Positions 1 to 64,000 of a stretch of DNA of 64,000 nucleotides are shown one piece after another. How positions within the stretch are numbered: the stretch's first letter is position 1; every line of letters starts with the position of its first letter. The notes beneath the pieces were generated by a model that saw nothing but the letters and a program-made list of their open reading frames with translations, had not been told where the DNA came from and ran no database searches. The position numbers and the translations under genes were made by a program. Origin of the DNA: a virus; the IMG/VR virus record IMGVR_UViG_3300044959_000303, positions 43,129-107,128 of that record; one strand, 5' to 3'.

Positions 1-66
1 ATGAATTTTTTTTTTCGATTATCGAAAAATTTTTTTTTTCAAAATAACGACAAAAAAGGTCGGAAA

Positions 67-837
67 ATGGATAGAAAAAATGACAATTTTCGAAACAGGA
101 GAAAAAGAAAAACAAGAAATTATCTCAACAACAACGATCTGCTCGAAGAAATTTCCAAAAGCAAATACACTTTTTGTTCCGTGAAAAATGACAATGAAAA
201 TTACAAAAAATATGATATTGTTCTCGAAAAAAAGGAACAACTTTGTTCGGCAATTTTTTTCGAGGTTCTGGAAGAAAAAGAAAAACTTCATGGAAAAAAA
301 TTTCAAAGAAGTTCCATAGTCATAAGAGTCATGACCGATGAACATATTCCCGAAGAATATTCTTTCGAACATCGAGGAAGAAAAAACAAAGAAAAAAAAT
401 TGAATTTCGATCCATTCAAACATTACATCCTGAATGATGAAGGAGAAATAGAAGAAGTATTGAGATCACATTGGAAGGGTACAATAGAAGATGGTGAATT
501 CAGTATGACACATGGATACATTACGGAAAATCTCGGAAAAATGATAATTCTTCTCGTGGACAGATTTGCACAGAAATCCTCTTTTCGAGGATATTCTTGG
601 GTAGAAGACATAAAAGGAAAAGCAACATTGCATCTTCTGGAATCTGTTTTGAAATTTCGGGAAGTGAAATCGGAAAATCCCTTTGCCTATTTTACTACAA
701 TAATAACAAATTCGTTTCGTCATACATTGAATCAGGAACATAGAAACATAGAAATCAAGACAAAGTTGTCACAACAACAGAACCCGGCATTTCAAACATA
801 CGAACAACAAGCCAAGCAAGATGTCAGTGGAAATTGA
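67..837 (+). CDS. gp55: T4 gp55-like late sigma factor
   Basis: C-terminal SFRGYSWVEDIKG...ENPFAYFTTIITNSF motif; lies directly upstream of gp47/gp46 as in T4-like phages. ATG at 67 preferred over the window-edge ATG. Confidence 0.85.
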   Translation: MDRKNDNFRNRRKRKTRNYLNNNDLLEEISKSKYTFCSVKNDNENYKKYDIVLEKKEQLCSAIFFEVLEEKEKLHGKKFQRSSIVIRVMTDEHIPEEYSFEHRGRKNKEKKLNFDPFKHYILNDEGEIEEVLRSHWKGTIEDGEFSMTHGYITENLGKMIILLVDRFAQKSSFRGYSWVEDIKGKATLHLLESVLKFREVKSENPFAYFTTIITNSFRHTLNQEHRNIEIKTKLSQQQNPAFQTYEQQAKQDVSGN

Positions 838-840
838 CAA

Positions 841-1887
841 ATGAAAAGATTATTCGATAGAGCAATTGTTTTCGGAGATATACACTTCGGTAACAAGAAC
901 AACAGTTCCATATTCAATGATGATTGTGAAGAATATATCGATTGGCTTCTGAAAGTAAAAGACAAGGTAAAAGCAGACACGTGCATATTTTTGGGAGATT
1001 GGTTTCACAACAGAAGATTCGTAAACGTACAGACGCTCGATTACAGTATGAGAAATCTCGAAAAATTGAATTCCGCTTTCGATCAGATTTTCATGTTGAT
1101 GGGAAATCACGATCTGTATTACAAGGAAAGAAGAGATATAAGTTCTCTCAATCTTGCAAAAAATTATTCGAATGTTGTATTGTTCGACGAAATTCGGGAA
1201 ATTGGTGATTGTCTTTTTGTTCCTTGGCTGATAAACGACGAATGGAAGAAAATCAAGGAATATTCCAAAAAATATGTTTTCGGACATTTCGAGATTCCAA
1301 GATTTCTGATGAATTCCTATGTCGAAATGCCAGATAAGAATGAACTCAACGAAGAGCATTTTTCCCGAAACGAATTCGTTTTTTCCGGACATTTTCACAA
1401 AAGGCAAAGAAGAGGAAACATTCTATACATCGGAAATTGTTTTCCGCACAATTATTCGGACATGGATGATACGGAAAGAGGATTGGTAATTCTGGAGTGG
1501 AACAAGGAACCAAAATTCGTAAATTGGAAAAACATGCCATTTTATACCAAAATCAATCTGTCGGAAGCATTGAACAAAGAATTCGCAAATATTGTCAGAA
1601 AAAAGACTTATATGAAACTTCTGATAGATATCGATCTGTCTTTCGAAGAATCTCTGTATCTGAAAGAAAAATTGATGGAAGATTACAAATGCAGAGAGGT
1701 TCAGTTGATACCAATGAATTTGAAAACAGATGAATTGAATTTCGAAAATTTCGAAGTGAAAACGGTAGATCAGGTTGTAATCGAAGGATTGAAAAATCTG
1801 AAAAACGTCGAATCGAATTACAATGTGGATTTTCTGATAGAAATATATGAAGAATTGAATATAGATGATGAAAGAAAAAATGTATAG
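841..1887 (+). CDS. gp47: Recombination endonuclease subunit (Mre11/SbcD-like metallophosphoesterase)
   Basis: GDIHFG, LGDWFH, GNHD, GHFE and SGHFH metallophosphoesterase motifs. Confidence 0.93.
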   Translation: MKRLFDRAIVFGDIHFGNKNNSSIFNDDCEEYIDWLLKVKDKVKADTCIFLGDWFHNRRFVNVQTLDYSMRNLEKLNSAFDQIFMLMGNHDLYYKERRDISSLNLAKNYSNVVLFDEIREIGDCLFVPWLINDEWKKIKEYSKKYVFGHFEIPRFLMNSYVEMPDKNELNEEHFSRNEFVFSGHFHKRQRRGNILYIGNCFPHNYSDMDDTERGLVILEWNKEPKFVNWKNMPFYTKINLSEALNKEFANIVRKKTYMKLLIDIDLSFEESLYLKEKLMEDYKCREVQLIPMNLKTDELNFENFEVKTVDQVVIEGLKNLKNVESNYNVDFLIEIYEELNIDDERKNV

Positions 1888-1932
1888 AATTCATCGAAGA
1901 ACATATTCGAAAAAAATATGGATGAATAAATT

Positions 1933-3741
1933 ATGATAAAATTCAAGAAAATGACTCTGAAAAATTTTCTGAGTATAGGTAACAGAGAACAGGTCGTTTT
2001 TCTGGATAACAATTCCTTGACCTTGATTTTGGGAGAAAATGCCGATATTGGTTCGGGTATTGGATCAGGTGCTAGAAACGGAGTTGGAAAATCTGCAATA
2101 ATTCAAGCATTGTGTTATGCAATATACGGAATTCCACTTACTCAGATAAAAAGAGACAATCTGATAAACAAGATCAACAGAAAAAATATGGTGGTAACAT
2201 TGGAATTCGAAAAAAATGGAGTCGAATATTTCATAGAAAGAGGAAGAAAACCGAACTTTCTGAATTTCTATATCGACAAAAGAAAAATAAACAATGTACC
2301 TGAAACCGAAGATGATGAAAATTTCAATTCGAATTCTTCGGAAGAAACCGAAGGTGATTTTCGCTGGACTCAAAAAGAAATTCAGAAAGTTATCGGTATA
2401 AGTATCAATCTGTTTCGTCATTTGATTGCTCTCAATACTTTCACCACGCCTTTTCTATCCATGCCGGTATCTCAACAAAGACAGATTGTGGAAGAACTGT
2501 TCGGAATTACCCGATTGTCGGAAAAAGCAGAACTTCTGAAATTGAAAATCAAGGAAACAAAAGATCGAATAAGAGAAGAGGAAATAAAAATCGAGTCGAT
2601 AAAGACAAGTAACGAAAGAATTCGAAAATCGATAATGGAATTGGAAAACAGATCGAGAATCTGGCAGAAAAATCTGAGTGAAACGTTGAAAAATCTCGAA
2701 AAAGAAATTTCTCTGATGGAAAATTTGAATATAGAAGAAGAAATACGAATTCACGAAGAAAAGCAGAAGTATTTGAAAAATCGGGAATTGTTGGAAAAAA
2801 CAAAAAGCAATTTGAATCATGTCGAAAAAAATATTCTCGAAAATGAAAAAAGATTGAAAAAATCGGAAAATTACAGAAACAGAATTTGTGAAGAAAAATG
2901 TCCCATGTGTGGTCAGAAACTTCACAACAAGGATACCTTGCTCGAAAATCTGGATAGGGAAATTTTCGAACTGAAGAAAAATCTCGAAGAAAATTACAGC
3001 AAAAAAAGAAAATATGAAAAAGAAATCGAGCAATTGTTCATGGATGAAAATATTCTCAATGAAAAAACATTCTACAAGGAAATTTCCGATGCATACAATC
3101 ACAGAATAATATTGCAGAAATTGAAAGAAAGTATGAAAGAAAAAATGAATCAGAAAAATCCTTACGAAGAACAGATAAAAAGTCTCGAAGAAACAGGAAT
3201 ACAGGAAATCGATTTCACGACTTTGAACAATTTGACATATCGAAAAAATCATCAGGAACTTCTGTTGAAACTTCTGATGAACAAAGATTCTTTCATAAGA
3301 AAGAAAATAATGGATCAAAGCCTGAATTATCTGAATTCGAGATTGAAATATTACACAGAATCACTTCAACTTCCGCATCAGGTCAAATTTCTCAATGATT
3401 TGAGTGTGGAAATCAACGAGCTTGGAGTAGACTTCGATTTCGACAATTTGAGTCGTGGTGAAAAAACCCGTTTGATACTTGCTTTGAGTTGGGCATTTCG
3501 TGATGTTTACGAAAGTATGAATGACAATATCAACATCATGTTTATCGACGAATTGATAGACAATGGTCTCGATCAGTTGGGAGTCGAGTCTGCTGTTCTT
3601 CAACTCAAGAAAATATCGACAGAAAACAGAAAAAATATTTTTCTGATTTCGCATCGTGAAGATCTGACAAATCAGGTCGAAAACATATTGTATGTGATCA
3701 AGGAAAATGGATTTACGAATATCTTGACGGAAGAAACATGA
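1933..3741 (+). CDS. gp46: Recombination ATPase subunit (Rad50/SbcC-like)
   Basis: Walker A NGVGKS, coiled coil with CPMC zinc hook, LSRGE signature, Walker B FIDE, ISH. Confidence 0.95.
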   Translation: MIKFKKMTLKNFLSIGNREQVVFLDNNSLTLILGENADIGSGIGSGARNGVGKSAIIQALCYAIYGIPLTQIKRDNLINKINRKNMVVTLEFEKNGVEYFIERGRKPNFLNFYIDKRKINNVPETEDDENFNSNSSEETEGDFRWTQKEIQKVIGISINLFRHLIALNTFTTPFLSMPVSQQRQIVEELFGITRLSEKAELLKLKIKETKDRIREEEIKIESIKTSNERIRKSIMELENRSRIWQKNLSETLKNLEKEISLMENLNIEEEIRIHEEKQKYLKNRELLEKTKSNLNHVEKNILENEKRLKKSENYRNRICEEKCPMCGQKLHNKDTLLENLDREIFELKKNLEENYSKKRKYEKEIEQLFMDENILNEKTFYKEISDAYNHRIILQKLKESMKEKMNQKNPYEEQIKSLEETGIQEIDFTTLNNLTYRKNHQELLLKLLMNKDSFIRKKIMDQSLNYLNSRLKYYTESLQLPHQVKFLNDLSVEINELGVDFDFDNLSRGEKTRLILALSWAFRDVYESMNDNINIMFIDELIDNGLDQLGVESAVLQLKKISTENRKNIFLISHREDLTNQVENILYVIKENGFTNILTEET

Positions 3742-3802
3742 GTAGAGAAAATTTCAATCGAAAATCGAAAGGTAAAAAATACAGAAAAAGGAAAAACATG
3801 AA

Positions 3803-4096
3803 ATGACAGACATAACATTTCTGGAAATACAAAGAAACGAACCTTTTCACAAAATTTACAATTACAAGATTTATACGAATGTAAAAGTATATTGGACTCC
3901 AGAATACGAAAACTGGCATAGCGAAGAAGACAGAAAATGGATGAAAAAAATCGAGTGTCATCTCAAGGCCAAATTTGGAAACAATATCAAATTTCAAGGT
4001 GCAGTAATTTACTGTAAAGATCTTGACGAAGCTTTTCTCGCAAGACTTCTGTGTGGCGAAAAAATTGTCAAAGTGGAAAAGGCAATCATGATATAG
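3803..4096 (+). CDS. Hypothetical protein
   Basis: Natural-looking 97 aa ORF continuing the gp46 operon. Confidence 0.6.
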   Translation: MTDITFLEIQRNEPFHKIYNYKIYTNVKVYWTPEYENWHSEEDRKWMKKIECHLKAKFGNNIKFQGAVIYCKDLDEAFLARLLCGEKIVKVEKAIMI

Positions 4097-4610
4097 ATGA
4101 AAGTTTCTGTTCTATGATTTTTCTGTGTGTTTCGAGAAAAGAAGAGAGAGAAACAATGATGTATTTTTCCTGATTGTATTTGTAAATCATGTAATTTCCA
4201 GAAAAAATTTCGAAAGAAAAAAATTTTTCCGGAACTATCGAAAACCAACCCCGATTTGTTATCTTGAAACATATGAACCAGACATTTTTTTCATGTACGA
4301 TATCGAGACATTGTCGAATCCATGAATCGATCGTGGAATTGTTGCCATTGAAAATTTTGAGAAAATTGATGTTTTTGTAATTTTTGCATTCTATGAGAAG
4401 ATTTTCGAATTTATCGGGAGGAATGATATCTCCCTTGAGAACAACTTTCTGTGAATCGTCGATTTTCTTTTCTCTTTTGATGTTTTTTCCACCGAGAAAA
4501 GATCCGCTGTTCGGAACTCGAAGAAAAGGTTTTTCGAAAAAATTCGTCAAAAGAGAACAAAGTTCTCTTTCTCCTCTTTTTCCTTTTTCTTTACTTTTTC
4601 TTCCAGTCAT
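4086..4610 (-). CDS. Holliday junction resolvase (Hjc-like PD-(D/E)xK nuclease)
   Basis: KGKRGEREL...RVPNSG...GDIIPP...IECKNYK. Confidence 0.8.
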   Translation of the reverse strand: MTGRKSKEKGKRGERELCSLLTNFFEKPFLRVPNSGSFLGGKNIKREKKIDDSQKVVLKGDIIPPDKFENLLIECKNYKNINFLKIFNGNNSTIDSWIRQCLDIVHEKNVWFICFKITNRGWFSIVPEKFFSFEIFSGNYMIYKYNQEKYIIVSLSSFLETHRKIIEQKLSSIS

Positions 4611-4637
4611 TTTTCGATCTTCTGTCTTTTTTTTTTT

Positions 4638-4877
4638 TCATATGAGAGGCATTCCTGTTTTCTTTACCAATTCTATGTGTTCTTTTATGTGTTTTCTTAT
4701 ATTTTTCAATGTCGAGTATGATAAATTCAATGCTTCATTGTAAGAAATCGAACCTCTCATGAACCAGCATATTTCTATAATCTGTTTTTCGATTTTATCA
4801 ACTTCGTTTCTCATCGAATTGACAAGTTCGACAATGGTTTCGGAATTGGAATTCAGGATTTTGTGTCGAAAAAATTT
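4638..4877 (-). CDS. gp51-like baseplate/tail assembly segment, probably translated by -1 frameshift from the upstream gene
   Basis: ICWFMRGSISYNEALNLS motif; no clear Shine-Dalgarno before its internal ATG; overlaps the upstream gene end at A AAT TTT TTC. Confidence 0.6.
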   Translation of the reverse strand, partial: KFFRHKILNSNSETIVELVNSMRNEVDKIEKQIIEICWFMRGSISYNEALNLSYSTLKNIRKHIKEHIELVKKTGMPLI

Positions 4878-5965
4878 GCGGGATCGTATTGCACCTCCAC
4901 GTCGTATTTTTTGTCGCATTTGTTACATGTTGCTTCCCATTTCGTGGGAACACCAATTTGTAGAACATTTTCGAATTCTTTTTGCACCTTCCTGAATATC
5001 GATGTCGGACAATTCACGAGAAATTCATAAATGAAATCCTTGTCGAAAACTCTCTCTTTTTCCGGTGTAATTATTTCCTTGATTCCTTGTGTCAGAAGAT
5101 ATATGTTCATATCGGCAATTTTTGTCACTGTTTCCTGTATGATTTTCTTTTTTTCTTCATCATTCATTTTTTCATTGTTCAATACCTGTAGAACTTTGGC
5201 TTCTTCGAACATGAGAAGTTCGAAATAAACCATATTTTCATAAGTGATGGGTTCGAATATCAATGTCAGAGAATCGATTTGTGCACAAGGTATGTCTTCG
5301 AAAAATGTCATATTGCTCAAAATTATGTCCAGATCTATGACAAAATTGTTCATCGTTCCACAATGTGGACATGTCGAGGTCATTTTCATTTGTGATCCAT
5401 AGCTGCAATTTCTTATCGCTACAAGAATTGCATTTACATCGTTGATTACGATTTTTCTCAAATCTTTTATCGACGGACAACAGCTTTTGAATACTTCTTC
5501 CAAAGCTTTTCCATTCAGTAATGCATCCGGATTTCTCAACCAGATTTCGTCTCTGGCAGTCAATGGAAAAATCTGAACTTCTCCATTGATCGAAAAATCG
5601 ACCATATCAGGCTCGTAGAAAATTCCCATTGTCGGAAGTTTTATGGAGATACCGGGTTTTCGAAAGTATTTTTGCAAAGGATTGGAATTTTTCTTTTCTT
5701 CGAAAGAATCGTTTCGAGGAAAAAATTTTGTCGGTGGCATTCGAAAATTTTCGATTTTCTTTTTCGGTTCTATGAATGACAAATCTTCTGCGTGTGTATT
5801 TTCAGCATTTTCATCGAAATTTTCAGAATTTTCAATATCATCGAGAGAAATATCTTTTCTTTCGATTTGCCCGACTTTTTTATTCAATGAATTTTTTCCA
5901 ATTCTTTCTGCCTGTTCTTGCAAAAATCTCTTCAGATTTTCCGCCGTTTCTCTTTCTCTGTCCAT
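4853..5965 (-). CDS. gp26: gp26-like baseplate hub / tail assembly chaperone
   Basis: NPLQKYFRKP, LPTMG, LTARDE, CPHC and CNKC motifs, ends DPANFF. Confidence 0.75.
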   Translation of the reverse strand: MDRERETAENLKRFLQEQAERIGKNSLNKKVGQIERKDISLDDIENSENFDENAENTHAEDLSFIEPKKKIENFRMPPTKFFPRNDSFEEKKNSNPLQKYFRKPGISIKLPTMGIFYEPDMVDFSINGEVQIFPLTARDEIWLRNPDALLNGKALEEVFKSCCPSIKDLRKIVINDVNAILVAIRNCSYGSQMKMTSTCPHCGTMNNFVIDLDIILSNMTFFEDIPCAQIDSLTLIFEPITYENMVYFELLMFEEAKVLQVLNNEKMNDEEKKKIIQETVTKIADMNIYLLTQGIKEIITPEKERVFDKDFIYEFLVNCPTSIFRKVQKEFENVLQIGVPTKWEATCNKCDKKYDVEVQYDPANFFDTKS

Positions 5966-6047
5966 ATTTGCTCCTTTATGTGATTTTTCACGAATCGTAA
6001 AATGATGAAATCATTTTTCATAAAATGATATTATTATGTTTCGGCAT

Positions 6048-6053
6048 TAAATA
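6048..6053 (+). promoter_or_regulatory. Late promoter core (TAAATA)
   Basis: Matches the ATAAATA/TATAAATA motif found upstream of most structural genes. Confidence 0.5.
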
Positions 6054-6098
6054 TATATTGAATTATTTGAAAAAAATTTACAAAAAAGAAAAAAACCA

Positions 6099-8213
6099 AT
6101 GTCGGATCAGAATCTGGACAGAATCATAGATATTCTGGAAAAATTGAAAGAAATTCCTCGTATCAAGGAAGAACAGAAAAAATTGCTCGAAGATATAAAA
6201 AAATCTCTGGTTTCCGAAAGTCAGGACATTCATGAAAATTTCGAAAATGCAAATCGTTCCGTAGAGGAAACTCGAAAAAATCTGAACTCTTTGTTGAGAA
6301 TCAGTTTTTCTTTTGTAAACGTGATTCGAAATGTCATTCGAAAATTCACCAATCTCAAAGAAAGTTTGGATCAATTTTCGAGATCGGTAGCAAGATATTC
6401 GGAAAAAACACAAAGTTTGGTAGAAAGTCCGTTCGAAAATTTCAAATCATTTACGGAAAGTTTGCCGATCATAGGAGGATTTTCGATTGCATTTTTCAAA
6501 ATTTACGAAATGTTCGACGATCTTGCGAACGCTTATTCGAATGCGGCAAAAAGCGGTGTGATTTTTTCCAAAACCATTGAACAGATTTATGCCGATTCGA
6601 GAGATTTGGTAATGACTCTACCAGAATTTGCAAATTTTCTGGCGAAATATGCGAACATAGTCAATCGAGGTAACAGAGAATTCATCAATTATCTCGATAT
6701 TTCGATGAAAACATCGGACAGATTGTTGAGTTTTGGTTACGATCTGGAAACTCTGAGAGAAAGTGCAGCACAATTTCTGGTCATTCAGAGAAATCTTGGA
6801 TTTTTGAGAAGAATCAATGCCGAAGAACAATCGAAACTTTTTTCGACAACAATCGAAAATTTTTATTCTGCATCGAAACGACTTGGCATAGCGGCTACTG
6901 AAATTCTGCAAAGTCTGGAAAAACTTTCAGAAGATCCGGAAGCAAGAGTTGCTTTGCGAAAATTGGGACAGAGAGGACAGGAAATATTGGCGGTACTGGA
7001 AAAAGAAGCTCCCAATTTGCAAAAACTTCTGACTCAAGCCATAGTGAGAGGTGGTTTGGAAAGAGCGGATGATTATGCTCTTTTTGCCACTACAGAAATA
7101 TCCCCCATGATAGCTGAAATATATTCGATGATATTGTCCAATCGAGGATCCTTGAATTCACTTCTGGACCTGATAAGAAGCAATTCCGATGTTCTCAGTA
7201 GAAATATGCAATTGTTCGCATTGATGGGACAGGATCATATCGTGAACATTTTGAACGAACTCGATATTTTTTCGAAAAAGACTCTCGATACAATTGAATC
7301 TTCCGAAGAAAACATGGGCGAAGAATTTGCAAAACAGGTTGTTCTGGCAAGAAATCGTGTTCGGGCAACAATCGCAGATGTAAGTTCCGAAATCATAAGA
7401 AGACTTTCGGAAATAGGAAATGTTTCCGAACTGATTTCGAATTATCTCATAAAAATTACAAAAATTACGACAGATATGGCGAAAAGTACTTTGTGGCTGG
7501 ATTTGTTGGAAGGTTTTTCACAGGCTGCAACGAAACTCGTTTCTGCAATAGTGAATCTTTCAGATAAAATTGCCGGAATTTTCGGTTTGAACGGTACCAT
7601 ATATCAAGCCATAGTCGCGGGAATTCTTCTGTTTCTGCCAAAAGGACTGAACAGAATTTTTCAATCTCTTGGTGGTGCTTTTCTGGCAAATTATTCTTCT
7701 TCTTTCGGTTCTGCAATTTTGAGACCTATCATGAATTTAATGAATTATATTCTGTCGAGTACGAAAAGAACTTTTCTCGCTCTTGTCACTGGCATGTTTG
7801 CAGCATCGGGTTTGAGTAATCTTTTTGGCAATCTTTTTCCGGAAGAAAATTCGGAGCAAGCAACCGAAACGAAATCATTGTCACAAAACATTCCGTCAAC
7901 TTCGACGGAACCGACCACAATTCCGAATATCTCGAATCCGTCTGTAGCCGGTTCTCCTGTCACTGGTGCCGAAATTGCAAAAACTCCATTGATCACACCA
8001 TCTGTAACAAAAACTCTGGAATCCGAAAGCAGTGTAAATCCCGAGGCTTCTTTGGCAAAAAGCATGGAAGAGCTTTCGAACATAATGAAACAGATCAATT
8101 CGATGCACGAAAGAATCAAGGAAGCCAATGAAAGAAAGCTCCAGTTGTTGCAGAAAATGACAAAAACACAAGAATCTGTGAACGAAAGTATTTCCAATAT
8201 GATTTCACCGTAG
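6099..8213 (+). CDS. Tape-measure-like helical virion protein (paralog 1)
   Basis: Long helical protein with hydrophobic segments near the C-terminus; sits between the gp26-like gene and portal; similar to 8229..10622. Confidence 0.55.
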   Translation: MSDQNLDRIIDILEKLKEIPRIKEEQKKLLEDIKKSLVSESQDIHENFENANRSVEETRKNLNSLLRISFSFVNVIRNVIRKFTNLKESLDQFSRSVARYSEKTQSLVESPFENFKSFTESLPIIGGFSIAFFKIYEMFDDLANAYSNAAKSGVIFSKTIEQIYADSRDLVMTLPEFANFLAKYANIVNRGNREFINYLDISMKTSDRLLSFGYDLETLRESAAQFLVIQRNLGFLRRINAEEQSKLFSTTIENFYSASKRLGIAATEILQSLEKLSEDPEARVALRKLGQRGQEILAVLEKEAPNLQKLLTQAIVRGGLERADDYALFATTEISPMIAEIYSMILSNRGSLNSLLDLIRSNSDVLSRNMQLFALMGQDHIVNILNELDIFSKKTLDTIESSEENMGEEFAKQVVLARNRVRATIADVSSEIIRRLSEIGNVSELISNYLIKITKITTDMAKSTLWLDLLEGFSQAATKLVSAIVNLSDKIAGIFGLNGTIYQAIVAGILLFLPKGLNRIFQSLGGAFLANYSSSFGSAILRPIMNLMNYILSSTKRTFLALVTGMFAASGLSNLFGNLFPEENSEQATETKSLSQNIPSTSTEPTTIPNISNPSVAGSPVTGAEIAKTPLITPSVTKTLESESSVNPEASLAKSMEELSNIMKQINSMHERIKEANERKLQLLQKMTKTQESVNESISNMISP

Positions 8214-8228
8214 AAATGTGAGTGGAAA

Positions 8229-10622
8229 ATGTTAAATCTTTCTCAACTGGACAGAATCAAAAAAGAATTGGAAAAATATCCAGAACTCGAAAAAGAATTT
8301 CTGGATATTCTCAAGGACTTGAGAAATTCGATTTCGAAAGATCGAAAAAATATGAGAAAAATTTCCGAAAACATGGAATTGTTCCTGAGAAATCAAGGCG
8401 AATTTTCTTCCGATATGAAAAAAACCATTGAAGATATAACATATCACATTCACAATGCTTTCATTTTTTCTCTGGATTATGCCGGTATGATAAACACCTA
8501 CGAAAAATTGAGAAAAAACATTCTGCAACTTTCCGAAAGTATCAATGAAAATTACAAATTGTTCAGAAACATCACGAAAGGTTTCGTTGGTGTAATTTCG
8601 AGAAATTCGAAATATTTCGCGGCTTTCATTGGTGCTGTCGATGGCATGGCAAAAGTCTATTCGAGATTTTTTCAGATCGGTTTCAGTTTTTCGAAATCTG
8701 TCGAAGATTTTGTTCTGTTGAGTTCCCGTTTGAGCATGACATTTTCTGAAATTATCGATGTTTTGCAGGAAAATTTCACGGTTACCAAAGGAATTGGCAT
8801 AAACGAACTGGCAAATTTCATTACGAATATTCGAAAATCACAAGACAATCTTGCAGTTTATGGTATCAATGCCGAAACTCTTTCCAGATTTGTCATAAGA
8901 TATTTTCAAACATTGGAATTGTTGAATACCGAAAACATGAAAATTACAGATGTCAGTGAAAAAAGAATTGTCGAACTTGTTCGACAAATGTCGAAATTCA
9001 GTACAATGACAAACGTCGATATGGAAGATTTGTTGTATTCCATTCGAAAAAGAATCGAAGATCCATTTGTGAGAATCGCCTATCGCATGATTCCGGAAGA
9101 ATCGGCGAGAAATCTCGATTTTCTGAGTACGAGATTTCCAGAGGTTGCAAATGCGATCATGGAATCTCTCTATCGAGGAAATCTGGCTTTTTCTCAGGAA
9201 TTCGATTTGTTGTTGAGAGCAAATCTTCTCGAAGTTGTACAGCAAGCGACAAATCAGGTCAGGGAAGGAACCTTCGAATCGACGAAATTCATTCGAATAT
9301 TGAGTTCGAAAGTGAATGAAATCGAAAATATCTCCGAAGATTTGATAAAAAGAGGAGAAATCGATCTGGGCAAAAGATTGTCGGATCTGGCGCTTCGTTT
9401 GAGAACCGTAAATTCGACAGTAGGAAATGTCACACAAACCACGAAAGGTGTCATTCCCGAAATGATCAAGATCATGGATTCTACGAAAGCTGAAATTATC
9501 GGAAATGCAGCCGAAACTTTCAAAAGCATGTTGGAACTTGTACAAAAAGAAGATTTGAATCGAAAAGCCGCGAACATTATCGAAAATTTCAATGAAATGA
9601 CAAAAATCGTGACGAATTTTTCTCCTTCGGTAATCGAAAATGCTGCAAAAACTTCTTTTTTCATTGTAAGCGAAGCGGCTGAAACAATATATTCGATAAT
9701 AAAGAAAATCGATGTTATCGATGCTCTGATTTCATCCGGTGTTGTTGCGGGGTCGATTTTTGCTATCAGAAAATTTGGAATTTCGAGTTTTCTCGAAATT
9801 GGTGCAACTTTGTTGCGTAATATCGAAAACATTGCCATCAAATTCATGAGCAGCATAAAAGTTCCACAGAGACTTATCGAATCTTCGGTAATGAACAATC
9901 TGTTTTCCGTTTTGAAAAGTACTTTTTCCATAATACAAACAATGACAAGATACGCAATTTCATCTTCATTGCTTTTATCGAAATATGTAATACCTTCGTT
10001 TATCGGAAAATCTGCAAGAATTGCAGGTGCGGGAATTCAATCCACGGCAAAAGCAGCAAAAGCAGCAGGAAGCACGGCTTTTTCAGCATCCAAAAGATTT
10101 CTGACAAAAACTCTTGGTGCACCTTTGGCAATTTTTCTCGAATCCATAGGAGCATCGGTAGAAATTTACGACTTGTACAATCGTTATCAGAATGGAGAAA
10201 TTTCAGAAGAAGAACTCAAAAAAAGAATTTCGATTGTCATAGGATCTTCCATTGGTGGAATTGGTGGTGCAACGGCAGGAGCAACAGCCGGTTCTCTCGT
10301 GTTTCCGGGAATTGGAACATTGGCAGGTGCCGGCATGGGATATTTTGCCGGAAGCTCGATTGGAGAAATAATTTCGGAAAAAATATATGAAAGTATTGCA
10401 ACAGAAAGCATAAAGGAAGAAATTTCGAAACAGGCTTTACCTTCGAATGAAATGTCGGATCATGTTCAGAGTATTCTGAAAGAAGCAGAGCAGATGAAAA
10501 AAATCGTTTCTTCTGAACTGGAAAACATGCAAAAGGAATTGAGTCAGACCGAAAGACTTCTGCTCGAAAAATTGAAAACCATAAATTCTTCGGAAACTGC
10601 AAGATCCTTGATGCCGGATTGA
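8229..10622 (+). CDS. Tape-measure-like helical virion protein (paralog 2) with C-terminal glycine zipper
   Basis: GSSIGGIGGATAGATAGSLVFPGIGTLAGAGMG glycine zipper; N-terminal similarity to paralog 1. Confidence 0.6.
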   Translation: MLNLSQLDRIKKELEKYPELEKEFLDILKDLRNSISKDRKNMRKISENMELFLRNQGEFSSDMKKTIEDITYHIHNAFIFSLDYAGMINTYEKLRKNILQLSESINENYKLFRNITKGFVGVISRNSKYFAAFIGAVDGMAKVYSRFFQIGFSFSKSVEDFVLLSSRLSMTFSEIIDVLQENFTVTKGIGINELANFITNIRKSQDNLAVYGINAETLSRFVIRYFQTLELLNTENMKITDVSEKRIVELVRQMSKFSTMTNVDMEDLLYSIRKRIEDPFVRIAYRMIPEESARNLDFLSTRFPEVANAIMESLYRGNLAFSQEFDLLLRANLLEVVQQATNQVREGTFESTKFIRILSSKVNEIENISEDLIKRGEIDLGKRLSDLALRLRTVNSTVGNVTQTTKGVIPEMIKIMDSTKAEIIGNAAETFKSMLELVQKEDLNRKAANIIENFNEMTKIVTNFSPSVIENAAKTSFFIVSEAAETIYSIIKKIDVIDALISSGVVAGSIFAIRKFGISSFLEIGATLLRNIENIAIKFMSSIKVPQRLIESSVMNNLFSVLKSTFSIIQTMTRYAISSSLLLSKYVIPSFIGKSARIAGAGIQSTAKAAKAAGSTAFSASKRFLTKTLGAPLAIFLESIGASVEIYDLYNRYQNGEISEEELKKRISIVIGSSIGGIGGATAGATAGSLVFPGIGTLAGAGMGYFAGSSIGEIISEKIYESIATESIKEEISKQALPSNEMSDHVQSILKEAEQMKKIVSSELENMQKELSQTERLLLEKLKTINSSETARSLMPD

Positions 10623-10689
10623 AATTGACAATTTTCGTGCAAATTCGAATTATTCGAAAAAAAAGTTCGAAAACTGTCGAAAGTCGAAA

Positions 10690-10696
10690 ATAAATA
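10690..10696 (+). promoter_or_regulatory. Late promoter (ATAAATA) for portal gene
   Basis: Exact motif 27 nt before the ATG. Confidence 0.65.
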
Positions 10697-10723
10697 TTTT
10701 TCGATAACAGGAAAAAAGGTTCC

Positions 10724-12415
10724 ATGGTAAAATACAGAAAAAAAATTCAAGGAAATTACATTCAACAGGCAAAAAATTTTTCACGGACAAATTTTTTGAA
10801 TGCAAGCAATGATCTTGGTTTCAAATGGCAGAGTTATCTGCCTCTCATATATGCCGGACAACCTAAAAGAAGAGAAAGATACAATCAATACGATATAATG
10901 GATGCCGATCCGGAAATCAATGCTTCTCTCGATATCATTGCCGAATTCTGTACACAAACAGATCAACCGAACAATTTGCCATTTCGTATAAACACTTTCG
11001 AGTCCATGTCGGACACCGAAATGGAAATTATCAGAAGAAATTTGATAAAATGGACCAGAATCAACGAATTCGAAAGAAGATTGTTCAATATTTTTCGAAA
11101 TACCATAAAATATGGCGACCAGATATTCATAAAACATCCGAAAACCAAAAAATGGTTATGGATAGATCCGGCAAGAGTAGCATCGATAATTGTCAATTCG
11201 GCAAAAGGAAAAAAGCCCGAGTTTTATGTTGTCGAAGGGCTCGATGTAAATCTCGAAACTCTTGTAGCAACAACTCCTCCGCCTGCATATCAGCAGACGA
11301 CCGGCCTGGTGGCAAGATCTCCCGGTCCGGTAACTTACTCTTATCCCAGAATGGATTCGACATTGGGAAGATATACTGCACAAGCTACGCAACCAGCATT
11401 TATTGCAGCAGAAAACATCGTTCATATTTCATTGTCGGATGGCATGGACAACAATTGGCCTTTTGGCAATTCCATTCTCGAATCAGTGTACAAAGTTTTC
11501 AAACAGAAGGAACTTCTGGAAGACTCGATAATAATATATCGTGTACAAAGAGCACCGGAAAGAAGAGTTTTCTATATCGATGTCGGTGATATGTCACCGG
11601 CAATGGCAAATCAATATATCAATCGAATCAAAAATCAGATACATCAGAGAAGAATTCCTACCTTCAATGGTGGTGGTGAAAGTGTAATGTCAACGGCTTA
11701 CAATCCATTGTCGATACTCGAAGATTACTTTTTCGCACAAAGTGCAGACGGTAGAGGATCCAAGGTCGAAGTTCTTCCGGGCGGAGATCAACTTGGACAA
11801 ATCGACGATCTGATCTATTTCGACAGAAAATTGAGAAGAGGATTGAGAATTCCAAACGCCTATCTTCCCGGATCGACAGAAGAAGGCGGATCTTATAGTG
11901 ATGGCAAAGTCGGAACAGCATTCATACAGGAATTTCGTTTCAACAAATACTGTATGAGATTACAACAGGCAATAATTCAAAAATTCGATGAGGAATTCAA
12001 AAACTATATGAAAAGTTCCGGTGTAGAATTGAATTTCGATTCTTTTGAAATTCAATTTCACGAACCACAGAATTTCTCTCGTTATCGTCAAATTGAAATC
12101 GATAGTGCACAAGCTTCCGTGTTTACGTCACTTGCAGATATTCCGTATTTGAGCAAGAGATTTCTTATGAAAAGATTTCTGAATCTTTCCGATGAAGAAA
12201 TTTTCGAAAACGAGAGACTTTGGGAAGAAGAAAATGAAATCAAGGATGAAGATGATATCGACGATTTGAATGTGAATTTGCCGGACGTAGGTATACATTC
12301 GACAGATATGAATTATTCTGACAATCTGGAAACAGAAGAACCGGAAGAAGACGTAGAAGAAGTTCCCGAAGAAGAAAAAGTCGAAGAAGAAATAAAAAGT
12401 TCTTTTGAAAAATGA
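10724..12415 (+). CDS. gp20: Portal protein
   Basis: LEDSIIIYRVQRAPERRVFYIDVG, LEDYFFA, GSKVEVLPGG motifs. Confidence 0.96.
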   Translation: MVKYRKKIQGNYIQQAKNFSRTNFLNASNDLGFKWQSYLPLIYAGQPKRRERYNQYDIMDADPEINASLDIIAEFCTQTDQPNNLPFRINTFESMSDTEMEIIRRNLIKWTRINEFERRLFNIFRNTIKYGDQIFIKHPKTKKWLWIDPARVASIIVNSAKGKKPEFYVVEGLDVNLETLVATTPPPAYQQTTGLVARSPGPVTYSYPRMDSTLGRYTAQATQPAFIAAENIVHISLSDGMDNNWPFGNSILESVYKVFKQKELLEDSIIIYRVQRAPERRVFYIDVGDMSPAMANQYINRIKNQIHQRRIPTFNGGGESVMSTAYNPLSILEDYFFAQSADGRGSKVEVLPGGDQLGQIDDLIYFDRKLRRGLRIPNAYLPGSTEEGGSYSDGKVGTAFIQEFRFNKYCMRLQQAIIQKFDEEFKNYMKSSGVELNFDSFEIQFHEPQNFSRYRQIEIDSAQASVFTSLADIPYLSKRFLMKRFLNLSDEEIFENERLWEEENEIKDEDDIDDLNVNLPDVGIHSTDMNYSDNLETEEPEEDVEEVPEEEKVEEEIKSSFEK

Positions 12416-12609
12416 ACATGACAAAAAAACATTTCAATTGAATTCGACGAGTTCATGATTCGATTCGAAAAACAATAATTTTGTCATTTACGAAAATGTC
12501 TGTAATGTAATTTCTTTCGTAATTCGATCTGAAAAGTTTTCTCATGACAAATTCGGCAAAAAACAGAGACGATAAATAATAATACAATGATTTCAAAGGA
12601 TTTTTTTCA

Positions 12610-12807
12610 ATGAAAAACAAAAAGAATCTGAATGAATCTTTTTTCGATTTCAATATCGACATAAACTCGTCGAAATATTATTCGAATTTGACTTTGAGAA
12701 AAATAAACCGTTTGAGAAAAATTTCAATACTCAAAAAAGTCGAATTCAAGAAAAGAAGTAAACTTTTGAGAAAAATGTACGGCAAAGAGAGCGAAAATGC
12801 CTTATGA
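12610..12807 (+). CDS. Small basic protein downstream of portal
   Basis: ATAAATA at 12572; LTLRKINRLRK...RKMYG resembles small post-portal proteins of large T4-like phages. Confidence 0.6.
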   Translation: MKNKKNLNESFFDFNIDINSSKYYSNLTLRKINRLRKISILKKVEFKKRSKLLRKMYGKESENAL

Positions 12808-13663
12808 TACACTTGAAATTTCGAACAACAACATATCGATACTCAATTATGATCTGATTTACATATGTTCTGCTTTATGTCTTCTTTCGTACAAAGAAAA
12901 GAAGAACATGGAAGAAATAGAAGAAAAATTGAAAGAATTCGACGTGAAATTGTTGAAAATAATCGATAGAAAATCTTCGGAAGCATTCATTTTCGAAAAC
13001 AAAGATTATTATTTTCTGATTTTCACCGGAACAGAACTGAATGAAATCAATGACATATTGGCAGATTTGAAATTCGATTTCGTGAAAACGAAAGAAGGAA
13101 GAATTCATCGAGGAATTTACAAATACTATTCTTTATTGTCTTTTTCGATTTTGAAATATATGTTGAAACTACTGAAAGAAAACAGAAAACCGGTTGTGAT
13201 TGGTGGTCATAGTCTGGGGGGAGCCATGGCAGTTCTTGCTGCCATCGAAATTTCGAAAATTGCAGATTGTTATGTTGTCACTTTCGGGCAACCAAAACTT
13301 GGAGATTTGAGATTTGCCGAATATTATGAACAGAAATTGAATTATATCAGAATAGTAATAGATCGGGACATGATTCCAAAATTGCCTCCTTCTCTTTTTG
13401 GTTATTGTCATTTCGGTTTCAAGATGATTCTCGACACGAGAGAAGATTTGATGAATAAACATTTTCACAACTGTGTTGTCAATCTGAAAAATGATTTTTT
13501 GAATTTGATGATGTTTTTTTTATTCAATCTGAAATATTTCATGAAAAATTTGTTTTTCGACAAATTTCTTTTTCTGAAAAATCACAAAATGTCTTCTTAT
13601 CATTATTTCATCAAAAAGATGCAAAATCTTTTTCTGGTAATAAGAAAAAGTGATCTGGAGTAA
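12797..13663 (+). CDS. Class 3 lipase (alpha/beta hydrolase)
   Basis: FTGT, IHRG, GHSLGG nucleophile elbow, TFGQP, DMIPKLP, late His (NHKMSSY). Confidence 0.88.
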   Translation: MPYDTLEISNNNISILNYDLIYICSALCLLSYKEKKNMEEIEEKLKEFDVKLLKIIDRKSSEAFIFENKDYYFLIFTGTELNEINDILADLKFDFVKTKEGRIHRGIYKYYSLLSFSILKYMLKLLKENRKPVVIGGHSLGGAMAVLAAIEISKIADCYVVTFGQPKLGDLRFAEYYEQKLNYIRIVIDRDMIPKLPPSLFGYCHFGFKMILDTREDLMNKHFHNCVVNLKNDFLNLMMFFLFNLKYFMKNLFFDKFLFLKNHKMSSYHYFIKKMQNLFLVIRKSDLE

Positions 13664-13777
13664 AATAAAAGTACAAGAACATTATTATTTTTGAAAAAAT
13701 AAGTAAAAAATATACTTTTTTTGACGAAAAACATTAAATATAAATGTATAAAACCATATTCACTAGCGGAGTAAAAA

Positions 13778-14860
13778 ATGAGTAAAAGCAAATTAGAAAC
13801 AATCATGAATCTTTTAGCTGAAGGCAGGGAAGACGAAGCATCCACCATACTACACGAGTGGATAGTTGAAAAAAGCAGGGAAATTCACAAAAAATTGATC
13901 GAAGAAGACGAATCGATGGAAGAACATGATTATGATGATATCGATGAAAAAATCGAAAATCTCAGAGCTGAGATGCACGATGAAATAGAAAAATTGAAAG
14001 ATGAGTTGGAAGATATTCTTGCAAAAGATCATGATGAAGAAATGAATTCCGAAGAAGGAGAAGAAGTTGAAGGCGAAGAAGTTGAAGGCGAAGAAGATTA
14101 TTCTGATGTCGACGATATTGCAGACAAAATGACTTCCGATGATGAAGAAATGAATTCCGAAGAAGGCGAAGAAGGCGAAGAAGGCGAAGAAGTTGAAGAC
14201 GAAGAAGATTATTCTGATGTCGACGATATTGCAGACAAAATGACTTCCGATGATGAAGGAATGGATTCCGAAGAAGATGAACGTGAAGAAGATGAACGTG
14301 AAGAAGATAAAGAAGATGAAAAACGTAATATGGTGGAACGTGTTCACAAACATGAAAAAGAAATGAAAAATATCGAAGAAACAACAAAAAAACCTGAAGA
14401 AGACGAAATCGACGAACTTTTGAAAACGATAGAAAAAGAATTGAATGAAAAAGATGACGATGAAAGTGAAGTCGATACTTCATCTCTTACTCCGGAAGAA
14501 ATGGAAAAATTCCTGAAAGAATTGAATATTTCCGAACTGGAGGAAGCTTATGAAATGTTGAATGTAAATTTTCATCCAACCGAGGGTGAAGTTGGAAGCG
14601 GAAAAAAGAATGCCGTTGGAAATACACAAAGTCCTCTTCCTCATATGAGTGCCGATGAAAGATTGAATGTATCGAATCGTGGAATTCGGTACAAACAATC
14701 TTCTCACGTTGGTTTCAACAGAGAACCTGCACCAAAAGCAGAGATTTTCAGTCAGGCGAAGAAATCGAAAAGTGTAGTCAAAAGTGCCTCTGAATTTTAC
14801 AGTCCGACAAAAGGCAATTCAGATGCCATTTTGACAAAAGATTATTCTGACGAAAAATAA
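13778..14860 (+). CDS. Acidic prohead core protein
   Basis: N-terminal EASTILHEWIVEKSREI, very acidic, located between portal and protease; RBS GGAG and TAAATA upstream. Confidence 0.7.
   Translation: MSKSKLETIMNLLAEGREDEASTILHEWIVEKSREIHKKLIEEDESMEEHDYDDIDEKIENLRAEMHDEIEKLKDELEDILAKDHDEEMNSEEGEEVEGEEVEGEEDYSDVDDIADKMTSDDEEMNSEEGEEGEEGEEVEDEEDYSDVDDIADKMTSDDEGMDSEEDEREEDEREEDKEDEKRNMVERVHKHEKEMKNIEETTKKPEEDEIDELLKTIEKELNEKDDDESEVDTSSLTPEEMEKFLKELNISELEEAYEMLNVNFHPTEGEVGSGKKNAVGNTQSPLPHMSADERLNVSNRGIRYKQSSHVGFNREPAPKAEIFSQAKKSKSVVKSASEFYSPTKGNSDAILTKDYSDEK
14033..14280 (+). repeat. In-frame tandem duplication (about 108-111 bp, 2.3 copies) in the prohead core gene
   Basis: DEEMNSEEG...EEDYSDVDDIADKMTSD repeated with near-identical DNA. 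Confidence 0.9.
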
Positions 14861-14880
14861 TAAAGTAAAAAATAACAAAA

Positions 14881-14908
14881 GAGTGTCGGGGAAATTTCCC
14901 CGACACTC
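14881..14908. promoter_or_regulatory. Perfect 28-bp palindrome upstream of gp21
   Basis: GAGTGTCGGGGAAATTTCCCCGACACTC; no U-tract on the coding strand. Confidence 0.7.
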
Positions 14909-14936
14909 GGCCCTGAAAAGGGAAAGGAGTTGAATT

Positions 14937-15587
14937 ATGAACAATATGATACTTACAGAAAGAATCAATTGGAACGATGCCAGAATACAAATTGAAAACA
15001 CAGATGAAAATGGTAAGAAAAATCTTTTTCTGAAAGGAATTTGCATACAGGGAGATGTCAAAAATCACAATGGCAGAATATATCCTTCCGAAGAAATAAG
15101 AAAAGCAGTCAAACAGATCAACGATCTGGTTTCTCGTGGTGAATCGGTTTTCGGAGAAGCAGATCATCCTGACACATTGAATATAAATCTCGACAGAATT
15201 TCACATATGGTTGTCGAAATGTGGATGGATGGTTCCAACGGTTGCGGAAAACTGAAAATTATCGATACACCTATGGGAAATATAGTGAAAGCAATAATAA
15301 GTAGCGGTGGAAAACTTGGTGTTTCCTCACGAGGAAGTGGCAACGTCGATTCATATACCGGAAGAGTAAGCGATTTCGAGATAGTCACGATAGATATCGT
15401 TGCCAGACCAAGTGCTCCAGATGCTTTTCCGACCCCTGTATATGAAAGAAGAATCATAGATTTGTTGAATTCCAGAAGAGGAAATATCATCGAAGATTTG
15501 TCTTTCAACTACGAGAAAGATAAAAGAGCCAAAGAATTATTGAAAAAAGAGATAAAAAATTGGTTATCGAAAATTATCGATAAATAA
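14937..15587 (+). CDS. gp21: Prohead protease
   Basis: NHNGRIYP, GEADHP, ISH, GVSSRGSG, DIVARPSAP. Confidence 0.95.
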   Translation: MNNMILTERINWNDARIQIENTDENGKKNLFLKGICIQGDVKNHNGRIYPSEEIRKAVKQINDLVSRGESVFGEADHPDTLNINLDRISHMVVEMWMDGSNGCGKLKIIDTPMGNIVKAIISSGGKLGVSSRGSGNVDSYTGRVSDFEIVTIDIVARPSAPDAFPTPVYERRIIDLLNSRRGNIIEDLSFNYEKDKRAKELLKKEIKNWLSKIIDK

Positions 15588-15629
15588 AGGTAAAGCAAAG
15601 GTAAAGCAAAGGTAATGCAAAGGCAAAGT
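15586..15629 (+). repeat. Four 11-bp tandem repeats (AAAGGTAAAGC) in the gp22 leader
   Basis: Directly follows ATAAATA at 15580-15586. Confidence 0.8.
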
Positions 15630-15667
15630 AAATGCGGTATCAAAAATGAATACAAGGAGATAATAAT

Positions 15668-17014
15668 ATGAGTGATTTGAAATCATTATTAGAAAATACC
15701 GCGCTGAAGGGTATAGACAAAAATCTTCAAGATGCCCTGTTAGAAGCGTGGGAAGAAACAAAAAGAGAAGCAGAAGAAAAAGTAAGAAAGGAACTTGTCG
15801 AAAGATACGAGCACGATAAAGCACAACTCATAGAAACAATGGACAAGTTCTTTTCACAAGCTCTTGAGAAAGAAGTAGCAACTTTCGAAAATACAAAGAA
15901 ACAATTGAAAGAAGATTACAAGAATACAATTTTGGAACTTTCGAGAAAAGTCGACGAAGCAAAATCATTTGTTCGGGAAACTCTTCGAAAAGAGATCGAC
16001 GAACTGAAAAAAGAAAAAGAAAATCTTGCCAAAGAGAGAGTTCTTCTGCAAAAGAAAATAATGAATGCAAAGAAAGAAGTAAGGGAACAGTTCGACAGAA
16101 ATGTCGAAACATTGGAAAATTTTGTCAAAGAAAAACTTGCCAGGGAAATTGAAGAATTTGTCGAAGACAAGAAGAAATTGAAAGAACAATACGAAAACCT
16201 GAAAAGAAAAATGTATGAAAAAGAGAAGAAATTGAAAGAAGATCATTTCAGAAGAATTTCCACACTGGAGAAATTTGTAGTTGAAAATCTCGAAAAAGAA
16301 CTGAAAGAGTTTCAACGGGACAAAAAACTTCTCGAAAGAAGAAGAGTTGAACTCGAAGCTCATGCTGCCAGAAAACTTCATGAAACAAGAAAAATGTTCA
16401 TTGCCAAGGCAGCATCGGCTGTCGATAGAGTTGTGTCGGAACATGTCGAAAATGAATTGAGACAATTGAAAGAAGATTTGAAAGTTGCAAGAGAAAACAA
16501 TTTTGGTAGAAAAATCTTCGAAGCTTTCGCTCATGAGTATATGGCTTCCTATCTTTCGGAAGGAAGCAAAGTCAAAGAATTGACGAAAAATCTCGAAGAA
16601 ATGAACCGAAAGCTCGCCGAGGCTTACAATTCATTGAAAGAAAAAGAAAAGAAATCGAACATTCTTGAACATAAATTACAGAAACTTGAAGAATCTCTGA
16701 AAAGAGAGAAAACAATCAATCGATTGATTGCACCACTTTCTGTAAAACAGAAGAAAATCATGAGAAATCTTCTCGAAGAAGTCGAAACTTCGAGACTCGA
16801 AGAAGCTTTTTCGAGATATCTCGATACTGTTTTACAGGAAACTTCCGACAAAGATGAGAAAATTACCAGCAAAGCATTGTTCGAAAATTCTTTCGATGAA
16901 AGAAAGAATTTGATCACCGGTGACAAGGAAACATCTTTGTTGGAAGGAAACGAAACCAACGATTCGAATATAATCGAGGTAATTACACTCAAAAAACTAG
17001 CAGGTATCAACTGA
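15668..17014 (+). CDS. gp22: Prohead scaffold protein
   Basis: Coiled coil, ARENNFGRKIFEAF, ends LKKLAGI; immediately upstream of the capsid gene. Confidence 0.88.
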   Translation: MSDLKSLLENTALKGIDKNLQDALLEAWEETKREAEEKVRKELVERYEHDKAQLIETMDKFFSQALEKEVATFENTKKQLKEDYKNTILELSRKVDEAKSFVRETLRKEIDELKKEKENLAKERVLLQKKIMNAKKEVREQFDRNVETLENFVKEKLAREIEEFVEDKKKLKEQYENLKRKMYEKEKKLKEDHFRRISTLEKFVVENLEKELKEFQRDKKLLERRRVELEAHAARKLHETRKMFIAKAASAVDRVVSEHVENELRQLKEDLKVARENNFGRKIFEAFAHEYMASYLSEGSKVKELTKNLEEMNRKLAEAYNSLKEKEKKSNILEHKLQKLEESLKREKTINRLIAPLSVKQKKIMRNLLEEVETSRLEEAFSRYLDTVLQETSDKDEKITSKALFENSFDERKNLITGDKETSLLEGNETNDSNIIEVITLKKLAGIN

Positions 17015-17047
17015 TTTCAGTTGAAAAAAAAGAAGGAGAACAATTAA

Positions 17048-18268
17048 ATGCGAGAACTATTATCTGAATCGAAATGGAAAGCCACGAAAGAAGCACTTCT
17101 CGATGGCTTGACCGGAAACAGAAGAAAAGTTATGGACGTCTGCCTTGAAAATACAAGAAAAGATATGATTTCTCGGGCAGCTCTTTATGGTGCTGGTGTT
17201 CCTCTTATGGAAACAGCAACTGCTGGTGCAACAGCATCGGGCAATATCGCAACATTGAACAAGGTCATTCTACCAGTCATTCGACGCGTCATGCCTACGG
17301 TCATTGCCAATGAAATCATTGGTGTTCAACCAATGACCGGACCTGTTGCCCAGATTCACACACTCAGAGTTCGTTATGCCGATACCGTTCCAGCAGCTGG
17401 TGGTGGTGTAACGGCAGGTACCGAAGCTCTTGGACCATTCGACATAGCACGTTACTACTCGGGTAACGAAAATCCCGCAAGTCCAAAAGCTGCACCAACA
17501 TCTACACTTGAAGGTACACCCGGCAATCGTCTGAGCATTCAGATTCTGAAAGAAACCGTCGAAGCCAGAAGCCGTCGTCTTTCTGCTCGTTGGACTTTCG
17601 AAGCAGCACAAGATGCCATGGCACAGCAGGGTATCGACATAGAGGCTGAGATCATGGCAGCCCTTGCTCAGGAAATTACGGCAGAAATCGATCAGGAAAT
17701 TCTGACTTCGCTTCGTGCTCTTCCAACCACGGCATTGACCTATGATCAGGGTCTGGTCAGTGGTACAGCAACATTCGTTGGTGACGAACATGCTGCTTTA
17801 GCAGTTCTCATCAACAGACAGGCCAACCTGATTGCAGCCCGTACCCGTAGAGGTGCTGGTAACTGGGTAATTGTCAGCCCGACAGCTCTCACGATACTGC
17901 AGAGCGCAACAACTTCGACATTCGCACGTACAACCGAAGGTGTTTTCGAAGCACCAACAAACACCAAGTTCGTAGGTGTTTTGAACAGCAGCATGAGAGT
18001 CTATGTCGACCAATATGCTTCGGACAATACTCCAGTTCTGGTTGGTTATAAAGGTCCCGGTGAAGTAGATGCGGCTGCCTACTACTGCCCATACATTCCT
18101 CTGACAAGCAGCGGTATCGTACCAGATCCAAGAACCTTCGAGCTCGTTGTATCCTTCCTTACACGTTATGGATACATCGAACTCAAAAACACTGCATCAT
18201 CGCTCGGTAATGCAGCTGACTATCTTGGATTGATCAATATCAATACCGCAAATCTGAAGTTCTTGTAA
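17048..18268 (+). CDS. gp23: Major capsid protein
   Basis: ILPVIRRVMP, GVQPMTGP, SRRLSARWT, EITAEIDQE, YYCPYIPL, FLTRYG; probable L-M-E cleavage site. Confidence 0.97.
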   Translation: MRELLSESKWKATKEALLDGLTGNRRKVMDVCLENTRKDMISRAALYGAGVPLMETATAGATASGNIATLNKVILPVIRRVMPTVIANEIIGVQPMTGPVAQIHTLRVRYADTVPAAGGGVTAGTEALGPFDIARYYSGNENPASPKAAPTSTLEGTPGNRLSIQILKETVEARSRRLSARWTFEAAQDAMAQQGIDIEAEIMAALAQEITAEIDQEILTSLRALPTTALTYDQGLVSGTATFVGDEHAALAVLINRQANLIAARTRRGAGNWVIVSPTALTILQSATTSTFARTTEGVFEAPTNTKFVGVLNSSMRVYVDQYASDNTPVLVGYKGPGEVDAAAYYCPYIPLTSSGIVPDPRTFELVVSFLTRYGYIELKNTASSLGNAADYLGLININTANLKFL

Positions 18269-18296
18269 CAAAGTTCCAGAACTCTTCTTCACACAC

Positions 18297-18330
18297 AGAA
18301 AGCCCGGAAATTTTCCGGGCTTTCTTTTTT
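18297..18330 (+). terminator. Intrinsic terminator after gp23
   Basis: AGAAAGCCCGGAA/TTCCGGGCTTTCT stem followed by a T run. Confidence 0.85.
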
Positions 18331-18351
18331 GCTTTTTCTGTTTGTATTTTT

Positions 18352-19629
18352 TCACTTTTTTACCCATAATTCGTATCCTGCATCGAAAATGACATCTTTG
18401 CAATTCCCGAACTTTCTTCTTTTTCTCGTTACATAATCCGTATACCATTTTTTCGGGGGAATTTCGGCAAGTTTCACAAAATCATTTTGCCGAAGAAATT
18501 CATCCCCGGGATGAAATCGGTTATCGATGAGAAGTTTTTCCGATTTCATGTTCAGGAAGAAAAAATTTCGATCCAGAAATCCTCGAATTGTTTTTTTCAT
18601 TCGTTTTTTCGAAAAATTCCATTCGTCTTCGAATATTTGCAGAAGAAGAATGTTTCGATTTTTTGCCTCGATATATTTTTTGTAATGGTACAATTCGTCT
18701 TTCTGATTACAGCAGGAATGCCAGTACAAACCATGAAATTCGATTCCGATACCATATTCCGGAATCAGTATGTCTATTTCGTGTTTTTCGAGAATGTTTC
18801 TTTTTCTCGATTCTGTTTTCAGATTTCTTTCGGAAAGAAATTTACGAATTTCCACTTCGTACGAAGAAAAATATTTTTTTCTGAGATTGTATTCGACGGC
18901 TCTTCTTTGAACGGAACATATGTTGACATTGAAATATTTCGAAATTTCTCTTTCATTTCCATGAAATTTTTCATATATTTCCGGAAAGAAATTTTCCCAA
19001 TCATCGAGGTTCGAAATGTGTTTTTTTGCCGTATTGTATACACCATATTTTTTCAGATTTGTCGATTTTATTCTGTTTTTTATTTTTTCACTTTTTGTCG
19101 GATTGTCCACTCCATATTTTTCCAGAATTTTTTTTCTTGCCCGATTTCTTATTTCCTCGCTTTTCATTGGATTGTCGATACCATATCGTTTCAACCATGT
19201 TTTTTTCTTTTTGTCATGAACATTTCTGTTTTGTGATGGATTTTCGACACCATATTTCTTCATCAATGTTTCTTTTATTCTGCTTTTTACAATATCCGAA
19301 GAAAAAGGATTGGCAACTCCGTATTTTTTCAAATTCGTGTTCTTTATTTTTTCTTTTATGATCTGTTTGCATTCTTCACAGTTGTTCACGTTTTCCGAAT
19401 GGTAACCTTTCGGCAAACTCAGGAATTTTCTTTTGTAACCATGCGAACAGTAGGGATTTTCTTCGAAAAGATAGTAGTGAATTTTTTCGACGAAATCGAC
19501 GTGTTCTGGAAATTTCCAGAAATCTTGAATATCTTTTCTGTACTCTTCCATATTTTTCATTTTTGTCACAAAAACATTGACTCGATATTTCGAATAAAAT
19601 TCATGTATTTCCCGATAATATTTTTTCAT
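18352..19629 (-). CDS. Putative homing endonuclease with KKYGVxNP repeats and a Vsr/PD-(D/E)xK-like domain
   Basis: Repeated KKYGVENP; EIDILIPEYGIGIEFHGLYWHS; LLQIFEDEW. Confidence 0.78.
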   Translation of the reverse strand: MKKYYREIHEFYSKYRVNVFVTKMKNMEEYRKDIQDFWKFPEHVDFVEKIHYYLFEENPYCSHGYKRKFLSLPKGYHSENVNNCEECKQIIKEKIKNTNLKKYGVANPFSSDIVKSRIKETLMKKYGVENPSQNRNVHDKKKKTWLKRYGIDNPMKSEEIRNRARKKILEKYGVDNPTKSEKIKNRIKSTNLKKYGVYNTAKKHISNLDDWENFFPEIYEKFHGNEREISKYFNVNICSVQRRAVEYNLRKKYFSSYEVEIRKFLSERNLKTESRKRNILEKHEIDILIPEYGIGIEFHGLYWHSCCNQKDELYHYKKYIEAKNRNILLLQIFEDEWNFSKKRMKKTIRGFLDRNFFFLNMKSEKLLIDNRFHPGDEFLRQNDFVKLAEIPPKKWYTDYVTRKRRKFGNCKDVIFDAGYELWVKK

Positions 19630-19704
19630 GTTTCTTCGATTTTTTTTCGATTCATTGTAAAAACAATTCGAAAAAACAACAATTTTTTCGAATTGTTTTT
19701 TTTT

Positions 19705-21069
19705 TCAGAATTTTCGAATCCACAATTCGTATCCTGCATCGAAAATCACATCTTTGCAATTCCCGAACTTTCTTCTTTTTCTCGTTACATAATCCGTATA
19801 CCATTTTTTCGGGGGAATTTCGGCAAGTTTCACAAAATCATTTTGCCGAAGAAATTCATCCCCGGGATGAAATCGGTTATCGATGAGAAGTTTTTTCGAG
19901 GTTGTATCGATCGTATCGATGAAGAAGAAATTTCGATAGAGAAACGCTTTCAATATTTCCCGAATTTTTTCCCGAGAAAAATTCCATTCGTCTTCGAATA
20001 TTTGCAGAAGAACAATATTTCGATTTTTTGCTTCCATATATTTCCTGTAATGATAGAATTTGTCTTTTTTGTTGTTGAAAGAATGCCAGTACAATCCGTG
20101 AAACTCGATTCCGATACCATATTCCGGAATCAGTATGTCTATTTCGCTTCCATTCAGAATATTCCGGTTTCGAAATTCGAAACTTATTTCGTTTTCAGCG
20201 AGAAATTCACCAATTTCTTTTTCATAGGAAGAAAACGAAACAAATTTTTCCCTGAGACCACATTTCAAAGCTCTTTTGCGAATCGTGGAAATATCGACAG
20301 AGAAATATTTCGAAATTTCTCTTTCGTTACCATGAAATTTCTCGTAAATTTCCGAAAAAGAATTTTCCCAATCATCGAGATTCGAAATGTGTTTTTTCAC
20401 GTGATTGTCAGTTCCGTATTTCTGCAACCATGTTTTTTTTCTTTTTTCGAGAATTTCGATACAAGAAAAAGGATGTTCCGTTCCGTATTTTTTCAACCAT
20501 GTTTCTTTTCTTTTCTTTCGAAAGAATTCGAAACACGAAGGATTTTCGACTCCATATCTTTCTTTTGTCGTTTTCGTTTTCCTGTTTTTCACAGTGTCCA
20601 GAAGAGAAGGATTTTCGACTCCATATTTTTTTTGTAATGTTTCTCTTATTCTTTTTTTCACGATTTCCGAAGAAAATGGATTTTTACAACCGTATTTTCG
20701 AATATTCGTTTTTTCTTTTCTGTTTTTCACTTCCTGTGAAGAAGCCGGATTTTTGCAACCATATTTTTTCAAATTTGTCCTTTCTCTTTTTTCTTCGATG
20801 ATTTTCTTGCATTTTTCACATTTTTTGACCTGTTCCGACAGATAACCTTTTTTCAAACCATGAAAGGTTCTTTTGAAACCATGAAGACAATATGGATTTT
20901 CTTCGAACAGATAATAATGAACTTTTTCGACAAATTCGACATTTTCCGGAAATTTCCAGAAATTCTCGATTTCTTTTCTGAATTTTTCGTTGTTTTTTAC
21001 TTTTCTTACAAAAATTGCGGTTTTACAATTCGAATATATGTCATGTATTTCTTCATGATATTTTTTCAT
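19705..21069 (-). CDS. Putative homing endonuclease, tandem paralog of 18352..19629
   Basis: Same architecture; about 170 bp at the 3' end nearly identical to the neighbour. Confidence 0.78.
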   Translation of the reverse strand: MKKYHEEIHDIYSNCKTAIFVRKVKNNEKFRKEIENFWKFPENVEFVEKVHYYLFEENPYCLHGFKRTFHGLKKGYLSEQVKKCEKCKKIIEEKRERTNLKKYGCKNPASSQEVKNRKEKTNIRKYGCKNPFSSEIVKKRIRETLQKKYGVENPSLLDTVKNRKTKTTKERYGVENPSCFEFFRKKRKETWLKKYGTEHPFSCIEILEKRKKTWLQKYGTDNHVKKHISNLDDWENSFSEIYEKFHGNEREISKYFSVDISTIRKRALKCGLREKFVSFSSYEKEIGEFLAENEISFEFRNRNILNGSEIDILIPEYGIGIEFHGLYWHSFNNKKDKFYHYRKYMEAKNRNIVLLQIFEDEWNFSREKIREILKAFLYRNFFFIDTIDTTSKKLLIDNRFHPGDEFLRQNDFVKLAEIPPKKWYTDYVTRKRRKFGNCKDVIFDAGYELWIRKF

Positions 21070-21192
21070 GATGTTTTTCGAAAAATTTTTGAATGATTTT
21101 TTTCGGTGATTTCGAAGTTCCCGATCTTTCCGATATACATTGTAAACGAAAATGTAATTTTTCGAACAAAAAAATTCGAATTTCGATTTTCC

Positions 21193-21225
21193 AAAAGAAA
21201 AGGCGGTAAGAAATTACCGCCTTTT
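21193..21225 (-). terminator. Intrinsic terminator after gp19
   Basis: AAAAGGCGGTAA/TTACCGCCTTTT stem with U-tract on the minus strand. Confidence 0.8.
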
Positions 21226-21246
21226 CCGTATAAACCATATTCACTA

Positions 21247-21879
21247 TCAGGCAATAGTCTTTCCTGTAGTTCCTGCAATATTGTTGAATGGAACGAGCGG
21301 GAAAACGCTTCGATCCACACCATCTTCTCCTGCATATTGAGCGTTTTGTGCTCGAATTGTAAGAGAAATCTGAATTGGATCACTTGCAGAGTAATCCAAA
21401 GAATCCCAATCTATATCGGTGAGAAAACATCCTTCGAGAAACCACTCTTCGAGAACTTTGACATTTCCACCATCCAGTATTTCGATATACATGTCGAAGG
21501 TATAATTTACACCTGCAACAAATCCTGTTTGTTCGAAATGATTGAATTGTTTCTGTACCTGCTGACCTACCAATCGCGTTGCCCTGTTGCTTATGTCATC
21601 TCTCAATACCAGATTTATGGTAGACCATTGATGTTTGCCAGCATAGTATCCTATGCTGTTATACGAATGAAATTCCTGTGTATTGAAAGACAACTTCGGT
21701 TTACTGACACTGACAACCTGTCTCGTCAAATCTTCTACATTCTGATTGTCACCAAAATTTATGACGCGAACACGAAAACGATATTTTGGTTTTGGTTGTA
21801 ACAGACCAATTTTACCCGGATCCCCGCCCGTGGAAAATACGGGAACTCCGAACTTGGTAACGGTTTTCAATCCAGCCAT
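21247..21879 (-). CDS. gp19: Tail tube protein
   Basis: QPKPKYRFRV, YYAGKHQW, EWFLEGCF, LDYS motifs. Confidence 0.88.
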   Translation of the reverse strand: MAGLKTVTKFGVPVFSTGGDPGKIGLLQPKPKYRFRVRVINFGDNQNVEDLTRQVVSVSKPKLSFNTQEFHSYNSIGYYAGKHQWSTINLVLRDDISNRATRLVGQQVQKQFNHFEQTGFVAGVNYTFDMYIEILDGGNVKVLEEWFLEGCFLTDIDWDSLDYSASDPIQISLTIRAQNAQYAGEDGVDRSVFPLVPFNNIAGTTGKTIA

Positions 21880-21907
21880 TTTTTCCGATTCCTTTCCTTT
21901 CTGAAAT

Positions 21908-21915
21908 TATTTATA
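21908..21915 (-). promoter_or_regulatory. Late promoter TATAAATA for gp19
   Basis: Exact T4 late consensus on the minus strand; a divergent ATAAATA at 21969 serves gp14. Confidence 0.75.
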
Positions 21916-22020
21916 TTATTTCGAAAAAAATATACTTTTGAAGAAAAATCGAAAAATGAAATTTATTCATAAATATTCGTGTCGACAAATATTTATCGAA
22001 ATCGTATCGAGGATTTTTTC

Positions 22021-23187
22021 ATGCCGAGAATCAGCTTGTGGAAAGACAAAAAGTCGCTGAATTACAAATTCTTCGACAATCATGCAAGACAAGCCATCAA
22101 CATTGGCGGAACATTGGTGTATGTTCACAAGTATCTTGGACCAAAAGAAAAAAATGTAGTAAATCTGAATCTGGAAGAATCTCCATATGACAAAATTTCC
22201 GAAAATTTGAACGAAGAAGAACAGATTCCGGATGTTTTTCTGAATTCTTCGGAATCTTCGGAAATCACCGAAATGGATATTCAGGATATTTTCTATCTCG
22301 AAAATCGTGATCGAAAATACGATCCGAATATTTACGAGATAAAAGCACATTACAATCCGACAGATGTCGAATTCGATTTGAGACAATTTGGCTTGATGTT
22401 GGCAAACGATACATTGAATGTGACATTTCATTACAATGACATGGTGGAAAGAATCGGCAGAAGAATCATTCCCGGCGATGTTCTGGAATTTCCTCATTTG
22501 AGACAGGAACAACTGGATGAAAGAAAAATGGCAATTAACAAATATTATGTTGTCGAAGATGCTCACAGACCTTCCAATGGTTACGATGTGAATTGGTGGA
22601 ATCATTTGTGGGCAGTAAGAGCTGTTCCCATTCACAATCAACAGGAATATTTCGATATTCTGGAAAAAGAAATGGAGAATTTCTACGGCGAAGGAACCGG
22701 AGAAACTCTTGCAGATCAAATCTCGATTCTGGACAGGGAATTGGAAATTACCGACAACATATCGAAAGCGGCAAGAGAAGAAGTCGGAAGAAGAAAATTC
22801 ATTCACAAACACATATATATAGTACCACGTATAGATGAACAGGGAAGAGAATATCCATTCGATCCCAGAATCGACGAATATCCGGTTCTGGCTTTTGGTG
22901 ATGGTATTCCACCAAACGGAACAGAAGTGAAAAAAGGTACGGTTTTTCCAGAAAATCCAGTGGAAGGTGAATATTTTCTTCGAACGGATTACAATCCCGC
23001 AATTCTGTTTCAAAGAAAAGGAAATGTCTGGAAAAGAATCGAGGCGAACTGGAGAACACCTTGGGTTCCTGCTCATGATTCATTGAAGAGATTCATAAAT
23101 CAGGAAGGAGAAATGAAACATGAAAACACTGGAAAAGTTTTGAAGAAAAGACAGTTTGTTTCTCGTGCTCTGAAGCCGGATCTTTGA
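22021..23187 (+). CDS. gp14: Neck protein gp14-like (head completion)
   Basis: MPRISLW, IQDIFYLENRDRKYD, FDLRQFGL, GDVLEFPHL; ATG 22021 preferred over GTG 21979. Confidence 0.7.
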   Translation: MPRISLWKDKKSLNYKFFDNHARQAINIGGTLVYVHKYLGPKEKNVVNLNLEESPYDKISENLNEEEQIPDVFLNSSESSEITEMDIQDIFYLENRDRKYDPNIYEIKAHYNPTDVEFDLRQFGLMLANDTLNVTFHYNDMVERIGRRIIPGDVLEFPHLRQEQLDERKMAINKYYVVEDAHRPSNGYDVNWWNHLWAVRAVPIHNQQEYFDILEKEMENFYGEGTGETLADQISILDRELEITDNISKAAREEVGRRKFIHKHIYIVPRIDEQGREYPFDPRIDEYPVLAFGDGIPPNGTEVKKGTVFPENPVEGEYFLRTDYNPAILFQRKGNVWKRIEANWRTPWVPAHDSLKRFINQEGEMKHENTGKVLKKRQFVSRALKPDL

Positions 23188-23201
23188 GAAAGGTGAAGTG
23201 A

Positions 23202-24581
23202 ATGTCGGACAACAGATTCGATCTTTCGTATTTCTACGACGGTCAGATAAGAAGAATGAACATTCAGTTCACTCGAATTTTTACAAATTTTCATTATTCG
23301 ATTGGAAAAAATCGAAACGGCGAGCCTTTGTTGAGAAGAGTTCCAGCGAGATATGCTTCGACAAATCGGCAGGTTGCTTATGTTCTGAGAAACAATTCGG
23401 AAAACGTGATGTTGTCCGTACCAATGTTCACCGTATATCTGACAGGTCTGACATATGACAGAAATCGAGTGCAGGATCCTCTCTTTTCGGAAAAAATTCG
23501 CTTCAACGAAAAAAAATTCGATTCGATTTCCGGTGAGTTCATTCAAGAACCGGGACAAAGATTCACTGTCGAAAGATACATGCCAGTTCCTTACACGATG
23601 AGATGGAACGTGGATTTGTGGGTGAGCAACGAAAGCCAGAAAGAACAGTTGGTGGAACAGATAATAGTTCTTTTCAATCCTTCCATACAATTGCAATTCA
23701 CCGAAAATCCTCTGGATTGGACAAGCCTGACAGAATTGACTCTGGAAGAAATCAACTGGAGTAACAATTCGATTCCGATAGGAACGGGTGGTGAAATAGA
23801 AATCATAACCTTTACGTTTTCCGCTCCGGTATGGATAAATCCGCCAGCAATAGTCGAAAGACAGAAAATAATAAAAACAATCATTACAAATGTTCTGGAA
23901 GCAGAAAAATACGAAGATTACGAAACAGAAGCAAGTTACGGTGTACAGTTCGACAAAATCGATCTGTTGAGCAGAACGGTGACAACTTTCAATGATCATA
24001 CAATCGTGATAAATCAGAATGTCGTAAAATTGACAGGTCCGGGAGGAATCGAAGTCAATGAGAATGGCAAACCGTTTTCTTGGAAAACAATCTTTTCGAA
24101 ATGCGGAGGTTTTCGTCCCGGAATTACACAACTTGTGATCAATCCGACCGACAATATCGAAGACGAAGAACATTTGATTTCTGGTATACTCGATTATGGT
24201 TCGAGTGAAAATGAACTTTTGTGGTTTCCAAATCCATCTACACTTCCATTGAATACCATTCGGGAAATAAATGCCATCATAGATCCTGTGAAAACTTTTC
24301 CCGAAAGAGGTCTTTCGATTCCAGTGATCGGAACCAGATATCTTTTATTGTCAGATATAGGAAATTCCATTGCCTGGGGAAACATTCAGGCAAAAAAACA
24401 TGAAATAATAGAATGGGACGGATCGAAATGGGTTGTCGCATTCAATGTAGAACTGGAGAAAGAAAAAATTCATTATGTCAAGAATCTCTATGACAACAAT
24501 CAATTGATATGGAATGGAAAGGAATGGAAATATCTTGTGAATGGATTGTATGAACAAGGTTTCTGGAGAATTATTCTGTAA
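23202..24581 (+). CDS. gp15: Tail sheath stabiliser / tail terminator gp15-like
   Basis: YFYDGQIRR, MPVPY, EQIIVLFNPS, WINPPA. Confidence 0.8.
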   Translation: MSDNRFDLSYFYDGQIRRMNIQFTRIFTNFHYSIGKNRNGEPLLRRVPARYASTNRQVAYVLRNNSENVMLSVPMFTVYLTGLTYDRNRVQDPLFSEKIRFNEKKFDSISGEFIQEPGQRFTVERYMPVPYTMRWNVDLWVSNESQKEQLVEQIIVLFNPSIQLQFTENPLDWTSLTELTLEEINWSNNSIPIGTGGEIEIITFTFSAPVWINPPAIVERQKIIKTIITNVLEAEKYEDYETEASYGVQFDKIDLLSRTVTTFNDHTIVINQNVVKLTGPGGIEVNENGKPFSWKTIFSKCGGFRPGITQLVINPTDNIEDEEHLISGILDYGSSENELLWFPNPSTLPLNTIREINAIIDPVKTFPERGLSIPVIGTRYLLLSDIGNSIAWGNIQAKKHEIIEWDGSKWVVAFNVELEKEKIHYVKNLYDNNQLIWNGKEWKYLVNGLYEQGFWRIIL

Positions 24582-24615
24582 AAAAGAAAAAAGCTGCCCG
24601 ATACCGGGCAGCTTT
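24581..24615 (-). terminator. Terminator (probably bidirectional) between gp15 and the hfa-like cassette
   Basis: AAAGCTGCCCG-ATAC-CGGGCAGCTTT flanked by A/T runs. Confidence 0.85.
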
Positions 24616-24655
24616 GAAAAAAGTTGCAATTTTTTCGATCTGTTTTACGATCTTG

Positions 24656-25249
24656 TCATGGTCGCACAACAGTGTTGTTCAGATTGATGTTGTTGCCAAC
24701 GGCAGTAGCATTGACTTCGATGTTGCCACGAACGACGTTGTTACGAACTTCGGCAACGGCAGTGACATTGCTTCCGACAACAGCCTGACCAAGATTTCCA
24801 AGACGATTGTTGGTTCCATTCAGATTGACATTGTTACCGACAGATGTTGCTTCCACAGTAAGTGGACCATTGAGATTGCTGTTGGTAACCAAAGAAAATG
24901 ACTGAACGTTGCTGAACAACACCGCCTGATTTACCGCATCGTTATTCAGAACTCTGACATTTTCACCAGCAAGATTGTTTCCAACAGCAGTCGAACGAAC
25001 TTCCGGGTCGGAAGTATTCGAAACATTGGCAATGACAGCTGTTGCGGTTACATTGCTGTTTTTGACCAACTGACCATTGATATCGACATTCACATTCACT
25101 TCGATGTTGTCGATCTCGTTCAAATAACGACAATCGATACTGGTGCCCGGGTGTGTCAGATCACAACTCGTGGCATGTCCAGTACTTGCAAAAGTCAGAA
25201 GACCAATTGCAGTTGCGATGGAAGCAAGATAACGAATACTGACAGTCAT
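24656..25249 (-). CDS. Secreted Asn/Val-rich beta-repeat protein, HfaD/HfaA (curlin-like) type
   Basis: Signal peptide ending TGHA; three repeats ending STAVGNN, ATSVGNN, ATAVGNN; strong RBS AGGAGG. Confidence 0.65.
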   Translation of the reverse strand: MTVSIRYLASIATAIGLLTFASTGHATSCDLTHPGTSIDCRYLNEIDNIEVNVNVDINGQLVKNSNVTATAVIANVSNTSDPEVRSTAVGNNLAGENVRVLNNDAVNQAVLFSNVQSFSLVTNSNLNGPLTVEATSVGNNVNLNGTNNRLGNLGQAVVGSNVTAVAEVRNNVVRGNIEVNATAVGNNINLNNTVVRP

Positions 25250-25398
25250 GTTTTCCTCCTTTGGTTGTCAGTTCTGATTCATATTGGTAAATTGCATCAA
25301 TTTACCAATACTTCCGGAGAATCCGGCATGACTTCCCGATAACCAGAAATCGGTAGGCCCAGTTTTTGAATTGGATTGGCAGCCAATATTCGAAAAAC
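25250..25398 (-). promoter_or_regulatory. Structured intergenic leader with several hairpins
   Basis: 13-bp perfect inverted repeat at 25282-25310 plus CCGGA/TCCGG, CCGAT/ATCGG and ATTGG/CCAAT stems. Confidence 0.5.
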
Positions 25399-26286
25399 TC
25401 ATTGCATACCAAAAATTCGTACGCGATCACTTTCAATGTTTCTGTCCACATACCTTTTGTATCCTCCCGGATACAATTCGGTATTTTCGTATCTGTTCAG
25501 ATAAATGATATCATTGTTGTTGCAATTCAACTCTATTCCATAGATATCGGCCAGCAACAACGCCACCGAAGTTTCTATCACATCTCTCACACCAACATTC
25601 AGAGGTTCCTGAACCTTGAAACCACTGTTCACATCGATGAGTACATTTCCGAAAAAGGAGAAAATACCACTTTTCACCTCTTTTCCGGTAATTCTTTTTT
25701 TCAGGGAAATTGCCTTTACGATTTCAGTGGTTCGAGTGTTGACAACTCTGAAATCTGCTGCAATTTCCATTATATATTCTCTTGTTCCACCACCGATTCC
25801 GTTGATATAGAATTCAGAGCCACCAGAAATCAGATAATTGATTTCTGTAATACCACCTGCAATATAATAATCCGAACCCAGAACCTGTCCGGGAAAAATT
25901 TTTCTATATCCCGGTTCGTCATCACCAAGAACCTTGTTGTTCGAGAGATTGAGTTCGACATCGAATACGGAACGATCGATTCTTTCCACAACTCGAACAA
26001 CATTTGTTTTTGCCAAAGCAGTCGTAACCATATGTGAAATACCGGAAGAAACCTTTTTTCCATCTACCAGAGAAATTTTACCGCTGTAATCATCTACATT
26101 TCCGACGGAAATTGTAATCACACCTTTGTTGTTTTTCAAGGAATTCAGTGCTTTCGACTCGAAACATTTCAGATAATTCTGATATTCCGTGACGTTTTGT
26201 TCTACCGGATATCTGTTCAAGGTAGTAACAGAACATCCAGACAGTAAACTTGCCAGAAAAATCGCAGAAAAAAGTTTCTTTTTCAT
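25399..26286 (-). CDS. hfaB: HfaB/CsgG-family outer membrane secretion lipoprotein
   Basis: Lipobox LLSGC; VTEYQNYLKC, ISVGNVDDYSGK, VVER, GSDYYIAGGITEINY, DFRVVNTRT, QEPLNVGVRDVIE. Confidence 0.88.
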   Translation of the reverse strand: MKKKLFSAIFLASLLSGCSVTTLNRYPVEQNVTEYQNYLKCFESKALNSLKNNKGVITISVGNVDDYSGKISLVDGKKVSSGISHMVTTALAKTNVVRVVERIDRSVFDVELNLSNNKVLGDDEPGYRKIFPGQVLGSDYYIAGGITEINYLISGGSEFYINGIGGGTREYIMEIAADFRVVNTRTTEIVKAISLKKRITGKEVKSGIFSFFGNVLIDVNSGFKVQEPLNVGVRDVIETSVALLLADIYGIELNCNNNDIIYLNRYENTELYPGGYKRYVDRNIESDRVRIFGMQ

Positions 26287-26299
26287 GATATGATTTCCG

Positions 26300-26665
26300 T
26301 CAATAATTGATGCTTCCGTTCAATTCTGTTTCAATATTACTGTCTTCTATTTCTTGTGTCAAGTTGAAATTTGGATTGTTCGAAATCGTTCCGTTTCTAT
26401 TGTGAAGAGAAATATTACTGTTTGTTATGTTTCCCACAGTACCGCCGTAAATTGAAATTCCACCATGAGGAATATTGCTACCATTCGAATTTTTTTCGAA
26501 CATGTTTCCTTTTTTCATTTCAATTGCCGTGGCTTGATTGACAAGATCTTCGAGTTTTCTTTCCCGAAAATTCCAAATGTCATTCTGTCCAAATTCTGCA
26601 TGTGCAGAATAGTTGAAAATAATGATCGAAAAACCTGAAAACAATGTAATCAGATGTTTTCTCAT
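26300..26665 (-). CDS. Small secreted Asn/Gly-rich protein, HfaA-like by position and composition
   Basis: Signal peptide ending SAHA; GTVGNITN and N/S-rich C-terminus; directly upstream of hfaB-like gene; GGAGG 10 nt before ATG 26665. Confidence 0.55.
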   Translation of the reverse strand: MRKHLITLFSGFSIIIFNYSAHAEFGQNDIWNFRERKLEDLVNQATAIEMKKGNMFEKNSNGSNIPHGGISIYGGTVGNITNSNISLHNRNGTISNNPNFNLTQEIEDSNIETELNGSINY

Positions 26666-26688
26666 GATTTTCATTCCTCCATTGTTTT

Positions 26689-27324
26689 TTATCTTGGTCC
26701 TACACTGCTCATATCTGGTCCGATACTGTCAGTATTTGCTCCGATACTGCCATTGTCCGGTCCAATTCCATCATTCACACCATCTTTACCGTTTTTTCCA
26801 TCCTTACCATTTTCATTGTCTTTTCCATTGTTGTCATTTCTGGAATTGTTGGAATTGTCATTATACTCGTCAGTGAAACAAAGAGTTATCTTTTTTTCTT
26901 CATCTTTTTCACAGATCTGTTGATTCATGACAATTTCTTTTTCTTTTCTTCGAATTTCGATAAACACGAATTCTTTTTCAGAACTTTTTTTGGCAATTTC
27001 GATTCTTTTTCCACTTTTGTCAAAAGAAGATATATTTTCAGAAAAATAAGTGTTTTCCAATTTCTGTCTTTCCCTTTCTTTGTTCAAAATATGACTTTTG
27101 ATGAAATTCAAGGAATAGCATTCCTGATTTGGTTCGGGTTCATCATATTCTTTCGGCCAAAGATAACATTCATCTTTCGAATTTTCGATTTTGTGTTCTG
27201 TTTCCGAAAACATGAAAATTTTTTGATTGTCTAAAAATCTTTTGGATTCGAAATTGACATGATATACATAAGAGCAAGAAGTCGAAAGAAAAGAAGCAAG
27301 AACGACAAAAGAAAATTTTTTCAT
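26689..27324 (-). CDS. Putative lipoprotein with Asn/Asp/Gly-rich tail
   Basis: MKKFSFVVLASFLSTSC lipobox-like N-terminus; C-x8-C-FTDEYND motif shared with 27576..28226. Confidence 0.6.
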   Translation of the reverse strand: MKKFSFVVLASFLSTSCSYVYHVNFESKRFLDNQKIFMFSETEHKIENSKDECYLWPKEYDEPEPNQECYSLNFIKSHILNKERERQKLENTYFSENISSFDKSGKRIEIAKKSSEKEFVFIEIRRKEKEIVMNQQICEKDEEKKITLCFTDEYNDNSNNSRNDNNGKDNENGKDGKNGKDGVNDGIGPDNGSIGANTDSIGPDMSSVGPR

Positions 27325-27363
27325 AAATTGTCTCCATTTTTTCGAAATTTCAAGTCAAATGAT

Positions 27364-27391
27364 ATTTTACATACGAAATCGAAATTGTCAA
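27364..27391 (-). promoter_or_regulatory. Sigma70-type promoter for the hfa-like operon
   Basis: TTGACA-16 nt-TAAAAT on the minus strand. Confidence 0.65.
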
Positions 27392-27451
27392 TTTTTATTT
27401 TAATTTTTATTTACCAAAAAAGTTCATATCGATCATATGTAAACCGAAATT

Positions 27452-27490
27452 AAAAAAAAAATAATCCGGTTGAACAGGTTCAACCGGATT
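27452..27490 (-). terminator. Intrinsic terminator after the repeat protein gene
   Basis: AATCCGGTTGAAC/GTTCAACCGGATT stem then a long U run on the minus strand. Confidence 0.8.
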
Positions 27491-27575
27491 GAATTTGTTC
27501 AAGTTACTTTTTCAATTTTTATCTTGTTCTTGTCATTTTTACTTTATCCAGATTTTGGTTTACATTACCAGAAAC

Positions 27576-28226
27576 TTAGCCATCCGAATCACCGACATCC
27601 GAATCACCGGCATCCGAATCACCGACATCCGAATCACCGACATCCGAATCACCGACATCCGAATCACCGACATCCGAATCACCGACATCCGAATCACCGG
27701 CACCCGGTTCATCAGCAACCGGTTCATCAGCAACCGGTTCATCAGCAACCGGTTCATCAGCACCCGGTTTATCAGCAACCGGTTCATCAGCACCCGGTTC
27801 ATCAGCAACCGGTTCATCAGCACCCGGTTTATCAGCAACCGGTTCATCAGCACCCGGTTCATCAGCAACCGGTTCATCAGCACCCGGTTCATCAGCAACC
27901 GGTTCATCAGCACCCGGTTCATCAGCACCCGGTTCATCAGCAACCGGTTCATCAGCACCCGGTTCATCAGCAACCGGTTCATCAGCACCCGGTTCATCAG
28001 CAACCGGATCGATTGGATCATCCACTCTCATGAAGTAGTTAGGTTGTTCACTATCATTATATTCATCGACATAACAAATGGATTTTCCTCTGTCACTTTC
28101 ATCATCGCAAACAAAAGTTTCCCGAACGCTGGAAACTCTTCTGTTTTCTGCGTTGACATCAGATGAATAAGAAAACACAGTCAAAAGAAGACCACTGACA
28201 ATAAACATTGGTACTTTTTTCATCAC
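27576..28226 (-). CDS. Secreted acidic repeat protein (P[VG]AD[EK] x20, GDSD[VAG] x8)
   Basis: Signal peptide; C-x9-C-YVDEYND motif; pentapeptide repeats; downstream terminator. Confidence 0.75.
27581..28007. repeat. Two abutting 15-bp tandem arrays (coding)
   Basis: CATCCGAATCACCGA-type x8 then CA[AC]CCGGTT[CT]ATCAG-type x about 20. Confidence 0.95.
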
Positions 28227-28274
28227 CTTGCCCCTTTCCTTTGGTCTTGTTCGAATTCATTGCTGAATTCGAGA

Positions 28275-29312
28275 TCATATTAAATCCAAAAAACAGACTT
28301 TGTCAACAAAATTTTTCGACCTTTTTTTCGAATTTCTTCGTATATCTTCGTTTACCATCATTCGAACAAGTTCGTCGAAAGAAACTTTTGGCGACCAACC
28401 AAGTTTTTCTTTGGCTTTCTTCGGATTGCCTCTCAGATATGGTACTTCCGCGGGACGCATATGAAGAGGATTGATTTTGACATAGGAAACATAATCTTCC
28501 CGGCGTTTTGTCAAACCGGAAAACAAAAAGGCTTTTTCCAGAAATTCACGTAAACTGTGAGACTCTCCGGTCGCAATAACGTAATCTTCCGGTGTCGATT
28601 GCTGTAACATCAACCACATTGCTTCGACAAAATCCCCCGCATATCCCCAATCTCGATAAACATCGAGATTTCCAAGTTCGATGAATTTCTGTTCTCCAGA
28701 AATTATTCTTGCAATTCCGTTTGTGATTTTTCTCGTGACAAATTCTTTTCCTCGAAGTGGAGATTCATGATTCATGAGTATTCCGGAACAGGCGAAAATA
28801 CCATAAGATTCCCTGTAGTTCACCGTTATCCAATGAGCTGCCAGCTTCGAAACTCCATATGGCGAACGGGGATGAAAAGGAGTATTTTCGTCTTGAGTCT
28901 TGTTACTGTTCAGAGAAATACCGAACATTTCCGATGTGGATGCCTGATAGAATCTGCTTTTCGGACTATTGGAAATTATCGCTTCCAGAATGTTCAATGC
29001 TCCCATGAAATTCGTTTCCAAAGTATACTTTGGATTTTCCCACGATATTCCGACAAAGGATTGTGCAGCCAGATTGTAAACTTCATTTGGTTTGATCTGT
29101 TTCATGATTTTCATGATGGAAATTTCGTCGGTAACATCACCAACAAGATATTCGATTTCGTTTGTTATACCGAAATAATCCAGATTTTCGAAATTCGGGT
29201 TACTTTTTCTTCTTACCAGACCGTAAATTCTGTAATCTTTTTCCAGAAGAAATTTCGAAAGATAAGCGCCATCCTGACCAAGAATTCCGGTAATGAAAGC
29301 TGTTCTTTTCAC
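28275..29312 (-). CDS. gmd: GDP-mannose 4,6-dehydratase
   Basis: ITGILGQDGAYL, YNLAAQSFV, YQASTSEMFG, PRSPYGVSK, NHESPLRG, RDWG. Confidence 0.96.
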   Translation of the reverse strand: MKRTAFITGILGQDGAYLSKFLLEKDYRIYGLVRRKSNPNFENLDYFGITNEIEYLVGDVTDEISIMKIMKQIKPNEVYNLAAQSFVGISWENPKYTLETNFMGALNILEAIISNSPKSRFYQASTSEMFGISLNSNKTQDENTPFHPRSPYGVSKLAAHWITVNYRESYGIFACSGILMNHESPLRGKEFVTRKITNGIARIISGEQKFIELGNLDVYRDWGYAGDFVEAMWLMLQQSTPEDYVIATGESHSLREFLEKAFLFSGLTKRREDYVSYVKINPLHMRPAEVPYLRGNPKKAKEKLGWSPKVSFDELVRMMVNEDIRRNSKKRSKNFVDKVCFLDLI

Positions 29313-29339
29313 TTTTTTTCCCCCGAGATACCGAAAAAC

Positions 29340-29368
29340 ATTATAGTGAACGAAAATTGAAAATTCAA
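29340..29368 (-). promoter_or_regulatory. Sigma70-type promoter for gmd
   Basis: TTGAAT-17 nt-TATAAT on the minus strand. Confidence 0.7.
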
Positions 29369-29381
29369 TTTTCGCAAAAAA

Positions 29382-29780
29382 TCATCTTACAAGAAGAATC
29401 TTGTTTATGATTCCCAAAGAACTCCACTCTTCTCTGGGAGGAACGACGGACAGATTGCTTCTGTCGAATTTTGCCCGAAACCACAGAAAATTGCCTTCGA
29501 TATTGAAAATGAACGTATCGGTAATTCCTTCGTTCAAGGGTGCATTGAAAATCAATTCGGGCCGATCGATGTTCAACCATATCGGAAACCAATCGTCTTC
29601 TTTCGGATTTCTTGCCAACGATGCTTCCAGAGTTATTGTTCCTATGTATTTCGAAATTGTTATCTGTACGGTATGAATCGGGTTGAAAGCACCGAACCAG
29701 GCGTTTCCTTTTCTGGGTTCTCCGACTCCTTCCAGTTGTCCGGTAGTATTTGTCAAAAGTAATTCGATTCTCGATGTCAT
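29382..29780 (-). CDS. Putative virion structural protein
   Basis: ATAAATA at 29809-29815; HTVQI...GTITLEASLA...WF...FNIEGNFLWFRA beta-rich pattern; follows gp18. Confidence 0.6.
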   Translation of the reverse strand: MTSRIELLLTNTTGQLEGVGEPRKGNAWFGAFNPIHTVQITISKYIGTITLEASLARNPKEDDWFPIWLNIDRPELIFNAPLNEGITDTFIFNIEGNFLWFRAKFDRSNLSVVPPREEWSSLGIINKILLVR

Positions 29781-29844
29781 CTGTAATTTTCTTTTCTGAA
29801 ATCGAAATTATTTATGATACGAAGAAAATTTTTCTGTCCGTTCG

Positions 29845-29877
29845 AAAAAGAAGGAGAGATTCGAAAATCTCTCCTTC
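29845..29877 (-). terminator. Intrinsic terminator after gp18
   Basis: GAAGGAGAGATT stem with UUCG loop on the minus strand and U tail. Confidence 0.8.
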
Positions 29878-29920
29878 CTGAAAAAATGAACTCACTTTCT
29901 GTTTTTCACTTTCCGTTTTT

Positions 29921-32900
29921 TCATGTCGATGGTAATGAAACGATGTTCTGCAGATTTTCTCCGGTATTTGTAATTCTTATCGGTATGTAGATGAATTCTA
30001 TGGCTTTTGCCGGTTGAATTGCCACATCGATCCAGAGTTCGTTTCGATCGATTCTTTCCGGAGTATTGTTCGACTCGTCGACAACTACCAGAAAATCGAA
30101 CAACGCTCTCAGACTTACGAGATTCGACAGAAATCTGTCGAAAGCCGATTTGACCTGATCTCTGGTGGTTTTGTCATTGAATTCGAAAAGAAATGGTTTT
30201 GCCAATATTTCGAAATTGTATCTCAGGAAGTTCACCAATCTTGCAACATTGACCCGACTCATTGCAGAATCTACGGCATTCAATGTTTTCTGTCCGAATA
30301 CAACTATGCCTCTTCCGGGAATGAAGGCAATCGGATTGATTCTGTTCTGATAGAGAACATCTCTTTGTCCCTGATTCAGTGTGACTGGCAGAAATTCGTT
30401 TTCATTCGTAATATAACCTACAGTAGATACGTTCGATACCAATCCCCGATTGTAACCTGCGGGAGCAAACCAAGGAAATGCTACGAGATCATTGTAAGCA
30501 ATCGTTCGAAGAACAATTCCGCTCGGTGGTATGATGACTTCGTTACCATCGAGATTCGTGGTCAATCCCCATGGATAGTACAAACCGATGTTCGGACTCG
30601 ATATTGTCAGACCTTCTTCGCCTGTTCTGAAGGAATTGTTTGCATTTGTCGCCCATTCTCTTATCGAAGTTCCGTCCGGTTTCAATCTGCAGGGAGTATC
30701 ACCGACAATGAAGGCAATTTCTTTTTTGTCAATATTCAGATTTACAAGTTCTTCGAGCACTTCGGGATATCCCGGACATGCAATCAGATTGAAGTAGACG
30801 CTTTCGCTTCTTATATCCTGATTGCTGCTTATCATGCTTTGCAGGCTGGTGACAATGACTTCACGCTGAGCTTTTCTTCCCATGAACGGTGAACCATCCG
30901 GTTTCGATCCCGAAATCGTGACCCATCTTCCCTGATTTCTTTTCGTGATTGTATTTGTCGGAAACGACACCGATCCGACAGTGTACTGTACACCCGGGGA
31001 AACTTCCTTGTCGACAAATTCTGCAAAGTGATTCGGTCTCCATTCTTTTACATTGAATGTCGATGCACGGGTATTGAACAGAAGAATTCCTGCCGGATAG
31101 ACTCTTGGATCCGGTGCATCCGGATCGACAAAATCGCTGAGAACAAGATCTGCCGAATTCGTGCTTCCCTCTCTGGTTCCATCATTCGTGTATCTTGCAT
31201 CTGCGAAAACTATACCAAGAGGAGTTGTCTGATCGGTATTGTCGATTGGTTCCCATGTTCGTGTCGCAGAACGATATCTGTATATGCGAGGATAATTTTC
31301 GATATCGGAACTGTCTATCCACAAATCGTTTTCCACCAGAGGAGTTCCGTCGCTTTGTGTCAGTGGTTGTGAGCCTCTTATGATTACGCCATTCGGATCG
31401 GTTGTCGGGAAGTAATTTCTGTATCCCCACCATTTGCTTCCGTCGCTCACCATTATGTCGGCTTTCAGATCATCGTTGAACCAAAGTCTTTTTTCTTCAG
31501 CTTCCGATCTTGGTTCGCTTTCACTGGCTATATAAGAAAGTTCTTCGAAGTTGCTGAATGTCTGACCATCGGTAAATCCGAGGCTCTGTAATGGATCGTC
31601 ACTGTTTGTTGTCGAATAATCGATCAATGTTACGGGATCCGTATATGTGAACGTCAGAGTAAATCCTGCCGTGTTCACGACTCTCAGATAACCACCGGCA
31701 ACATCCGCGACAACATTCGAAAAACCGGCATTGTTTATGGCAATTGCCAGATCTTCCAAAGATGTGCTCGGAATCGTTATCACGTTCACTTCCTGATTTC
31801 CAAGTGTATTTCCGGCAACAATTACAAAATTGTCTCCGGGAACGAGTGCCGGAGTCGATACGCCGGGTTGTTCTGTCGACAATGCGACAACTTCGGTAAA
31901 TCCATTGTATTTTCTGATCATATGTGATGCAATTGGTCGAGTCGAAGTACCATAGAGATTGTACTGTACATACAGTGTTCCCGGTGCGATTCCCGTTCCG
32001 AGTTTGTGCAGAGCCTTGTCATCGTCCTCATGGAAAGGAGCATCTTTTATCAACCATGTATCATTCTCTCTGAATTTGACAACATAATTCGCTCCAGCAT
32101 TCGGTTTGGTAATTTTTATCCATATGTCTCCGGACACGGAATTTGCAGGAATCTGATAATGTGGTGCATAGAACAACCTGTTTCCTCTCGAACTCGAAAT
32201 CTGCAATGAAGTCAATACGTTGCCCGTATTACCCGGACCATTGGTCAGAAACAGATCTTCGCCTTTGAAATTCGATATCACCAATCGATTCGTTGTCGTT
32301 ACTTTTGCACCAAATGTATTCGACAAACCGGCAGAATTGATTGCGGTATTGATTTTGTTGACAACGGTTGTCAAGGTTGCAATATCTGCGGCCGCAAATG
32401 TGACATTCACGGTGTTCGTGCCGTCGCTTATGACCAGCGTATCGTTTGCTATAATTGGATTCAGAAGATAATTCGTGGTCGTGACACCGAAAACAGCAGT
32501 CGGTGTTGCAGCTTTCCAGATTTCCGAACCGATCAGAAACCAGAAATCTGTCGCATCCGGATCGTATTCTCCGAATTCGTTCGTCGGTCTTATTTTTTCG
32601 AAATACAGATTGTCCGTGTTCGCTGCAACGACTCCCGTATCTCCGACAACGCCCTTGATCAGCGGCAACTGAGTAATTTGTGTGGTATTCGAAAAACCTA
32701 AAGAACCTGCCAAGGTTCCACCAACAACGATATCTTCGCTTGCGGTATTTCTCAGAACGAGCCAGCTTCTTCCTCGATATCGCAAAATCATGGCCTTTAT
32801 GTTCGGTATCGATGCGGAATTGATCTTGTCTCTTATCTGTATCAGGGTATCCGTTACAGCTATATTCACGGTCGTTCCGTTGACAATCAATGTTCCGGCA

Positions 32901-33472
32901 AATCCGGGAACGGTTGTGTTCGAAGCAAATCCGACATTACCGACAATGACGGTTTCCGTTTCGGACAGTGAAGAAGCCACCAGAGGCTCGACTGCATTCC
33001 ATGCCGTCACCAGATTCGAAGAACCGTTCGACCGAAAAATTCCCCATACCGTGCTCGATGTATCGAACCAATAGGTTCCGTTCGGAACATCTCTTGTCGG
33101 TTCGAAACTGGAAGGAACCAACTGATCCAGAGGCACAGAAGCTCTCAATATCCAGCAATTGCTTGCGATTCCCAAGAACTGATAAGCAGCCAACAGGCCA
33201 TATTCATTCAACTCGTTTGCCGGATCGGAATGAAAAATCGGAACACCGAAAGTATTGATCAGTTCATTCTGGCTTGTTACGAGCCAAAGATTGTCGATAT
33301 TGTTCACGGTAGTTCCGGGAGCAATCAACGAAGCATTGGTCGAAGAATTGACCGGAGCATTTTTGTTCTGTGCAGTTGCTATTATTATCAAAGGTAAAGT
33401 GGTGGAACCGCCATTTGTGGCGAGGCTCTGATCTGTTACTGTTACTTGAATACCGGGAGAAACTAGTGCCAT
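29921..33472 (-). CDS. gp18: Tail sheath protein (large, 1183 aa)
   Basis: MALVSPG, ELNEYGLLAAY, PWFAPAGYNRG, RINPI, SRVNVARL, VDESNNTPERIDRNEL, KAIEFIYIP; ATAAATA at 33503-33509. Confidence 0.95.
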   Translation of the reverse strand: MALVSPGIQVTVTDQSLATNGGSTTLPLIIIATAQNKNAPVNSSTNASLIAPGTTVNNIDNLWLVTSQNELINTFGVPIFHSDPANELNEYGLLAAYQFLGIASNCWILRASVPLDQLVPSSFEPTRDVPNGTYWFDTSSTVWGIFRSNGSSNLVTAWNAVEPLVASSLSETETVIVGNVGFASNTTVPGFAGTLIVNGTTVNIAVTDTLIQIRDKINSASIPNIKAMILRYRGRSWLVLRNTASEDIVVGGTLAGSLGFSNTTQITQLPLIKGVVGDTGVVAANTDNLYFEKIRPTNEFGEYDPDATDFWFLIGSEIWKAATPTAVFGVTTTNYLLNPIIANDTLVISDGTNTVNVTFAAADIATLTTVVNKINTAINSAGLSNTFGAKVTTTNRLVISNFKGEDLFLTNGPGNTGNVLTSLQISSSRGNRLFYAPHYQIPANSVSGDIWIKITKPNAGANYVVKFRENDTWLIKDAPFHEDDDKALHKLGTGIAPGTLYVQYNLYGTSTRPIASHMIRKYNGFTEVVALSTEQPGVSTPALVPGDNFVIVAGNTLGNQEVNVITIPSTSLEDLAIAINNAGFSNVVADVAGGYLRVVNTAGFTLTFTYTDPVTLIDYSTTNSDDPLQSLGFTDGQTFSNFEELSYIASESEPRSEAEEKRLWFNDDLKADIMVSDGSKWWGYRNYFPTTDPNGVIIRGSQPLTQSDGTPLVENDLWIDSSDIENYPRIYRYRSATRTWEPIDNTDQTTPLGIVFADARYTNDGTREGSTNSADLVLSDFVDPDAPDPRVYPAGILLFNTRASTFNVKEWRPNHFAEFVDKEVSPGVQYTVGSVSFPTNTITKRNQGRWVTISGSKPDGSPFMGRKAQREVIVTSLQSMISSNQDIRSESVYFNLIACPGYPEVLEELVNLNIDKKEIAFIVGDTPCRLKPDGTSIREWATNANNSFRTGEEGLTISSPNIGLYYPWGLTTNLDGNEVIIPPSGIVLRTIAYNDLVAFPWFAPAGYNRGLVSNVSTVGYITNENEFLPVTLNQGQRDVLYQNRINPIAFIPGRGIVVFGQKTLNAVDSAMSRVNVARLVNFLRYNFEILAKPFLFEFNDKTTRDQVKSAFDRFLSNLVSLRALFDFLVVVDESNNTPERIDRNELWIDVAIQPAKAIEFIYIPIRITNTGENLQNIVSLPST

Positions 33473-33614
33473 TTTTCATAATTCCTCGTTCTGTTTCGAT
33501 ATTATTTATGGTAAACGAACAAGTTCGAACGTTTTGAATATTTATGATTCTATTTATTTCATACGTATTTTCAAGATTCGAATTTTTCGGAAATTTTTCG
33601 AAATCGCAAAAGAA

Positions 33615-34238
33615 CTACAGATTGAAGAATTTTTCGTGATTTCTGATTGTGTTTTCCAGTTCTTCGAGAGTCGAGGAAAAATGAATTTCGAGATCGTAAT
33701 CGAAAGACAACCATTCGAACTCGGTTCGATGAATGTTTTTTTCTTTCATTTTTTCGAGACTTTCCCTGTCACCGAAAGCGGCTTTTTTTGCAATATCGAA
33801 CCACTCCGGTCTGTTTTTCTTCACCAGAATTATTCTGCCATGATTTCTTTTTATCCATTCGTATTCACTTCTCAGACGCAGATCCGAAATTACAACTTTT
33901 TCGAAATTGTTTTTGCGAATTCGATGTTCGATAATGTTGATCCAGAGATTTTCGGAAAATTTTTCCTTGAGTGTTTCACCAATTATTATCATCGTATCTC
34001 TCACCGACAAATCTTTTTCACATATTCGACTCAGAAATTCGTTTCTGTTTTCTTTTTTCTCTCTGTCGGACAGATGACTGCCGATCATGATGTTTCTGTC
34101 CAGATCGAAGATGGAAGACATGATATCCTTGATCGGATCGGAAAAACTCAGAATTTCGAAACCGTAATGTTTTCGAATGAAATGCGAAGTCCAGTTTTTT
34201 CCGCTGCCCTTGAAACCACACAATGCCACAAGTTTCAT
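33615..34238 (-). CDS. gp1: Deoxynucleoside monophosphate kinase
   Basis: LCGFKGSGK, SFSDPIKD, VISDLR..E, HRTE. Confidence 0.85.
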   Translation of the reverse strand: MKLVALCGFKGSGKNWTSHFIRKHYGFEILSFSDPIKDIMSSIFDLDRNIMIGSHLSDREKKENRNEFLSRICEKDLSVRDTMIIIGETLKEKFSENLWINIIEHRIRKNNFEKVVISDLRLRSEYEWIKRNHGRIILVKKNRPEWFDIAKKAAFGDRESLEKMKEKNIHRTEFEWLSFDYDLEIHFSSTLEELENTIRNHEKFFNL

Positions 34239-34307
34239 TTTTTCTCTCTTTCTCTCTTTTCACGTCTGTTTTCGAATTTCAGCCGAATTTTTCCCGGAAA
34301 AATTCGA

Positions 34308-35111
34308 TCATCCAATGACAAAACCATAACCTTCGGACGGACCGTCCTTGTATCTCATCAACTCTTCTTCGAGCCTTTGCATTTCTGCAGTTGCTTCGTT
34401 TTTCAGACTTTCTCCGTTAAGTGTGACACTTCCTCCCGGAGATGGAATTCCACTGATATAGGATCGTGCTTCGCCCAACATGTATTTTGCCTGTGCTATT
34501 GCATAATCTCTTATCCAGATTCTCGATGAAGGATCCGAAAGAAGAACATTTTCGGGCTTCATCATGTAAACCCACAACAGAACCGTTTCCACAGTAACGA
34601 AATGACGATGAAATGTCAATTTTTTGGTTACCCTGTCGAAATGGAATATCAATTCACGACCAAAAAGTCTTCCGACAAGTTCCTGATATTGCCATGCAAA
34701 ATCATAAGTGATCAGATCACCAGAAGTTCCCGAAGCATAAGGTATGGCATATATCGAATTTATGATACCGGCAGTGAAGGGATCGAAAAAGGTGCCGCCG
34801 GGAGTATTTCCGGTCGATCCTCTTCTGTAGACATTTTTCACGATCATGACTTCTTTCGGCAAAGCATATTCGTTCACATCCGGTTGCAGTTCCAGAAATA
34901 TGAAAGCTTCCTGTAATGCGTTCGTCGATCTTGTTCTGTATCTGTCCAGTGCGCGATTGATGGCAAGATGATAATGTTCCGGATCCAATTCGATATCTAT
35001 CATTCCTCCACCGAGAGAAAGATATATTTCTTTTTGCAGATTTTCTCTCGCTTCTTTCGAAGAAGGAATATTCGCCGGTACGAGATAGTTTTCCATATTC
35101 GGTATGGACAT
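34308..35111 (-). CDS. gp13: Neck protein gp13-like
   Basis: LGGGMIDIELD, WIRDYAIA..K..LGEARS, GGSVTLNG; ATAAATA at 35145-35151. Confidence 0.85.
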   Translation of the reverse strand: MSIPNMENYLVPANIPSSKEARENLQKEIYLSLGGGMIDIELDPEHYHLAINRALDRYRTRSTNALQEAFIFLELQPDVNEYALPKEVMIVKNVYRRGSTGNTPGGTFFDPFTAGIINSIYAIPYASGTSGDLITYDFAWQYQELVGRLFGRELIFHFDRVTKKLTFHRHFVTVETVLLWVYMMKPENVLLSDPSSRIWIRDYAIAQAKYMLGEARSYISGIPSPGGSVTLNGESLKNEATAEMQRLEEELMRYKDGPSEGYGFVIG

Positions 35112-35257
35112 TTCTTTTCTTCCAGAAAAGTGAATTTCGAAATATATTTATTTCTAACGATATTTCGTGGTAGAGAATTTTTTTCGGGATTTTTTTTTCG
35201 AATAAATAATCGTGAAACACGAAAAAAAAATTCTTTTTTTCACGAAGGCGAAAATAA

Positions 35258-36196
35258 ATGAAAATATTCGAAATCGCGGGTCGACGATCTTCTTTTGGAA
35301 AAAAATACGAAGAATTCATCGAAGAAATGGCGAAAAACACGAATTCGGAAATTGTGAAATTTCTTTTCGAAAATCCACTTTACAGAGCTTTGACACCGGA
35401 TGAAAACAAATGGACGAAGAATTATGGAATTCTGAGTATAAGAAAAGATCGTAAACCATTGAGTTTCTCACCGGCCATACAGAAAATTATCGATAATTAT
35501 CTGAAGAATATGGGTTTTCGGGCTTTGAGATCGAACAGCGTGTTCGTAACGAGACAGAAATCCATATCGGAGTTCTACAAATCGAATTCCAGAATTCTTG
35601 CAGTTGTTTTTCCTCCGAAAAAATTTTTTTTCACATGGAATCGAATTTCCGAAGATCTTTATGCAACTTTTTTCTACGAGGATTTCATCTTTTTCGATTT
35701 CGATGAATTGAGAAAATCGAAAAAAGAAACATTGAAAAAAATTCTGGAAATATTCACGAAAATCATTCCGGATGAATTCTATTCGAAAGAAAAAGAAGAC
35801 ATTCTGAAACTGGTCGAAAATCGCAATTGGTCGAGAGCCTTGAATCTTTTCGAAAAAATCATGAAGAAAATTTTCGATGAAAAGAGAAAAAACAAGGAAT
35901 TCATTCAAAAATTTTTTCATCTCGTGAACAATTACAAAGATTTCGATTTTGCTTCGGAAGAAGAAATGACGAGAATTTTCACCGTCGATACGAACAGTCG
36001 TCTGGCAAAAGAATTCAGAAACGAAAATTTTCAGGAAGCGGTTCGATCCCGAAAAGAAATCATGATTACAGATGATGTATATTTCTACATCGAAGAAAGT
36101 TTCTTCGTCGAACACAAAAACAGATTGTGGAAAGATCTGCAAAAGAAATATTCGTCTCTTGAAGAAAAAGAATCGAAAAAAACGAACGAAGAATGA
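35258..36196 (+). CDS. Late paralog family member 1 (putative ADP-ribosyltransferase-like fold)
   Basis: MKIFE N-terminus; LYRA, RSNSVFVT, EIMIT; ATAAATA at 35202. Confidence 0.6.
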   Translation: MKIFEIAGRRSSFGKKYEEFIEEMAKNTNSEIVKFLFENPLYRALTPDENKWTKNYGILSIRKDRKPLSFSPAIQKIIDNYLKNMGFRALRSNSVFVTRQKSISEFYKSNSRILAVVFPPKKFFFTWNRISEDLYATFFYEDFIFFDFDELRKSKKETLKKILEIFTKIIPDEFYSKEKEDILKLVENRNWSRALNLFEKIMKKIFDEKRKNKEFIQKFFHLVNNYKDFDFASEEEMTRIFTVDTNSRLAKEFRNENFQEAVRSRKEIMITDDVYFYIEESFFVEHKNRLWKDLQKKYSSLEEKESKKTNEE

Positions 36197-36208
36197 TTTC
36201 GAATCGTT

Positions 36209-37222
36209 TTACGAAATATTGTAGAATTCTTTCAATTTTTCGGTGATGAATTTTCTTTTCGAAAAAAAGAACTGTTTGTCGAAATAATAGAAAATATCAT
36301 TCGTGATCATGATTTCGTTACCGGATTTGACAGCTTCTTCGAAATTTCGATCGGTAAAGGCATTGGTAACTTCGTTGTTCGGAATTTTCAGAATTTTTTC
36401 CAATGAAGATTCCGTAAAATGTTCTTCCATGATTTTCAGAAAATCACCGTAAATTTCGTCCGATACGAGAGAACTCGTGCTGAAAATCGTATCGTGAAGT
36501 TCTTTCATGATTTTTTCGAGAATTCGGGTTCTTTTTTTCGAATTTTTTTCGAGAAGAAATTTCGACAACAAATCATGTATTTTTTCCTGTTCGTCTTCCT
36601 CGTTGTCGTGTTCGTCGTATTCGTCGTATTCGTCGTATTCATCTCCAGTCAGATTTTTCATATTGTACTTTTCGATGAAATCTTCCACGACTTTGTAAGT
36701 TTCCTTCGGATACTTTGTCATTTCTTCGTATGAAATGCTCAAAACCTTTTCGATGAGATCGGACATTACAAGTTTTGGAAAGTAGAAATCTTTTATGTAA
36801 GGATTCCACGAAAAGTAAAATTTTCTGGAAGGAAAAATCACCAGAGATTTTCTCTCTTTACCGGAAGTTTTACTGAAAAATATGGTGATGAATTTTTCGT
36901 CACCGGTCGCGAAAATGCTGTTGAGTCTTCCTGCCCGAATTCCTTTGGAACTCAGAAATTCGTCGAGAATTTTCGAATAATACAATGGAGTATCGACAGG
37001 AGTGCGATTTTTTCTTATGGGTTTGATTCCGAAAAAATTTCCGAATTTGCCTTCACTGTAGGAATCTGCTCTGTACAAAGGATGTTCCAGAAGAAACATC
37101 GTAATTTTGGGATTTGTATTTTTTGCCATTTCTCGAAGAAAATTTTCGAACTCTTTTCGAAAATTCTCCGAATTGTCAATGTTTTTCTCTTTTTTCGAAG
37201 AAACAATTTCATTGATTTTCAT
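36209..37222 (-). CDS. Late paralog family member 2 (putative ADP-ribosyltransferase-like fold)
   Basis: MKINE; LYRA, RLNSIFAT, SGNEIMIT; DEY repeat insertion; ATAAATA at 37243-37249. Confidence 0.6.
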   Translation of the reverse strand: MKINEIVSSKKEKNIDNSENFRKEFENFLREMAKNTNPKITMFLLEHPLYRADSYSEGKFGNFFGIKPIRKNRTPVDTPLYYSKILDEFLSSKGIRAGRLNSIFATGDEKFITIFFSKTSGKERKSLVIFPSRKFYFSWNPYIKDFYFPKLVMSDLIEKVLSISYEEMTKYPKETYKVVEDFIEKYNMKNLTGDEYDEYDEYDEHDNEEDEQEKIHDLLSKFLLEKNSKKRTRILEKIMKELHDTIFSTSSLVSDEIYGDFLKIMEEHFTESSLEKILKIPNNEVTNAFTDRNFEEAVKSGNEIMITNDIFYYFDKQFFFSKRKFITEKLKEFYNIS

Positions 37223-37378
37223 GATAAAATCTCCTTTTTTTCTATTTATCTGTCGAAATTTTTTTTTTCGAAAAGCGTGACAAACATGCGATTGTTTTCG
37301 CTTCGTTTTCCGGTTTTCGATTTTTTCATGTTCGAAAAAAAATCATTCGATATTTTCGAATTTCGCAAAATACGATCG

Positions 37379-37480
37379 TTTCGAATGTCCGCAATCGTAA
37401 ATTTTCGAAAATCCGAGTTCGCCAGTTATCATTTTTTCCGACCAGCTTTCGATATTGTCGATCAGATGCCCGTATTTTCG
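37379..37480 (-). pseudogene. Orphan copy of the 3' end of 38970..40070
   Basis: 102 bp matching 38994..39095 with two mismatches; encodes YGHLIDNIESWSEKMITGELGFSKIYDCGHSK. Confidence 0.85.
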
Positions 37481-38066
37481 TCGAATACGGAAGAACTCGT
37501 GCCGAAAATTTCATTGTGAATTTCTTTCATGATTTTTTTTTTCGAAAATTCGAGTTTTTTTCTTTTCGAATCTTTTTTCGAAAAAAAGTTCGGCGACAAT
37601 TCATACGTTTTTTCATGTTCGTTCTTCTTTTCATCATATTCGTTTCGAATCGAATTTTTTCAATTCATGATCTGAAAAATTCCGAAAAAATATGAAAATT
37701 TTTCGGAATTTTTTCGAATTGTCCATCCAGACAGACAATTCGAATTCGAAACGGAGATCATTTCTTGTGTGATACTAGTATAATTATTGATGAATTTTCT
37801 TTCGACTGTCGAAACTTTTCAGAGTAATTTTTTCGAATCGAGAAAAATTGTTCCCAATTTTTTTCGAATTTTTTCGATTCGACACGAATATTCGAAAAAC
37901 ATCGAAAGAAAAATCTGTTTCGAATTTTTTCTGTCGAAAAAATTATCTTCGTTTTTTTTTTTCGGTATTCGAGGTGAAATATTTTCATGAAACGGACTTT
38001 CCACTGGACCATACACGATTACTGATTGTAAAACAGGCATAAATACGAACAAAAAGGAGAAATTCG

Positions 38067-38468
38067 ATGCCAACGATATCATTTCAGATAAGAAAAGGTG
38101 AATATGTCATACCAGTTGCGGGTGTTTCGTCCGGCGATGAACTGAATGTATTCGATTTGAAAAATCTTGTGAAAAATGATGCCGTTGTACGTTCTTTTTC
38201 CGTGAGTTCTCAGGATTCAGCACCACGAGACATATTTTTCAAACCGGATGGTACGAAAATGTATGTGGTTGGATCTACCAATGATAGAGTATATTCCTAT
38301 ACGTTGAGTACTCCATGGAACATCGGTACGGTAACCTATGACAATGTGAGCTTTTTTGTAGGTTCTCAGGATGGTACTCCTACAGGTATATTCTTTCGAC
38401 CGGACGGTACGAAAATGTACATGGTTGGAGCTGGCACTGATAGAGTATATTCGTATACTTTGATCTGA
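38067..38468 (+). CDS. Small virion protein with two beta-propeller blades
   Basis: FF[KR]PDGTKMY.VG..DRVYSYTL twice; ATAAATA at 38039; RBS AAGGAG. Confidence 0.75.
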   Translation: MPTISFQIRKGEYVIPVAGVSSGDELNVFDLKNLVKNDAVVRSFSVSSQDSAPRDIFFKPDGTKMYVVGSTNDRVYSYTLSTPWNIGTVTYDNVSFFVGSQDGTPTGIFFRPDGTKMYMVGAGTDRVYSYTLI

Positions 38469-38635
38469 TTACAGAAAATACGGTATTTTCTGTCAGAAAA
38501 TTTTTTCTTATGGCAAGTATCATTTCGAAACAATCTGAACGGAAATTTCTTTCGAATTTCTTTTTCGACAGAATTGTCCCGGATGTCTGACAGATATACG
38601 GGACATGATGTTTTCACAAGAGAAATGTCATATTC

Positions 38636-38727
38636 ACCATACATGATTGCAAAACAGGCACAATTACGGACAAAAAAATACTTCGATATCAATATCATTT
38701 CGAACAGGAACAGATGAACATGTCACG
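38636..38727 (+). pseudogene. Decayed copy of the promoter and start of 38067..38468
   Basis: Aligns with 38008..38112; promoter, RBS and ATG are all mutated. Confidence 0.7.
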
Positions 38728-38776
38728 GTCTGAAAAAATTCTGTAAAAATACGAAAATTTTTCTTTGCTTTTTCGA

Positions 38777-38807
38777 AAGCAATTTCGGGTTGAACCCGAA
38801 ATTGCTT
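38777..38807. other. 15-bp inverted repeat, possible terminator
   Basis: AAGCAATTTCGGGTT-G-AACCCGAAATTGCTT. Confidence 0.55.
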
Positions 38808-38969
38808 CATTTATTCGAATGTTGCGGACAGAATGTCCAGTACCGCTCGAATATGCTTTCATGATCATTTCAATCGAGAATTTTCTTTTTTCGGCATGTC
38901 ACGAGTTCGAAAATTCCAATTGCCAACAGATATACGATCTTTTCCATGAAAAAAATCAACCGTCATTTT

Positions 38970-40070
38970 TCACGAATTCACGAAATACCACCATTTCGAA
39001 TGTCCGCAATCGTAAATTTTCGAAAATCCGAGTTCGCCGGTTATCATTTTTTCCGACCAGCTTTCGATATTGTCGATCAGATGCCCGTATCTTCGAATCA
39101 AAAGATCCTTTCGAAAACTGAAACGATGTTTTCGGGTATAGAAATCTTTCGTATACCAGTAACCGGGACCATAGTAATCGTATTCCTTGACAAAATTCGA
39201 TCTTTCCAATGATTCGCCGGTGAACCATCGATTGTCGATGAACGTGTATATCGAATTCGGGAAATTCATTTTGATGAAATTTTTCAGAATTTTTTCGAAT
39301 CCTCCGATGACACGAACATCACCCTTGATCGCATATCTTGTCAATTCCCATATATTGTTGTCTTTTGCCGGTTTCGAGCCGATTCCGAGACGTGATTTGC
39401 TGAAAGAAGCGATCGAAACGAGATCGTGAATGATCTCGTCTCCGTGATACAGACCAAGATGTACGATGGCCGGAGCAAAATCCTGCAAATGATGACGATT
39501 GTAGAATTTTCGGGCTTCGGAAGGCTCGACAATCGACACGAAGCATTTTCTTGCCGGTATCGGTTTGCTCGTAGGTTTCAGAACGTTCTTCAGAATTTTC
39601 TTGCATATGTCTTTTCTGAACAGCCATTCATCCGAAAAAATCTGTATCAATCGAACGTTCCTGCTTTTTGCAATCAACCATTTGTTCAGAAGATAATGTG
39701 ACGGATTGGAAATACCTCTTTTTCGCAGAGCATTTTCGGAAAAACATTCCAGACTGTGAAAATCGATGGCAAAACCGATGTCCGGAAAATACAGATCCAC
39801 GATATCTTTCCTGTCGTAAAGTTCATTGTAATGACGAACAATTCTGCCATGATAGATTTCTTTCACGAATTGAAATATTTCTTCTTCTCCGGTATGTTCC
39901 AGATTCGAAATGTCGAATTTTATCGGAACTTCCACATATATCGACTGTTCCTCGGGAAAATTCAGAAAACTTTCGTATTTTTTCTCGATTTCGTTTTTCA
40001 TTCTGTTTTTCCGGAATTTCATGAATCGAAATTTTTTTTTCATACTATGGTTTTTTTTCTCGAATTTCAA
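38970..40070 (-). CDS. Degenerate Vsr-like nuclease domain fused to a GNAT/Mom-like domain (start uncertain)
   Basis: DLYFPDIGFAIDFHS, LIQIFSDEW, ARKC, HHLQ, WELTRYA, GGFEKIL, IDNRWFTG, IYDCG. Confidence 0.7.
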   Translation of the reverse strand: MKFEKKNHSMKKKFRFMKFRKNRMKNEIEKKYESFLNFPEEQSIYVEVPIKFDISNLEHTGEEEIFQFVKEIYHGRIVRHYNELYDRKDIVDLYFPDIGFAIDFHSLECFSENALRKRGISNPSHYLLNKWLIAKSRNVRLIQIFSDEWLFRKDICKKILKNVLKPTSKPIPARKCFVSIVEPSEARKFYNRHHLQDFAPAIVHLGLYHGDEIIHDLVSIASFSKSRLGIGSKPAKDNNIWELTRYAIKGDVRVIGGFEKILKNFIKMNFPNSIYTFIDNRWFTGESLERSNFVKEYDYYGPGYWYTKDFYTRKHRFSFRKDLLIRRYGHLIDNIESWSEKMITGELGFSKIYDCGHSKWWYFVNS

Positions 40071-40248
40071 TATTTTCGACGGAACGAGATTTCGAAATCA
40101 TTATGTACCGAAAAGCAACAGATACGAACAAAAAAATCGAAAAAAAAGTGAAAAGAATTGTCGATTTCACGATTCGAAAAAAATCGATCGAAAAATATTT
40201 CGCGACGTGTCGAAAATTTTCTTCGAAACAAATGAAAAAAATCAGAGT

Positions 40249-41187
40249 TCAACGTGAAGTTTTCAGATTGTAGAATTCTCTCAGTTTTTTCTCGACAAGT
40301 TCTTTGTTGTACGAAAAGAAATCTTCTTCGAAATAATAGAAAACATCGTCTGTGATCATGATTTCGTTACCGGATTTCACCGCTTCTTCGAAATATCTGT
40401 TCTCGAAGTCTTCGGTAATTTCATTTCGCGGAATTCGAAGAATTTTACGAATCTTCTGTTCTGGAAAAATTTTCAGAATCAGTTTCATCAAACTGAAATG
40501 GAAACTGCTTTTTGTCATTCCACTTTTCGAAATCAGTTCTTTCATGATTTTCTTCGCTGTTTCGGATCTTTTCTGCAAATTCTTTTCATAGAAAATATTT
40601 TCCATGATTTCCGAAATTTCATTCTTATCCAGTTTCACCCAGTTCATGTTCATCAACAGATTGTAGAAATCCAATGATTTTTTCACAATTTCTTCGTAGG
40701 AAAAATCGACCAGTTTGTCCATCATGTCGTCTTCGACAAATTTGTCCAGATGAAAATCCACGATATGTGAATTCCATGTAAAGGAAAAATTTTTCGGAGG
40801 AAAAATTACGAACAGATTCCTTTTCGTGTCACTCGAAATATCGAGAAATTCGGAAGCAAGTTCCTTGCTTCCTGTCACGAATATGCTATTTTTTCTCAAA
40901 GCTTTCAAACCTCTGGTTCGAAGAAAATCGTCCAGTATTTCCGAATAGATTTTCGGTGTATCCAGAGGTTCACGATTTTTTCGAATTTTCTTGATTCCGA
41001 AATATTTCGAATATTCCGGATTGTGTCGATCTGCCCTGTACAATGGATGTTTCATCAGAAACAGAGTGGTATACGAATCGGTGTTCGAAGCCATTTCCCG
41101 AAGAAAAATGTGCAGAATTCTGTCGAATTCATTCGACTCGACAATTCTTTTTTCTTTTTCCGGAGAAAAAATTTCATTCATTTTCAT
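40249..41187 (-). CDS. Late paralog family member 3 (putative ADP-ribosyltransferase-like fold)
   Basis: MKMNE; LYRA, RKNSIFVT, SGNEIMIT; leader nearly the same as member 2; ATAAATA at 41210-41216. Confidence 0.6.
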   Translation of the reverse strand: MKMNEIFSPEKEKRIVESNEFDRILHIFLREMASNTDSYTTLFLMKHPLYRADRHNPEYSKYFGIKKIRKNREPLDTPKIYSEILDDFLRTRGLKALRKNSIFVTGSKELASEFLDISSDTKRNLFVIFPPKNFSFTWNSHIVDFHLDKFVEDDMMDKLVDFSYEEIVKKSLDFYNLLMNMNWVKLDKNEISEIMENIFYEKNLQKRSETAKKIMKELISKSGMTKSSFHFSLMKLILKIFPEQKIRKILRIPRNEITEDFENRYFEEAVKSGNEIMITDDVFYYFEEDFFSYNKELVEKKLREFYNLKTSR

Positions 41188-41453
41188 GAAAAAAAATCTC
41201 CTTTTTTCCTATTTATCGAAGTTTTCTGCAGATATGTCCGAAAAAACAGACAGTATTCCGTTTTCATGAACTTCGATCATTTTTTCGAAGAATTTCTTTT
41301 TTTACATGTTCTTGCTTTCTACGACGAATGTATTCTTTTTTCTGTTTTTTCCGAATTCGATTATCGGAACAATATCGAATTTCACGACAAACCGAAATCG
41401 TTTTTTCGGAAAGTCGAAAAGAAATTTTCATGTCGTTTTTTTTTTTTTCGATT

Positions 41454-42071
41454 CTAGAAAATGAACCTGTTCGTCAGATTGTATTTCCCGATAATGTTTC
41501 TTATTCTTCTGTAATTTCCACCATGTGGATTCATTCCCAATTTTTTCATGGCCTTGTATATGCTGTCACATTCTTCGAGTGCTTTCAGAATTTCTTCTTC
41601 TTCGTATATCGTTTTTCCGGGTTTCGAAATGTTTCTGTTTTTGTAGTTGTTGGTTTGACTATGACAATTCGGACATATCAGACGAAGATTTTCCCTTCTG
41701 TTGTCATTTCTGTTTCCATTCATGTGATCCAATTCGAATTTCAGTGGTTTGTTGTTCCATTCTTGTGAAATTCCACATGAAATGCACTTTCCATTCTGTT
41801 CCATCAAAATTCTTTCTCTTTTTTCCCGATTCGTAAGTTCCGACCAGTTTGCGTTCCGTATTTTTCTTTCTCTGTTTTCGAGATATTTTTCGTGTTTCGA
41901 CAATGCTGCCTTTCTGGCTATTTCCTTTCTTCTTTGCGAATCTTCCATACGAAAGAGTTTTTTTCCTTCTTTTCTGCAATTTCGACAGACGAATCTGCCT
42001 GCATGAATCGATCTTTCTTCTTTTTCTTTACATATTTCACAGGCCAGTATTTTCGTCGATTCTTTTTTCAT
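41454..42071 (-). CDS. HNH homing endonuclease
   Basis: CISCG...ELDHMNGNRNDNRRENLRLICPNCHSQT. Confidence 0.88.
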   Translation of the reverse strand: MKKESTKILACEICKEKEERSIHAGRFVCRNCRKEGKKLFRMEDSQRRKEIARKAALSKHEKYLENRERKIRNANWSELTNREKRERILMEQNGKCISCGISQEWNNKPLKFELDHMNGNRNDNRRENLRLICPNCHSQTNNYKNRNISKPGKTIYEEEEILKALEECDSIYKAMKKLGMNPHGGNYRRIRNIIGKYNLTNRFIF

Positions 42072-42087
42072 TTTCTGTTTTTGTTCA

Positions 42088-42163
<76 letters not shown>

Positions 42164-42327
42164 ATGAAAATTTCGATCCGATTTCATCTTCATTCGGGTA
42201 AATACGAGTAACAGAAAAATTCGAGCATGTCAATCTTTTTTTTCGAAGAAGAGAATTTTCGTGAATTTTTTTCTTTTTTACAAAGTTTTTTTTTCGTCGA
42301 TCGATTCGTATCGAAATTTTTTCGGAA

Positions 42328-42356
42328 TTGACAAAAAAAGAAAGATATGACATATT
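42328..42356 (+). promoter_or_regulatory. Sigma70-type promoter for the HNH gene
   Basis: TTGACA-17 nt-CATATT with TG extension. Confidence 0.5.
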
Positions 42357-42439
42357 TTCCGGTGAAAATATATGATTGCTCGTTTTTTATTGCAAATTTT
42401 TTTTCGAAAGGTAAATAAACACAGGGAAGCATCGAAAAA

Positions 42440-43000
42440 ATGAAAAATTATCGTTGTGTTCTTCTACTGAATTCGGATGTTCAACCACTCAGTCTGGTTC
42501 CATTGTCCATTGTATCGTGGCAATTTGCCATAAAAAACATTTTTCTCGGAAGATTGATCGTTCTCGAATCATACGACGAAGTTCTGAGAAGTCAGAGACA
42601 TGAAATCAGAATACCATCCGTTGTAATGTTGAATTCTTATTCCTATCGGGAAAGAAAAGTAAAACTGACCAAACACAATCTCTTTTTGAGAGACGAATAT
42701 CGTTGTCAATATTGCAACAAGGAATTTTTCGGAAGCCAGAATCTGACTTTCGATCATGTAATACCGAAAAGCAAAGGCGGAAAAACTGTTTGGGAAAATA
42801 TCGTGACTTCCTGTGAAATCTGTAATATGAAAAAAAAGGATACATATGTGGAACCATTGAAAAGACCACATGTTCCTTCTTATTACGAACTTGCCGAAAA
42901 ACGTAGAAAATTTCCAATTACGATTTTTCACGAAACATGGAATCTGTATCTGTGTTGGGACGAAGACAAAACAATTCACAAAAAAATTCGATTTCGATGA
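42440..43000 (+). CDS. HNH endonuclease (McrA-like)
   Basis: LLLNSD.QPL, LFLRDEYRCQYC, LTFDHVIPKSKGG, WENIVTSCEICN. Confidence 0.9.
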   Translation: MKNYRCVLLLNSDVQPLSLVPLSIVSWQFAIKNIFLGRLIVLESYDEVLRSQRHEIRIPSVVMLNSYSYRERKVKLTKHNLFLRDEYRCQYCNKEFFGSQNLTFDHVIPKSKGGKTVWENIVTSCEICNMKKKDTYVEPLKRPHVPSYYELAEKRRKFPITIFHETWNLYLCWDEDKTIHKKIRFR

Positions 43001-43112
43001 TTTTTTTTTTTCGAAATCGAAATTTTCGAATTCGAAAAAATTCGATGAAAAAATGATAAATTAATATTGAATTATTTCGAAAGAAAAATTATTCTTATTA
43101 CAAAATCAGAAA

Positions 43113-43448
43113 ATGAAGGAGAAAGTAATTATGGAAAACACATCGTCACTCAGCATCAAGGATCTGGTAGATCTGTTGAATCTTGTCGAATATGCGGAGA
43201 AAAACGGAGCCTATTCGGAATTTACCTTTATCAGTGAAAAGGTTACCGAATTGAAAAAAAAGGTTGTAAATTTCGTAAACAGTGCATCGGCTAATGCAGC
43301 TTCGGCAAACAATACGAACAGACAGGAAAATACGAGTTCGGTAAATACCACCAATACAACAAATACAACAAATATGGCAAATACAACCAATATTGAAAAA
43401 GTTCAGGAAAACGAAACGGGCAGGGAACGAAAAAACAGAAGAAAATAG
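43113..43448 (+). CDS. Hypothetical protein with NTT repeat tail
   Basis: LSIKDL...NGAY N-terminal domain; AAGGAG suggests a start at 43131. Confidence 0.65.
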   Translation: MKEKVIMENTSSLSIKDLVDLLNLVEYAEKNGAYSEFTFISEKVTELKKKVVNFVNSASANAASANNTNRQENTSSVNTTNTTNTTNMANTTNIEKVQENETGRERKNRRK

Positions 43449-43531
43449 AAGAAAATAAAACATTTCGAAATTTCGAATGTTTTTTCCTGTAAATTTTTTG
43501 AAGAAAATTTTTCGAAAAAAGGAGATACATA

Positions 43532-44368
43532 ATGTTCAAACATGTTGGAGTCATAAAAAACACCGGAAAAAAGTGTGTCATTCTGTTTCTCGAAATTCCG
43601 GGAAGAGAAACTCACGCACTTGTTGTAGAACCTGACAGTTTACCCGACATGCTACATGATCATGTCATGAGTTTGCTCGAAAGTGCGGAAGGGCAAGCTG
43701 CAACGAATTTCGGAGAAGTGCTCGGCAGAAGATTTCTCGCAGACAAAAATACTACAGTTCTGGAGGAACTTCACAATCGAAGATATCTTCAACCCGTGCC
43801 GCATACCAATATTGTCATGATGCCCGGGGGTAACAACAGAGTGGAAATGGCAGAAGTCATGAATGCCTTGAGAAAAATGAGACAAGGTCAGAACTTTGCA
43901 GAAACGAACTTTGCAAATGAACATATGTCGGGAAGATTCGGAACCGACGAATCATACATGAACGATTCATATACGAATCGAACCATGCCAAGTACCATGC
44001 CAAATGACATGTTTCAGGAAACATCGAATTTGCAACATGTTTCGCAAGAAAATTCGAATTTGGAAAATCTGTTCAGAGAACATATGGAAATGATAAAATT
44101 GTTGTACAATGACTTGTCGAATCGAGTTCGTCAACTGGAGGAAATTGCCAATGAAAATTCAAAATTGATGAGTATGGTCGAAAATATGAAAAAAGAACTT
44201 GGCATGAATTCGAATTCCGATTCGATTTCGGTTTTGTCTCGAAGCAATGAAAAAATCGATTCGAATCATTCGAACGAATCGAATCATTCGAATGAATATG
44301 AATCGAATGAATCGAATGAATCGAGAATGACAAATAAAAAAATGAAAAAAGTAAAAGAAAATCAATGA
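43532..44368 (+). CDS. Hypothetical phage protein
   Basis: RBS AAGGAG; KHVG...ALVV...LHD...LES..GQ pattern; SNE repeat tail. Confidence 0.7.
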   Translation: MFKHVGVIKNTGKKCVILFLEIPGRETHALVVEPDSLPDMLHDHVMSLLESAEGQAATNFGEVLGRRFLADKNTTVLEELHNRRYLQPVPHTNIVMMPGGNNRVEMAEVMNALRKMRQGQNFAETNFANEHMSGRFGTDESYMNDSYTNRTMPSTMPNDMFQETSNLQHVSQENSNLENLFREHMEMIKLLYNDLSNRVRQLEEIANENSKLMSMVENMKKELGMNSNSDSISVLSRSNEKIDSNHSNESNHSNEYESNESNESRMTNKKMKKVKENQ

Positions 44369-44613
44369 ATCGAAAACGAAAAAGGGTGGAAAGAGACGAT
44401 AATCGGAAAAAAAAATGAAATCGACTCGAATTCGACAAAATGAAAAAAATGATAAATAACATTAGATACTTGAAATTCGAATGATATGAAAAAATCGAAT
44501 TCGTCGATCGTGAAAACATCATGATGAAATCGATTTTTTTCCGGAAAAAAAATTCAATTGGAAATTTTATTGTAATTCATTTCAAAATTCATTCTTAAAG
44601 AAAACAGGAATTC

Positions 44614-45297
44614 ATGAGCAAGATAAACATCAGTCAGATTAAAAATTTGCCTAAGGCTTCACCGAGATCTTTCATCATTTTCGACGGTTCCGACAATGTA
44701 TGGAGCAATAGCGCAAATTCTTCTTTTGTTCTTCCGGCGGGTACAAGTGCAAACAGACCATCTTCTCCTGTCCGAGGAGAATTCCGTTACAATACCGGTT
44801 CCAATTTTCTCGAATTTTTCAACGGAAGTCAATGGACAGCCGTACCCGTATCAGCCGGCACGAATGTAAATCAAACATATATTCTGTTTTCGAACAACGG
44901 TGGTTATGCAGAAACCATAACCACAACGTGGACAAACATTGCCGTCTTTGCAACCGTTTCGATAATCGACAGTATCTACGAAATTCTGTCACCTTACATT
45001 CTTCAAATCAACAGCAGTGGTACTTATAGAATCAGATATCATGGAACTGCATTTCACAACGTAAATACACAGACAACTTCCGAATGGTCTCTGGTCATTG
45101 GTGGAACTGCTTTTCAAACTTCCTATTCTTATGGTATTCACAGAGGTACTCCCAATTCACAAGACACGGCTTCGAAAGAAGTCATTGCACAGATAACAGG
45201 TGGGCAGCAGGTAAGTTTGCGAGCAAGAGTGTACAGTGGTGAAAATCTGATAGCCACGACATACGAATGTACGATCATTGTGGAGAAAATCAGATAA
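44614..45297 (+). CDS. Putative tail fibre / virion protein
   Basis: LPAGTSANRP...GEFRYNT...EFFNGSQW fibre-type motif; ATAAATA at 44452. Confidence 0.65.
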   Translation: MSKINISQIKNLPKASPRSFIIFDGSDNVWSNSANSSFVLPAGTSANRPSSPVRGEFRYNTGSNFLEFFNGSQWTAVPVSAGTNVNQTYILFSNNGGYAETITTTWTNIAVFATVSIIDSIYEILSPYILQINSSGTYRIRYHGTAFHNVNTQTTSEWSLVIGGTAFQTSYSYGIHRGTPNSQDTASKEVIAQITGGQQVSLRARVYSGENLIATTYECTIIVEKIR

Positions 45298-45380
45298 AAA
45301 AAAACTCGAATAAATAGAAGCAAAAAAATGTTTTTTTCAAAAAATTTTTCACGGAAACATCATATGAAGGAATATGAAAA

Positions 45381-46046
45381 ATGGAATATGAATTTGTATT
45401 GAACAATCATGAAAATCCCTGTCACGATATACTGATTCAGTACATCAATACGAATTATTCCTGGGGTTCCAAGATTTTCAAGATAATTGTCGATTATTCG
45501 ACACATCGAACAATAATATTGTCGAATGCTCCTTTGACGAATGATGAAAAAAATCAGATACAGAATCTCGTGAATGTCTGGAGTTGTGATCTGAATTTCA
45601 CCGATCCGAATACAAATTCGACTCCACCAGTATTTGTCGATGAAGATTTTCTGAATAGTCTGAAAGGACCTTATCTGTTTTCACACAATACTGTCAATGT
45701 GAAAAACAAATGGTTGTTGATCGATGACATGACAAGTGACAAAACATCTTACAATATTCCTTTCAAAGGAAAACTCGCAGTAATAACATTCGACAACAAC
45801 GAAACGAATCTGTATTTCAAACTCAACATATATCGAAACGATGACAAGGTTCTCACCAGAATCATTACTCACAGAAAAATAACAATTTTCGACATTCCAC
45901 CGAATATCGAATTCGAACCTAACGACGGTCTGAGTGTTTTTGTCGAAAAGATGAATGAACATCAGAATCCAAGTTATCCGAGTGTATGCATATATTTCGA
46001 AATGAATTCGAATTTCGAAAGAAAAAATTACTTTCAGAATACATAA
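45381..46046 (+). CDS. Hypothetical late protein
   Basis: ATAAATA at 45310; RBS AAGGA. Confidence 0.6.
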   Translation: MEYEFVLNNHENPCHDILIQYINTNYSWGSKIFKIIVDYSTHRTIILSNAPLTNDEKNQIQNLVNVWSCDLNFTDPNTNSTPPVFVDEDFLNSLKGPYLFSHNTVNVKNKWLLIDDMTSDKTSYNIPFKGKLAVITFDNNETNLYFKLNIYRNDDKVLTRIITHRKITIFDIPPNIEFEPNDGLSVFVEKMNEHQNPSYPSVCIYFEMNSNFERKNYFQNT

Positions 46047-46123
46047 ATATATGAAGAATATGCAAAGAAAAGATCGACAAACGGAAAATTCGTGAATCAA
46101 CGAAAAATACAGGAACAGAAGTC

Positions 46124-47080
46124 ATGCCGATTTACAGAGTCAAAAATACCGGAGTTTCAGGCATAACTGTTGTCGGACAGTATATATCGGCAATGAAATA
46201 CCATGAAATTCAAAGTATCGAATTGAACAGATGGGCCAATGATCCGGAAGTCATGAATCTCATATCGAATGGTATTCTTGTTGTCAACAAAGGTCAGGAT
46301 GATGTCGATGATATAACGAATCCGGTGGAAGGATGGAAATATCTTCAGGGAGACATAAAACCACCGACAGATACATTGGGAAGATGGACCATTGTCATCG
46401 GTAATCCGTCGGAAGATCCTGCAAAAAGGCCGTTTCTTCTTACAGCGAGTGTATTTCTGGACAGTTTTTCCGAATACAGGGAAAACATTTTTTTCGATGA
46501 CGAAGAAGAAAAATCCATATATATCGAGCAGATCATAGCAACAAGTCCGGAAGTGAATTACAGAGTGAGTCTGGAAAAAATTCGAACGCTTTCTTCTGGC
46601 AAGGAAATTGTTTTCAATGATTTCATGAACATGAAAAATACATGGCAAATGAAAGTGGATGAAAATTTCGTAAGTGCGAACAGAACTTCTTTTGTCGTAA
46701 GTGCTGCCAGAGGACTCAAATTCGAATATTTTCCTTCGAGTGCTTACTATATTTTCGAGGGTGACACAATCGGTCGGCAGTTGTCCGGAAAAACCATATA
46801 TGTAGAAAAAATCATCGATATCGATAGTTCTTCGAAAATCGTCACATTGGAAAATCCCCTGACCGTAAATCTGGATCGTGAAGTAAAAATCATCTTTGCA
46901 GAAAGACCTATAGTGACATTGACCGGAGACAAAAATACTTCGGTTGTCAAAACAGACTATCCTTTCAAGGTGAATTCCAGAAATATCGAAAATTCATATC
47001 TGTCGTTGAAGATCGAAAATCTCGATGATCAGCAGGCAGGATTGATTTCCGTGACAGTTTATGGTTATCAGGATTCGTGA
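46124..47080 (+). CDS. Hypothetical late (virion) protein
   Basis: ATAAATA at 46043; natural composition. Confidence 0.6.
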   Translation: MPIYRVKNTGVSGITVVGQYISAMKYHEIQSIELNRWANDPEVMNLISNGILVVNKGQDDVDDITNPVEGWKYLQGDIKPPTDTLGRWTIVIGNPSEDPAKRPFLLTASVFLDSFSEYRENIFFDDEEEKSIYIEQIIATSPEVNYRVSLEKIRTLSSGKEIVFNDFMNMKNTWQMKVDENFVSANRTSFVVSAARGLKFEYFPSSAYYIFEGDTIGRQLSGKTIYVEKIIDIDSSSKIVTLENPLTVNLDREVKIIFAERPIVTLTGDKNTSVVKTDYPFKVNSRNIENSYLSLKIENLDDQQAGLISVTVYGYQDS

Positions 47081-47107
47081 TAAATTTTTTTCGGGAAGAT
47101 ATGGCGA

Positions 47108-47147
47108 ATATCTGGCAGATATCTGGTAAATATCTGGTAAATATATG
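47108..47147 (+). repeat. 11-bp tandem repeats (ATATCTGGTAA) containing TAAATA promoter cores
   Basis: About 3.5 copies upstream of 47236. Confidence 0.7.
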
Positions 47148-47235
47148 AAAAAAGATGCGAAAAAAATTGTAAAAATGTTTTTTTCGGAAAAAAAGAGATT
47201 ATAGAGTTTTCGGAAAAGAGGAATCGGGGAAAAAA

Positions 47236-48216
47236 ATGCAGAATGTAACACTGGGACTGGTGAAAAAATCAGATTGGGAAACCATAAAAAACATACATCT
47301 GACAAAAAATGCGCCTTTGGATTATATCGAATTCAAGAAATATTACAACGTTTTCGTTGTCTGGAACACGACGAAATTCGTCACGAATCTTTTCAAACCC
47401 GAATATTCGAAAGAAGTTATCGGCAAAAAATCGACGAACAACGATGATTATTGGGATTTTGTTCATCATTTCAAATCGAAAATCGATTCAAATCCTCCCG
47501 ATACCAATCCTGTCAATATTTCGGGTGTGATGAAAACCGGAGCAAAACTGCAGATACACGAAAGCAGCAGACCGGACAGAACCGACAAGAAATATGTTTC
47601 TTGTTGGTCGGGCGTCGGTGACGATGTAGAAAATCACGTAATATGGGGCGGCCCGAAATTGGTAATACAGAACGAGCCGGGAATTGCCACGAAAACCGTG
47701 GATTTCAGTTTCGATCCTCTGTTCGGTGAAGTCTGGATTCACGAAGGTTATGCAATGTGGGAGGGTGCAGGTTTCGGTGATGCCATAAGTGTTCATGTCA
47801 TGGCTCCCGGTGTTCAGTTGCAGACACTTTCGAATCTCGATCTCGTTCTGTCTGCAAATACGGTGAAATACAGTTCTTCCGGTCCGGGAACAGGAACGCA
47901 TGGTTTTGCTTCGATACCTGCTCCCGTACCGGTGTACGATTCCACCGGTGACTGGAATATCGACGAAAACAACAATCTGATTCCCGACTTTTCCGGAAAT
48001 GGAAAGTACAAAATATATACCGAAGAAAAAACGGTATTTCGATTTTTGGAAAAAATTCCCATCGGTGGAACAACATATTCGTACACGATGTTACAATCGG
48101 CAGATTCGTCCCAGTTGATTCATCCATATTTCGTGAGACTGATATCTCACAATACCTCGAATTCTTCATGGAAAATATGGTTCTTTGTCACTCTCTATCG
48201 TGAAAGAACAACATGA
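47236..48216 (+). CDS. Hypothetical late (virion) protein
   Basis: Beta-rich 326 aa ORF downstream of TAAATA repeats. Confidence 0.6.
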   Translation: MQNVTLGLVKKSDWETIKNIHLTKNAPLDYIEFKKYYNVFVVWNTTKFVTNLFKPEYSKEVIGKKSTNNDDYWDFVHHFKSKIDSNPPDTNPVNISGVMKTGAKLQIHESSRPDRTDKKYVSCWSGVGDDVENHVIWGGPKLVIQNEPGIATKTVDFSFDPLFGEVWIHEGYAMWEGAGFGDAISVHVMAPGVQLQTLSNLDLVLSANTVKYSSSGPGTGTHGFASIPAPVPVYDSTGDWNIDENNNLIPDFSGNGKYKIYTEEKTVFRFLEKIPIGGTTYSYTMLQSADSSQLIHPYFVRLISHNTSNSSWKIWFFVTLYRERTT

Positions 48217-48262
48217 TTTTTCGATTCGAAAAAAAAAAATTGAGTTTTTTTTCTTTTTGTCT

Positions 48263-48290
48263 AATATTGCAATATGAATATTGCAATATG
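48263..48290. repeat. 14-bp direct repeat containing palindrome ATATTGCAATAT
   Basis: AATATTGCAATATG x2. Confidence 0.7.
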
Positions 48291-48366
48291 AAGTAACAAC
48301 GAAAACTGGAAAAAATTTTCTTCGATTGTAAAAAAATTCGAATATGAAACAGATTCAAGGCATGAA

Positions 48367-48996
48367 ATGAAAAAATTTCTCAAAAAAATCATACCTTTCT
48401 GGGCTGTTCCCGCTCATTGGGGGCTGGAAGGAGATTTGCTCGAAAGAGCAAAAATTCATTGGAACGAAAATGACGAATATGAAAAAAACAGGAAACTGCT
48501 CGAACTCGAATTGAAAAATTTTCCCGACAAATTGAAACTGAAATTGCTCGAACTGGATTACAATTTCGGTAAAATCGATTCGGAAACATATGAAATACAG
48601 ACGATAGAAATGAATTCTTCCTTGACGAAAGAAGAAAAAAGTCGAAAACTTCTCGAATTGAATTACAGACATGGAAAAATGAGCAAAGACGAATATGAAA
48701 AAGAAATTGCAAATATCGAAAAAAGGCCTTGGGTGAAAGTCATCGGAGAAAATCTGAATTCGAACGATTCGAATGTTTCGTTGGAAATGGAACTCGACTG
48801 GAATTCGTATTTCATAGAAGAATTGAAGAAAAGAGGCTATCGTGGAAGAAACGATACCGAAATTGTCGATCAATGGTTGCACGATCTTTTCAAGACGACT
48901 CTGCTGGAGGCAGGATATTTCGAATTCGATGAAAATTACGATGGTTCTCTGGTACATCGCAGAGTTCTCGAAAATGATATCGAAGAATACGAGTAA
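48367..48996 (+). CDS. Hypothetical phage protein
   Basis: PWVKV...ELDWN..FI..L...GY.G..EIVDQW pattern. Confidence 0.7.
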   Translation: MKKFLKKIIPFWAVPAHWGLEGDLLERAKIHWNENDEYEKNRKLLELELKNFPDKLKLKLLELDYNFGKIDSETYEIQTIEMNSSLTKEEKSRKLLELNYRHGKMSKDEYEKEIANIEKRPWVKVIGENLNSNDSNVSLEMELDWNSYFIEELKKRGYRGRNDTEIVDQWLHDLFKTTLLEAGYFEFDENYDGSLVHRRVLENDIEEYE

Positions 48997-49044
48997 GAAT
49001 ACGAACAGGAATACGAACAGGAATACGAACAAGAATACGAGTAA
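48983..49044 (+). repeat. Five 12-bp tandem repeats spanning the stop codon
   Basis: A[AG]GAATACGA[GA][TC] x5. Confidence 0.85.
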
Positions 49045-49103
49045 AAGAATTTTTTCGAAAAAATTCTTCGAAAATTCTTTCGTTCCGTAGCAGGTTTTTT
49101 TCG

Positions 49104-50108
49104 ATGAACAAATATGATACTCTTGTTTTCGATCTGAATTCGATTTTCTACAGAAGTCGTCATGTCACGAAAGGTTCATTGGAAATGAAAACTTCCCTTG
49201 CTTTGCATGTAACCTTCAGAATCATCGAAAGACTGATTTCCGAATTTTCCTCTTCGAATACGAAAATGATTTTTGCTCTGGATGGAAAATCGTGGAGATA
49301 CGAAATTTACAAGAATTACAAACTCGACAGAAGAATTGCAAAAGCAAAGAAAAGTCACGAAGAAAGAAAAGAAGATCGAAAATTCGAAGAAGTTTTTTTC
49401 GATTTTGTGAATTTTCTCGAAAAATTCACGAATTCGATCGTTCTTCGGCACGAATTTCTGGAAGCCGACGATCTGATATCGGTTCTGTGCAGAAAATTCG
49501 ATGTTCGAAAAACGCTCATAATTACAAACGACAATGATTTCGTACAATTGATAAATGAAAACGTGAATCTCTATCTTGCACACAAAGATGTGATTCTGAC
49601 AAAAAATTTCGCATTCACATTCGACGGCAAACCGGTTCACGTTTCGATCACGAACAAGGGAAAAATAAAAATCGACAGAAACAGGGAACCGAACATTCTG
49701 AATGAAGACTGGACGGATTGGGCTCTGTTTCTGAAAATCTGCAGAGGTGATGCTTCCGATGGAATTTTTCCGATCTGTCCGGGAACGAGAACAAATTCTC
49801 TGGAAAAAGTTTTTTTCGACAGGAAAAACAAGGGTTTTCACTGGAACAATTTCATGCTTTCCACATGGACGAATTCTCGTGGAGACACTTTTCGTGTTCT
49901 CGATCGATATCGTGAAAATCAATTGTTGATAAATCTTCGGGAATTACCGAAAGAAATAGAAGAAGAAGCGAAAAAATGCATTTCGAATCGATTGAACAAG
50001 CCGAAAATAAATAATATCGGCATTCATTTTCTGAAATTTTGTGGAAAATACAATCTGATCGAAATTTCCCGAAGAGAAAATTTCTGGGCAAGAGTTTTTT
50101 CGAAATGA
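49104..50108 (+). CDS. rnh: T4 RNase H-like 5'-3' exonuclease / flap endonuclease
   Basis: DLNSIFYR, ALDG.SWR..IY..YK, EADD, TNDNDFVQL, RGDASDGI. Confidence 0.9.
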   Translation: MNKYDTLVFDLNSIFYRSRHVTKGSLEMKTSLALHVTFRIIERLISEFSSSNTKMIFALDGKSWRYEIYKNYKLDRRIAKAKKSHEERKEDRKFEEVFFDFVNFLEKFTNSIVLRHEFLEADDLISVLCRKFDVRKTLIITNDNDFVQLINENVNLYLAHKDVILTKNFAFTFDGKPVHVSITNKGKIKIDRNREPNILNEDWTDWALFLKICRGDASDGIFPICPGTRTNSLEKVFFDRKNKGFHWNNFMLSTWTNSRGDTFRVLDRYRENQLLINLRELPKEIEEEAKKCISNRLNKPKINNIGIHFLKFCGKYNLIEISRRENFWARVFSK

Positions 50109-50166
50109 TTTTTTTTCGACAATAGAATTTTTCAGTGAAATTTTTTTCGATTTCACGAGTACGAAA

Positions 50167-50391
50167 ATGAGCATAGAAAGCCTGATTCGAAAACACAGAG
50201 AAGCTCTGAGAAAGAAACAGAAAAATATTCTTCTTTCGATGGAAGAAGCCGATATTCTGTTGAACGAACTGATTTCCCTGATGAAAAAAGTTCACGAGAA
50301 AAATTTCGACAACCCGGACAATCGGGAGAGCGAAGTCATAAGTATCGATTTCGATTCCGGATTCTTTCCGTCTTCCGAAAAGAAAAAATGA
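50167..50391 (+). CDS. Hypothetical protein
   Basis: Co-oriented 74 aa ORF after rnh. Confidence 0.55.
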   Translation: MSIESLIRKHREALRKKQKNILLSMEEADILLNELISLMKKVHEKNFDNPDNRESEVISIDFDSGFFPSSEKKK

Positions 50392-50447
50392 TATTTTTTT
50401 CCTGAAAAACAAGAAAAAAAAAGCAAAAACATGAAAATGGAGGAAAA

Positions 50448-50744
50448 ATGATTCGGCTCTTTTTGAAAAAGAACTGTGTTCACAATGTTGTTCTCATAAA
50501 TATTTTCGATAATCATGAAATCGACTATGCCATAGTATACAGTGAAAATGAAAAATGCCCATATGTTTCGATTCGAACAGATCGTGAAAATGTGGAAATA
50601 TCCGGTTTCGATGTCATTGTCAAGAGAATCGAATACATAAAGAATATTCTGGAAAAGGGTGCGGAAACAGATGAAGAAAAAACCGAAAATTCTACTATCG
50701 AAAACAGATTCGAACTATTTCGTGAAAGAAATCATTCAGTCTGA
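50448..50744 (+). CDS. Hypothetical protein
   Basis: RBS GGAGG upstream. Confidence 0.55.
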   Translation: MIRLFLKKNCVHNVVLINIFDNHEIDYAIVYSENEKCPYVSIRTDRENVEISGFDVIVKRIEYIKNILEKGAETDEEKTENSTIENRFELFRERNHSV

Positions 50745-50934
50745 CAGAATCTATGTTGTTCTCTACGACAACAAACCGTTCAACTACAAGATATCGAACA
50801 AGCTTCTGGACAATCATGTTCCGAAATACAGGAAAACGGTATTTCCCAATCCCGGATTTGCAAAAAATCTGGCGAAAAAATTGAACAGAATGTTCCACAC
50901 GGACAAATTCACCGTAAAGGAAATTCAATTCTGA
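50671..50934 (+). CDS. Small hypothetical phage protein
   Basis: PKYRKTVFPNPGFAKNLAKKLN..F.TDKF motif resembling small proteins of large T4-like phages. Confidence 0.65.
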   Translation: MKKKPKILLSKTDSNYFVKEIIQSDRIYVVLYDNKPFNYKISNKLLDNHVPKYRKTVFPNPGFAKNLAKKLNRMFHTDKFTVKEIQF

Positions 50935-50950
50935 GAAAGTTTTTTCGAAA

Positions 50951-52786
50951 ATGTTTCGATATTCCGGAACTCTGAAATTTCGAAACAGAAAATACGAAAT
51001 TGTCAGTTTCGATTCGAACGAATCGAACAATATTCTGAATTTTCTCGAACTTCGAAAAAATCTGCAGATTCCGATTTTCGATGCGTTGAAAAATCTTCGA
51101 CCGGATCTGTTGAAAGTTTCTTTCGGGGAAAAAAAATATCTTCTGTCGATAATTCCCTCGTCGGGTGTCTGTTGTGATATTCATGTTTTTCTTTCTCTGG
51201 AAGAATACGAATCTGGTTTTTCGACGAATTTCACAAATGAAAACAGTATTCTGAAACAGATTCTGGATCTGAACGACTACGGCATCGTGATCATACGAAA
51301 TCAGAAAGTGATTTTCATCAACAGAACAATGGAAAAAATCGGTGGTTACAGTCTGGAAGAAGTTGTCGGAAAAAATTTCATCGATTTTTTCGATGAAAAG
51401 GAAAAAAGAAAAATTCTCGAAATACACCGCAAAAGAGCATCCATGGAGAACGAAGAACCGGAAAGAACATGGAAATCGGTTCTGGTGAAGAAAAATGGCG
51501 AAAAAATGTATGTCGAATGTAATGTTGCAAGAACGATTTTCGACAATGAAGATGCAGTGATCGCAATCGTGAAAGACATGACTCATTATCGAAAATTGTT
51601 GAATGTGCATCATGAAAGATATTATTACGACGACATGACGAAGACGATGAACCGGAACAGGCTCGTTGCCGATTTTCCGAAAATTCACAGAAAATATGTC
51701 GGCATATGTGATCTGATTCGTTTCAAGTTCGTCAACGACAAATTCGGTTACATGTACGGAGACAATCTCATAAGAAAATTCGCAAATTTTCTGAAAGAAC
51801 AGAAAATTGTCGAAAAAGTCTATCGATTGGGAGGAGACGAATTTTTTCTCGTTTTTTCGAAGAACGACATTTGCGAAATTCGAAAATTTTTCGAGTTTGC
51901 AAACGAAATTTCGAAAGAAATTCGTTTTCGTCTGGTGATTGCAGAAAAAAGAAAAAGTTTTCGAACCACGATGGAAATTCTGGATTTCTGTCTGACGGAA
52001 TCGAAAGAAAAATTCGTGAATTTCGTTTTTTTCGACAAGGAAAAAGAGACGATCTTCCGAAATCGTAAAAAACTGTTTTCTGCGAAAAACGAAGAAATTC
52101 TCGATGACATTCACATTTTCTTCCAGAAGATTTTCGACAGGAATTCCAATTCGAAAGGTTTCGAAATTCTTTCCGGTTTTCGAAGTTTCTTCCTGAACAA
52201 GGAAGATGTGTTCCGGGAAATATACAAAAACGGACTGTCGATCGAATTCATGAATCGAATTCTGGAAAAGATTTCGTTGTTCGTTTCCGGAAAAAATTTG
52301 CAGAACGAAAGAATTCACATCAATATCGACCATTCTCTTCTGGGAAATCAGTTCGAAGATTTTTTTCTCCTGTTGAAAAATTACGAAAGAATTCTGAATT
52401 CGAGTCGATTGATTCTGGAAATTACGGAAGAATACAATATTCTGACAGAAAAGGAATATGTTTCCAATCTTCTGAAGCTTCGTGAAAATTCCTTTCGTCT
52501 CGCTCTGGATGACATGGGCAGAAAATACAGTTCACTCGAATATGTTCTGAATATTCCTTTCGACATGATCAAATTCGATCGAAAATTTTCCTTCGAACTG
52601 GAAAAAGAAAATTCGAAAGTCGAAAATCTCTTTTCGAAACTGGTATCGGTTCTGAAAGACGATCATATTCTCGTACTCGAAGGAATCGAAAATGAAAAGT
52701 CGTATGAAAAAGCACTGAAATACGATATCGACGAATTGCAGGGTTTCTTTCTACACAGACCGGAAAATTGCGATTTTTCCCGATAG
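50951..52786 (+). CDS. PAS-GGDEF-EAL c-di-GMP metabolising protein
   Basis: PAS (FINRTMEKIGGYSLEEVVGKNF); GGDEF (FKFVNDKFGYMYGD, RLGGDEF); EAL (GFEIL, LEITE, LDDMG..YSSL, IKFDR, EGIE, LQGF). Confidence 0.9.
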   Translation: MFRYSGTLKFRNRKYEIVSFDSNESNNILNFLELRKNLQIPIFDALKNLRPDLLKVSFGEKKYLLSIIPSSGVCCDIHVFLSLEEYESGFSTNFTNENSILKQILDLNDYGIVIIRNQKVIFINRTMEKIGGYSLEEVVGKNFIDFFDEKEKRKILEIHRKRASMENEEPERTWKSVLVKKNGEKMYVECNVARTIFDNEDAVIAIVKDMTHYRKLLNVHHERYYYDDMTKTMNRNRLVADFPKIHRKYVGICDLIRFKFVNDKFGYMYGDNLIRKFANFLKEQKIVEKVYRLGGDEFFLVFSKNDICEIRKFFEFANEISKEIRFRLVIAEKRKSFRTTMEILDFCLTESKEKFVNFVFFDKEKETIFRNRKKLFSAKNEEILDDIHIFFQKIFDRNSNSKGFEILSGFRSFFLNKEDVFREIYKNGLSIEFMNRILEKISLFVSGKNLQNERIHINIDHSLLGNQFEDFFLLLKNYERILNSSRLILEITEEYNILTEKEYVSNLLKLRENSFRLALDDMGRKYSSLEYVLNIPFDMIKFDRKFSFELEKENSKVENLFSKLVSVLKDDHILVLEGIENEKSYEKALKYDIDELQGFFLHRPENCDFSR

Positions 52787-52802
52787 TTTCATGTTCGGAA
52801 TT

Positions 52803-53144
52803 TCATTCGGAAAGCAATTCAGGCTCCACGGTATAGACACCACATTCCCACAAACCGTCGCTTATCTTGTAAGTTTCGAAATTCGAAGTCGATATGATCT
52901 GAAAGGATACTCCGCTGATGTCGAGAGTAAACGAAGAATGAAAATTCACAAGAGTCGAAATTTCGGTATCGACCGTAACTGTCAGGGAACTTTCCGAAAT
53001 TTCCAGATCAATCGTTCTTCCATTTTCCAGAACGATACTGGCCGAAGTTCGAACTTTTCTCGTCATGAAATTTCTTCGGGAGGAATTCGGAATCGAAACG
53101 ACGGTTCCCGAATTTGTAAGAATTTCCACAGGAATTCTCGACAT
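52803..53144 (-). CDS. Hypothetical late protein
   Basis: ATAAATA on the minus strand at 53179-53185; beta-rich 113 aa ORF. Confidence 0.5.
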   Translation of the reverse strand: MSRIPVEILTNSGTVVSIPNSSRRNFMTRKVRTSASIVLENGRTIDLEISESSLTVTVDTEISTLVNFHSSFTLDISGVSFQIISTSNFETYKISDGLWECGVYTVEPELLSE

Positions 53145-53248
53145 TTTTTTTCTTTCGAAAAAAATTTTTTTTCAAGATTATTTATTTTTTTCGAAGAAAA
53201 AATTTCGGAAAATTTTTCGCTTTCGATTGCATAAATAAAATAAAAAAC

Positions 53249-53476
53249 ATGAGAAAAAATTCAATTACCGGTCCGAATGTTCTCTTTTCGTTTTCCCTGA
53301 ATGAAAAAACGCAAAATTTCGATATCGTCGAAAATCCGGATCTGTCCGCCCTGAAAGGAATTCGAAGAAAAAAGACTTTCGACAATTTCTGGATCTTTTC
53401 CGGAAAATTCACGAGGAACAGGTATACCCGACAGAAGGAAAAATATCTGGAGCAGGTTTTTCCTCTTGTCGATTGA
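53249..53476 (+). CDS. Hypothetical protein
   Basis: ATAAATA at 53231 immediately upstream. Confidence 0.45.
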   Translation: MRKNSITGPNVLFSFSLNEKTQNFDIVENPDLSALKGIRRKKTFDNFWIFSGKFTRNRYTRQKEKYLEQVFPLVD

Positions 53477-53485
53477 TTTGTTATT

Positions 53486-53779
53486 TTGTCGAAAAAAAAA
53501 TATTCTGTTATTATCGATATGCAACAGGGAGAAAAAAACGAAATGGTAAAATTTACGAAAGTCAGAATTCTGGACAGAAATCGATTGCTGGGAATGCTCG
53601 AAGAAGAACTTGGTCACGATGACGAACTGGTGAGAATTCTGAAAAAAGAATTTTTCGATTCGAAGGAAAGTTCGAAGAACGATTTTTCGTCGAATTTTCT
53701 GGAGAATCTCTGGAATTCTTACGATTTCGAAAAAAGAAAAAAAATCGAAAACATCATATTGACATGGTTGTTCGAATGA
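53486..53779 (+). CDS. Hypothetical protein (start uncertain)
   Basis: Co-oriented ORF; possible start at 53542 after GGGAG. Confidence 0.45.
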   Translation: MSKKKYSVIIDMQQGEKNEMVKFTKVRILDRNRLLGMLEEELGHDDELVRILKKEFFDSKESSKNDFSSNFLENLWNSYDFEKRKKIENIILTWLFE

Positions 53780-53805
53780 AATTTCTCATCGGGGAAAAAA
53801 CGATC

Positions 53806-55218
53806 ATGAAGACAGGAATTTCTTCCCGAATTTTCGTATATTTCTTTTTGTTTCCGTTTCTTCTGTTTTCCTTTTCCGTTCATGGCATGGACTGGAATTC
53901 GAAATTTTCCGAAAAAAATTTCGTGAAACTGGAAGAAAATTCGACTCTGGCTTTCGAAACGAGAAAAAGCGACCTGCATCCGTATTACAGAAACAAGAAA
54001 GATATTTTCGTCAGAAAAATTCGTGAAAACGACAACAAGGTGTTTTCGAGGGAAATATATGTCAGCAGCGAAGATCAAAGTGAAGAATACTGTTCGATCT
54101 ACATTCGGTACGAAAATGTCGTCATTGCTCTTCGAGATTTGTTGTACATATACAAAATCGCCGACAGAACGGTATGGTTCAATCGAATGAATTCAGGTTC
54201 CAACTGGAACAATTTCGAAGAAAATATCGAAGAAAATACCAGAGAAAATGTCGAAATGACCGAGAATTCGAACGAAGTGTTGATAACAACGAAAGTCGAT
54301 CTGACTCCTACGATAGAATTCTATGTATCCAGAAAACTTTTTCCCGAAGAAAAACTGAAATACAGGGGAGCTTACATTGTTCTGGAAATGAAGAAGAAAG
54401 TCGGCGAAAATGATCTGGAATACAGAAAAATTCTTCTCGAAGATTATCAATATTATTACGAAGTCAATGAAAGATTTGCCGTAATTCGAAGAAATTTCAT
54501 TTCTTTTCAGGAAATGGTCACACAGCTCGAAAAAAATGCGAAAATTGAAATTCAGGTGACTTTGTTCCATGAAAAATCGAACGAAGGTCGAAATTCGAAC
54601 GAAAATTCGATTCGAAACAAAAATGGCGTATCGGACAGAAATTCCGTAAACGAAAAAATTTCATTGAAATTCTCCCCGGAAGAGTCGAATGAAATTCTGA
54701 AATGCATTGGTAAAAAAACGAAAAAGGAAGCCATCGAAAATTTTGCCAGAAAGGAAGAAATTCGAAAACAGACCGTTGTTCGAACGACGAATTCGTATTT
54801 CGATATCGAAAAATTGAACAATGAAACGAATCGAAGCAATTATCTTCATCTGAAGGATGTTGTCCGAAATCTCGATATTCGATCTGTTCTCTTCGAAAAA
54901 GAACCCGTTTTTGTCGACGAAAACAAAAAATATGCAATTTTTTCGAATCCTTCGGCAAATTCTCATGTTCTGGTTTTCGTGACGAACGACGATGAAGGAA
55001 ATTCACTTTTCGATTATTCCTGTTCCCTGATTACAGAACAGAAAATTCATGAAAAAAACGACAATCGGCTTCTGGTATGTGAAAAAGAAGATCGAAGAAT
55101 TTTTCTGTACAGAAAAATCAAAAATCGAATGACATATCACTTCGTGTTTTTCGCGAATTCTTCGAATATCAGCGAAGAAGAATCCAGAAAACTCTACGAT
55201 TTTCTTCTCTACAACTGA
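53806..55218 (+). CDS. Hypothetical secreted or membrane-anchored protein
   Basis: Hydrophobic N-terminal signal-like segment RIFVYFFLFPFLLFSFSVHG. Confidence 0.55.
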   Translation: MKTGISSRIFVYFFLFPFLLFSFSVHGMDWNSKFSEKNFVKLEENSTLAFETRKSDLHPYYRNKKDIFVRKIRENDNKVFSREIYVSSEDQSEEYCSIYIRYENVVIALRDLLYIYKIADRTVWFNRMNSGSNWNNFEENIEENTRENVEMTENSNEVLITTKVDLTPTIEFYVSRKLFPEEKLKYRGAYIVLEMKKKVGENDLEYRKILLEDYQYYYEVNERFAVIRRNFISFQEMVTQLEKNAKIEIQVTLFHEKSNEGRNSNENSIRNKNGVSDRNSVNEKISLKFSPEESNEILKCIGKKTKKEAIENFARKEEIRKQTVVRTTNSYFDIEKLNNETNRSNYLHLKDVVRNLDIRSVLFEKEPVFVDENKKYAIFSNPSANSHVLVFVTNDDEGNSLFDYSCSLITEQKIHEKNDNRLLVCEKEDRRIFLYRKIKNRMTYHFVFFANSSNISEEESRKLYDFLLYN

Positions 55219-55245
55219 AAAAAAAAATTTTTTTCGCACGAATGT

Positions 55246-56163
55246 TCAGTTTTTCATCGAGAAATATTCTTTTTTCAGAATTTTCCACAATCTGTTCCGA
55301 TTTTTTCGAAACCAGATTTCTTCGATATAGAAAAAGACATCATTCGTGATCATGATTTCATTGCCGGATTTCACTGCCTCTTCGAAATTTTCGTTCGTGA
55401 AATTTCGTAACAGAGAATTTTTTCTGTTCAGAACGATGATTTTTTTCAATTCTTCTTCCGAATCGAAATCGAATTTCCGATGATTGTCGGCAATTTCGTT
55501 GATGATTGTCATGTAATCCGTTTGAAAACGATCTTCCTGAAAATGTCTTTTCACGATTGTTTCCAACAGGTTCAGAGCTTCTTTCGTATGGCCTTTCTTC
55601 ATCAGAAGTTCGATATTTTCTTTTTCTTCGTGAAAAATTTCCGATGGAAGATGAAACATGATCGAATCTGTCAGTGCATGAACAATTTCTTTTTTCAATT
55701 TTCGAATTTCGGCAAAATTCAACAGAAAAATTCTGTGACTGTAAAGACTGGTGAAAAAATCGTGAGATACCGGATTCCATGTGAAGAAAAATTTTTTCGA
55801 AGGAAAAACGACTGCCAGAATTCTGTCGTTTTTTCGATAGTTCAATGCCGTTGTTCTTTCTCCTGTCACAAATATGCTGTTCGATCTCAATGCTCGAAAA
55901 CCGGAATTTTTCAGATAGTCGTCGATGAGTTTCTGTACGAACGGTGATGAACTCAATGGTTTACGATTCTTTTCTATACTCGAAATTCCATAATTTGTCG
56001 TCCATTCACTTCTGTTCGGAGTCAAGGCTCTGTACAATGAATTTTCGAACAGAAATTTCACAATTTCCGGATTCGTGTTTCTTGCCATTTCCCGAACAAA
56101 TTTTTCGAATTTTTCGTCGAAGAAAAAATTCTTGTCCGTGTTCGTGACTTCGATGATTTTCAT
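55246..56163 (-). CDS. Late paralog family member 4 (putative ADP-ribosyltransferase-like fold)
   Basis: MKIIE; LYRA, RSNSIFVT, SGNEIMIT; closest to member 1; ATAAATA at 56191-56197. Confidence 0.6.
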   Translation of the reverse strand: MKIIEVTNTDKNFFFDEKFEKFVREMARNTNPEIVKFLFENSLYRALTPNRSEWTTNYGISSIEKNRKPLSSSPFVQKLIDDYLKNSGFRALRSNSIFVTGERTTALNYRKNDRILAVVFPSKKFFFTWNPVSHDFFTSLYSHRIFLLNFAEIRKLKKEIVHALTDSIMFHLPSEIFHEEKENIELLMKKGHTKEALNLLETIVKRHFQEDRFQTDYMTIINEIADNHRKFDFDSEEELKKIIVLNRKNSLLRNFTNENFEEAVKSGNEIMITNDVFFYIEEIWFRKNRNRLWKILKKEYFSMKN

Positions 56164-57736
56164 TTCTGTTCCGAAAAAAATTTCCGATTTTATTTATTCG
56201 AAAAATGTCGATTTCTGTCTGGAATGTTTTTCGATGTTTTTCTGGAGAAAAAATGCATGATAGAAGCGATTTTCATACGAATTTGCAGAATTCGTACAAT
56301 CGACGAATTCGCGACATATTCGAAATGTACGAAAAAATTCTTCTCCATGTTTTTCATTGTCATGCTCGTCGTTTCACTTCTTTCTGTCCGAAAGAAGATT
56401 TGCCGGAATTTCGTTTTTTCGACGAATTGTTCGAAGAAATTGGAAAATCATCTTCTTCTACCGGAAAAAAAACGATAAATTGTTTTTTTCCGAATATCAT
56501 GCGAAAAAAGAAATTCGACCTTTTTTCGAAAACAGGAATCTGTACATTGTATCTTCGAAGTTGTCGTATCTGTTTCGAAATTCGAAAAATTCGAAAAAAT
56601 TCGATGAAATTGTCGTGAAAATCGAAGAATTTCAGAACTCGCGAAACACATATACGAAGAAAATTCGAAAAAGAACAGAAAAGTCATTCTGTTTTTTCAC
56701 GAAAGTGGAAGATTTGGAATATTCGGAAGCTTTTTCACTGTATTCGAAAAATACGATCGGACTTCTGCACGACATGAACATATTGCAGACAATTTCGACG
56801 GGAATTCGTATTCGAATTTACGGGAATGTCGAAAAATGCTCTCGTAAATTTCCTCTGCAAAAAATTGTCGTTGATTTTTGGCACAAGTTCGGTGAAATCG
56901 ACTTCCTGTTTTCACGACAGTGCCAAAAAGATCATTATTCGTCATCTTCTGTCGAAAATGATCGATATACCGATTTTCGATGAAACGAAATCGATCGGGC
57001 AGAAAAAAAGAATGAAAAATTCGTGTTTTTCGATTTCGGCTCTTTCGAACGAATTTCGATTCCGAAATTTGTTCGAATTCAGAAAACGAAAGAAAAAACG
57101 GACAAAAGAAATACGAGAAGAAAAATCGAAGGAAGATATTTCAGAACGAAGAAATATTTGAGAAAAACAATTGTCAATCTGTGAGAAGTCTCCGGTGGAA
57201 GCAGATGCATCAATCTCATATACCATGGCAAACGCATTTTTCTTTCTCTCCTTTTCTTCGAAATGAATTTATTCTTTTTTTCTTTTCTTTTTTCGAAAAT
57301 CGAAAAAAATTTCGAATTTTTTCATGTCGACTTCCGAATTCCGATTTTCATTTCTTCTGCAGAATTTTTTTCTCGAAAAAATGATCGTTTTCGGAAATTT
57401 TTTCGATTCGGTTCACCGTTTTCGCCCTCGAACGAAAATATCGTAATCGATTTCACGAAAAATTTCGAGAAAAATTTCACGATGAAAGTCACGAAAATTT
57501 CTTTTCGCCATTTCGTGACATGTTTCGATTCACTGTTTTCTCTTCGGAAATTTTTTCTTTGTGAAGTCGACGATGAATTTCGAATTGTACGAAAAAAAAA
57601 ATTTCGTTCGATGTACGAACATTTTTTTTTCTGTGAAATCGAATTTTTTTTTTCGCATGATTTTCGGTTCGACATCATTTTCATCGACTTCGAACGAAAA
57701 TGTCGATCTTTTCTTCGAAAATTCGAATTTTTTCTG

Positions 57737-59590
57737 TCACGAAAAATTTTTCACGAATACGAGAGTTCCACAATCGTAGATTTTCGACAGATTTTTCTTT
57801 TGCGAATTTTCTGTCGAACGTCGATTTTCATGTACATACCAACGGCGAGGTTCGGTAATTTTCACGAGAACAAAGCCGTTTTTTTTCAGAGTCGAACCGG
57901 TGAACCATCTTCTGTCGACATTTGCCGTTATCGAAAGCGGACGATTTTCTTTCTCGAAATGTTTCAACATTCGGGAAAACAATCCTGCATGACATTTTCC
58001 GTTCGTGCAGAATCCTGTCATTTTCCATGAATTTTCGAAATTTCTTCTTTTCGAAAAAGACATGCATGCCACAAGTTCGTCATTGAAAAATGCACCATAA
58101 TGAAAAGTCGAACGAATTGCTTTCTGCAGAGAATGTTTTTCATGAAAATTTCGAGCCATCGAAAAGGAAATTTTTCGAATCGAAGTGATTTTTCTCGCAG
58201 GAACACCTTTTTCCGCTCTGTTCAGAACATACTTCAGTACATTTCGAACCGCATTTCGGTGAAATTTCCATTCGTCTTCGAAAATGTGAATCAGGCGATA
58301 ATTTCTTCTTTCGAGTTGTTCGGTTTTGTTCACATGATAATTTTTCGGAAGAAATTTCGAACTGTGAAAATACAATCCGTTGCATTCGATGGCAATTCTG
58401 GAATTCTTCACCAGAATATCGATTTCGAAATTGCCGAAAATTCTGCAATTTCTCGAAATTTCGATCTTCAGGGAAGAAACGAATTCCGCAACTTCGTTTT
58501 CCCAACCGGAACTCGTGAATTCGGTTCTTCTGCATTCCGGACATTTGTATCGTCTTCTGGTCACGTAAAGAAGAGAACTCGTGAAAAAAACATGATGTTT
58601 TCTGCAATGAAACAGAACCGGACTTTTTGTTCCGATTTTTTCGTCCGATTTCGGAAAGACGATTTCGATATCGAATTTTTTCAGAACTTCATTGTATTTT
58701 TCGACCGTATTTTTTCTTTTTTCGTTCTGGCATTCTGGACATTTCGTGTTTCTGAAAAGAAAATCGTACAACCATGGACGAAAAATTCCGTGTTTCGGAC
58801 ATTTCAGAATCAGTCGATGTCCTTCCACCGACAACAATTCGTAATTTTCTTCGCAAATTTTTTTTCTTGCCAATTGCAGTTTTTTCGAAAAGTTTTCCGG
58901 TGTGATTCGATATTTTTCGAAATTTTCCGAATTCGAAGAAAATTGCCCGAAAAGATTTTCGATTTCCTTTTTCGAATCTTCTTTCTCGCAGTTTCTGCAG
59001 AAAAATTTAAGATTTTTTCTTTTTCGAATTGCAATGCGAATTTTTTCGTTTCTGCATTTTCTGCACGAAAGTTCCAGAAAATTTCTTTCTTCCCGAATAT
59101 CGAAATTCGGATTGAGCATTTCTATCGTGTGAAGAAAAATTTTTCTTCGAAACGGTTCGTTGTTTTTGCAGGAATTGCATTTCACGTAGAAAAATTTTCT
59201 TTCGAATTCGGGAATTTCGAAGATTTTCGAGCAGGAATCACAACGAAAAACAAGAAAATTCTTTTCGTGTTTTTCGAAGCGAAGATTCGAATGTATGGAA
59301 AGCATGCCCCGAATGAATTCTTCTTCACTGTTTGCAAGAATTTCGAATCTGTTGATCGCGAAATTTCGAATTTTCGAATTTTTTCGATTTTTCCAACATT
59401 CGGGACAGGAAGTTCGACCTTTTTTCGAACGGAATTTCAGCTGTTCGTATGTCGAATTCCATGTGAAATCGTGCAAATTGCAATGCAGAACAATTTTGTT
59501 CGGATTTTCGATGCTTTTCAATTCAGTGGAAGAATAGTTCCTTTTTATTCTTTCGACACGTTTTTCTACGATGTTTCGAATATTTGTCAT
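57737..59590 (-). CDS. Zn-ribbon repeats + Vsr-like endonuclease + GNAT/Mom-like domain
   Basis: CxxH...CPEC repeats; EIDILVKNSRIAIECNGLYFHS; LIHIFEDEW; ARKI, HSLQ, LVACMSF, VDRRWFTG, IYDCG. Confidence 0.75.
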   Translation of the reverse strand: MTNIRNIVEKRVERIKRNYSSTELKSIENPNKIVLHCNLHDFTWNSTYEQLKFRSKKGRTSCPECWKNRKNSKIRNFAINRFEILANSEEEFIRGMLSIHSNLRFEKHEKNFLVFRCDSCSKIFEIPEFERKFFYVKCNSCKNNEPFRRKIFLHTIEMLNPNFDIREERNFLELSCRKCRNEKIRIAIRKRKNLKFFCRNCEKEDSKKEIENLFGQFSSNSENFEKYRITPENFSKKLQLARKKICEENYELLSVEGHRLILKCPKHGIFRPWLYDFLFRNTKCPECQNEKRKNTVEKYNEVLKKFDIEIVFPKSDEKIGTKSPVLFHCRKHHVFFTSSLLYVTRRRYKCPECRRTEFTSSGWENEVAEFVSSLKIEISRNCRIFGNFEIDILVKNSRIAIECNGLYFHSSKFLPKNYHVNKTEQLERRNYRLIHIFEDEWKFHRNAVRNVLKYVLNRAEKGVPARKITSIRKISFSMARNFHEKHSLQKAIRSTFHYGAFFNDELVACMSFSKRRNFENSWKMTGFCTNGKCHAGLFSRMLKHFEKENRPLSITANVDRRWFTGSTLKKNGFVLVKITEPRRWYVHENRRSTENSQKKNLSKIYDCGTLVFVKNFS

Positions 59591-59709
59591 TGTCGTGAAA
59601 AAGTAAAGAAGATTTTTTTCGAAATTTTTTTTTTCGACGATATTATTTACTTTTCGAAAATTCGAAGTTCGAAAAAAAAAAAAAAAGAAGAATTCGTGAC
59701 AAAAAAAAA

Positions 59710-59786
59710 TGGCGACCCCGAGTGGGCTCGAACCACCAACCCCCGGCTTAGAAGGCCGGTGCTCTATCCGGTTGAGCTACGGGGTC
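59710..59786 (-). tRNA. tRNA-Arg(TCT)
   Basis: GACCCCGTAGCTCAACCGGATAGAGCACCGGCCT-TCT-AAGCCGGGGGTTGGTGGTTCGAGCCCACTCGGGGTCGCCA; full cloverleaf with CCA. Confidence 0.96.
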
Positions 59787-59805
59787 TTGCCTGTCATGCT
59801 GTCGA

Positions 59806-59834
59806 ATTATGCAAGCATTCTTCGAATTTGTCAA
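59806..59834 (-). promoter_or_regulatory. Sigma70-type promoter for tRNA-Arg
   Basis: TTGACA-17 nt-CATAAT. Confidence 0.75.
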
Positions 59835-59880
59835 CTCCTTTTTTGCGGAAATTTTTCTTCACATGTACGAAAAAAAATTG

Positions 59881-60363
59881 TCAATTTTCCTGTTCTTCTT
59901 CATCTTCCTTTTTTTCGACAACATATTCGTACATGTACAGCACACATGCGAGACCGTAGACAATTGCAAGAATGTGTCCGAAAATTCCACCTTCCGCACC
60001 ATACAGTACGACACAGAAAATCAGGGTGGACCAGAACGAAACTCTGGTATTCCACGTGAAAAAGAGAATCACGAGAAAGAAAATCAGAGAAGAATGATAT
60101 TTCGTCATGTATGCAAGAACGACAAAAATGATCGATCCGTATTTCGGAAAATATGGAATCAGAAAAAGCGAGAAAAATGCAAAAATTTCCGGATGATTGT
60201 AAAGTGTGTCGTGAATTTTTTCGTGATTGTAAATGTAAATCAGAATTCCCAGATAAGTCAGATATTTGCTCAGAAGATACTTGATGTAGTTTCGAAAGAA
60301 CAGATCTCTTGCTTCTTTGGTCAGATTCGTCAAATCGAAGGTTTCTTCTTCCCTGTTCTGCAT
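59881..60363 (-). CDS. Membrane protein
   Basis: Several hydrophobic segments; AAGGA upstream. Confidence 0.6.
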   Translation of the reverse strand: MQNREEETFDLTNLTKEARDLFFRNYIKYLLSKYLTYLGILIYIYNHEKIHDTLYNHPEIFAFFSLFLIPYFPKYGSIIFVVLAYMTKYHSSLIFFLVILFFTWNTRVSFWSTLIFCVVLYGAEGGIFGHILAIVYGLACVLYMYEYVVEKKEDEEEQEN

Positions 60364-60403
60364 TTTTTCGATTCCTTCACGATGTTCTTTCTGTCTTCGA
60401 CTT

Positions 60404-60856
60404 TCAGAATTCCAGAATCTCGTAGAACTTTCCGTTCATCTCGTCTTCGTCCAGACTGTAGATCACTCTGTCGATATCGAATTCCATGATCGCCGACTGG
60501 CAACCGGGACAAGGCTTCGAAAGTCCCCATATATATGAAGAATTCGGAGCGAATTTCTTGACACGGCACACATAGAGAGTCTTCTTCGCATCGACGAATT
60601 CATTGAGTCCCATGTTCGAAATTGCCTGCTTTATTGCACTGATTTCCGCATGAATATAGATATGATTCTTGTTTTTCGAAAATCTTTGCTGGAAGGGAGA
60701 AGTTTTCGACGAATTCAGTCCGATCGAAATCAGTCGATTCTTGACGTAAATGGCGGCGGCCAGCTTGGCATAGCTGTTCTTGCCAAGGCAGACACCTCTG
60801 TTCGCCTTGGCAATTTCCGACAAAAACATCAATCTTTGATGGTGCTTGTCGTTCAT
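60404..60856 (-). CDS. Zinc-dependent nucleotide/nucleic acid deaminase fold protein
   Basis: HAEISAI and SKPCPGC motifs. Confidence 0.85.
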   Translation of the reverse strand: MNDKHHQRLMFLSEIAKANRGVCLGKNSYAKLAAAIYVKNRLISIGLNSSKTSPFQQRFSKNKNHIYIHAEISAIKQAISNMGLNEFVDAKKTLYVCRVKKFAPNSSYIWGLSKPCPGCQSAIMEFDIDRVIYSLDEDEMNGKFYEILEF

Positions 60857-60972
60857 GCCCTTCTTGTAATCGATTTTTTCGCACTGTCAAGAAATTTTTT
60901 TTCACATTCGTTCGAAGAAAAATTTTTTTCGTTTTTTACGAAATTTTCATGTTCGAAAATTTTTTTCGAAAT

Positions 60973-61023
60973 TTCGAAAAAATTCGAAAAAGAACAGAAT
61001 TTCTGTTCTTTTCCGAAGAAAAG
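60973..61023. repeat. About 50-bp palindromic element, copy 1 (copy 2 at 62039..62088)
   Basis: TTCGAAAAAATTCGAAAA(A)GAACAGAATTTCTGTTCTTTT.CGAAGAAAAG. Confidence 0.75.
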
Positions 61024-61073
61024 TTTTTTCGAAAAGACAGATTGTTTTTCGCGTTTGTTTCTGGCAGAAACAA

Positions 61074-61110
61074 AATTCGGGGAAGGTGTTGTCGACACCT
61101 TCCCCGAATT
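61074..61110 (-). terminator. Intrinsic terminator after 61125..61718
   Basis: AATTCGGGGAAGGTGT/ACACCTTCCCCGAATT stem with U-rich tail on the minus strand. Confidence 0.75.
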
Positions 61111-61124
61111 CGGAATTCAGTATT

Positions 61125-61718
61125 TCAACTTTTTCTGTATCGAAGAGTTCCGACAATGGCCTGATGAATGATCTCTTCTGCCTTGATTTTCATCTTTTTT
61201 CTCTCGTATTCGTCCAATCCTTCCTTACGAATCTTCTCCAGAGCAATTTGGACAATTTCCTCCATCTTTCTGTCTTTGTAAGAAGGCATGAAACCGAGAC
61301 TCATAGCTCTTTTGGCAGCCAGGTCTTCGATCAGATTTTCTGCAAGCAGATTCGCAAGTTCTTCCACTTTCTCTTCGTAATTGAAGCAAGGTGGAAATCT
61401 GCGAACGTTTGTGGCATAAATTTTGAAAAGCCTGCCTTCGTAAATTTTTTTCCATCTTTTCATATTGGCATCTGCCAATACGATTTCACCGACATGAAAG
61501 TTACCACAATTTCGATCCGGAACAACAATGTCGGAAACAATTCTGCTTCCGACTGTTTTCTGATTGACTGGTCCGGAGTAGAAAGCCAGTTTGTTTCTGT
61601 TATTCTTGCCCTCTGTAATTCGGGCAATCTCCCATTCTTCGGAAACAGGAACAAATTGCTTGATATTCTCGATCCATGCCGGAAGGCTGACAGTCTTGCC
61701 TTCCACCGTGATCTGCAT
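61125..61718 (-). CDS. Hypothetical protein
   Basis: RBS GAGGG; natural composition; followed by terminator. Confidence 0.7.
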   Translation of the reverse strand: MQITVEGKTVSLPAWIENIKQFVPVSEEWEIARITEGKNNRNKLAFYSGPVNQKTVGSRIVSDIVVPDRNCGNFHVGEIVLADANMKRWKKIYEGRLFKIYATNVRRFPPCFNYEEKVEELANLLAENLIEDLAAKRAMSLGFMPSYKDRKMEEIVQIALEKIRKEGLDEYERKKMKIKAEEIIHQAIVGTLRYRKS

Positions 61719-62038
61719 GTTTTTTCCCTCTCGTTGTGTCCGACTTTTTCATACACCGTATGAAAAAAAAATTCAACAGGAAAAAATTTCGGAAACGAAT
61801 TTTTCGTCGATGATCGACAGACAATCGACGAAGAATTGAAAAAACTGTTTCTCGAAAAAAGACAGTCTTTCTGTTTCCAGTCGATTTCGAATCGATTCGA
61901 AACGGCATTGTCGAGCCGTTTTTCGATTTTCATTTTCCTGCTTTCTACTTCTTCGAACACAGGCAATTTTTTCGGAAAGGTCGAAAGAAAAATTTTTTTT
62001 TTTCGGAAAAAATTTTCTGTTTTCGAAAAAATTCCACG

Positions 62039-62088
62039 TTCGAAAAAATTCGAAAAGAACAGAATTTCTGTTCTTTTTCGAAGAAAAG
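62039..62088. repeat. About 50-bp palindromic element, copy 2; probable terminator of the propeller gene
   Basis: Near-identical to 60973..61023. Confidence 0.75.
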
Positions 62089-62099
62089 AGAAGTGAAAT

Positions 62100-63815
62100 T
62101 CATTTTTCGAGAAGATGGGAACTCAGAATTCTGCCATTCAGAATGAACAGTCTTTTTCCGTTGTTCTGAAGAAACATCGAGATTCCTTCGACCGGTTGCG
62201 TATGTCTCAGGGATGCAGTCGAAATTTTCCATGGAGACGAAAGTTCGTAACGGGAGTACATGTTTCTGTTCAGTACATGCATGGATTTTCCGGTTTTGTC
62301 GAAATACATTGCCTGTAATGGACCGGGATTGCAAATTGGAAAACTTTCCTTGCAAATTGCGGTCGAAGACGAAAGATTCCATGAAGAAGTCAGTTCGAAG
62401 GAAAATATTCTTTCGTTGTCCCTTCCGAGCAGATACATCATCGTTCCCCGGGAATTGAAAAATACTCCGCCCGGATTTCTGTCGTAAGAACTGGTGGAAA
62501 AATTCGAAGAATCAGGAATTGCGGTCGTAATGTCCCAAGGAATGCTCAGAGTATAGGAACATATACGATTTTCGTCTTTTCCGACAACGAACAGTTTTCT
62601 TCCATCGGAACGAAAGAAAATTCCCTGCAAATTGGTATTCATCGAACTTGCATCGAGAAATTCGAAATCATGACTTGCCGTGGCAATATTCCACGAAATG
62701 CGCAGACCGAACGAGAAGATCGTATTGCCGGAATTTTCGACAATGAACAGTTTTTTTCCATTCGAAGAGAAAAACATGCCTGTCGGATCGATTTTTTCGA
62801 CATTTCTACGAGAAACATCGAAGAATACATTGTCGTTTTTCGCGGTTGAAATCTCCCATGGAATTTCGAGTGTATAACGATACACCCGATTGTTGTCTCC
62901 ACTGACGAACATTTTCGTTCCGGTGGAATTGAAAAATATTCCTTTCGGAATATTCGGATTGTCGATTTCTCTCACATGTTCTTTCACGGGAGAAGAACCG
63001 AATTCGTATGCATTTTTCAACGAAAACGAGTGCACTTTTCTGTTCTTCCAGTTCAATACGTACATTTTCTTTCCATTCGGAGAAAAGAACAACGAATGTG
63101 GTTTCAGTTTCGTATTTCCATGAAAGAAAGTATCGTATTTTGCCGTGGAAATGTCCCACGGCACACTCAGCTCGTACGAAAATATTTTGTCGTAAGATCC
63201 GATCAGAAACATTTTCGTTCCTTCCGGATCGAAGAACAGACCTTTCAGAAAAATTCCCGTATCGTTGACATGCAGGAATTTTTCATCATGAATCGCGGAG
63301 GAAACATTCCACGAATTTTTCAATGTACAGGAATATACTCTGTTTTCGTATCGATCGAGTACGAACAGCTTCGTTCCATTCGAAGAAAAAAACATTTCGA
63401 CAATGAATTTTTTTCCGAAACGACTGACATCGAATTTTTCGTTATTGTAATTTGCTGTTGAAAGATTCCATGGACAGGTCAGATCATAGGAATATATCGT
63501 GTTGTCGTCTCCGAGTACGAACATTCGGGTTCCGTTCGAAGAGAAAAACAGTGTCTTCGGCCCTCTGACCTGATTTCCTACATGAAAACAGACATTCTCG
63601 TAACTTGCCGTAGTCAGATTCCATGGAGTGCTCATGGTGTACGAATAGATCCGTTTTTGCGACAAACCGAGCACGAACATTCTGTTTCCGTTCGAAGAAA
63701 AGAATATTGCTTCCGGATACGAATCCTGATCGGAAATCGAAATTTGCTCTTCTTCGACAATGGTTTCAACGTCGAAGAAACTGGTATTCTTTGTGTTTTC
63801 GGAAACTTTACGCAT
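62100..63815 (-). CDS. Multi-blade beta-propeller repeat protein
   Basis: About 11-12 repeats of FFSSNGTKMFV...YSY.L..PW[DN]ISTA; same repeat family as 38067..38468. Confidence 0.8.
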   Translation of the reverse strand: MRKVSENTKNTSFFDVETIVEEEQISISDQDSYPEAIFFSSNGNRMFVLGLSQKRIYSYTMSTPWNLTTASYENVCFHVGNQVRGPKTLFFSSNGTRMFVLGDDNTIYSYDLTCPWNLSTANYNNEKFDVSRFGKKFIVEMFFSSNGTKLFVLDRYENRVYSCTLKNSWNVSSAIHDEKFLHVNDTGIFLKGLFFDPEGTKMFLIGSYDKIFSYELSVPWDISTAKYDTFFHGNTKLKPHSLFFSPNGKKMYVLNWKNRKVHSFSLKNAYEFGSSPVKEHVREIDNPNIPKGIFFNSTGTKMFVSGDNNRVYRYTLEIPWEISTAKNDNVFFDVSRRNVEKIDPTGMFFSSNGKKLFIVENSGNTIFSFGLRISWNIATASHDFEFLDASSMNTNLQGIFFRSDGRKLFVVGKDENRICSYTLSIPWDITTAIPDSSNFSTSSYDRNPGGVFFNSRGTMMYLLGRDNERIFSFELTSSWNLSSSTAICKESFPICNPGPLQAMYFDKTGKSMHVLNRNMYSRYELSSPWKISTASLRHTQPVEGISMFLQNNGKRLFILNGRILSSHLLEK

Positions 63816-64000
63816 AAGTTCGACCTTTTTACTTTCGAATTCGATATATCAGGTTCGCGAAGTGAATGCAAATTTTTTTTTCTGTTTTCCGAAAAACGGT
63901 TTTCGGAAAACAGATTCGAAAAAACGTATCGTGTCGGGCATGAAATCATTTCAGGAAACGAACGGGAAATGAAAAAGAAACACGAAACGAATTCGAAAAT

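What the first reader, a model, noticed from the sequence alone, without database searches (positions are those of the whole stretch)
1..64000. Genome-wide YTAR avoidance with extreme TCGA/TTCGAA enrichment
Seen by eye: although the DNA is AT-rich with long A and T runs, TTAA, CTAA, TTAG and CTAG are very rare, and T-run/A-run junctions are usually TTCGAA while AATT junctions are common. Leu codons TTA/CTA are scarce and TGA is a frequent stop. As a result, spurious antisense ORFs are very long (58100..59959, 50909..52333, 19399..20637). The bias is strongest in intergenic and accessory DNA and relaxed near head-gene starts (13730-13820, 15680-15745, 17000-17050). Inference: either a context-specific mutator converts TA to TG/CA/CG (A-to-G on both strands turns TTTAAA into TTCGAA), or there is long-term selection against a YTAR-targeting host nuclease, or TCGA is a modification or protein-binding mark.
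Basis: partly seen in the sequence, partly recalled or inferred. Interest (0 to 1): 0.8.

Follow-up and report, generated by a model that had tools for sequence, protein, structure and literature searches.

The report
Hot-spring jumbo phage purged of YTAR
A giant virus of hot-spring bacteria has removed almost every copy of the four-letter DNA words TTAA, CTAA, TTAG and CTAG by silent rewriting and put CG where TA would sit, most likely to escape a DNA-cutting enzyme that has not yet been identified.

Summary
In the window YTAR occurs 38 times against 740±20 in dinucleotide-preserving shuffles. TCGA occurs 1165 times against 765±19. TTTAAA is 0 and TTCGAA is 337.

It is not a base-calling artefact. 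The bias is carried by synonymous codon-context choices in all three frames, and relatives have the same amino acids at YCGR-bearing codons.

The window belongs to a T4-core jumbo myovirus from hot-spring and mat metagenomes. Eighty relatives lack the signature. Four other contigs from two other metagenomes share it, including a 111-kb replication module.

Decomposition splits the finding in two. YTAR is an irreducible duplex-level unit, 8-11 times rarer than its half-sites predict, uniformly across all four members. TCGA is fully explained by independent, roughly 3-fold TCG and CGA preferences, so it is not a palindromic mark. CTCGAG is also absent (0 against about 29 expected).

My best reading (about 0.45) is selection against a YTAR-recognising restriction-type nuclease, laid over a thermophile-like composition that is poor in TA and rich in purine and pyrimidine runs. 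A context-specific repair or mutation bias and host mimicry remain open. The host is unknown.

The scan's first readers noted the same signature on overlapping windows of this genome.

The parts
1..64000 (.). Genome-wide composition signature: YTAR about 0.02-0.03 of expectation, YCGR 2.3-5.4x, RCGY 0.1-0.3, TA 0.37, CG 1.57, RR+YY dinucleotides 0.575.
   Evidence: The same signature holds over the whole 107-kb record and in G001-G004.
13734..13817 (+). Cluster of four residual YTAR sites in the upstream region and first codons of the gene at 13778-14860 (head module).
   Evidence: Part of the general relaxation at -60..+30 of starts.
15689..15743 (+). Two residual TTAG sites in the first 25 codons of the gene at 15668-17014 (phrog_10922, precedes the major head gene).
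16997..17047 (+). Residual CTAG and TTAA just upstream of the major head protein start. The TTAA lies between the GGAG ribosome-binding site and the ATG.
   Evidence: Major head protein gene 17048-18268 (phrog_138).
17048..18268 (+). Major head protein gene. Used, with portal, protease and neighbouring genes, for the homologue test that excludes a TA->CG miscall.
50000..64000 (.). Accessory-gene region where the signature is most extreme (TA 0.16-0.33, YCGR 3.6-5.8x, YTAR 0-2 per 2 kb).
58100..59959 (+). Long ORF with no family match. Spurious antisense frame kept open because TTA, CTA and TCA codons are rare in the real gene opposite.
   Evidence: no Pfam hit here, hits on the opposite strand. 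Codon counts.
57737..59590 (-). Real gene opposite the spurious ORF. Carries Zn-ribbon and DUF723 regions and a PD-(D/E)xK 'REase_MTES_1575' nuclease-fold domain. Probably a homing-type endonuclease; specificity unknown.
   Evidence: E = 7e-9, just under the curated cutoff. No PDB or NCBIfam match.
50909..52333 (-). Spurious antisense ORF opposite the gene at 50951-52786 (+).
Evidence: seven PHROG families hit the + strand protein.
19399..20637 (+). Spurious antisense ORF opposite the DUF7487 endonuclease-like gene at 19705-21069 (-).
18352..21069 (-). Two tandem DUF7487 genes with weak Vsr/MTES_1575-like nuclease echoes, next to the head gene. PA5oct has a homing endonuclease at the same position.

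Best explanation
The window is part of a T4-core jumbo myovirus from hot-spring microbial mats. Its whole genome carries two superimposed composition layers.

Layer 1 is a purge of the degenerate palindrome YTAR (TTAA, CTAA, TTAG, CTAG). All four members are removed to the same degree, about 10-fold beyond what the separate YTA and TAR preferences predict. The purge is achieved by silent choices:
- Leu is never TTA or CTA before a purine.
- NNY codons end in C before AA or AG.
- Arg switches from AGA to CGN after a T.
- The stop is TGA after a pyrimidine.

The most likely cause is long-term purifying selection against a protein that reads YTAR on double-stranded DNA. That would be a restriction-type endonuclease of its host(s), or possibly the phage's own host-DNA-degrading nuclease. 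It acts alongside a separate XhoI-type (CTCGAG) avoidance. Sites survive mainly where promoters or translation starts need them.

Layer 2 is a broader lineage-specific composition: long purine and pyrimidine runs, few TA steps, and about 3-fold TCG and CGA preferences on each strand. This layer fills the pyrimidine-to-purine junctions with CG instead of TA. It produces the TCGA and TTCGAA excess as a by-product, not as a recognised palindrome.

Shown: the signature is real, it works through synonymous choices, YTAR is irreducible, TCGA is reducible, and the signature is restricted to this lineage. Inferred: the nuclease as the agent, and thermoadaptation or replication bias as the source of layer 2.
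For: - Reality and strength: YTAR is 38 against 740 +/- 20 and TCGA is 1165 against 765 +/- 19 in dinucleotide-preserving shuffles.
- Synonymous implementation in all frames: Arg after T is AGA 7% of the time against 72-86% after other bases; Ser before A is TCG 53%; xTY before AA or AG ends in C 97%, and before GA 88%. Stop choice also depends on context.
- Not an artefact: at Ser-TCG|R, D/E-after-xYC and Y|CGR-Arg positions, up to 81 homologous loci per gene carry the same residues as at control codons. Independent assemblies from other metagenomes show the same signature.
- YTAR is a unit: fitting half-site effects without the Y..R cells predicts 0.23-0.54, while 0.024-0.049 is observed, a ratio of 0.09-0.12 for all four members.
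- TCGA is reducible: 4.62 observed against 4.67 predicted. Hexamer flanks are all about 1.
- Classic restriction avoidance is present in the same genome: CTCGAG has 0 sites against about 29 expected in 218 kb.
- Relaxation at functional sites: YTAR is 4.2-4.4 per kb upstream of starts against 0.9 per kb in gene bodies. Coding DNA (0.03) is more purged than intergenic DNA (0.09).
- A co-occurring strain about 0.7% diverged keeps zero YTAR over 6 kb.
- Lineage restriction: 80 relatives with 68-84% identical head protein lack the signature, and four large relatives (three of them complete genomes) have ordinary TTTAAA:AAATTT ratios.
- Layer 2: the RR+YY fraction is 0.575-0.579 against a relatives' median of 0.497. 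The source is a hot spring or mat. RR+YY-RY-YR correlates with growth temperature (PMC3308326).
Against: - No enzyme with YTAR specificity is known to me, and none was found. The host is unknown.
- About 250 YTAR sites remain in 218 kb, so protection would be only partial. A 4-kb island holding 29 sites is tolerated.
- Selection against YTAR alone does not explain why TCGA is preferred over TTGA and TCAA at synonymous sites. Nor does it explain the near one-for-one YTAR-to-YCGR budget, so a second force has to be assumed.
- The pressure has shifted amino-acid pairs: after Phe, (E+D)/(K+N) is 1.82 against 1.18 in relatives. That is also what a strong mutation bias would produce.
Confidence: 0.45

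Rival explanations
1. A context-specific mutation or repair bias intrinsic to the phage's own replication and repair machinery. Examples are a very-short-patch-like T:G to C:G correction or an A-to-G mutator acting inside pyrimidine-pyrimidine-purine-purine contexts on both strands. It would drive TA to TG/CA to CG, and purifying selection on proteins would then filter the outcome.
For: - The hierarchy TA << TG/CA < CG is seen wherever the choice is synonymous.
- The YTAR deficit (-2616) nearly equals the YCGR surplus (+2116).
- The signature is strongest in weakly constrained accessory genes and weakest in one island that may be a recent acquisition.
- Amino-acid pair usage is shifted.
- The signature is restricted to one lineage of an autonomously replicating phage.
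- VSP repair is an accepted explanation for CTAG loss in E. coli (PMC4687349).
- Several Vsr/PD-(D/E)xK-fold nuclease genes are present.
Against: - Intergenic DNA is less purged of YTAR than coding DNA (0.09 against 0.03). This is the opposite of a simple mutational expectation.
- YTAR shows a cooperative 10-fold extra depletion while YCGR does not. One process acting on each strand would be multiplicative for both.
- There is no C5-methyltransferase, no Vsr above threshold, and no HhH-GPD or UDG gene in about 63% of the genome.
- Transitions between co-occurring strains are balanced, 60 AT>GC against 54 GC>AT. That is expected at equilibrium, so it is only weakly informative.
Confidence: 0.25
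2. The signature is simply that of the host lineage. The phage has ameliorated towards a thermophilic host whose own genome is YTAR-poor and YCG/CGR-rich, for whatever reason applies in that host.
For: - Phage oligonucleotide signatures often track their hosts.
- Host-like cargo genes (gmd, KdsA, KdsD, PrkA, GGDEF-EAL) carry the full signature.
- The source is a specialised hot-spring habitat.
- I could not examine thermophile phyla.
Against: - Jumbo phages with their own replication genes tend to keep signatures distinct from their hosts (PMC3308326).
- No AT-rich, YTAR-free cellular contig appeared among 80 metagenome loci selected with a signature-diagnostic pattern.
- None of 401 Bacteroidota genomes approaches the phage's TTTTCGAAAA density, at most 31 per Mb against 250-290 per Mb.
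- No unrelated phage with the same composite signature was found.
Confidence: 0.15
3. YCGR (TCGA, CCGG) is a modification mark. A phage N4-cytosine methyltransferase methylates these cytosines. m4C resists heat-driven deamination, so methylated CG sites accumulate while other cytosines decay to T.
For: - The companion fragment G001 encodes a beta-class PF01555 methyltransferase (E = 1e-42) with an SPPY motif IV, the N4-cytosine type (PMC10406627).
- The habitat is hot.
- Two complete relatives and PA5oct, all without the signature, have no orthologue.
Against: - TCGA has no excess beyond its half-sites.
- This model does not explain the YTAR purge.
- CTCGAG is still perfectly avoided, which would be unnecessary if TCGA were protectively methylated (inference).
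- The closest relative, G411, also has an SPPY enzyme yet lacks the signature.
- The enzyme's specificity is unknown.
Confidence: 0.07
4. Avoidance of an insertion-sequence target. YTAR is the IS5 target duplication, and TA or TTAA are targets of other transposons.
For: The motif is identical to the IS5 target 5'-YTAR-3' (PMC5009759). CTAG avoidance has been linked to IS targets (PMC4687349).
Against: The per-site selection coefficient from rare insertions is far too small to hold a 30-50-fold depletion against mutation (inference). E. coli, which has active IS5, still has 7-14 YTAR per kb, against 0.6-0.9 per kb here.
Confidence: 0.03
5. A sequencing or assembly artefact: systematic TA-to-CG miscalls at a modified YTAR motif.
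Against: - xxT-CGA Arg codons cannot derive from stop codons, yet they make up 48% of Arg codons after T.
- Relatives show Ser, Glu/Asp and Arg, not Leu, Lys/Asn or chain ends, at the affected codons.
- Gene ends and gene packing are normal.
- Independent assemblies from other metagenomes share the signature.
Confidence: 0.01

Closest known systems
Restriction-site (short palindrome) avoidance in phage and bacterial genomes (reviewed in PMC4687349)
   Same: A short, self-complementary word set is depleted far beyond lower-order composition. It is removed by silent changes. It co-occurs with a textbook 6-bp case in the same genome, CTCGAG, with 0 sites against about 29 expected.
   Different: The avoided word is a degenerate 4-mer (YTAR) for which I know no enzyme. 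The depletion is 30-50-fold over at least 218 kb of AT-rich DNA, where the word should be among the commonest. It is paired with a gain of YCGR of nearly equal size. No cognate system or host has been identified.
CTAG depletion in E. coli attributed to very-short-patch (Vsr/Dcm) repair (Bhagwat & McClelland 1992, cited in PMC4687349)
   Same: A TA-centred palindrome is lost and C/G-containing derivatives are gained. The direction of change is T to C and A to G.
   Different: All four YTAR words are affected equally, not just CTAG. The effect is an order of magnitude stronger. No Dcm-type methyltransferase or Vsr above threshold was found in the ~63% of the genome seen. The gained motif shows no unit-level excess.
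Thermophile dinucleotide signature (RR+YY excess correlating with growth temperature; PMC3308326)
   Same: The RR+YY fraction is 0.575-0.579 against 0.50 in relatives. There are long A and T runs, and the source is a hot spring.
   Different: YTAR is itself a YYRR pattern, so this trend predicts more of it, not less. CG is enriched here, whereas the review reports CG under-representation in several thermophilic archaea.
IS5 target site 5'-YTAR-3' (PMC5009759)
   Same: The motif is identical.
   Different: That is an insertion preference, not a known cause of genome-wide depletion. E. coli keeps 7-14 YTAR per kb despite active IS5.

Membership tests
Restriction-site avoidance | The avoided word is a (degenerate) palindrome read on duplex DNA. 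| tested here: met
   YTAR is closed under reverse complement. All four members are depleted to 0.024-0.049, uniformly 0.09-0.12 of the half-site prediction.
Restriction-site avoidance | Depletion persists after correction for lower-order composition. | tested here: met
   38 against 740 +/- 20 in dinucleotide shuffles. Observed/expected is 0.17-0.44 even under a trinucleotide Markov model.
Restriction-site avoidance | A cognate endonuclease of that specificity exists in the host or the phage. | not testable with these tools
   The host is unknown. The nuclease-fold ORFs in the window have unknown specificity. I know of no YTAR-specific enzyme (own knowledge, not a database check).
Restriction-site avoidance | Other independent recognition sites are avoided in the same genome. 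| tested here: met
   CTCGAG has 0 sites against about 29 expected in 218 kb, while CTCGAA and TTCGAG are abundant.
VSP-type repair skew | The genome encodes a C5-cytosine methyltransferase and a Vsr endonuclease. | tested here: not met
   PF00145 is absent. PF03852 gives only 13-14-bit sub-threshold echoes. PF00730 and PF03167 are absent in G000-G004. About 37% of the genome is unseen.
VSP-type repair skew | The T-containing derivative is depleted and the C-containing target is enriched. | tested here: met
   YTAR -2616 and YCGR +2116. Synonymous-site hierarchy.
VSP-type repair skew | The methylation target motif is enriched as a unit. | tested here: not met
   TCGA is 4.62 observed against 4.67 predicted from half-sites. 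TCGG and CCGA are below prediction.
Thermophile RR/YY composition | An excess of purine-purine and pyrimidine-pyrimidine dinucleotides. | tested here: met
   0.575-0.579 against a relatives' median of 0.497 and maximum of 0.522.
Base-calling artefact at a modified motif | The encoded proteins carry the substitutions predicted by the miscall (Leu->Ser, Lys/Asn->Glu/Asp, stop->Arg). | tested here: not met
Host-signature amelioration | The host genome shows the same oligonucleotide ratios. | tested here: inconclusive
Methylation mark at TCGA/YCGR | A methyltransferase of that specificity, and modified bases in the DNA. | not testable with these tools
   An SPPY (N4C-type) PF01555 enzyme is present in G001. 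Its specificity is unknown and no modification data are available.

The most novel reading that the evidence does not exclude
The purge reveals an undescribed frequent-cutting nuclease with the degenerate 4-bp specificity YTAR. It could be a new restriction system in a thermophilic mat bacterium. More unusually, it could be a phage-encoded nuclease with no partner methyltransferase that shreds host DNA, while the phage protects itself simply by not containing the site. The window and its companion fragment hold several nuclease-fold genes of unknown specificity.
Probability: 0.2. Interest if true: 0.8.

Novelty: new variant of a known kind. Interest (0 to 1): 0.62.

Why it matters
If the cause is a nuclease, the genome points to a new frequent-cutting enzyme specificity (YTAR) from a thermophilic community. 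It also shows how far silent recoding can go. A word expected about 25 times per kb has been driven to under 1 per kb across hundreds of kilobases, and amino-acid pair usage has shifted measurably along the way.

If the cause is a repair or mutation bias, this would be the strongest known case of a context-specific process reshaping a viral genome.

Either way there are practical consequences:
- Antisense ORFs become very long, which is a trap for gene callers.
- The signature is distinctive enough to bin the scattered fragments of this phage across metagenomes. That is how the 111-kb replication module was found here.

Tried and rejected
- Artefact hypothesis: rejected.
- 'TTCGAA is special': rejected. 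Observed/expected is 0.98 given its tetramers.
- 'TCGA palindrome recognised as a unit': rejected by the half-site model.
- AvaI-type CYCGRG avoidance: rejected. Only CTCGAG is missing.
- Thermal stability or stacking as the cause of the YTAR loss: rejected. RTAY (ATAT 0.96) is tolerated, and RY junctions prefer AT over GC.
- Host inference from KdsA: relatives are only 45-55% identical and scattered across phyla.
- Polarising substitutions in the relaxed island: its 1186-aa protein has no relatives in the viral collection.
- First viral pattern scan (TTCGAA three times): saturated by chance and repeat hits, none with the signature.
- 401 Bacteroidota genomes: none with the signature.
- Relatives of a viral record cannot be drawn by the genome search.
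- Strain SNPs (40 listed of about 145): none creates a YTAR, but fewer than one was expected, so there is no power.
- G005, a 28-kb contig with mild YTAR depletion, is a different phenomenon: ACGT, GCGC, CATG, CGCG and GGCC are all about 0.
- SPPY methyltransferase as a sufficient cause: weakened, because G411 has an SPPY enzyme without the signature.
- The nuclease-fold protein at 57737-59590 has no PDB sequence relative or NCBIfam name.

Full report
**What the window is.**
The window is bases 43129-107128 of a 107,128-bp IMG/VR viral record that CheckV rates about 28% complete. It is syntenic with the head, tail and recombination module of Pseudomonas phage PA5oct. The shared order runs late sigma factor, SbcD, SbcC, baseplate genes, portal, prohead protease, scaffold-like gene, major head protein, homing-type endonuclease, sheath stabiliser and sheath. 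Public runs that hold it are labelled hot-springs and microbial-mat metagenomes. The three runs I laid belong to one sample series.

**Checking the observation.**
- In the window TTAA, CTAA, TTAG and CTAG occur 15, 8, 9 and 6 times. Base composition predicts about 1590 in total.
- Against 100 dinucleotide-preserving shuffles, YTAR is 38 against 740 +/- 20 and TCGA is 1165 against 765 +/- 19.
- TTTAAA is absent (63 expected), TTCGAA occurs 337 times (15.7x) and TTTCGAAA 83 times (39x). AATT and AAATTT are enriched 1.7x and 3.2x.
- All four YCGR words are enriched 2.3-5.4x, and RCGY words are depleted to 0.1-0.3.
- The signature holds along the whole record. One island at record 10-14 kb, outside the window, is relaxed (YTAR 0.17-0.29). 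The signature is most extreme in the accessory genes at window 50-64 kb.
- Across the record the YTAR deficit (-2616) nearly equals the YCGR surplus (+2116), while YCAR and YTGR sit at expectation.

**It is not an artefact.**
A systematic TA-to-CG miscall would turn Leu into Ser, Lys/Asn into Glu/Asp, and stops into Arg. The data show the opposite.
- The bias is carried by synonymous, context-dependent codon choice in all three frames. After a codon ending in T, Arg is AGA only 7% of the time, against 72-86% after other bases, and becomes CGN. Those T-CGA codons cannot have been stops.
- Ser before A is TCG 53% of the time. NNY codons with a pyrimidine at position 2 end in C 92-97% of the time before AA or AG (97% for xTY), and xTY codons end in C 88% of the time before GA.
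- After a pyrimidine the stop codon is TGA 26 times and TAA or TAG 4 times.
- In tblastn alignments to up to 81 homologous loci per gene, positions encoded by YCGR-bearing codons show the same residues in relatives as control codons do: Ser 27% vs 36%, Glu+Asp 54% vs 53%, Arg 41% vs 38%. There is no excess of Leu or Lys/Asn.
- Gene packing is normal.

TTA, CTA and TCA, which are the antisense stops, are rare codons. Antisense frames therefore stay open for long stretches.

**Who shares the signature.**
- Eighty relatives found through the major head protein (68-84% identity) do not share it. Four large relatives (three of them complete genomes) have ordinary TTTAAA:AAATTT ratios of 0.4-0.8, against 0.013 here.
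- A signature-diagnostic DNA pattern found four other viral contigs from two other metagenomes with the same composite signature. They share YTAR 0.02-0.09, YCGR 2.4-3.4, RCGY about 0.25-0.36, GCGC at or below 0.25, and CTCGAG 0.
- These contigs have no sequence overlap with my record.
- The largest, G001 (111 kb), carries large terminase, a DnaB-like helicase, UvsW, an intein-containing family-B polymerase, RNA ligase, ThyX, TilS, PrkA-DUF444-SpoVR and a KdsD-type isomerase. That is the complement of my record's structural module and of its KdsA and cytidylyltransferase genes.
- The tetranucleotide profiles of the two fragments correlate at r = 0.975. I infer that they are two parts of one phage type. 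Together they cover roughly 63% of a 320-380 kb genome.

**Decomposing the signal.**
A strand-symmetric half-site model was fitted to the pooled 218 kb. It separates two layers.
- For CG-centred tetramers the model fits well. A pyrimidine 5' of CG (or a purine 3' of it) raises frequency about 3-fold on each side. TCGA is 4.62 observed against 4.67 predicted, and CCGG is 1.09 of its prediction.
- TCGA is therefore not enriched as a palindromic unit. Hexamer flanks are all close to 1, and TTCGAA is 0.98 of its tetramer-based expectation.
- For TA-centred tetramers the four YTAR cells are 0.09-0.12 of what the half-sites predict, uniformly across all four. YTAR is an irreducible, duplex-level unit.
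- At the hexamer level only CTCGAG stands out, with 0 sites where about 29 are expected. This is a textbook XhoI-type avoidance and not the CYCGRG type.

**Where YTAR survives.**
- YTAR density is 4.2-4.4 per kb in the 60 nt upstream of starts and 3.3 per kb in the first 30 nt. It is about 0.9 per kb in gene bodies.
- Coding DNA (0.03) is more thoroughly purged than intergenic DNA (0.09).
- For scale, E. coli has 7 YTAR per kb in coding DNA and 14 per kb in non-coding DNA (PMC5009759).

**Strength of the pressure.**
It reaches protein sequence. After Phe, the ratio of Glu+Asp to Lys+Asn is 1.82, against 1.18 in relatives. After residues whose codons end in a purine the ratio flips. Phe is 7.0% of residues against 3.9% in relatives. 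The RR+YY dinucleotide fraction is 0.575-0.579, against a median of 0.497 and a maximum of 0.522 in 45 relatives. This matches the reported correlation of RR+YY-RY-YR with growth temperature (PMC3308326).

**Searching for an agent.**
- In the ~63% of the genome available there is no C5-methyltransferase, Dam-type enzyme, HhH-GPD glycosylase or UDG. Vsr gives only sub-threshold echoes, inside the DUF7487 endonuclease genes.
- There is one beta-class PF01555 methyltransferase with an SPPY motif IV. SPPY is the N4-cytosine type (PMC10406627).
- Two complete relatives and PA5oct lack an orthologue of it. The closest relative, however, has its own SPPY enzyme without the signature.
- The window holds several nuclease-fold genes of unknown specificity: PDDEXK_15, two HNH, two DUF7487 and an MTES_1575 protein. 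Their positions suggest homing endonucleases.

**Host.**
The host remains unknown.
- KdsA relatives are 45-55% identical and scattered across phyla.
- None of 401 Bacteroidota genomes approaches the phage's TTTTCGAAAA density, at most 31 per Mb against 250-290 per Mb.
- Thermophile phyla could not be reached.

**Population data.**
A co-occurring strain is about 0.7% diverged. Its transitions relative to the reference are balanced (60 AT>GC against 54 GC>AT). It keeps zero YTAR in the 6 kb covered by the listed variants. Several differences are paired changes that move a CG rather than lose it. Statistical power is too low to separate selection from mutation.

**Interpretation.**
- The uniform, cooperative depletion of all four YTAR words is best explained by selection against a protein that reads YTAR on duplex DNA, most simply a restriction-type nuclease. 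Supporting this are the silent implementation, the relaxation only where regulatory function competes, and the co-occurring CTCGAG avoidance.
- The CG gain is a separate, multiplicative trinucleotide preference inside a purine-run and pyrimidine-run architecture that looks thermophile-like. With TA excluded, it fills the pyrimidine-to-purine junctions.
- A VSP-like repair process or a mutator (compare CTAG in E. coli; PMC4687349) remains a serious rival, because synonymous sites show the full TA < TG/CA < CG hierarchy.
- Host mimicry is untested.
- The 'TCGA mark' reading is not supported by the decomposition.

Noticed in passing
whole window; G000 and G001: CTCGAG (XhoI-type site) is completely absent, with 0 sites against about 29 expected in 218 kb, although CTCGAA and TTCGAG are abundant. 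CCCGGG and CTCGGG are not avoided, so the target is not CYCGRG.
   Followed up: yes
G000:C1:9500-14400 (upstream of the window; locus L084): A compositional island with YTAR 0.17-0.29 and YCGR 1.4-2.0 that holds about 29 of the record's 93 YTAR sites. Its two ORFs (382 and 1186 aa) have no Pfam hit and no relatives in the viral collection. It may be a recent acquisition that is still ameliorating.
   Followed up: partly
window 18352-21069 (-) and 57737-59590 (-); G001 65059-66180 (+): A family of DUF7487 / MTES_1575 (Vsr-like PD-(D/E)xK fold) proteins, two of them in tandem right after the major head gene. PA5oct has a homing endonuclease at that position.
   Followed up: partly
L274:2030-3949 (-) in G001: The family-B DNA polymerase gene appears to be interrupted by an intein (Pfam Intein_splicing hit within the polymerase ORF).
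   Followed up: no
G000:C1:15308-16141 and 41971-42597; G001 101546-102646: A phage-borne Kdo-type sugar pathway split across the two fragments: KdsA-like DAHP_synth_1, a cytidylyltransferase, and a KdsD/KpsF-like SIS-CBS isomerase. Together with gmd at window 28275-29114, this suggests a Gram-negative host.
   Followed up: partly
L273:11679-12587 (-) in G001: A phage-encoded TilS (tRNA-Ile lysidine synthetase) in a genome where ATA makes up a third of Ile codons.
   Followed up: no
L271:12553-15821 and L274:5761-7266 in G001: A PrkA kinase, DUF444 (YeaH) and SpoVR trio carried by the phage.
   Followed up: no
window 53639-53640, 51781/51784, 52403-52405: Differences between co-occurring strains include paired substitutions that relocate a CG (TTCTGAAA vs TTTCGAAA; TTCGCAAA vs TTTGCGAA) or swap one YCGR for another, which keeps YCGR counts constant.
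   Followed up: partly
window 62100-63815 (-): A beta-propeller (WD40/PD40-like) repeat gene. Contigs from two runs of the same sample series show internal skip joints of 114-1139 bp here, suggesting repeat-number variation or assembly collapse.
   Followed up: no
window 12797-13663 (+): A class-3 lipase domain protein encoded inside the head-gene module.
   Followed up: no
G005 (IMGVR_UViG_3300000558_000794; L400-L401): An unrelated 28-kb viral contig (GC 49%) with ACGT, GCGC, CATG and CGCG entirely absent, GGCC about 0.01 and AGCT 0.09. This is an unusually complete multi-palindrome purge.
   Followed up: partly

Follow-up and report, generated by a model that had tools for sequence, protein, structure and literature searches.

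According to PMC6707917 and bioRxiv 10.1101/2022.07.20.500906, HfaA and HfaD of the Caulobacter holdfast anchor (HfaA-HfaB-HfaD) form SDS-resistant multimers, and their targeting to the outer membrane is HfaB-dependent; in the latter source, sugar-nucleotide mutations alter holdfast binding to the envelope. In phages, CsgG-CsgF clusters without identifiable fibre subunits have been described for the pelagimyophages (HTVC008M group) and for Methylophage Melnitz, and aggregation ('sibling capture') and lysis timing have been proposed as their roles (PMC7029224, PMC9004378), while the surface-sugar genes of phages have been read as coinfection avoidance (PMC7029224). The original prediction for the present locus stated that CsgG-like genes alone had been noticed in some large T4-like phages. 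Since 2020 phage-encoded CsgG channels have been puzzling, as no exported subunit was identifiable next to them; in the present case, an HfaB-type channel adjoins a recognisable HfaD-family repeat protein.

The window (the whole stretch of DNA analysed, 64,000 nucleotides) was taken from a jumbo myophage fragment, a 107-kb IMG/VR contig that is about 28% complete. Six minus-strand genes had been predicted between gp15 and gp18, and all six ORFs were found, flanked by a gp15-like gene (PF16724, 83.6 bits) and a tail sheath gene (PF17482; phrog_10581). They form two units (Table 1): unit 1 comprises gmd and a secreted acidic pentapeptide-repeat protein, and unit 2 encodes, in order, an orphan lipoprotein, an Asn/Gly-rich secreted protein of 121/124 aa, an HfaB-type lipoprotein of 295 aa and a repeat protein of 197 aa, with gaps of 13 nt between the 124-aa and 295-aa ORFs and 149 nt between the 295-aa and 197-aa ORFs. 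The predicted hfaA-hfaB-hfaD order was thus recovered in the last three genes of unit 2. Export signals, read by eye, were found at the N-terminus of five of the six proteins, the number originally given, and the signal peptides of the three secreted proteins that have no lipobox end in SAHA, TGHA and DVNA.

Table 1. Genes and transcription signals between the gp15-like and tail sheath genes, in window coordinates.
Feature	Position	Strand	Basis
Sigma-70-like promoter of unit 1, TTGAAT-17-TATAAT, 10/12 positions	29340..29368	-	consensus match only
gmd, GDP-mannose 4,6-dehydratase, 345 aa, cytoplasmic	28275..29312	-	TIGR01472, PF16363
Secreted acidic repeat protein, 216 aa	27576..28226	-	signal peptide by eye, tandem repeats
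Intrinsic terminator closing unit 1, 12-bp stem, T9 tail	27463..27490	-	
Sigma-70-like promoter of unit 2, TTGACA-16-TAAAAT, 11/12 positions	27364..27391	-	consensus match
Orphan putative lipoprotein, 211 aa, first gene of unit 2	26689..27324	-	signal ending LSTSC
Small secreted Asn/Gly-rich protein, HfaA position, 124 aa (probably 121)	26300..26674	-	motifs, marginal profile scores
HfaB-type (CsgG-family) outer-membrane lipoprotein, presumed secretion channel, 295 aa	25399..26286	-	NF037935, PF03783
Short HfaD-family secreted repeat protein, presumed cargo, 197 aa	24656..25249	-	family profile, repeats
Strong terminator closing unit 2, 11-bp stem, 7 G-C pairs	24590..24615	-	

Each unit is preceded by one good promoter, located 28 nt upstream of the gmd start and 40 nt upstream of the 211-aa gene, respectively, and closed by one strong terminator, the second of which is common to unit 2 and the convergent gp15-like gene, as expected from the predicted sigma70-type promoters and own terminators. 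As a class, promoter-like sites were not enriched (15 observed against 13.3 in shuffles). The late-promoter motif ATAAATA was enriched in the window (23 occurrences against 8.5 expected, with none of 100 shuffles reaching 23) and lies approximately 30 nt upstream of both the sheath gene and a 132-aa gene. None was present within 24582-29368, which upholds the claim that no late promoter directly precedes the cassette genes. Judged from these signals, the promoters are likely to be of the host-polymerase type and the timing early. The interval separating the late 132-aa gene from gmd yielded no terminator on the minus strand, so that late transcripts of the sheath operon may also extend into the cassette.

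The same missing terminator, together with the position of the cassette inside the tail-gene region and the strand that it shares with the sheath operon, would suit late-expressed or virion-associated proteins, or passenger host DNA without a role in infection. We consider this very improbable. The Sec and lipoprotein signals would direct the products away from the cytoplasm, the site of tailed-virion assembly, and the presence of export signals on all four unit 2 products argues against a role inside the virion. In addition, the gap between gp15 and the sheath gene is occupied in Atu_ph07 and Phosso by unrelated metabolic cargo, indicating a variable slot and not a structural one; the G+C content of the cassette genes (0.32-0.49) brackets the window mean of 0.37; and a diverged relative keeps both the channel gene (66% identity) and the cargo gene (62%). 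These two genes of the relative are probably on one contig, as both were listed with a longest contig of 52,823 bp.

By profile comparison, the 295-aa protein clearly belongs to the CsgG family, with HfaB as its nearest model. It scored 206.7 bits against the HfaB model NF037935, its best match (CsgG model, 48.9 bits), 68.2 bits against PF03783 (CsgG; cut-off 20.8) over profile positions 3-201 of 210 and 152 bits against phrog_20175, and it aligned with the solved E. coli CsgG over residues 44-247 (E 6e-11). However, the NF037935 equivalog cut-off of 300 bits was missed, whereas true Caulobacteraceae HfaB proteins scored 371-411 bits, so that of the predicted HfaB/CsgG lipoprotein the family and nearest model held and the strict HfaB assignment did not. 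The N-terminal lipoprotein signal, read from the sequence as MKKKLFSAIFLASLLSGC, contains the lipobox LLSGC (ILTGC in the relative P0002). The constriction residues of E. coli CsgG (Y-x-x-x-N-F) are not conserved, YPASNF aligning with LVDGKKV, and the gate of this channel would therefore differ from that of curli CsgG. In a quick tree with long branches, the phage channels were placed on the side of the Caulobacteraceae HfaB proteins (SH-aLRT 99).

The 197-aa protein contains three repeats of 47-48 aa that end in T(A/S)VGNN, with TAVGNN, TSVGNN and TAVGNN at residues 87, 135 and 182, in keeping with the three (S/A)T(A/S)VGNN repeats first reported, and the motif spacing of 47-48 residues is common to this protein and HfaD. 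Against the HfaD model NF037936 it reached only 13.3 bits (E 0.04; cut-off 100 bits). A profile of its family, however, gave matches in 23 of 61 sampled Caulobacteraceae genomes, and an HfaB-type gene adjoined the match in all 12 of the Caulobacteraceae loci fetched. Nine matched proteins (41-91 bits) have the length of HfaD and are encoded directly downstream of HfaB; four of the nine were scanned with NF037936 and all were true HfaD (187-342 bits). Alignment of the 197-aa family with only four canonical HfaD sequences using hhalign was not significant. Taken at the level of profile, motif, period and HfaB adjacency, the protein is a short three-repeat member of the HfaD family in the wide sense, and its family defines such a form of HfaD; the HfaD-like claim thus stands for family membership and fails at the curated cut-off. 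The AF2 model is all-beta over residues 60-197 (pTM 0.63), but its best solved matches, FapC (Z 5.0) and the CsgA fibril (Z 4.0), are both weak, and the structural scores of the model are too low for a fold assignment.

The ORF upstream of the channel gene encodes 124 aa, and its GGAGGA ribosome-binding site fits the fourth codon, giving the predicted length of 121 aa. After the signal peptide, the protein displays G-Q-N-D-I-W-N-F and KKGNMF in register with a wider family encoded upstream of HfaB-type genes, which is characterised by a signal peptide, G-E-N-x-x-W-Q-F, KKGGYY and an Asn/Gly/Ser-rich tail. The match to the profile of this family was marginal (7.5-15 bits); among the 521 ORFs of the window it ranked second, a single shuffle out of 1000 reached the real score, and hhalign against the family gave E 3.9e-4 with a probability of 36%, above all 100 shuffles. 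No match to the HfaA model NF037934 (cut-off 50 bits) was obtained at E up to 1, and the AF2 model is disordered (pLDDT 57). Of the HfaA-like claim there remain the gene position and the marginal family match, and on these grounds the protein appears only weakly HfaA-like.

The remaining unit 2 product, the 211-aa lipoprotein, has a relaxed lipobox (LSTSC), an Asn/Gly/Asp-rich tail and a GGAG ribosome-binding site, and gave no match in Pfam, PHROGs, NCBIfam, PADLOC or the ESM Atlas. In unit 1, gmd scored 415.8 bits against TIGR01472 (equivalog cut-off 415) and matched PF16363 at 1.1e-123. After its signal peptide, the acidic 216-aa protein has approximately 20 pentapeptide repeats of the ADEP(V/G) type and approximately 8 of GDSDV, encoded by 15-nt tandem repeats (20.5 + 7.9 copies, 92-98% match), and the protein (21% Asp, 11% Glu, 11% Pro) gave only compositional family matches in searches that included Pfam, PHROGs and NCBIfam. 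The inclusion of gmd in the cassette, as originally proposed, is correct as to adjacency; however, gmd is transcribed separately from unit 2 and is common in phages (91 phage records), and its place in the system is putative. Both unit 1 products may act at the cell surface on which unit 2 would act, but their link to unit 2 is one of position only.

The exported repeat proteins together with an LPS change enabled by gmd might instead form a receptor-hiding coat, conferring superinfection resistance and sparing progeny from loss on lysed debris. The gmd product supplies the precursor from which the 6-deoxyhexoses of O-antigens are made (TIGR01472), and the likely early, host-polymerase-type promoters, the coinfection-avoidance reading of phage sugar genes and the holdfast-envelope effect of sugar-nucleotide mutations noted above would all be in line with such a coat. 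However, no match to a defence or exclusion family was obtained, gmd alone completes no pathway, and no second sugar enzyme, polysaccharide gene or glycosyltransferase gene was found in the 107-kb contig. We regard a coat of this kind as unlikely.

Synteny across phages, proposed at the outset as a check, is conserved, since the trio of small-protein, HfaB-like and HfaD-like genes recurs in several further giant phages, including cultured ones: CcrColossus (gp241-243), Brevundimonas vB_BpoS-Kabachok (01660-01640) and relatives, all jumbo phages, and the 229-kb IMG/VR phage UViG_3300023313_000001; CcrPW was counted for its HfaB-like gene alone. These trios have the same three-gene arrangement, their channels are 37-45% identical to the 295-aa protein, the products of the genes directly after the HfaB-like gene in these three lineages fall in the 197-aa repeat family (86-122 bits) and the small upstream proteins begin G-E-x-x-x-W-x-F. 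They differ in morphotype and hosts, being found in phiCbK-like siphophages of Caulobacterales, and the genes for gmd, the acidic repeat protein and the extra lipoprotein are missing from the neighbourhood of the trio. The Hfa-like order is therefore present as predicted but is not peculiar to this phage. The database records of the other trios are annotated only 'CsgG-like', 'hfaB' or 'hypothetical', and no discussion of a phage HfaB-type trio was found in the literature. Among bacteria, such HfaB-type trios extend well beyond the Caulobacterales, occurring widely in the alpha-, beta- and gammaproteobacteria.

In the 229-kb phage, a pair of spanin-like genes is located approximately 1 kb downstream of the trio, and the HfaB of this trio contains a SPOR domain of the peptidoglycan-binding kind. 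Along with the published CsgG-CsgF clusters without fibre subunits, this would fit a channel that acts by itself, making the outer membrane leaky (lysis timing, depolarisation, uptake) with its secreted neighbours accessory or vestigial; a leaky-membrane role was proposed for CsgG-CsgF of Melnitz. However, four phage lineages, and also the 62-66% identical relative, have kept an HfaD-family gene next to that of the channel, the 295-aa channel gave no match to pelagimyophage CsgG at E 1e-5 or better, and the cassette is not beside lysis genes in the window. A pore alone is accordingly quite improbable.

With moderate confidence, we favour the reading of the unit at 24656-27324 as a phage-borne type VIII-like (curli/holdfast-anchor type) secretion module that alters the surface of the infected cell. 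Host RNA polymerase would read unit 2 from its sigma-70-type promoter, and all four products would cross the inner membrane by Sec. The HfaB-type lipoprotein would assemble a CsgG-like channel in the outer membrane. This channel would export the HfaD-family protein with its three repeats, and probably also the small protein encoded at the HfaA position, for polymerisation into stacked-beta, amyloid-like structures on the cell surface, which would leave cells stickier or aggregating, provide a tether for surface polysaccharide or cover receptors. What the sequences show are the identities and order of the genes, their export and transcription signals and the recurrence of the trio in other phages; that a channel forms, that the proteins are exported and polymerise, when this happens and how the phage profits are what we infer. 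Weighing against this reading are the scores below the curated cut-offs, the marginal HfaA-like match, the weak fold matches, the changed constriction residues, the lack of overall enrichment of promoter-like sites, the chance of late read-through and the absence of polysaccharide and glycosyltransferase genes from the 107-kb contig. A PAS-GGDEF-EAL enzyme encoded in the same window is consistent with manipulation of surface behaviour. More speculatively, and doubtful at present, several unrelated jumbo-phage lineages might carry a complete and self-sufficient functional-amyloid export system of channel and fibre subunits, combined here with c-di-GMP and sugar-nucleotide enzymes, so that a sticky cell captures neighbouring hosts for the progeny. 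If true, no earlier extracellular fibre system encoded by a phage would have had its subunits identified. Since CcrColossus can be grown with its Caulobacter host, and the Brevundimonas jumbo phages are likewise in culture, the role of the trio is testable by ordinary genetics in a model organism.

Compared with the Caulobacter anchor, the phage locus has the same order of small secreted protein, CsgG-family lipoprotein and repeat protein, and its cargo, which is linked to HfaD by reciprocal profile search, shares with it the (S/T)A(V/I)GN motif at a period of approximately 48 residues. It differs in that all three proteins fall below the curated cut-offs of NF037934, NF037935 and NF037936, which for the HfaB and HfaD matches indicates relatives of the anchor proteins and not the anchor itself. 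Moreover, the cargo is 197 aa with three repeats against about 410-460 aa for HfaD, the operon is led by an extra lipoprotein gene and has no clear HfaA match, and the system is phage-encoded, with no holdfast synthesis genes seen in 107 kb. With curli and Fap it has in common an outer-membrane channel and secreted proteins that consist of imperfect repeats and abound in Asn, Gly and Val, but the cargo repeat is 47-48 residues and the five secreted proteins gave no Pfam or NCBIfam match to curlin repeats (CsgA/B), CsgE, CsgF or Fap families. The pelagimyophage and Melnitz clusters likewise encode a CsgG-family outer-membrane channel in a variable region of a phage genome; however, they combine a curli-type CsgG with CsgF, whereas neither CsgF nor CsgE was detected in the cassette (Pfam, NCBIfam). 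Phage CsgG-CsgF clusters without cargo are thus already known, and what is new here is an HfaB-type channel accompanied by a recognisable HfaD-family cargo.

The original prediction placed six minus-strand genes among tail genes, and six such ORFs were found to fill the interval between the gp15-like tail-sheath stabiliser and tail sheath genes of a 107-kb IMG/VR viral contig (completeness ~28% by CheckV), whose final 64 kb form the window. At the DNA level, megablast found no match to the region among phage records. The nearest relatives of the gp15-like protein (36-37% identity) belong to the jumbo myophages Sinorhizobium Phosso, Agrobacterium Atu_ph07 and Pseudomonas PA5oct. Behind the gp15-like gene, Atu_ph07 (as far as the tail-sheath gene) and Phosso carry unrelated metabolic genes, such as those for NAD synthesis/NAD salvage and DprA, so this position is a variable cargo slot and not part of the tail module. 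The gp15-like gene of both phages is directly preceded by an endolysin gene.

Positions of features in the window
Feature	Position	Strand	Remarks
ATAAATA example	21969-21975	+	
gp15-like tail-sheath stabiliser	23202-24581		PF16724
Strong terminator, unit 2	24615-24590	-	
Sigma-70-like promoter, unit 2	27391-27364	-	remaining four genes
Strong terminator, unit 1	27490-27463	-	
Two adjoining 15-nt tandem arrays	27581-28007		7.9 + 20.5 copies, 92-98% match
gmd, GDP-mannose 4,6-dehydratase	28275-29312	-	415.8 bits; equivalog cut-off 415
Sigma-70-like promoter, unit 1	29368-29340	-	gmd + acidic repeat gene
ATAAATA example	29809-29815	-	
Tail sheath gene	29921-33472		1183 aa
ATAAATA example	33503-33557	-	
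tRNA-Lys (CTT)	42088-42163	-	
PAS-GGDEF-EAL protein	50951-52786	+	611 aa; EAL 92.8, GGDEF 39.9, PAS 42.5 bits (Pfam)
tRNA-Arg (TCT)	59710-59786	-	

The prediction that the cassette has sigma70-type promoters and terminators of its own and no late motif was upheld, and two transcription units were mapped. Promoter-like sites were no commoner than in shuffles, and therefore only the placement of the two listed counts. The motif ATAAATA was found at 23 sites in the window against 8.5 expected (0/100 shuffles reached 23), with zero sites in the cassette. It lies ~30 nt upstream of the sheath gene and of a 132-aa gene and, given this spacing ahead of structural genes, is probably the late-promoter core of the phage; the pattern fits a T4-type late promoter, without which the cassette stands. 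No terminator was found on the stretch from the 132-aa gene to gmd, so late transcription may read through into the cassette.

The 295-aa product is an HfaB/CsgG lipoprotein, as had been proposed: it has a canonical lipobox, matches Pfam CsgG above the cut-off and, over residues 44-247, the solved structure of E. coli CsgG, and its best NCBIfam model was HfaB at 206.7 bits (below the equivalog cut-off of 300) versus 48.9 bits for curli CsgG. The constriction residues of E. coli CsgG are not conserved. Its sole close relative among 5.8 billion clustered proteins was P0002 (66% identity); the contigs bearing the nearest relatives, P0002/P0004 and P0006, are 52.8 kb and 128 kb long, and scans of IMG/VR and the JGI metagenomes with this channel and the 197-aa protein recovered no close relatives. 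Homologues at 34-41% identity were located at 56 bacterial loci, mainly of alpha-, beta- and gammaproteobacteria. A quick tree put the phage channels and Caulobacteraceae HfaB on one side of a split with an SH-aLRT of 99, the branches being long and the phage clade unsupported.

The 197-aa product contains a signal peptide, two cysteines and three aligned repeats. It has four close relatives, and a search of 1.84 billion proteins recovered just 18 representatives at E <=0.001; the ones inspected are secreted and carry ATAVGNN-type repeats. In phages, tblastn with the single sequence found no match. The family profile matched the gene directly downstream of the phage HfaB-like gene in a 229-kb IMG/VR phage (121.8 bits), CcrColossus (107.4 bits) and Brevundimonas Kabachok (86.5 bits), as well as 23 of 61 sampled Caulobacteraceae genomes, with an HfaB-type gene adjacent in all 12 of the matched Caulobacteraceae loci that were fetched. 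At nine of these the matched protein (409-464 aa, 41-91 bits) directly follows HfaB, and the four scanned with the NCBIfam HfaD model NF037936 were all canonical HfaD (187-342 bits). The remaining three loci have short (213-234 aa) HfaD-like genes, with a true hfaB just downstream in the two checked with NCBIfam, plus hfaA in one. A ~200-234-aa HfaD-like gene just upstream of hfaA-hfaB was seen at the Caulobacteraceae loci L067, L068 and L069 (also L019, L032 and L034), where it supplements or replaces the usual long downstream hfaD; it was ruled out as HfaE, the motifs being different.

The HfaD-like reading of the 197-aa protein is favoured by the recovery of canonical HfaD with the family profile and by a shared repeat period, the (S/T)A(V/I)GN motifs being spaced by 47-48 residues versus 47-49 in HfaD. 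However, the protein itself scored only 13.3 bits on NF037936, and hhalign against four canonical HfaD sequences was not significant. On the basis of sequence, it is assigned as a three-repeat member of the HfaD family. An AF2 model was all-beta from residue 60 (pTM 0.63), with approximately three strands per repeat. Among solved structures it came closest to two bacterial functional-amyloid subunits, FapC (Foldseek E 1.4e-4; Z 5.0) and the CsgA fibril (Z 4.0), with beta-helix proteins next. The match values are too low for fold assignment but agree with a stacked-beta repeat. A BFVD fold search with the model yielded no match at E <=0.001, and a PDB sequence search with the family profile no matches.

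For the 124-aa ORF the most likely start is the fourth codon, for which a GGAGGA site has the correct spacing. An Asn-rich secreted protein of ~160-250 aa is encoded just upstream of the HfaB-type gene in 49 of the 54 bacterial loci with an identified channel gene, carrying G-E-N-x-x-W-Q-F and KKGGYYD after the signal peptide; in the window protein G-Q-N-D-I-W-N-F and KKGNMF stand at the corresponding positions, and a GN-rich segment can be aligned with SA(I/V)GNN of true HfaA. The statistics were marginal: 7.5 bits with a bacteria-only profile (1/1000 shuffles as high), 15.1 bits with phage sequences added, and an hhalign probability of 36% (E 3.9e-4), exceeding all 100 signal-peptide-preserving shuffles. 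The HfaA model did not match the protein, a word search returned only itself, and its AF2 model was disordered and uninformative. The claim of an HfaA-like protein is retained as likely, from position and motif. The top window match of the HfaA-position profile, ORF 43113-43448, was rejected as compositional, having just an Asn/Thr-rich tail and no signal peptide. At the 56 bacterial loci (L007-L062) the HfaB-like lipoproteins are ~440-490 aa long and are flanked by the G-E-N-x-x-W-Q-F protein and often also by a ~1400-1600-aa protein; such loci are widespread in Comamonadaceae, Sphingomonadales, Rhizobiales and some gammaproteobacteria, well beyond Caulobacterales.

By position, gmd is a candidate member of the system: it adjoins the unit bearing the trio (the small protein, HfaB-like and HfaD-like genes), but it belongs to a separate transcription unit, is common among phages (91 records) and has no partner enzyme or glycosyltransferase within the 107-kb contig. 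The 216-aa product comprises a signal peptide followed by ~28 acidic pentapeptide repeats, encoded by the tandem arrays, which are of a type prone to length change. The 211-aa product, which opens with a lipoprotein-like signal, had no relatives in the libraries searched; neither protein matched the ESM Atlas, and PADLOC gave no credible match. HfaE was ruled out as the identity of the extra proteins, its motifs PHPASQV, CNERSLLR and DGGVG being absent, by eye, from the window proteins.

Two sources describe Caulobacter HfaA, HfaD and HfaE as SDS-resistant multimers at the cell surface that need HfaB to be directed to the outer membrane or cell surface (PMC6707917; bioRxiv 10.1101/2022.07.20.500906). 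By analogy, the phage operon would most likely build an outer-membrane channel that exports its own repeat proteins, which would then polymerise on the infected cell. The products have signal peptides that take them out of the cytoplasm, and this speaks against their being part of the virion. Candidate purposes are adhesion/aggregation, polysaccharide tethering, receptor masking or a pore-only role. Overall, the observation in the original prediction was confirmed and its interpretation supported in part. Besides the surface-protein cassette, the window encodes a phage c-di-GMP enzyme, the PAS-GGDEF-EAL protein; its gene, and gmd next to the trio's unit, provide context bearing on the cell surface.

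The module is not unique to this phage: the trio also occurs in CcrColossus (gp241-243), Brevundimonas jumbo phages and the 229-kb IMG/VR phage UViG_3300023313_000001, and CcrPW has an HfaB-like gene. In UViG_3300023313_000001, where the trio lies at L004 7431-10026, the channel bears a SPOR (peptidoglycan-binding) domain as a C-terminal fusion, and a spanin-like pair of membrane protein and lipoprotein lies ~1 kb downstream of the trio (L004 11113-11900). Public records annotate trio genes as 'CsgG-like', 'hfaB' or 'hypothetical', and full-text literature searches found no paper discussing phage hfaA/B/D genes. The Hfa-type phage module appears not to have been described previously, although the claim of an undescribed system is tempered by this recurrence and by the published CsgG-CsgF clusters of pelagimyophages and phage Melnitz, for which 'sibling capture', uptake or lysis timing have been proposed (PMC7029224, PMC9004378). 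The window channel had no match in these phages at E <=1e-5, which makes it a separate acquisition, of another subfamily. Whereas those clusters consist of CsgG-CsgF without an identified fibre subunit, the window cassette is a phage-encoded type VIII-like module of the Hfa type, in which the channel is accompanied by recognisable cargo.
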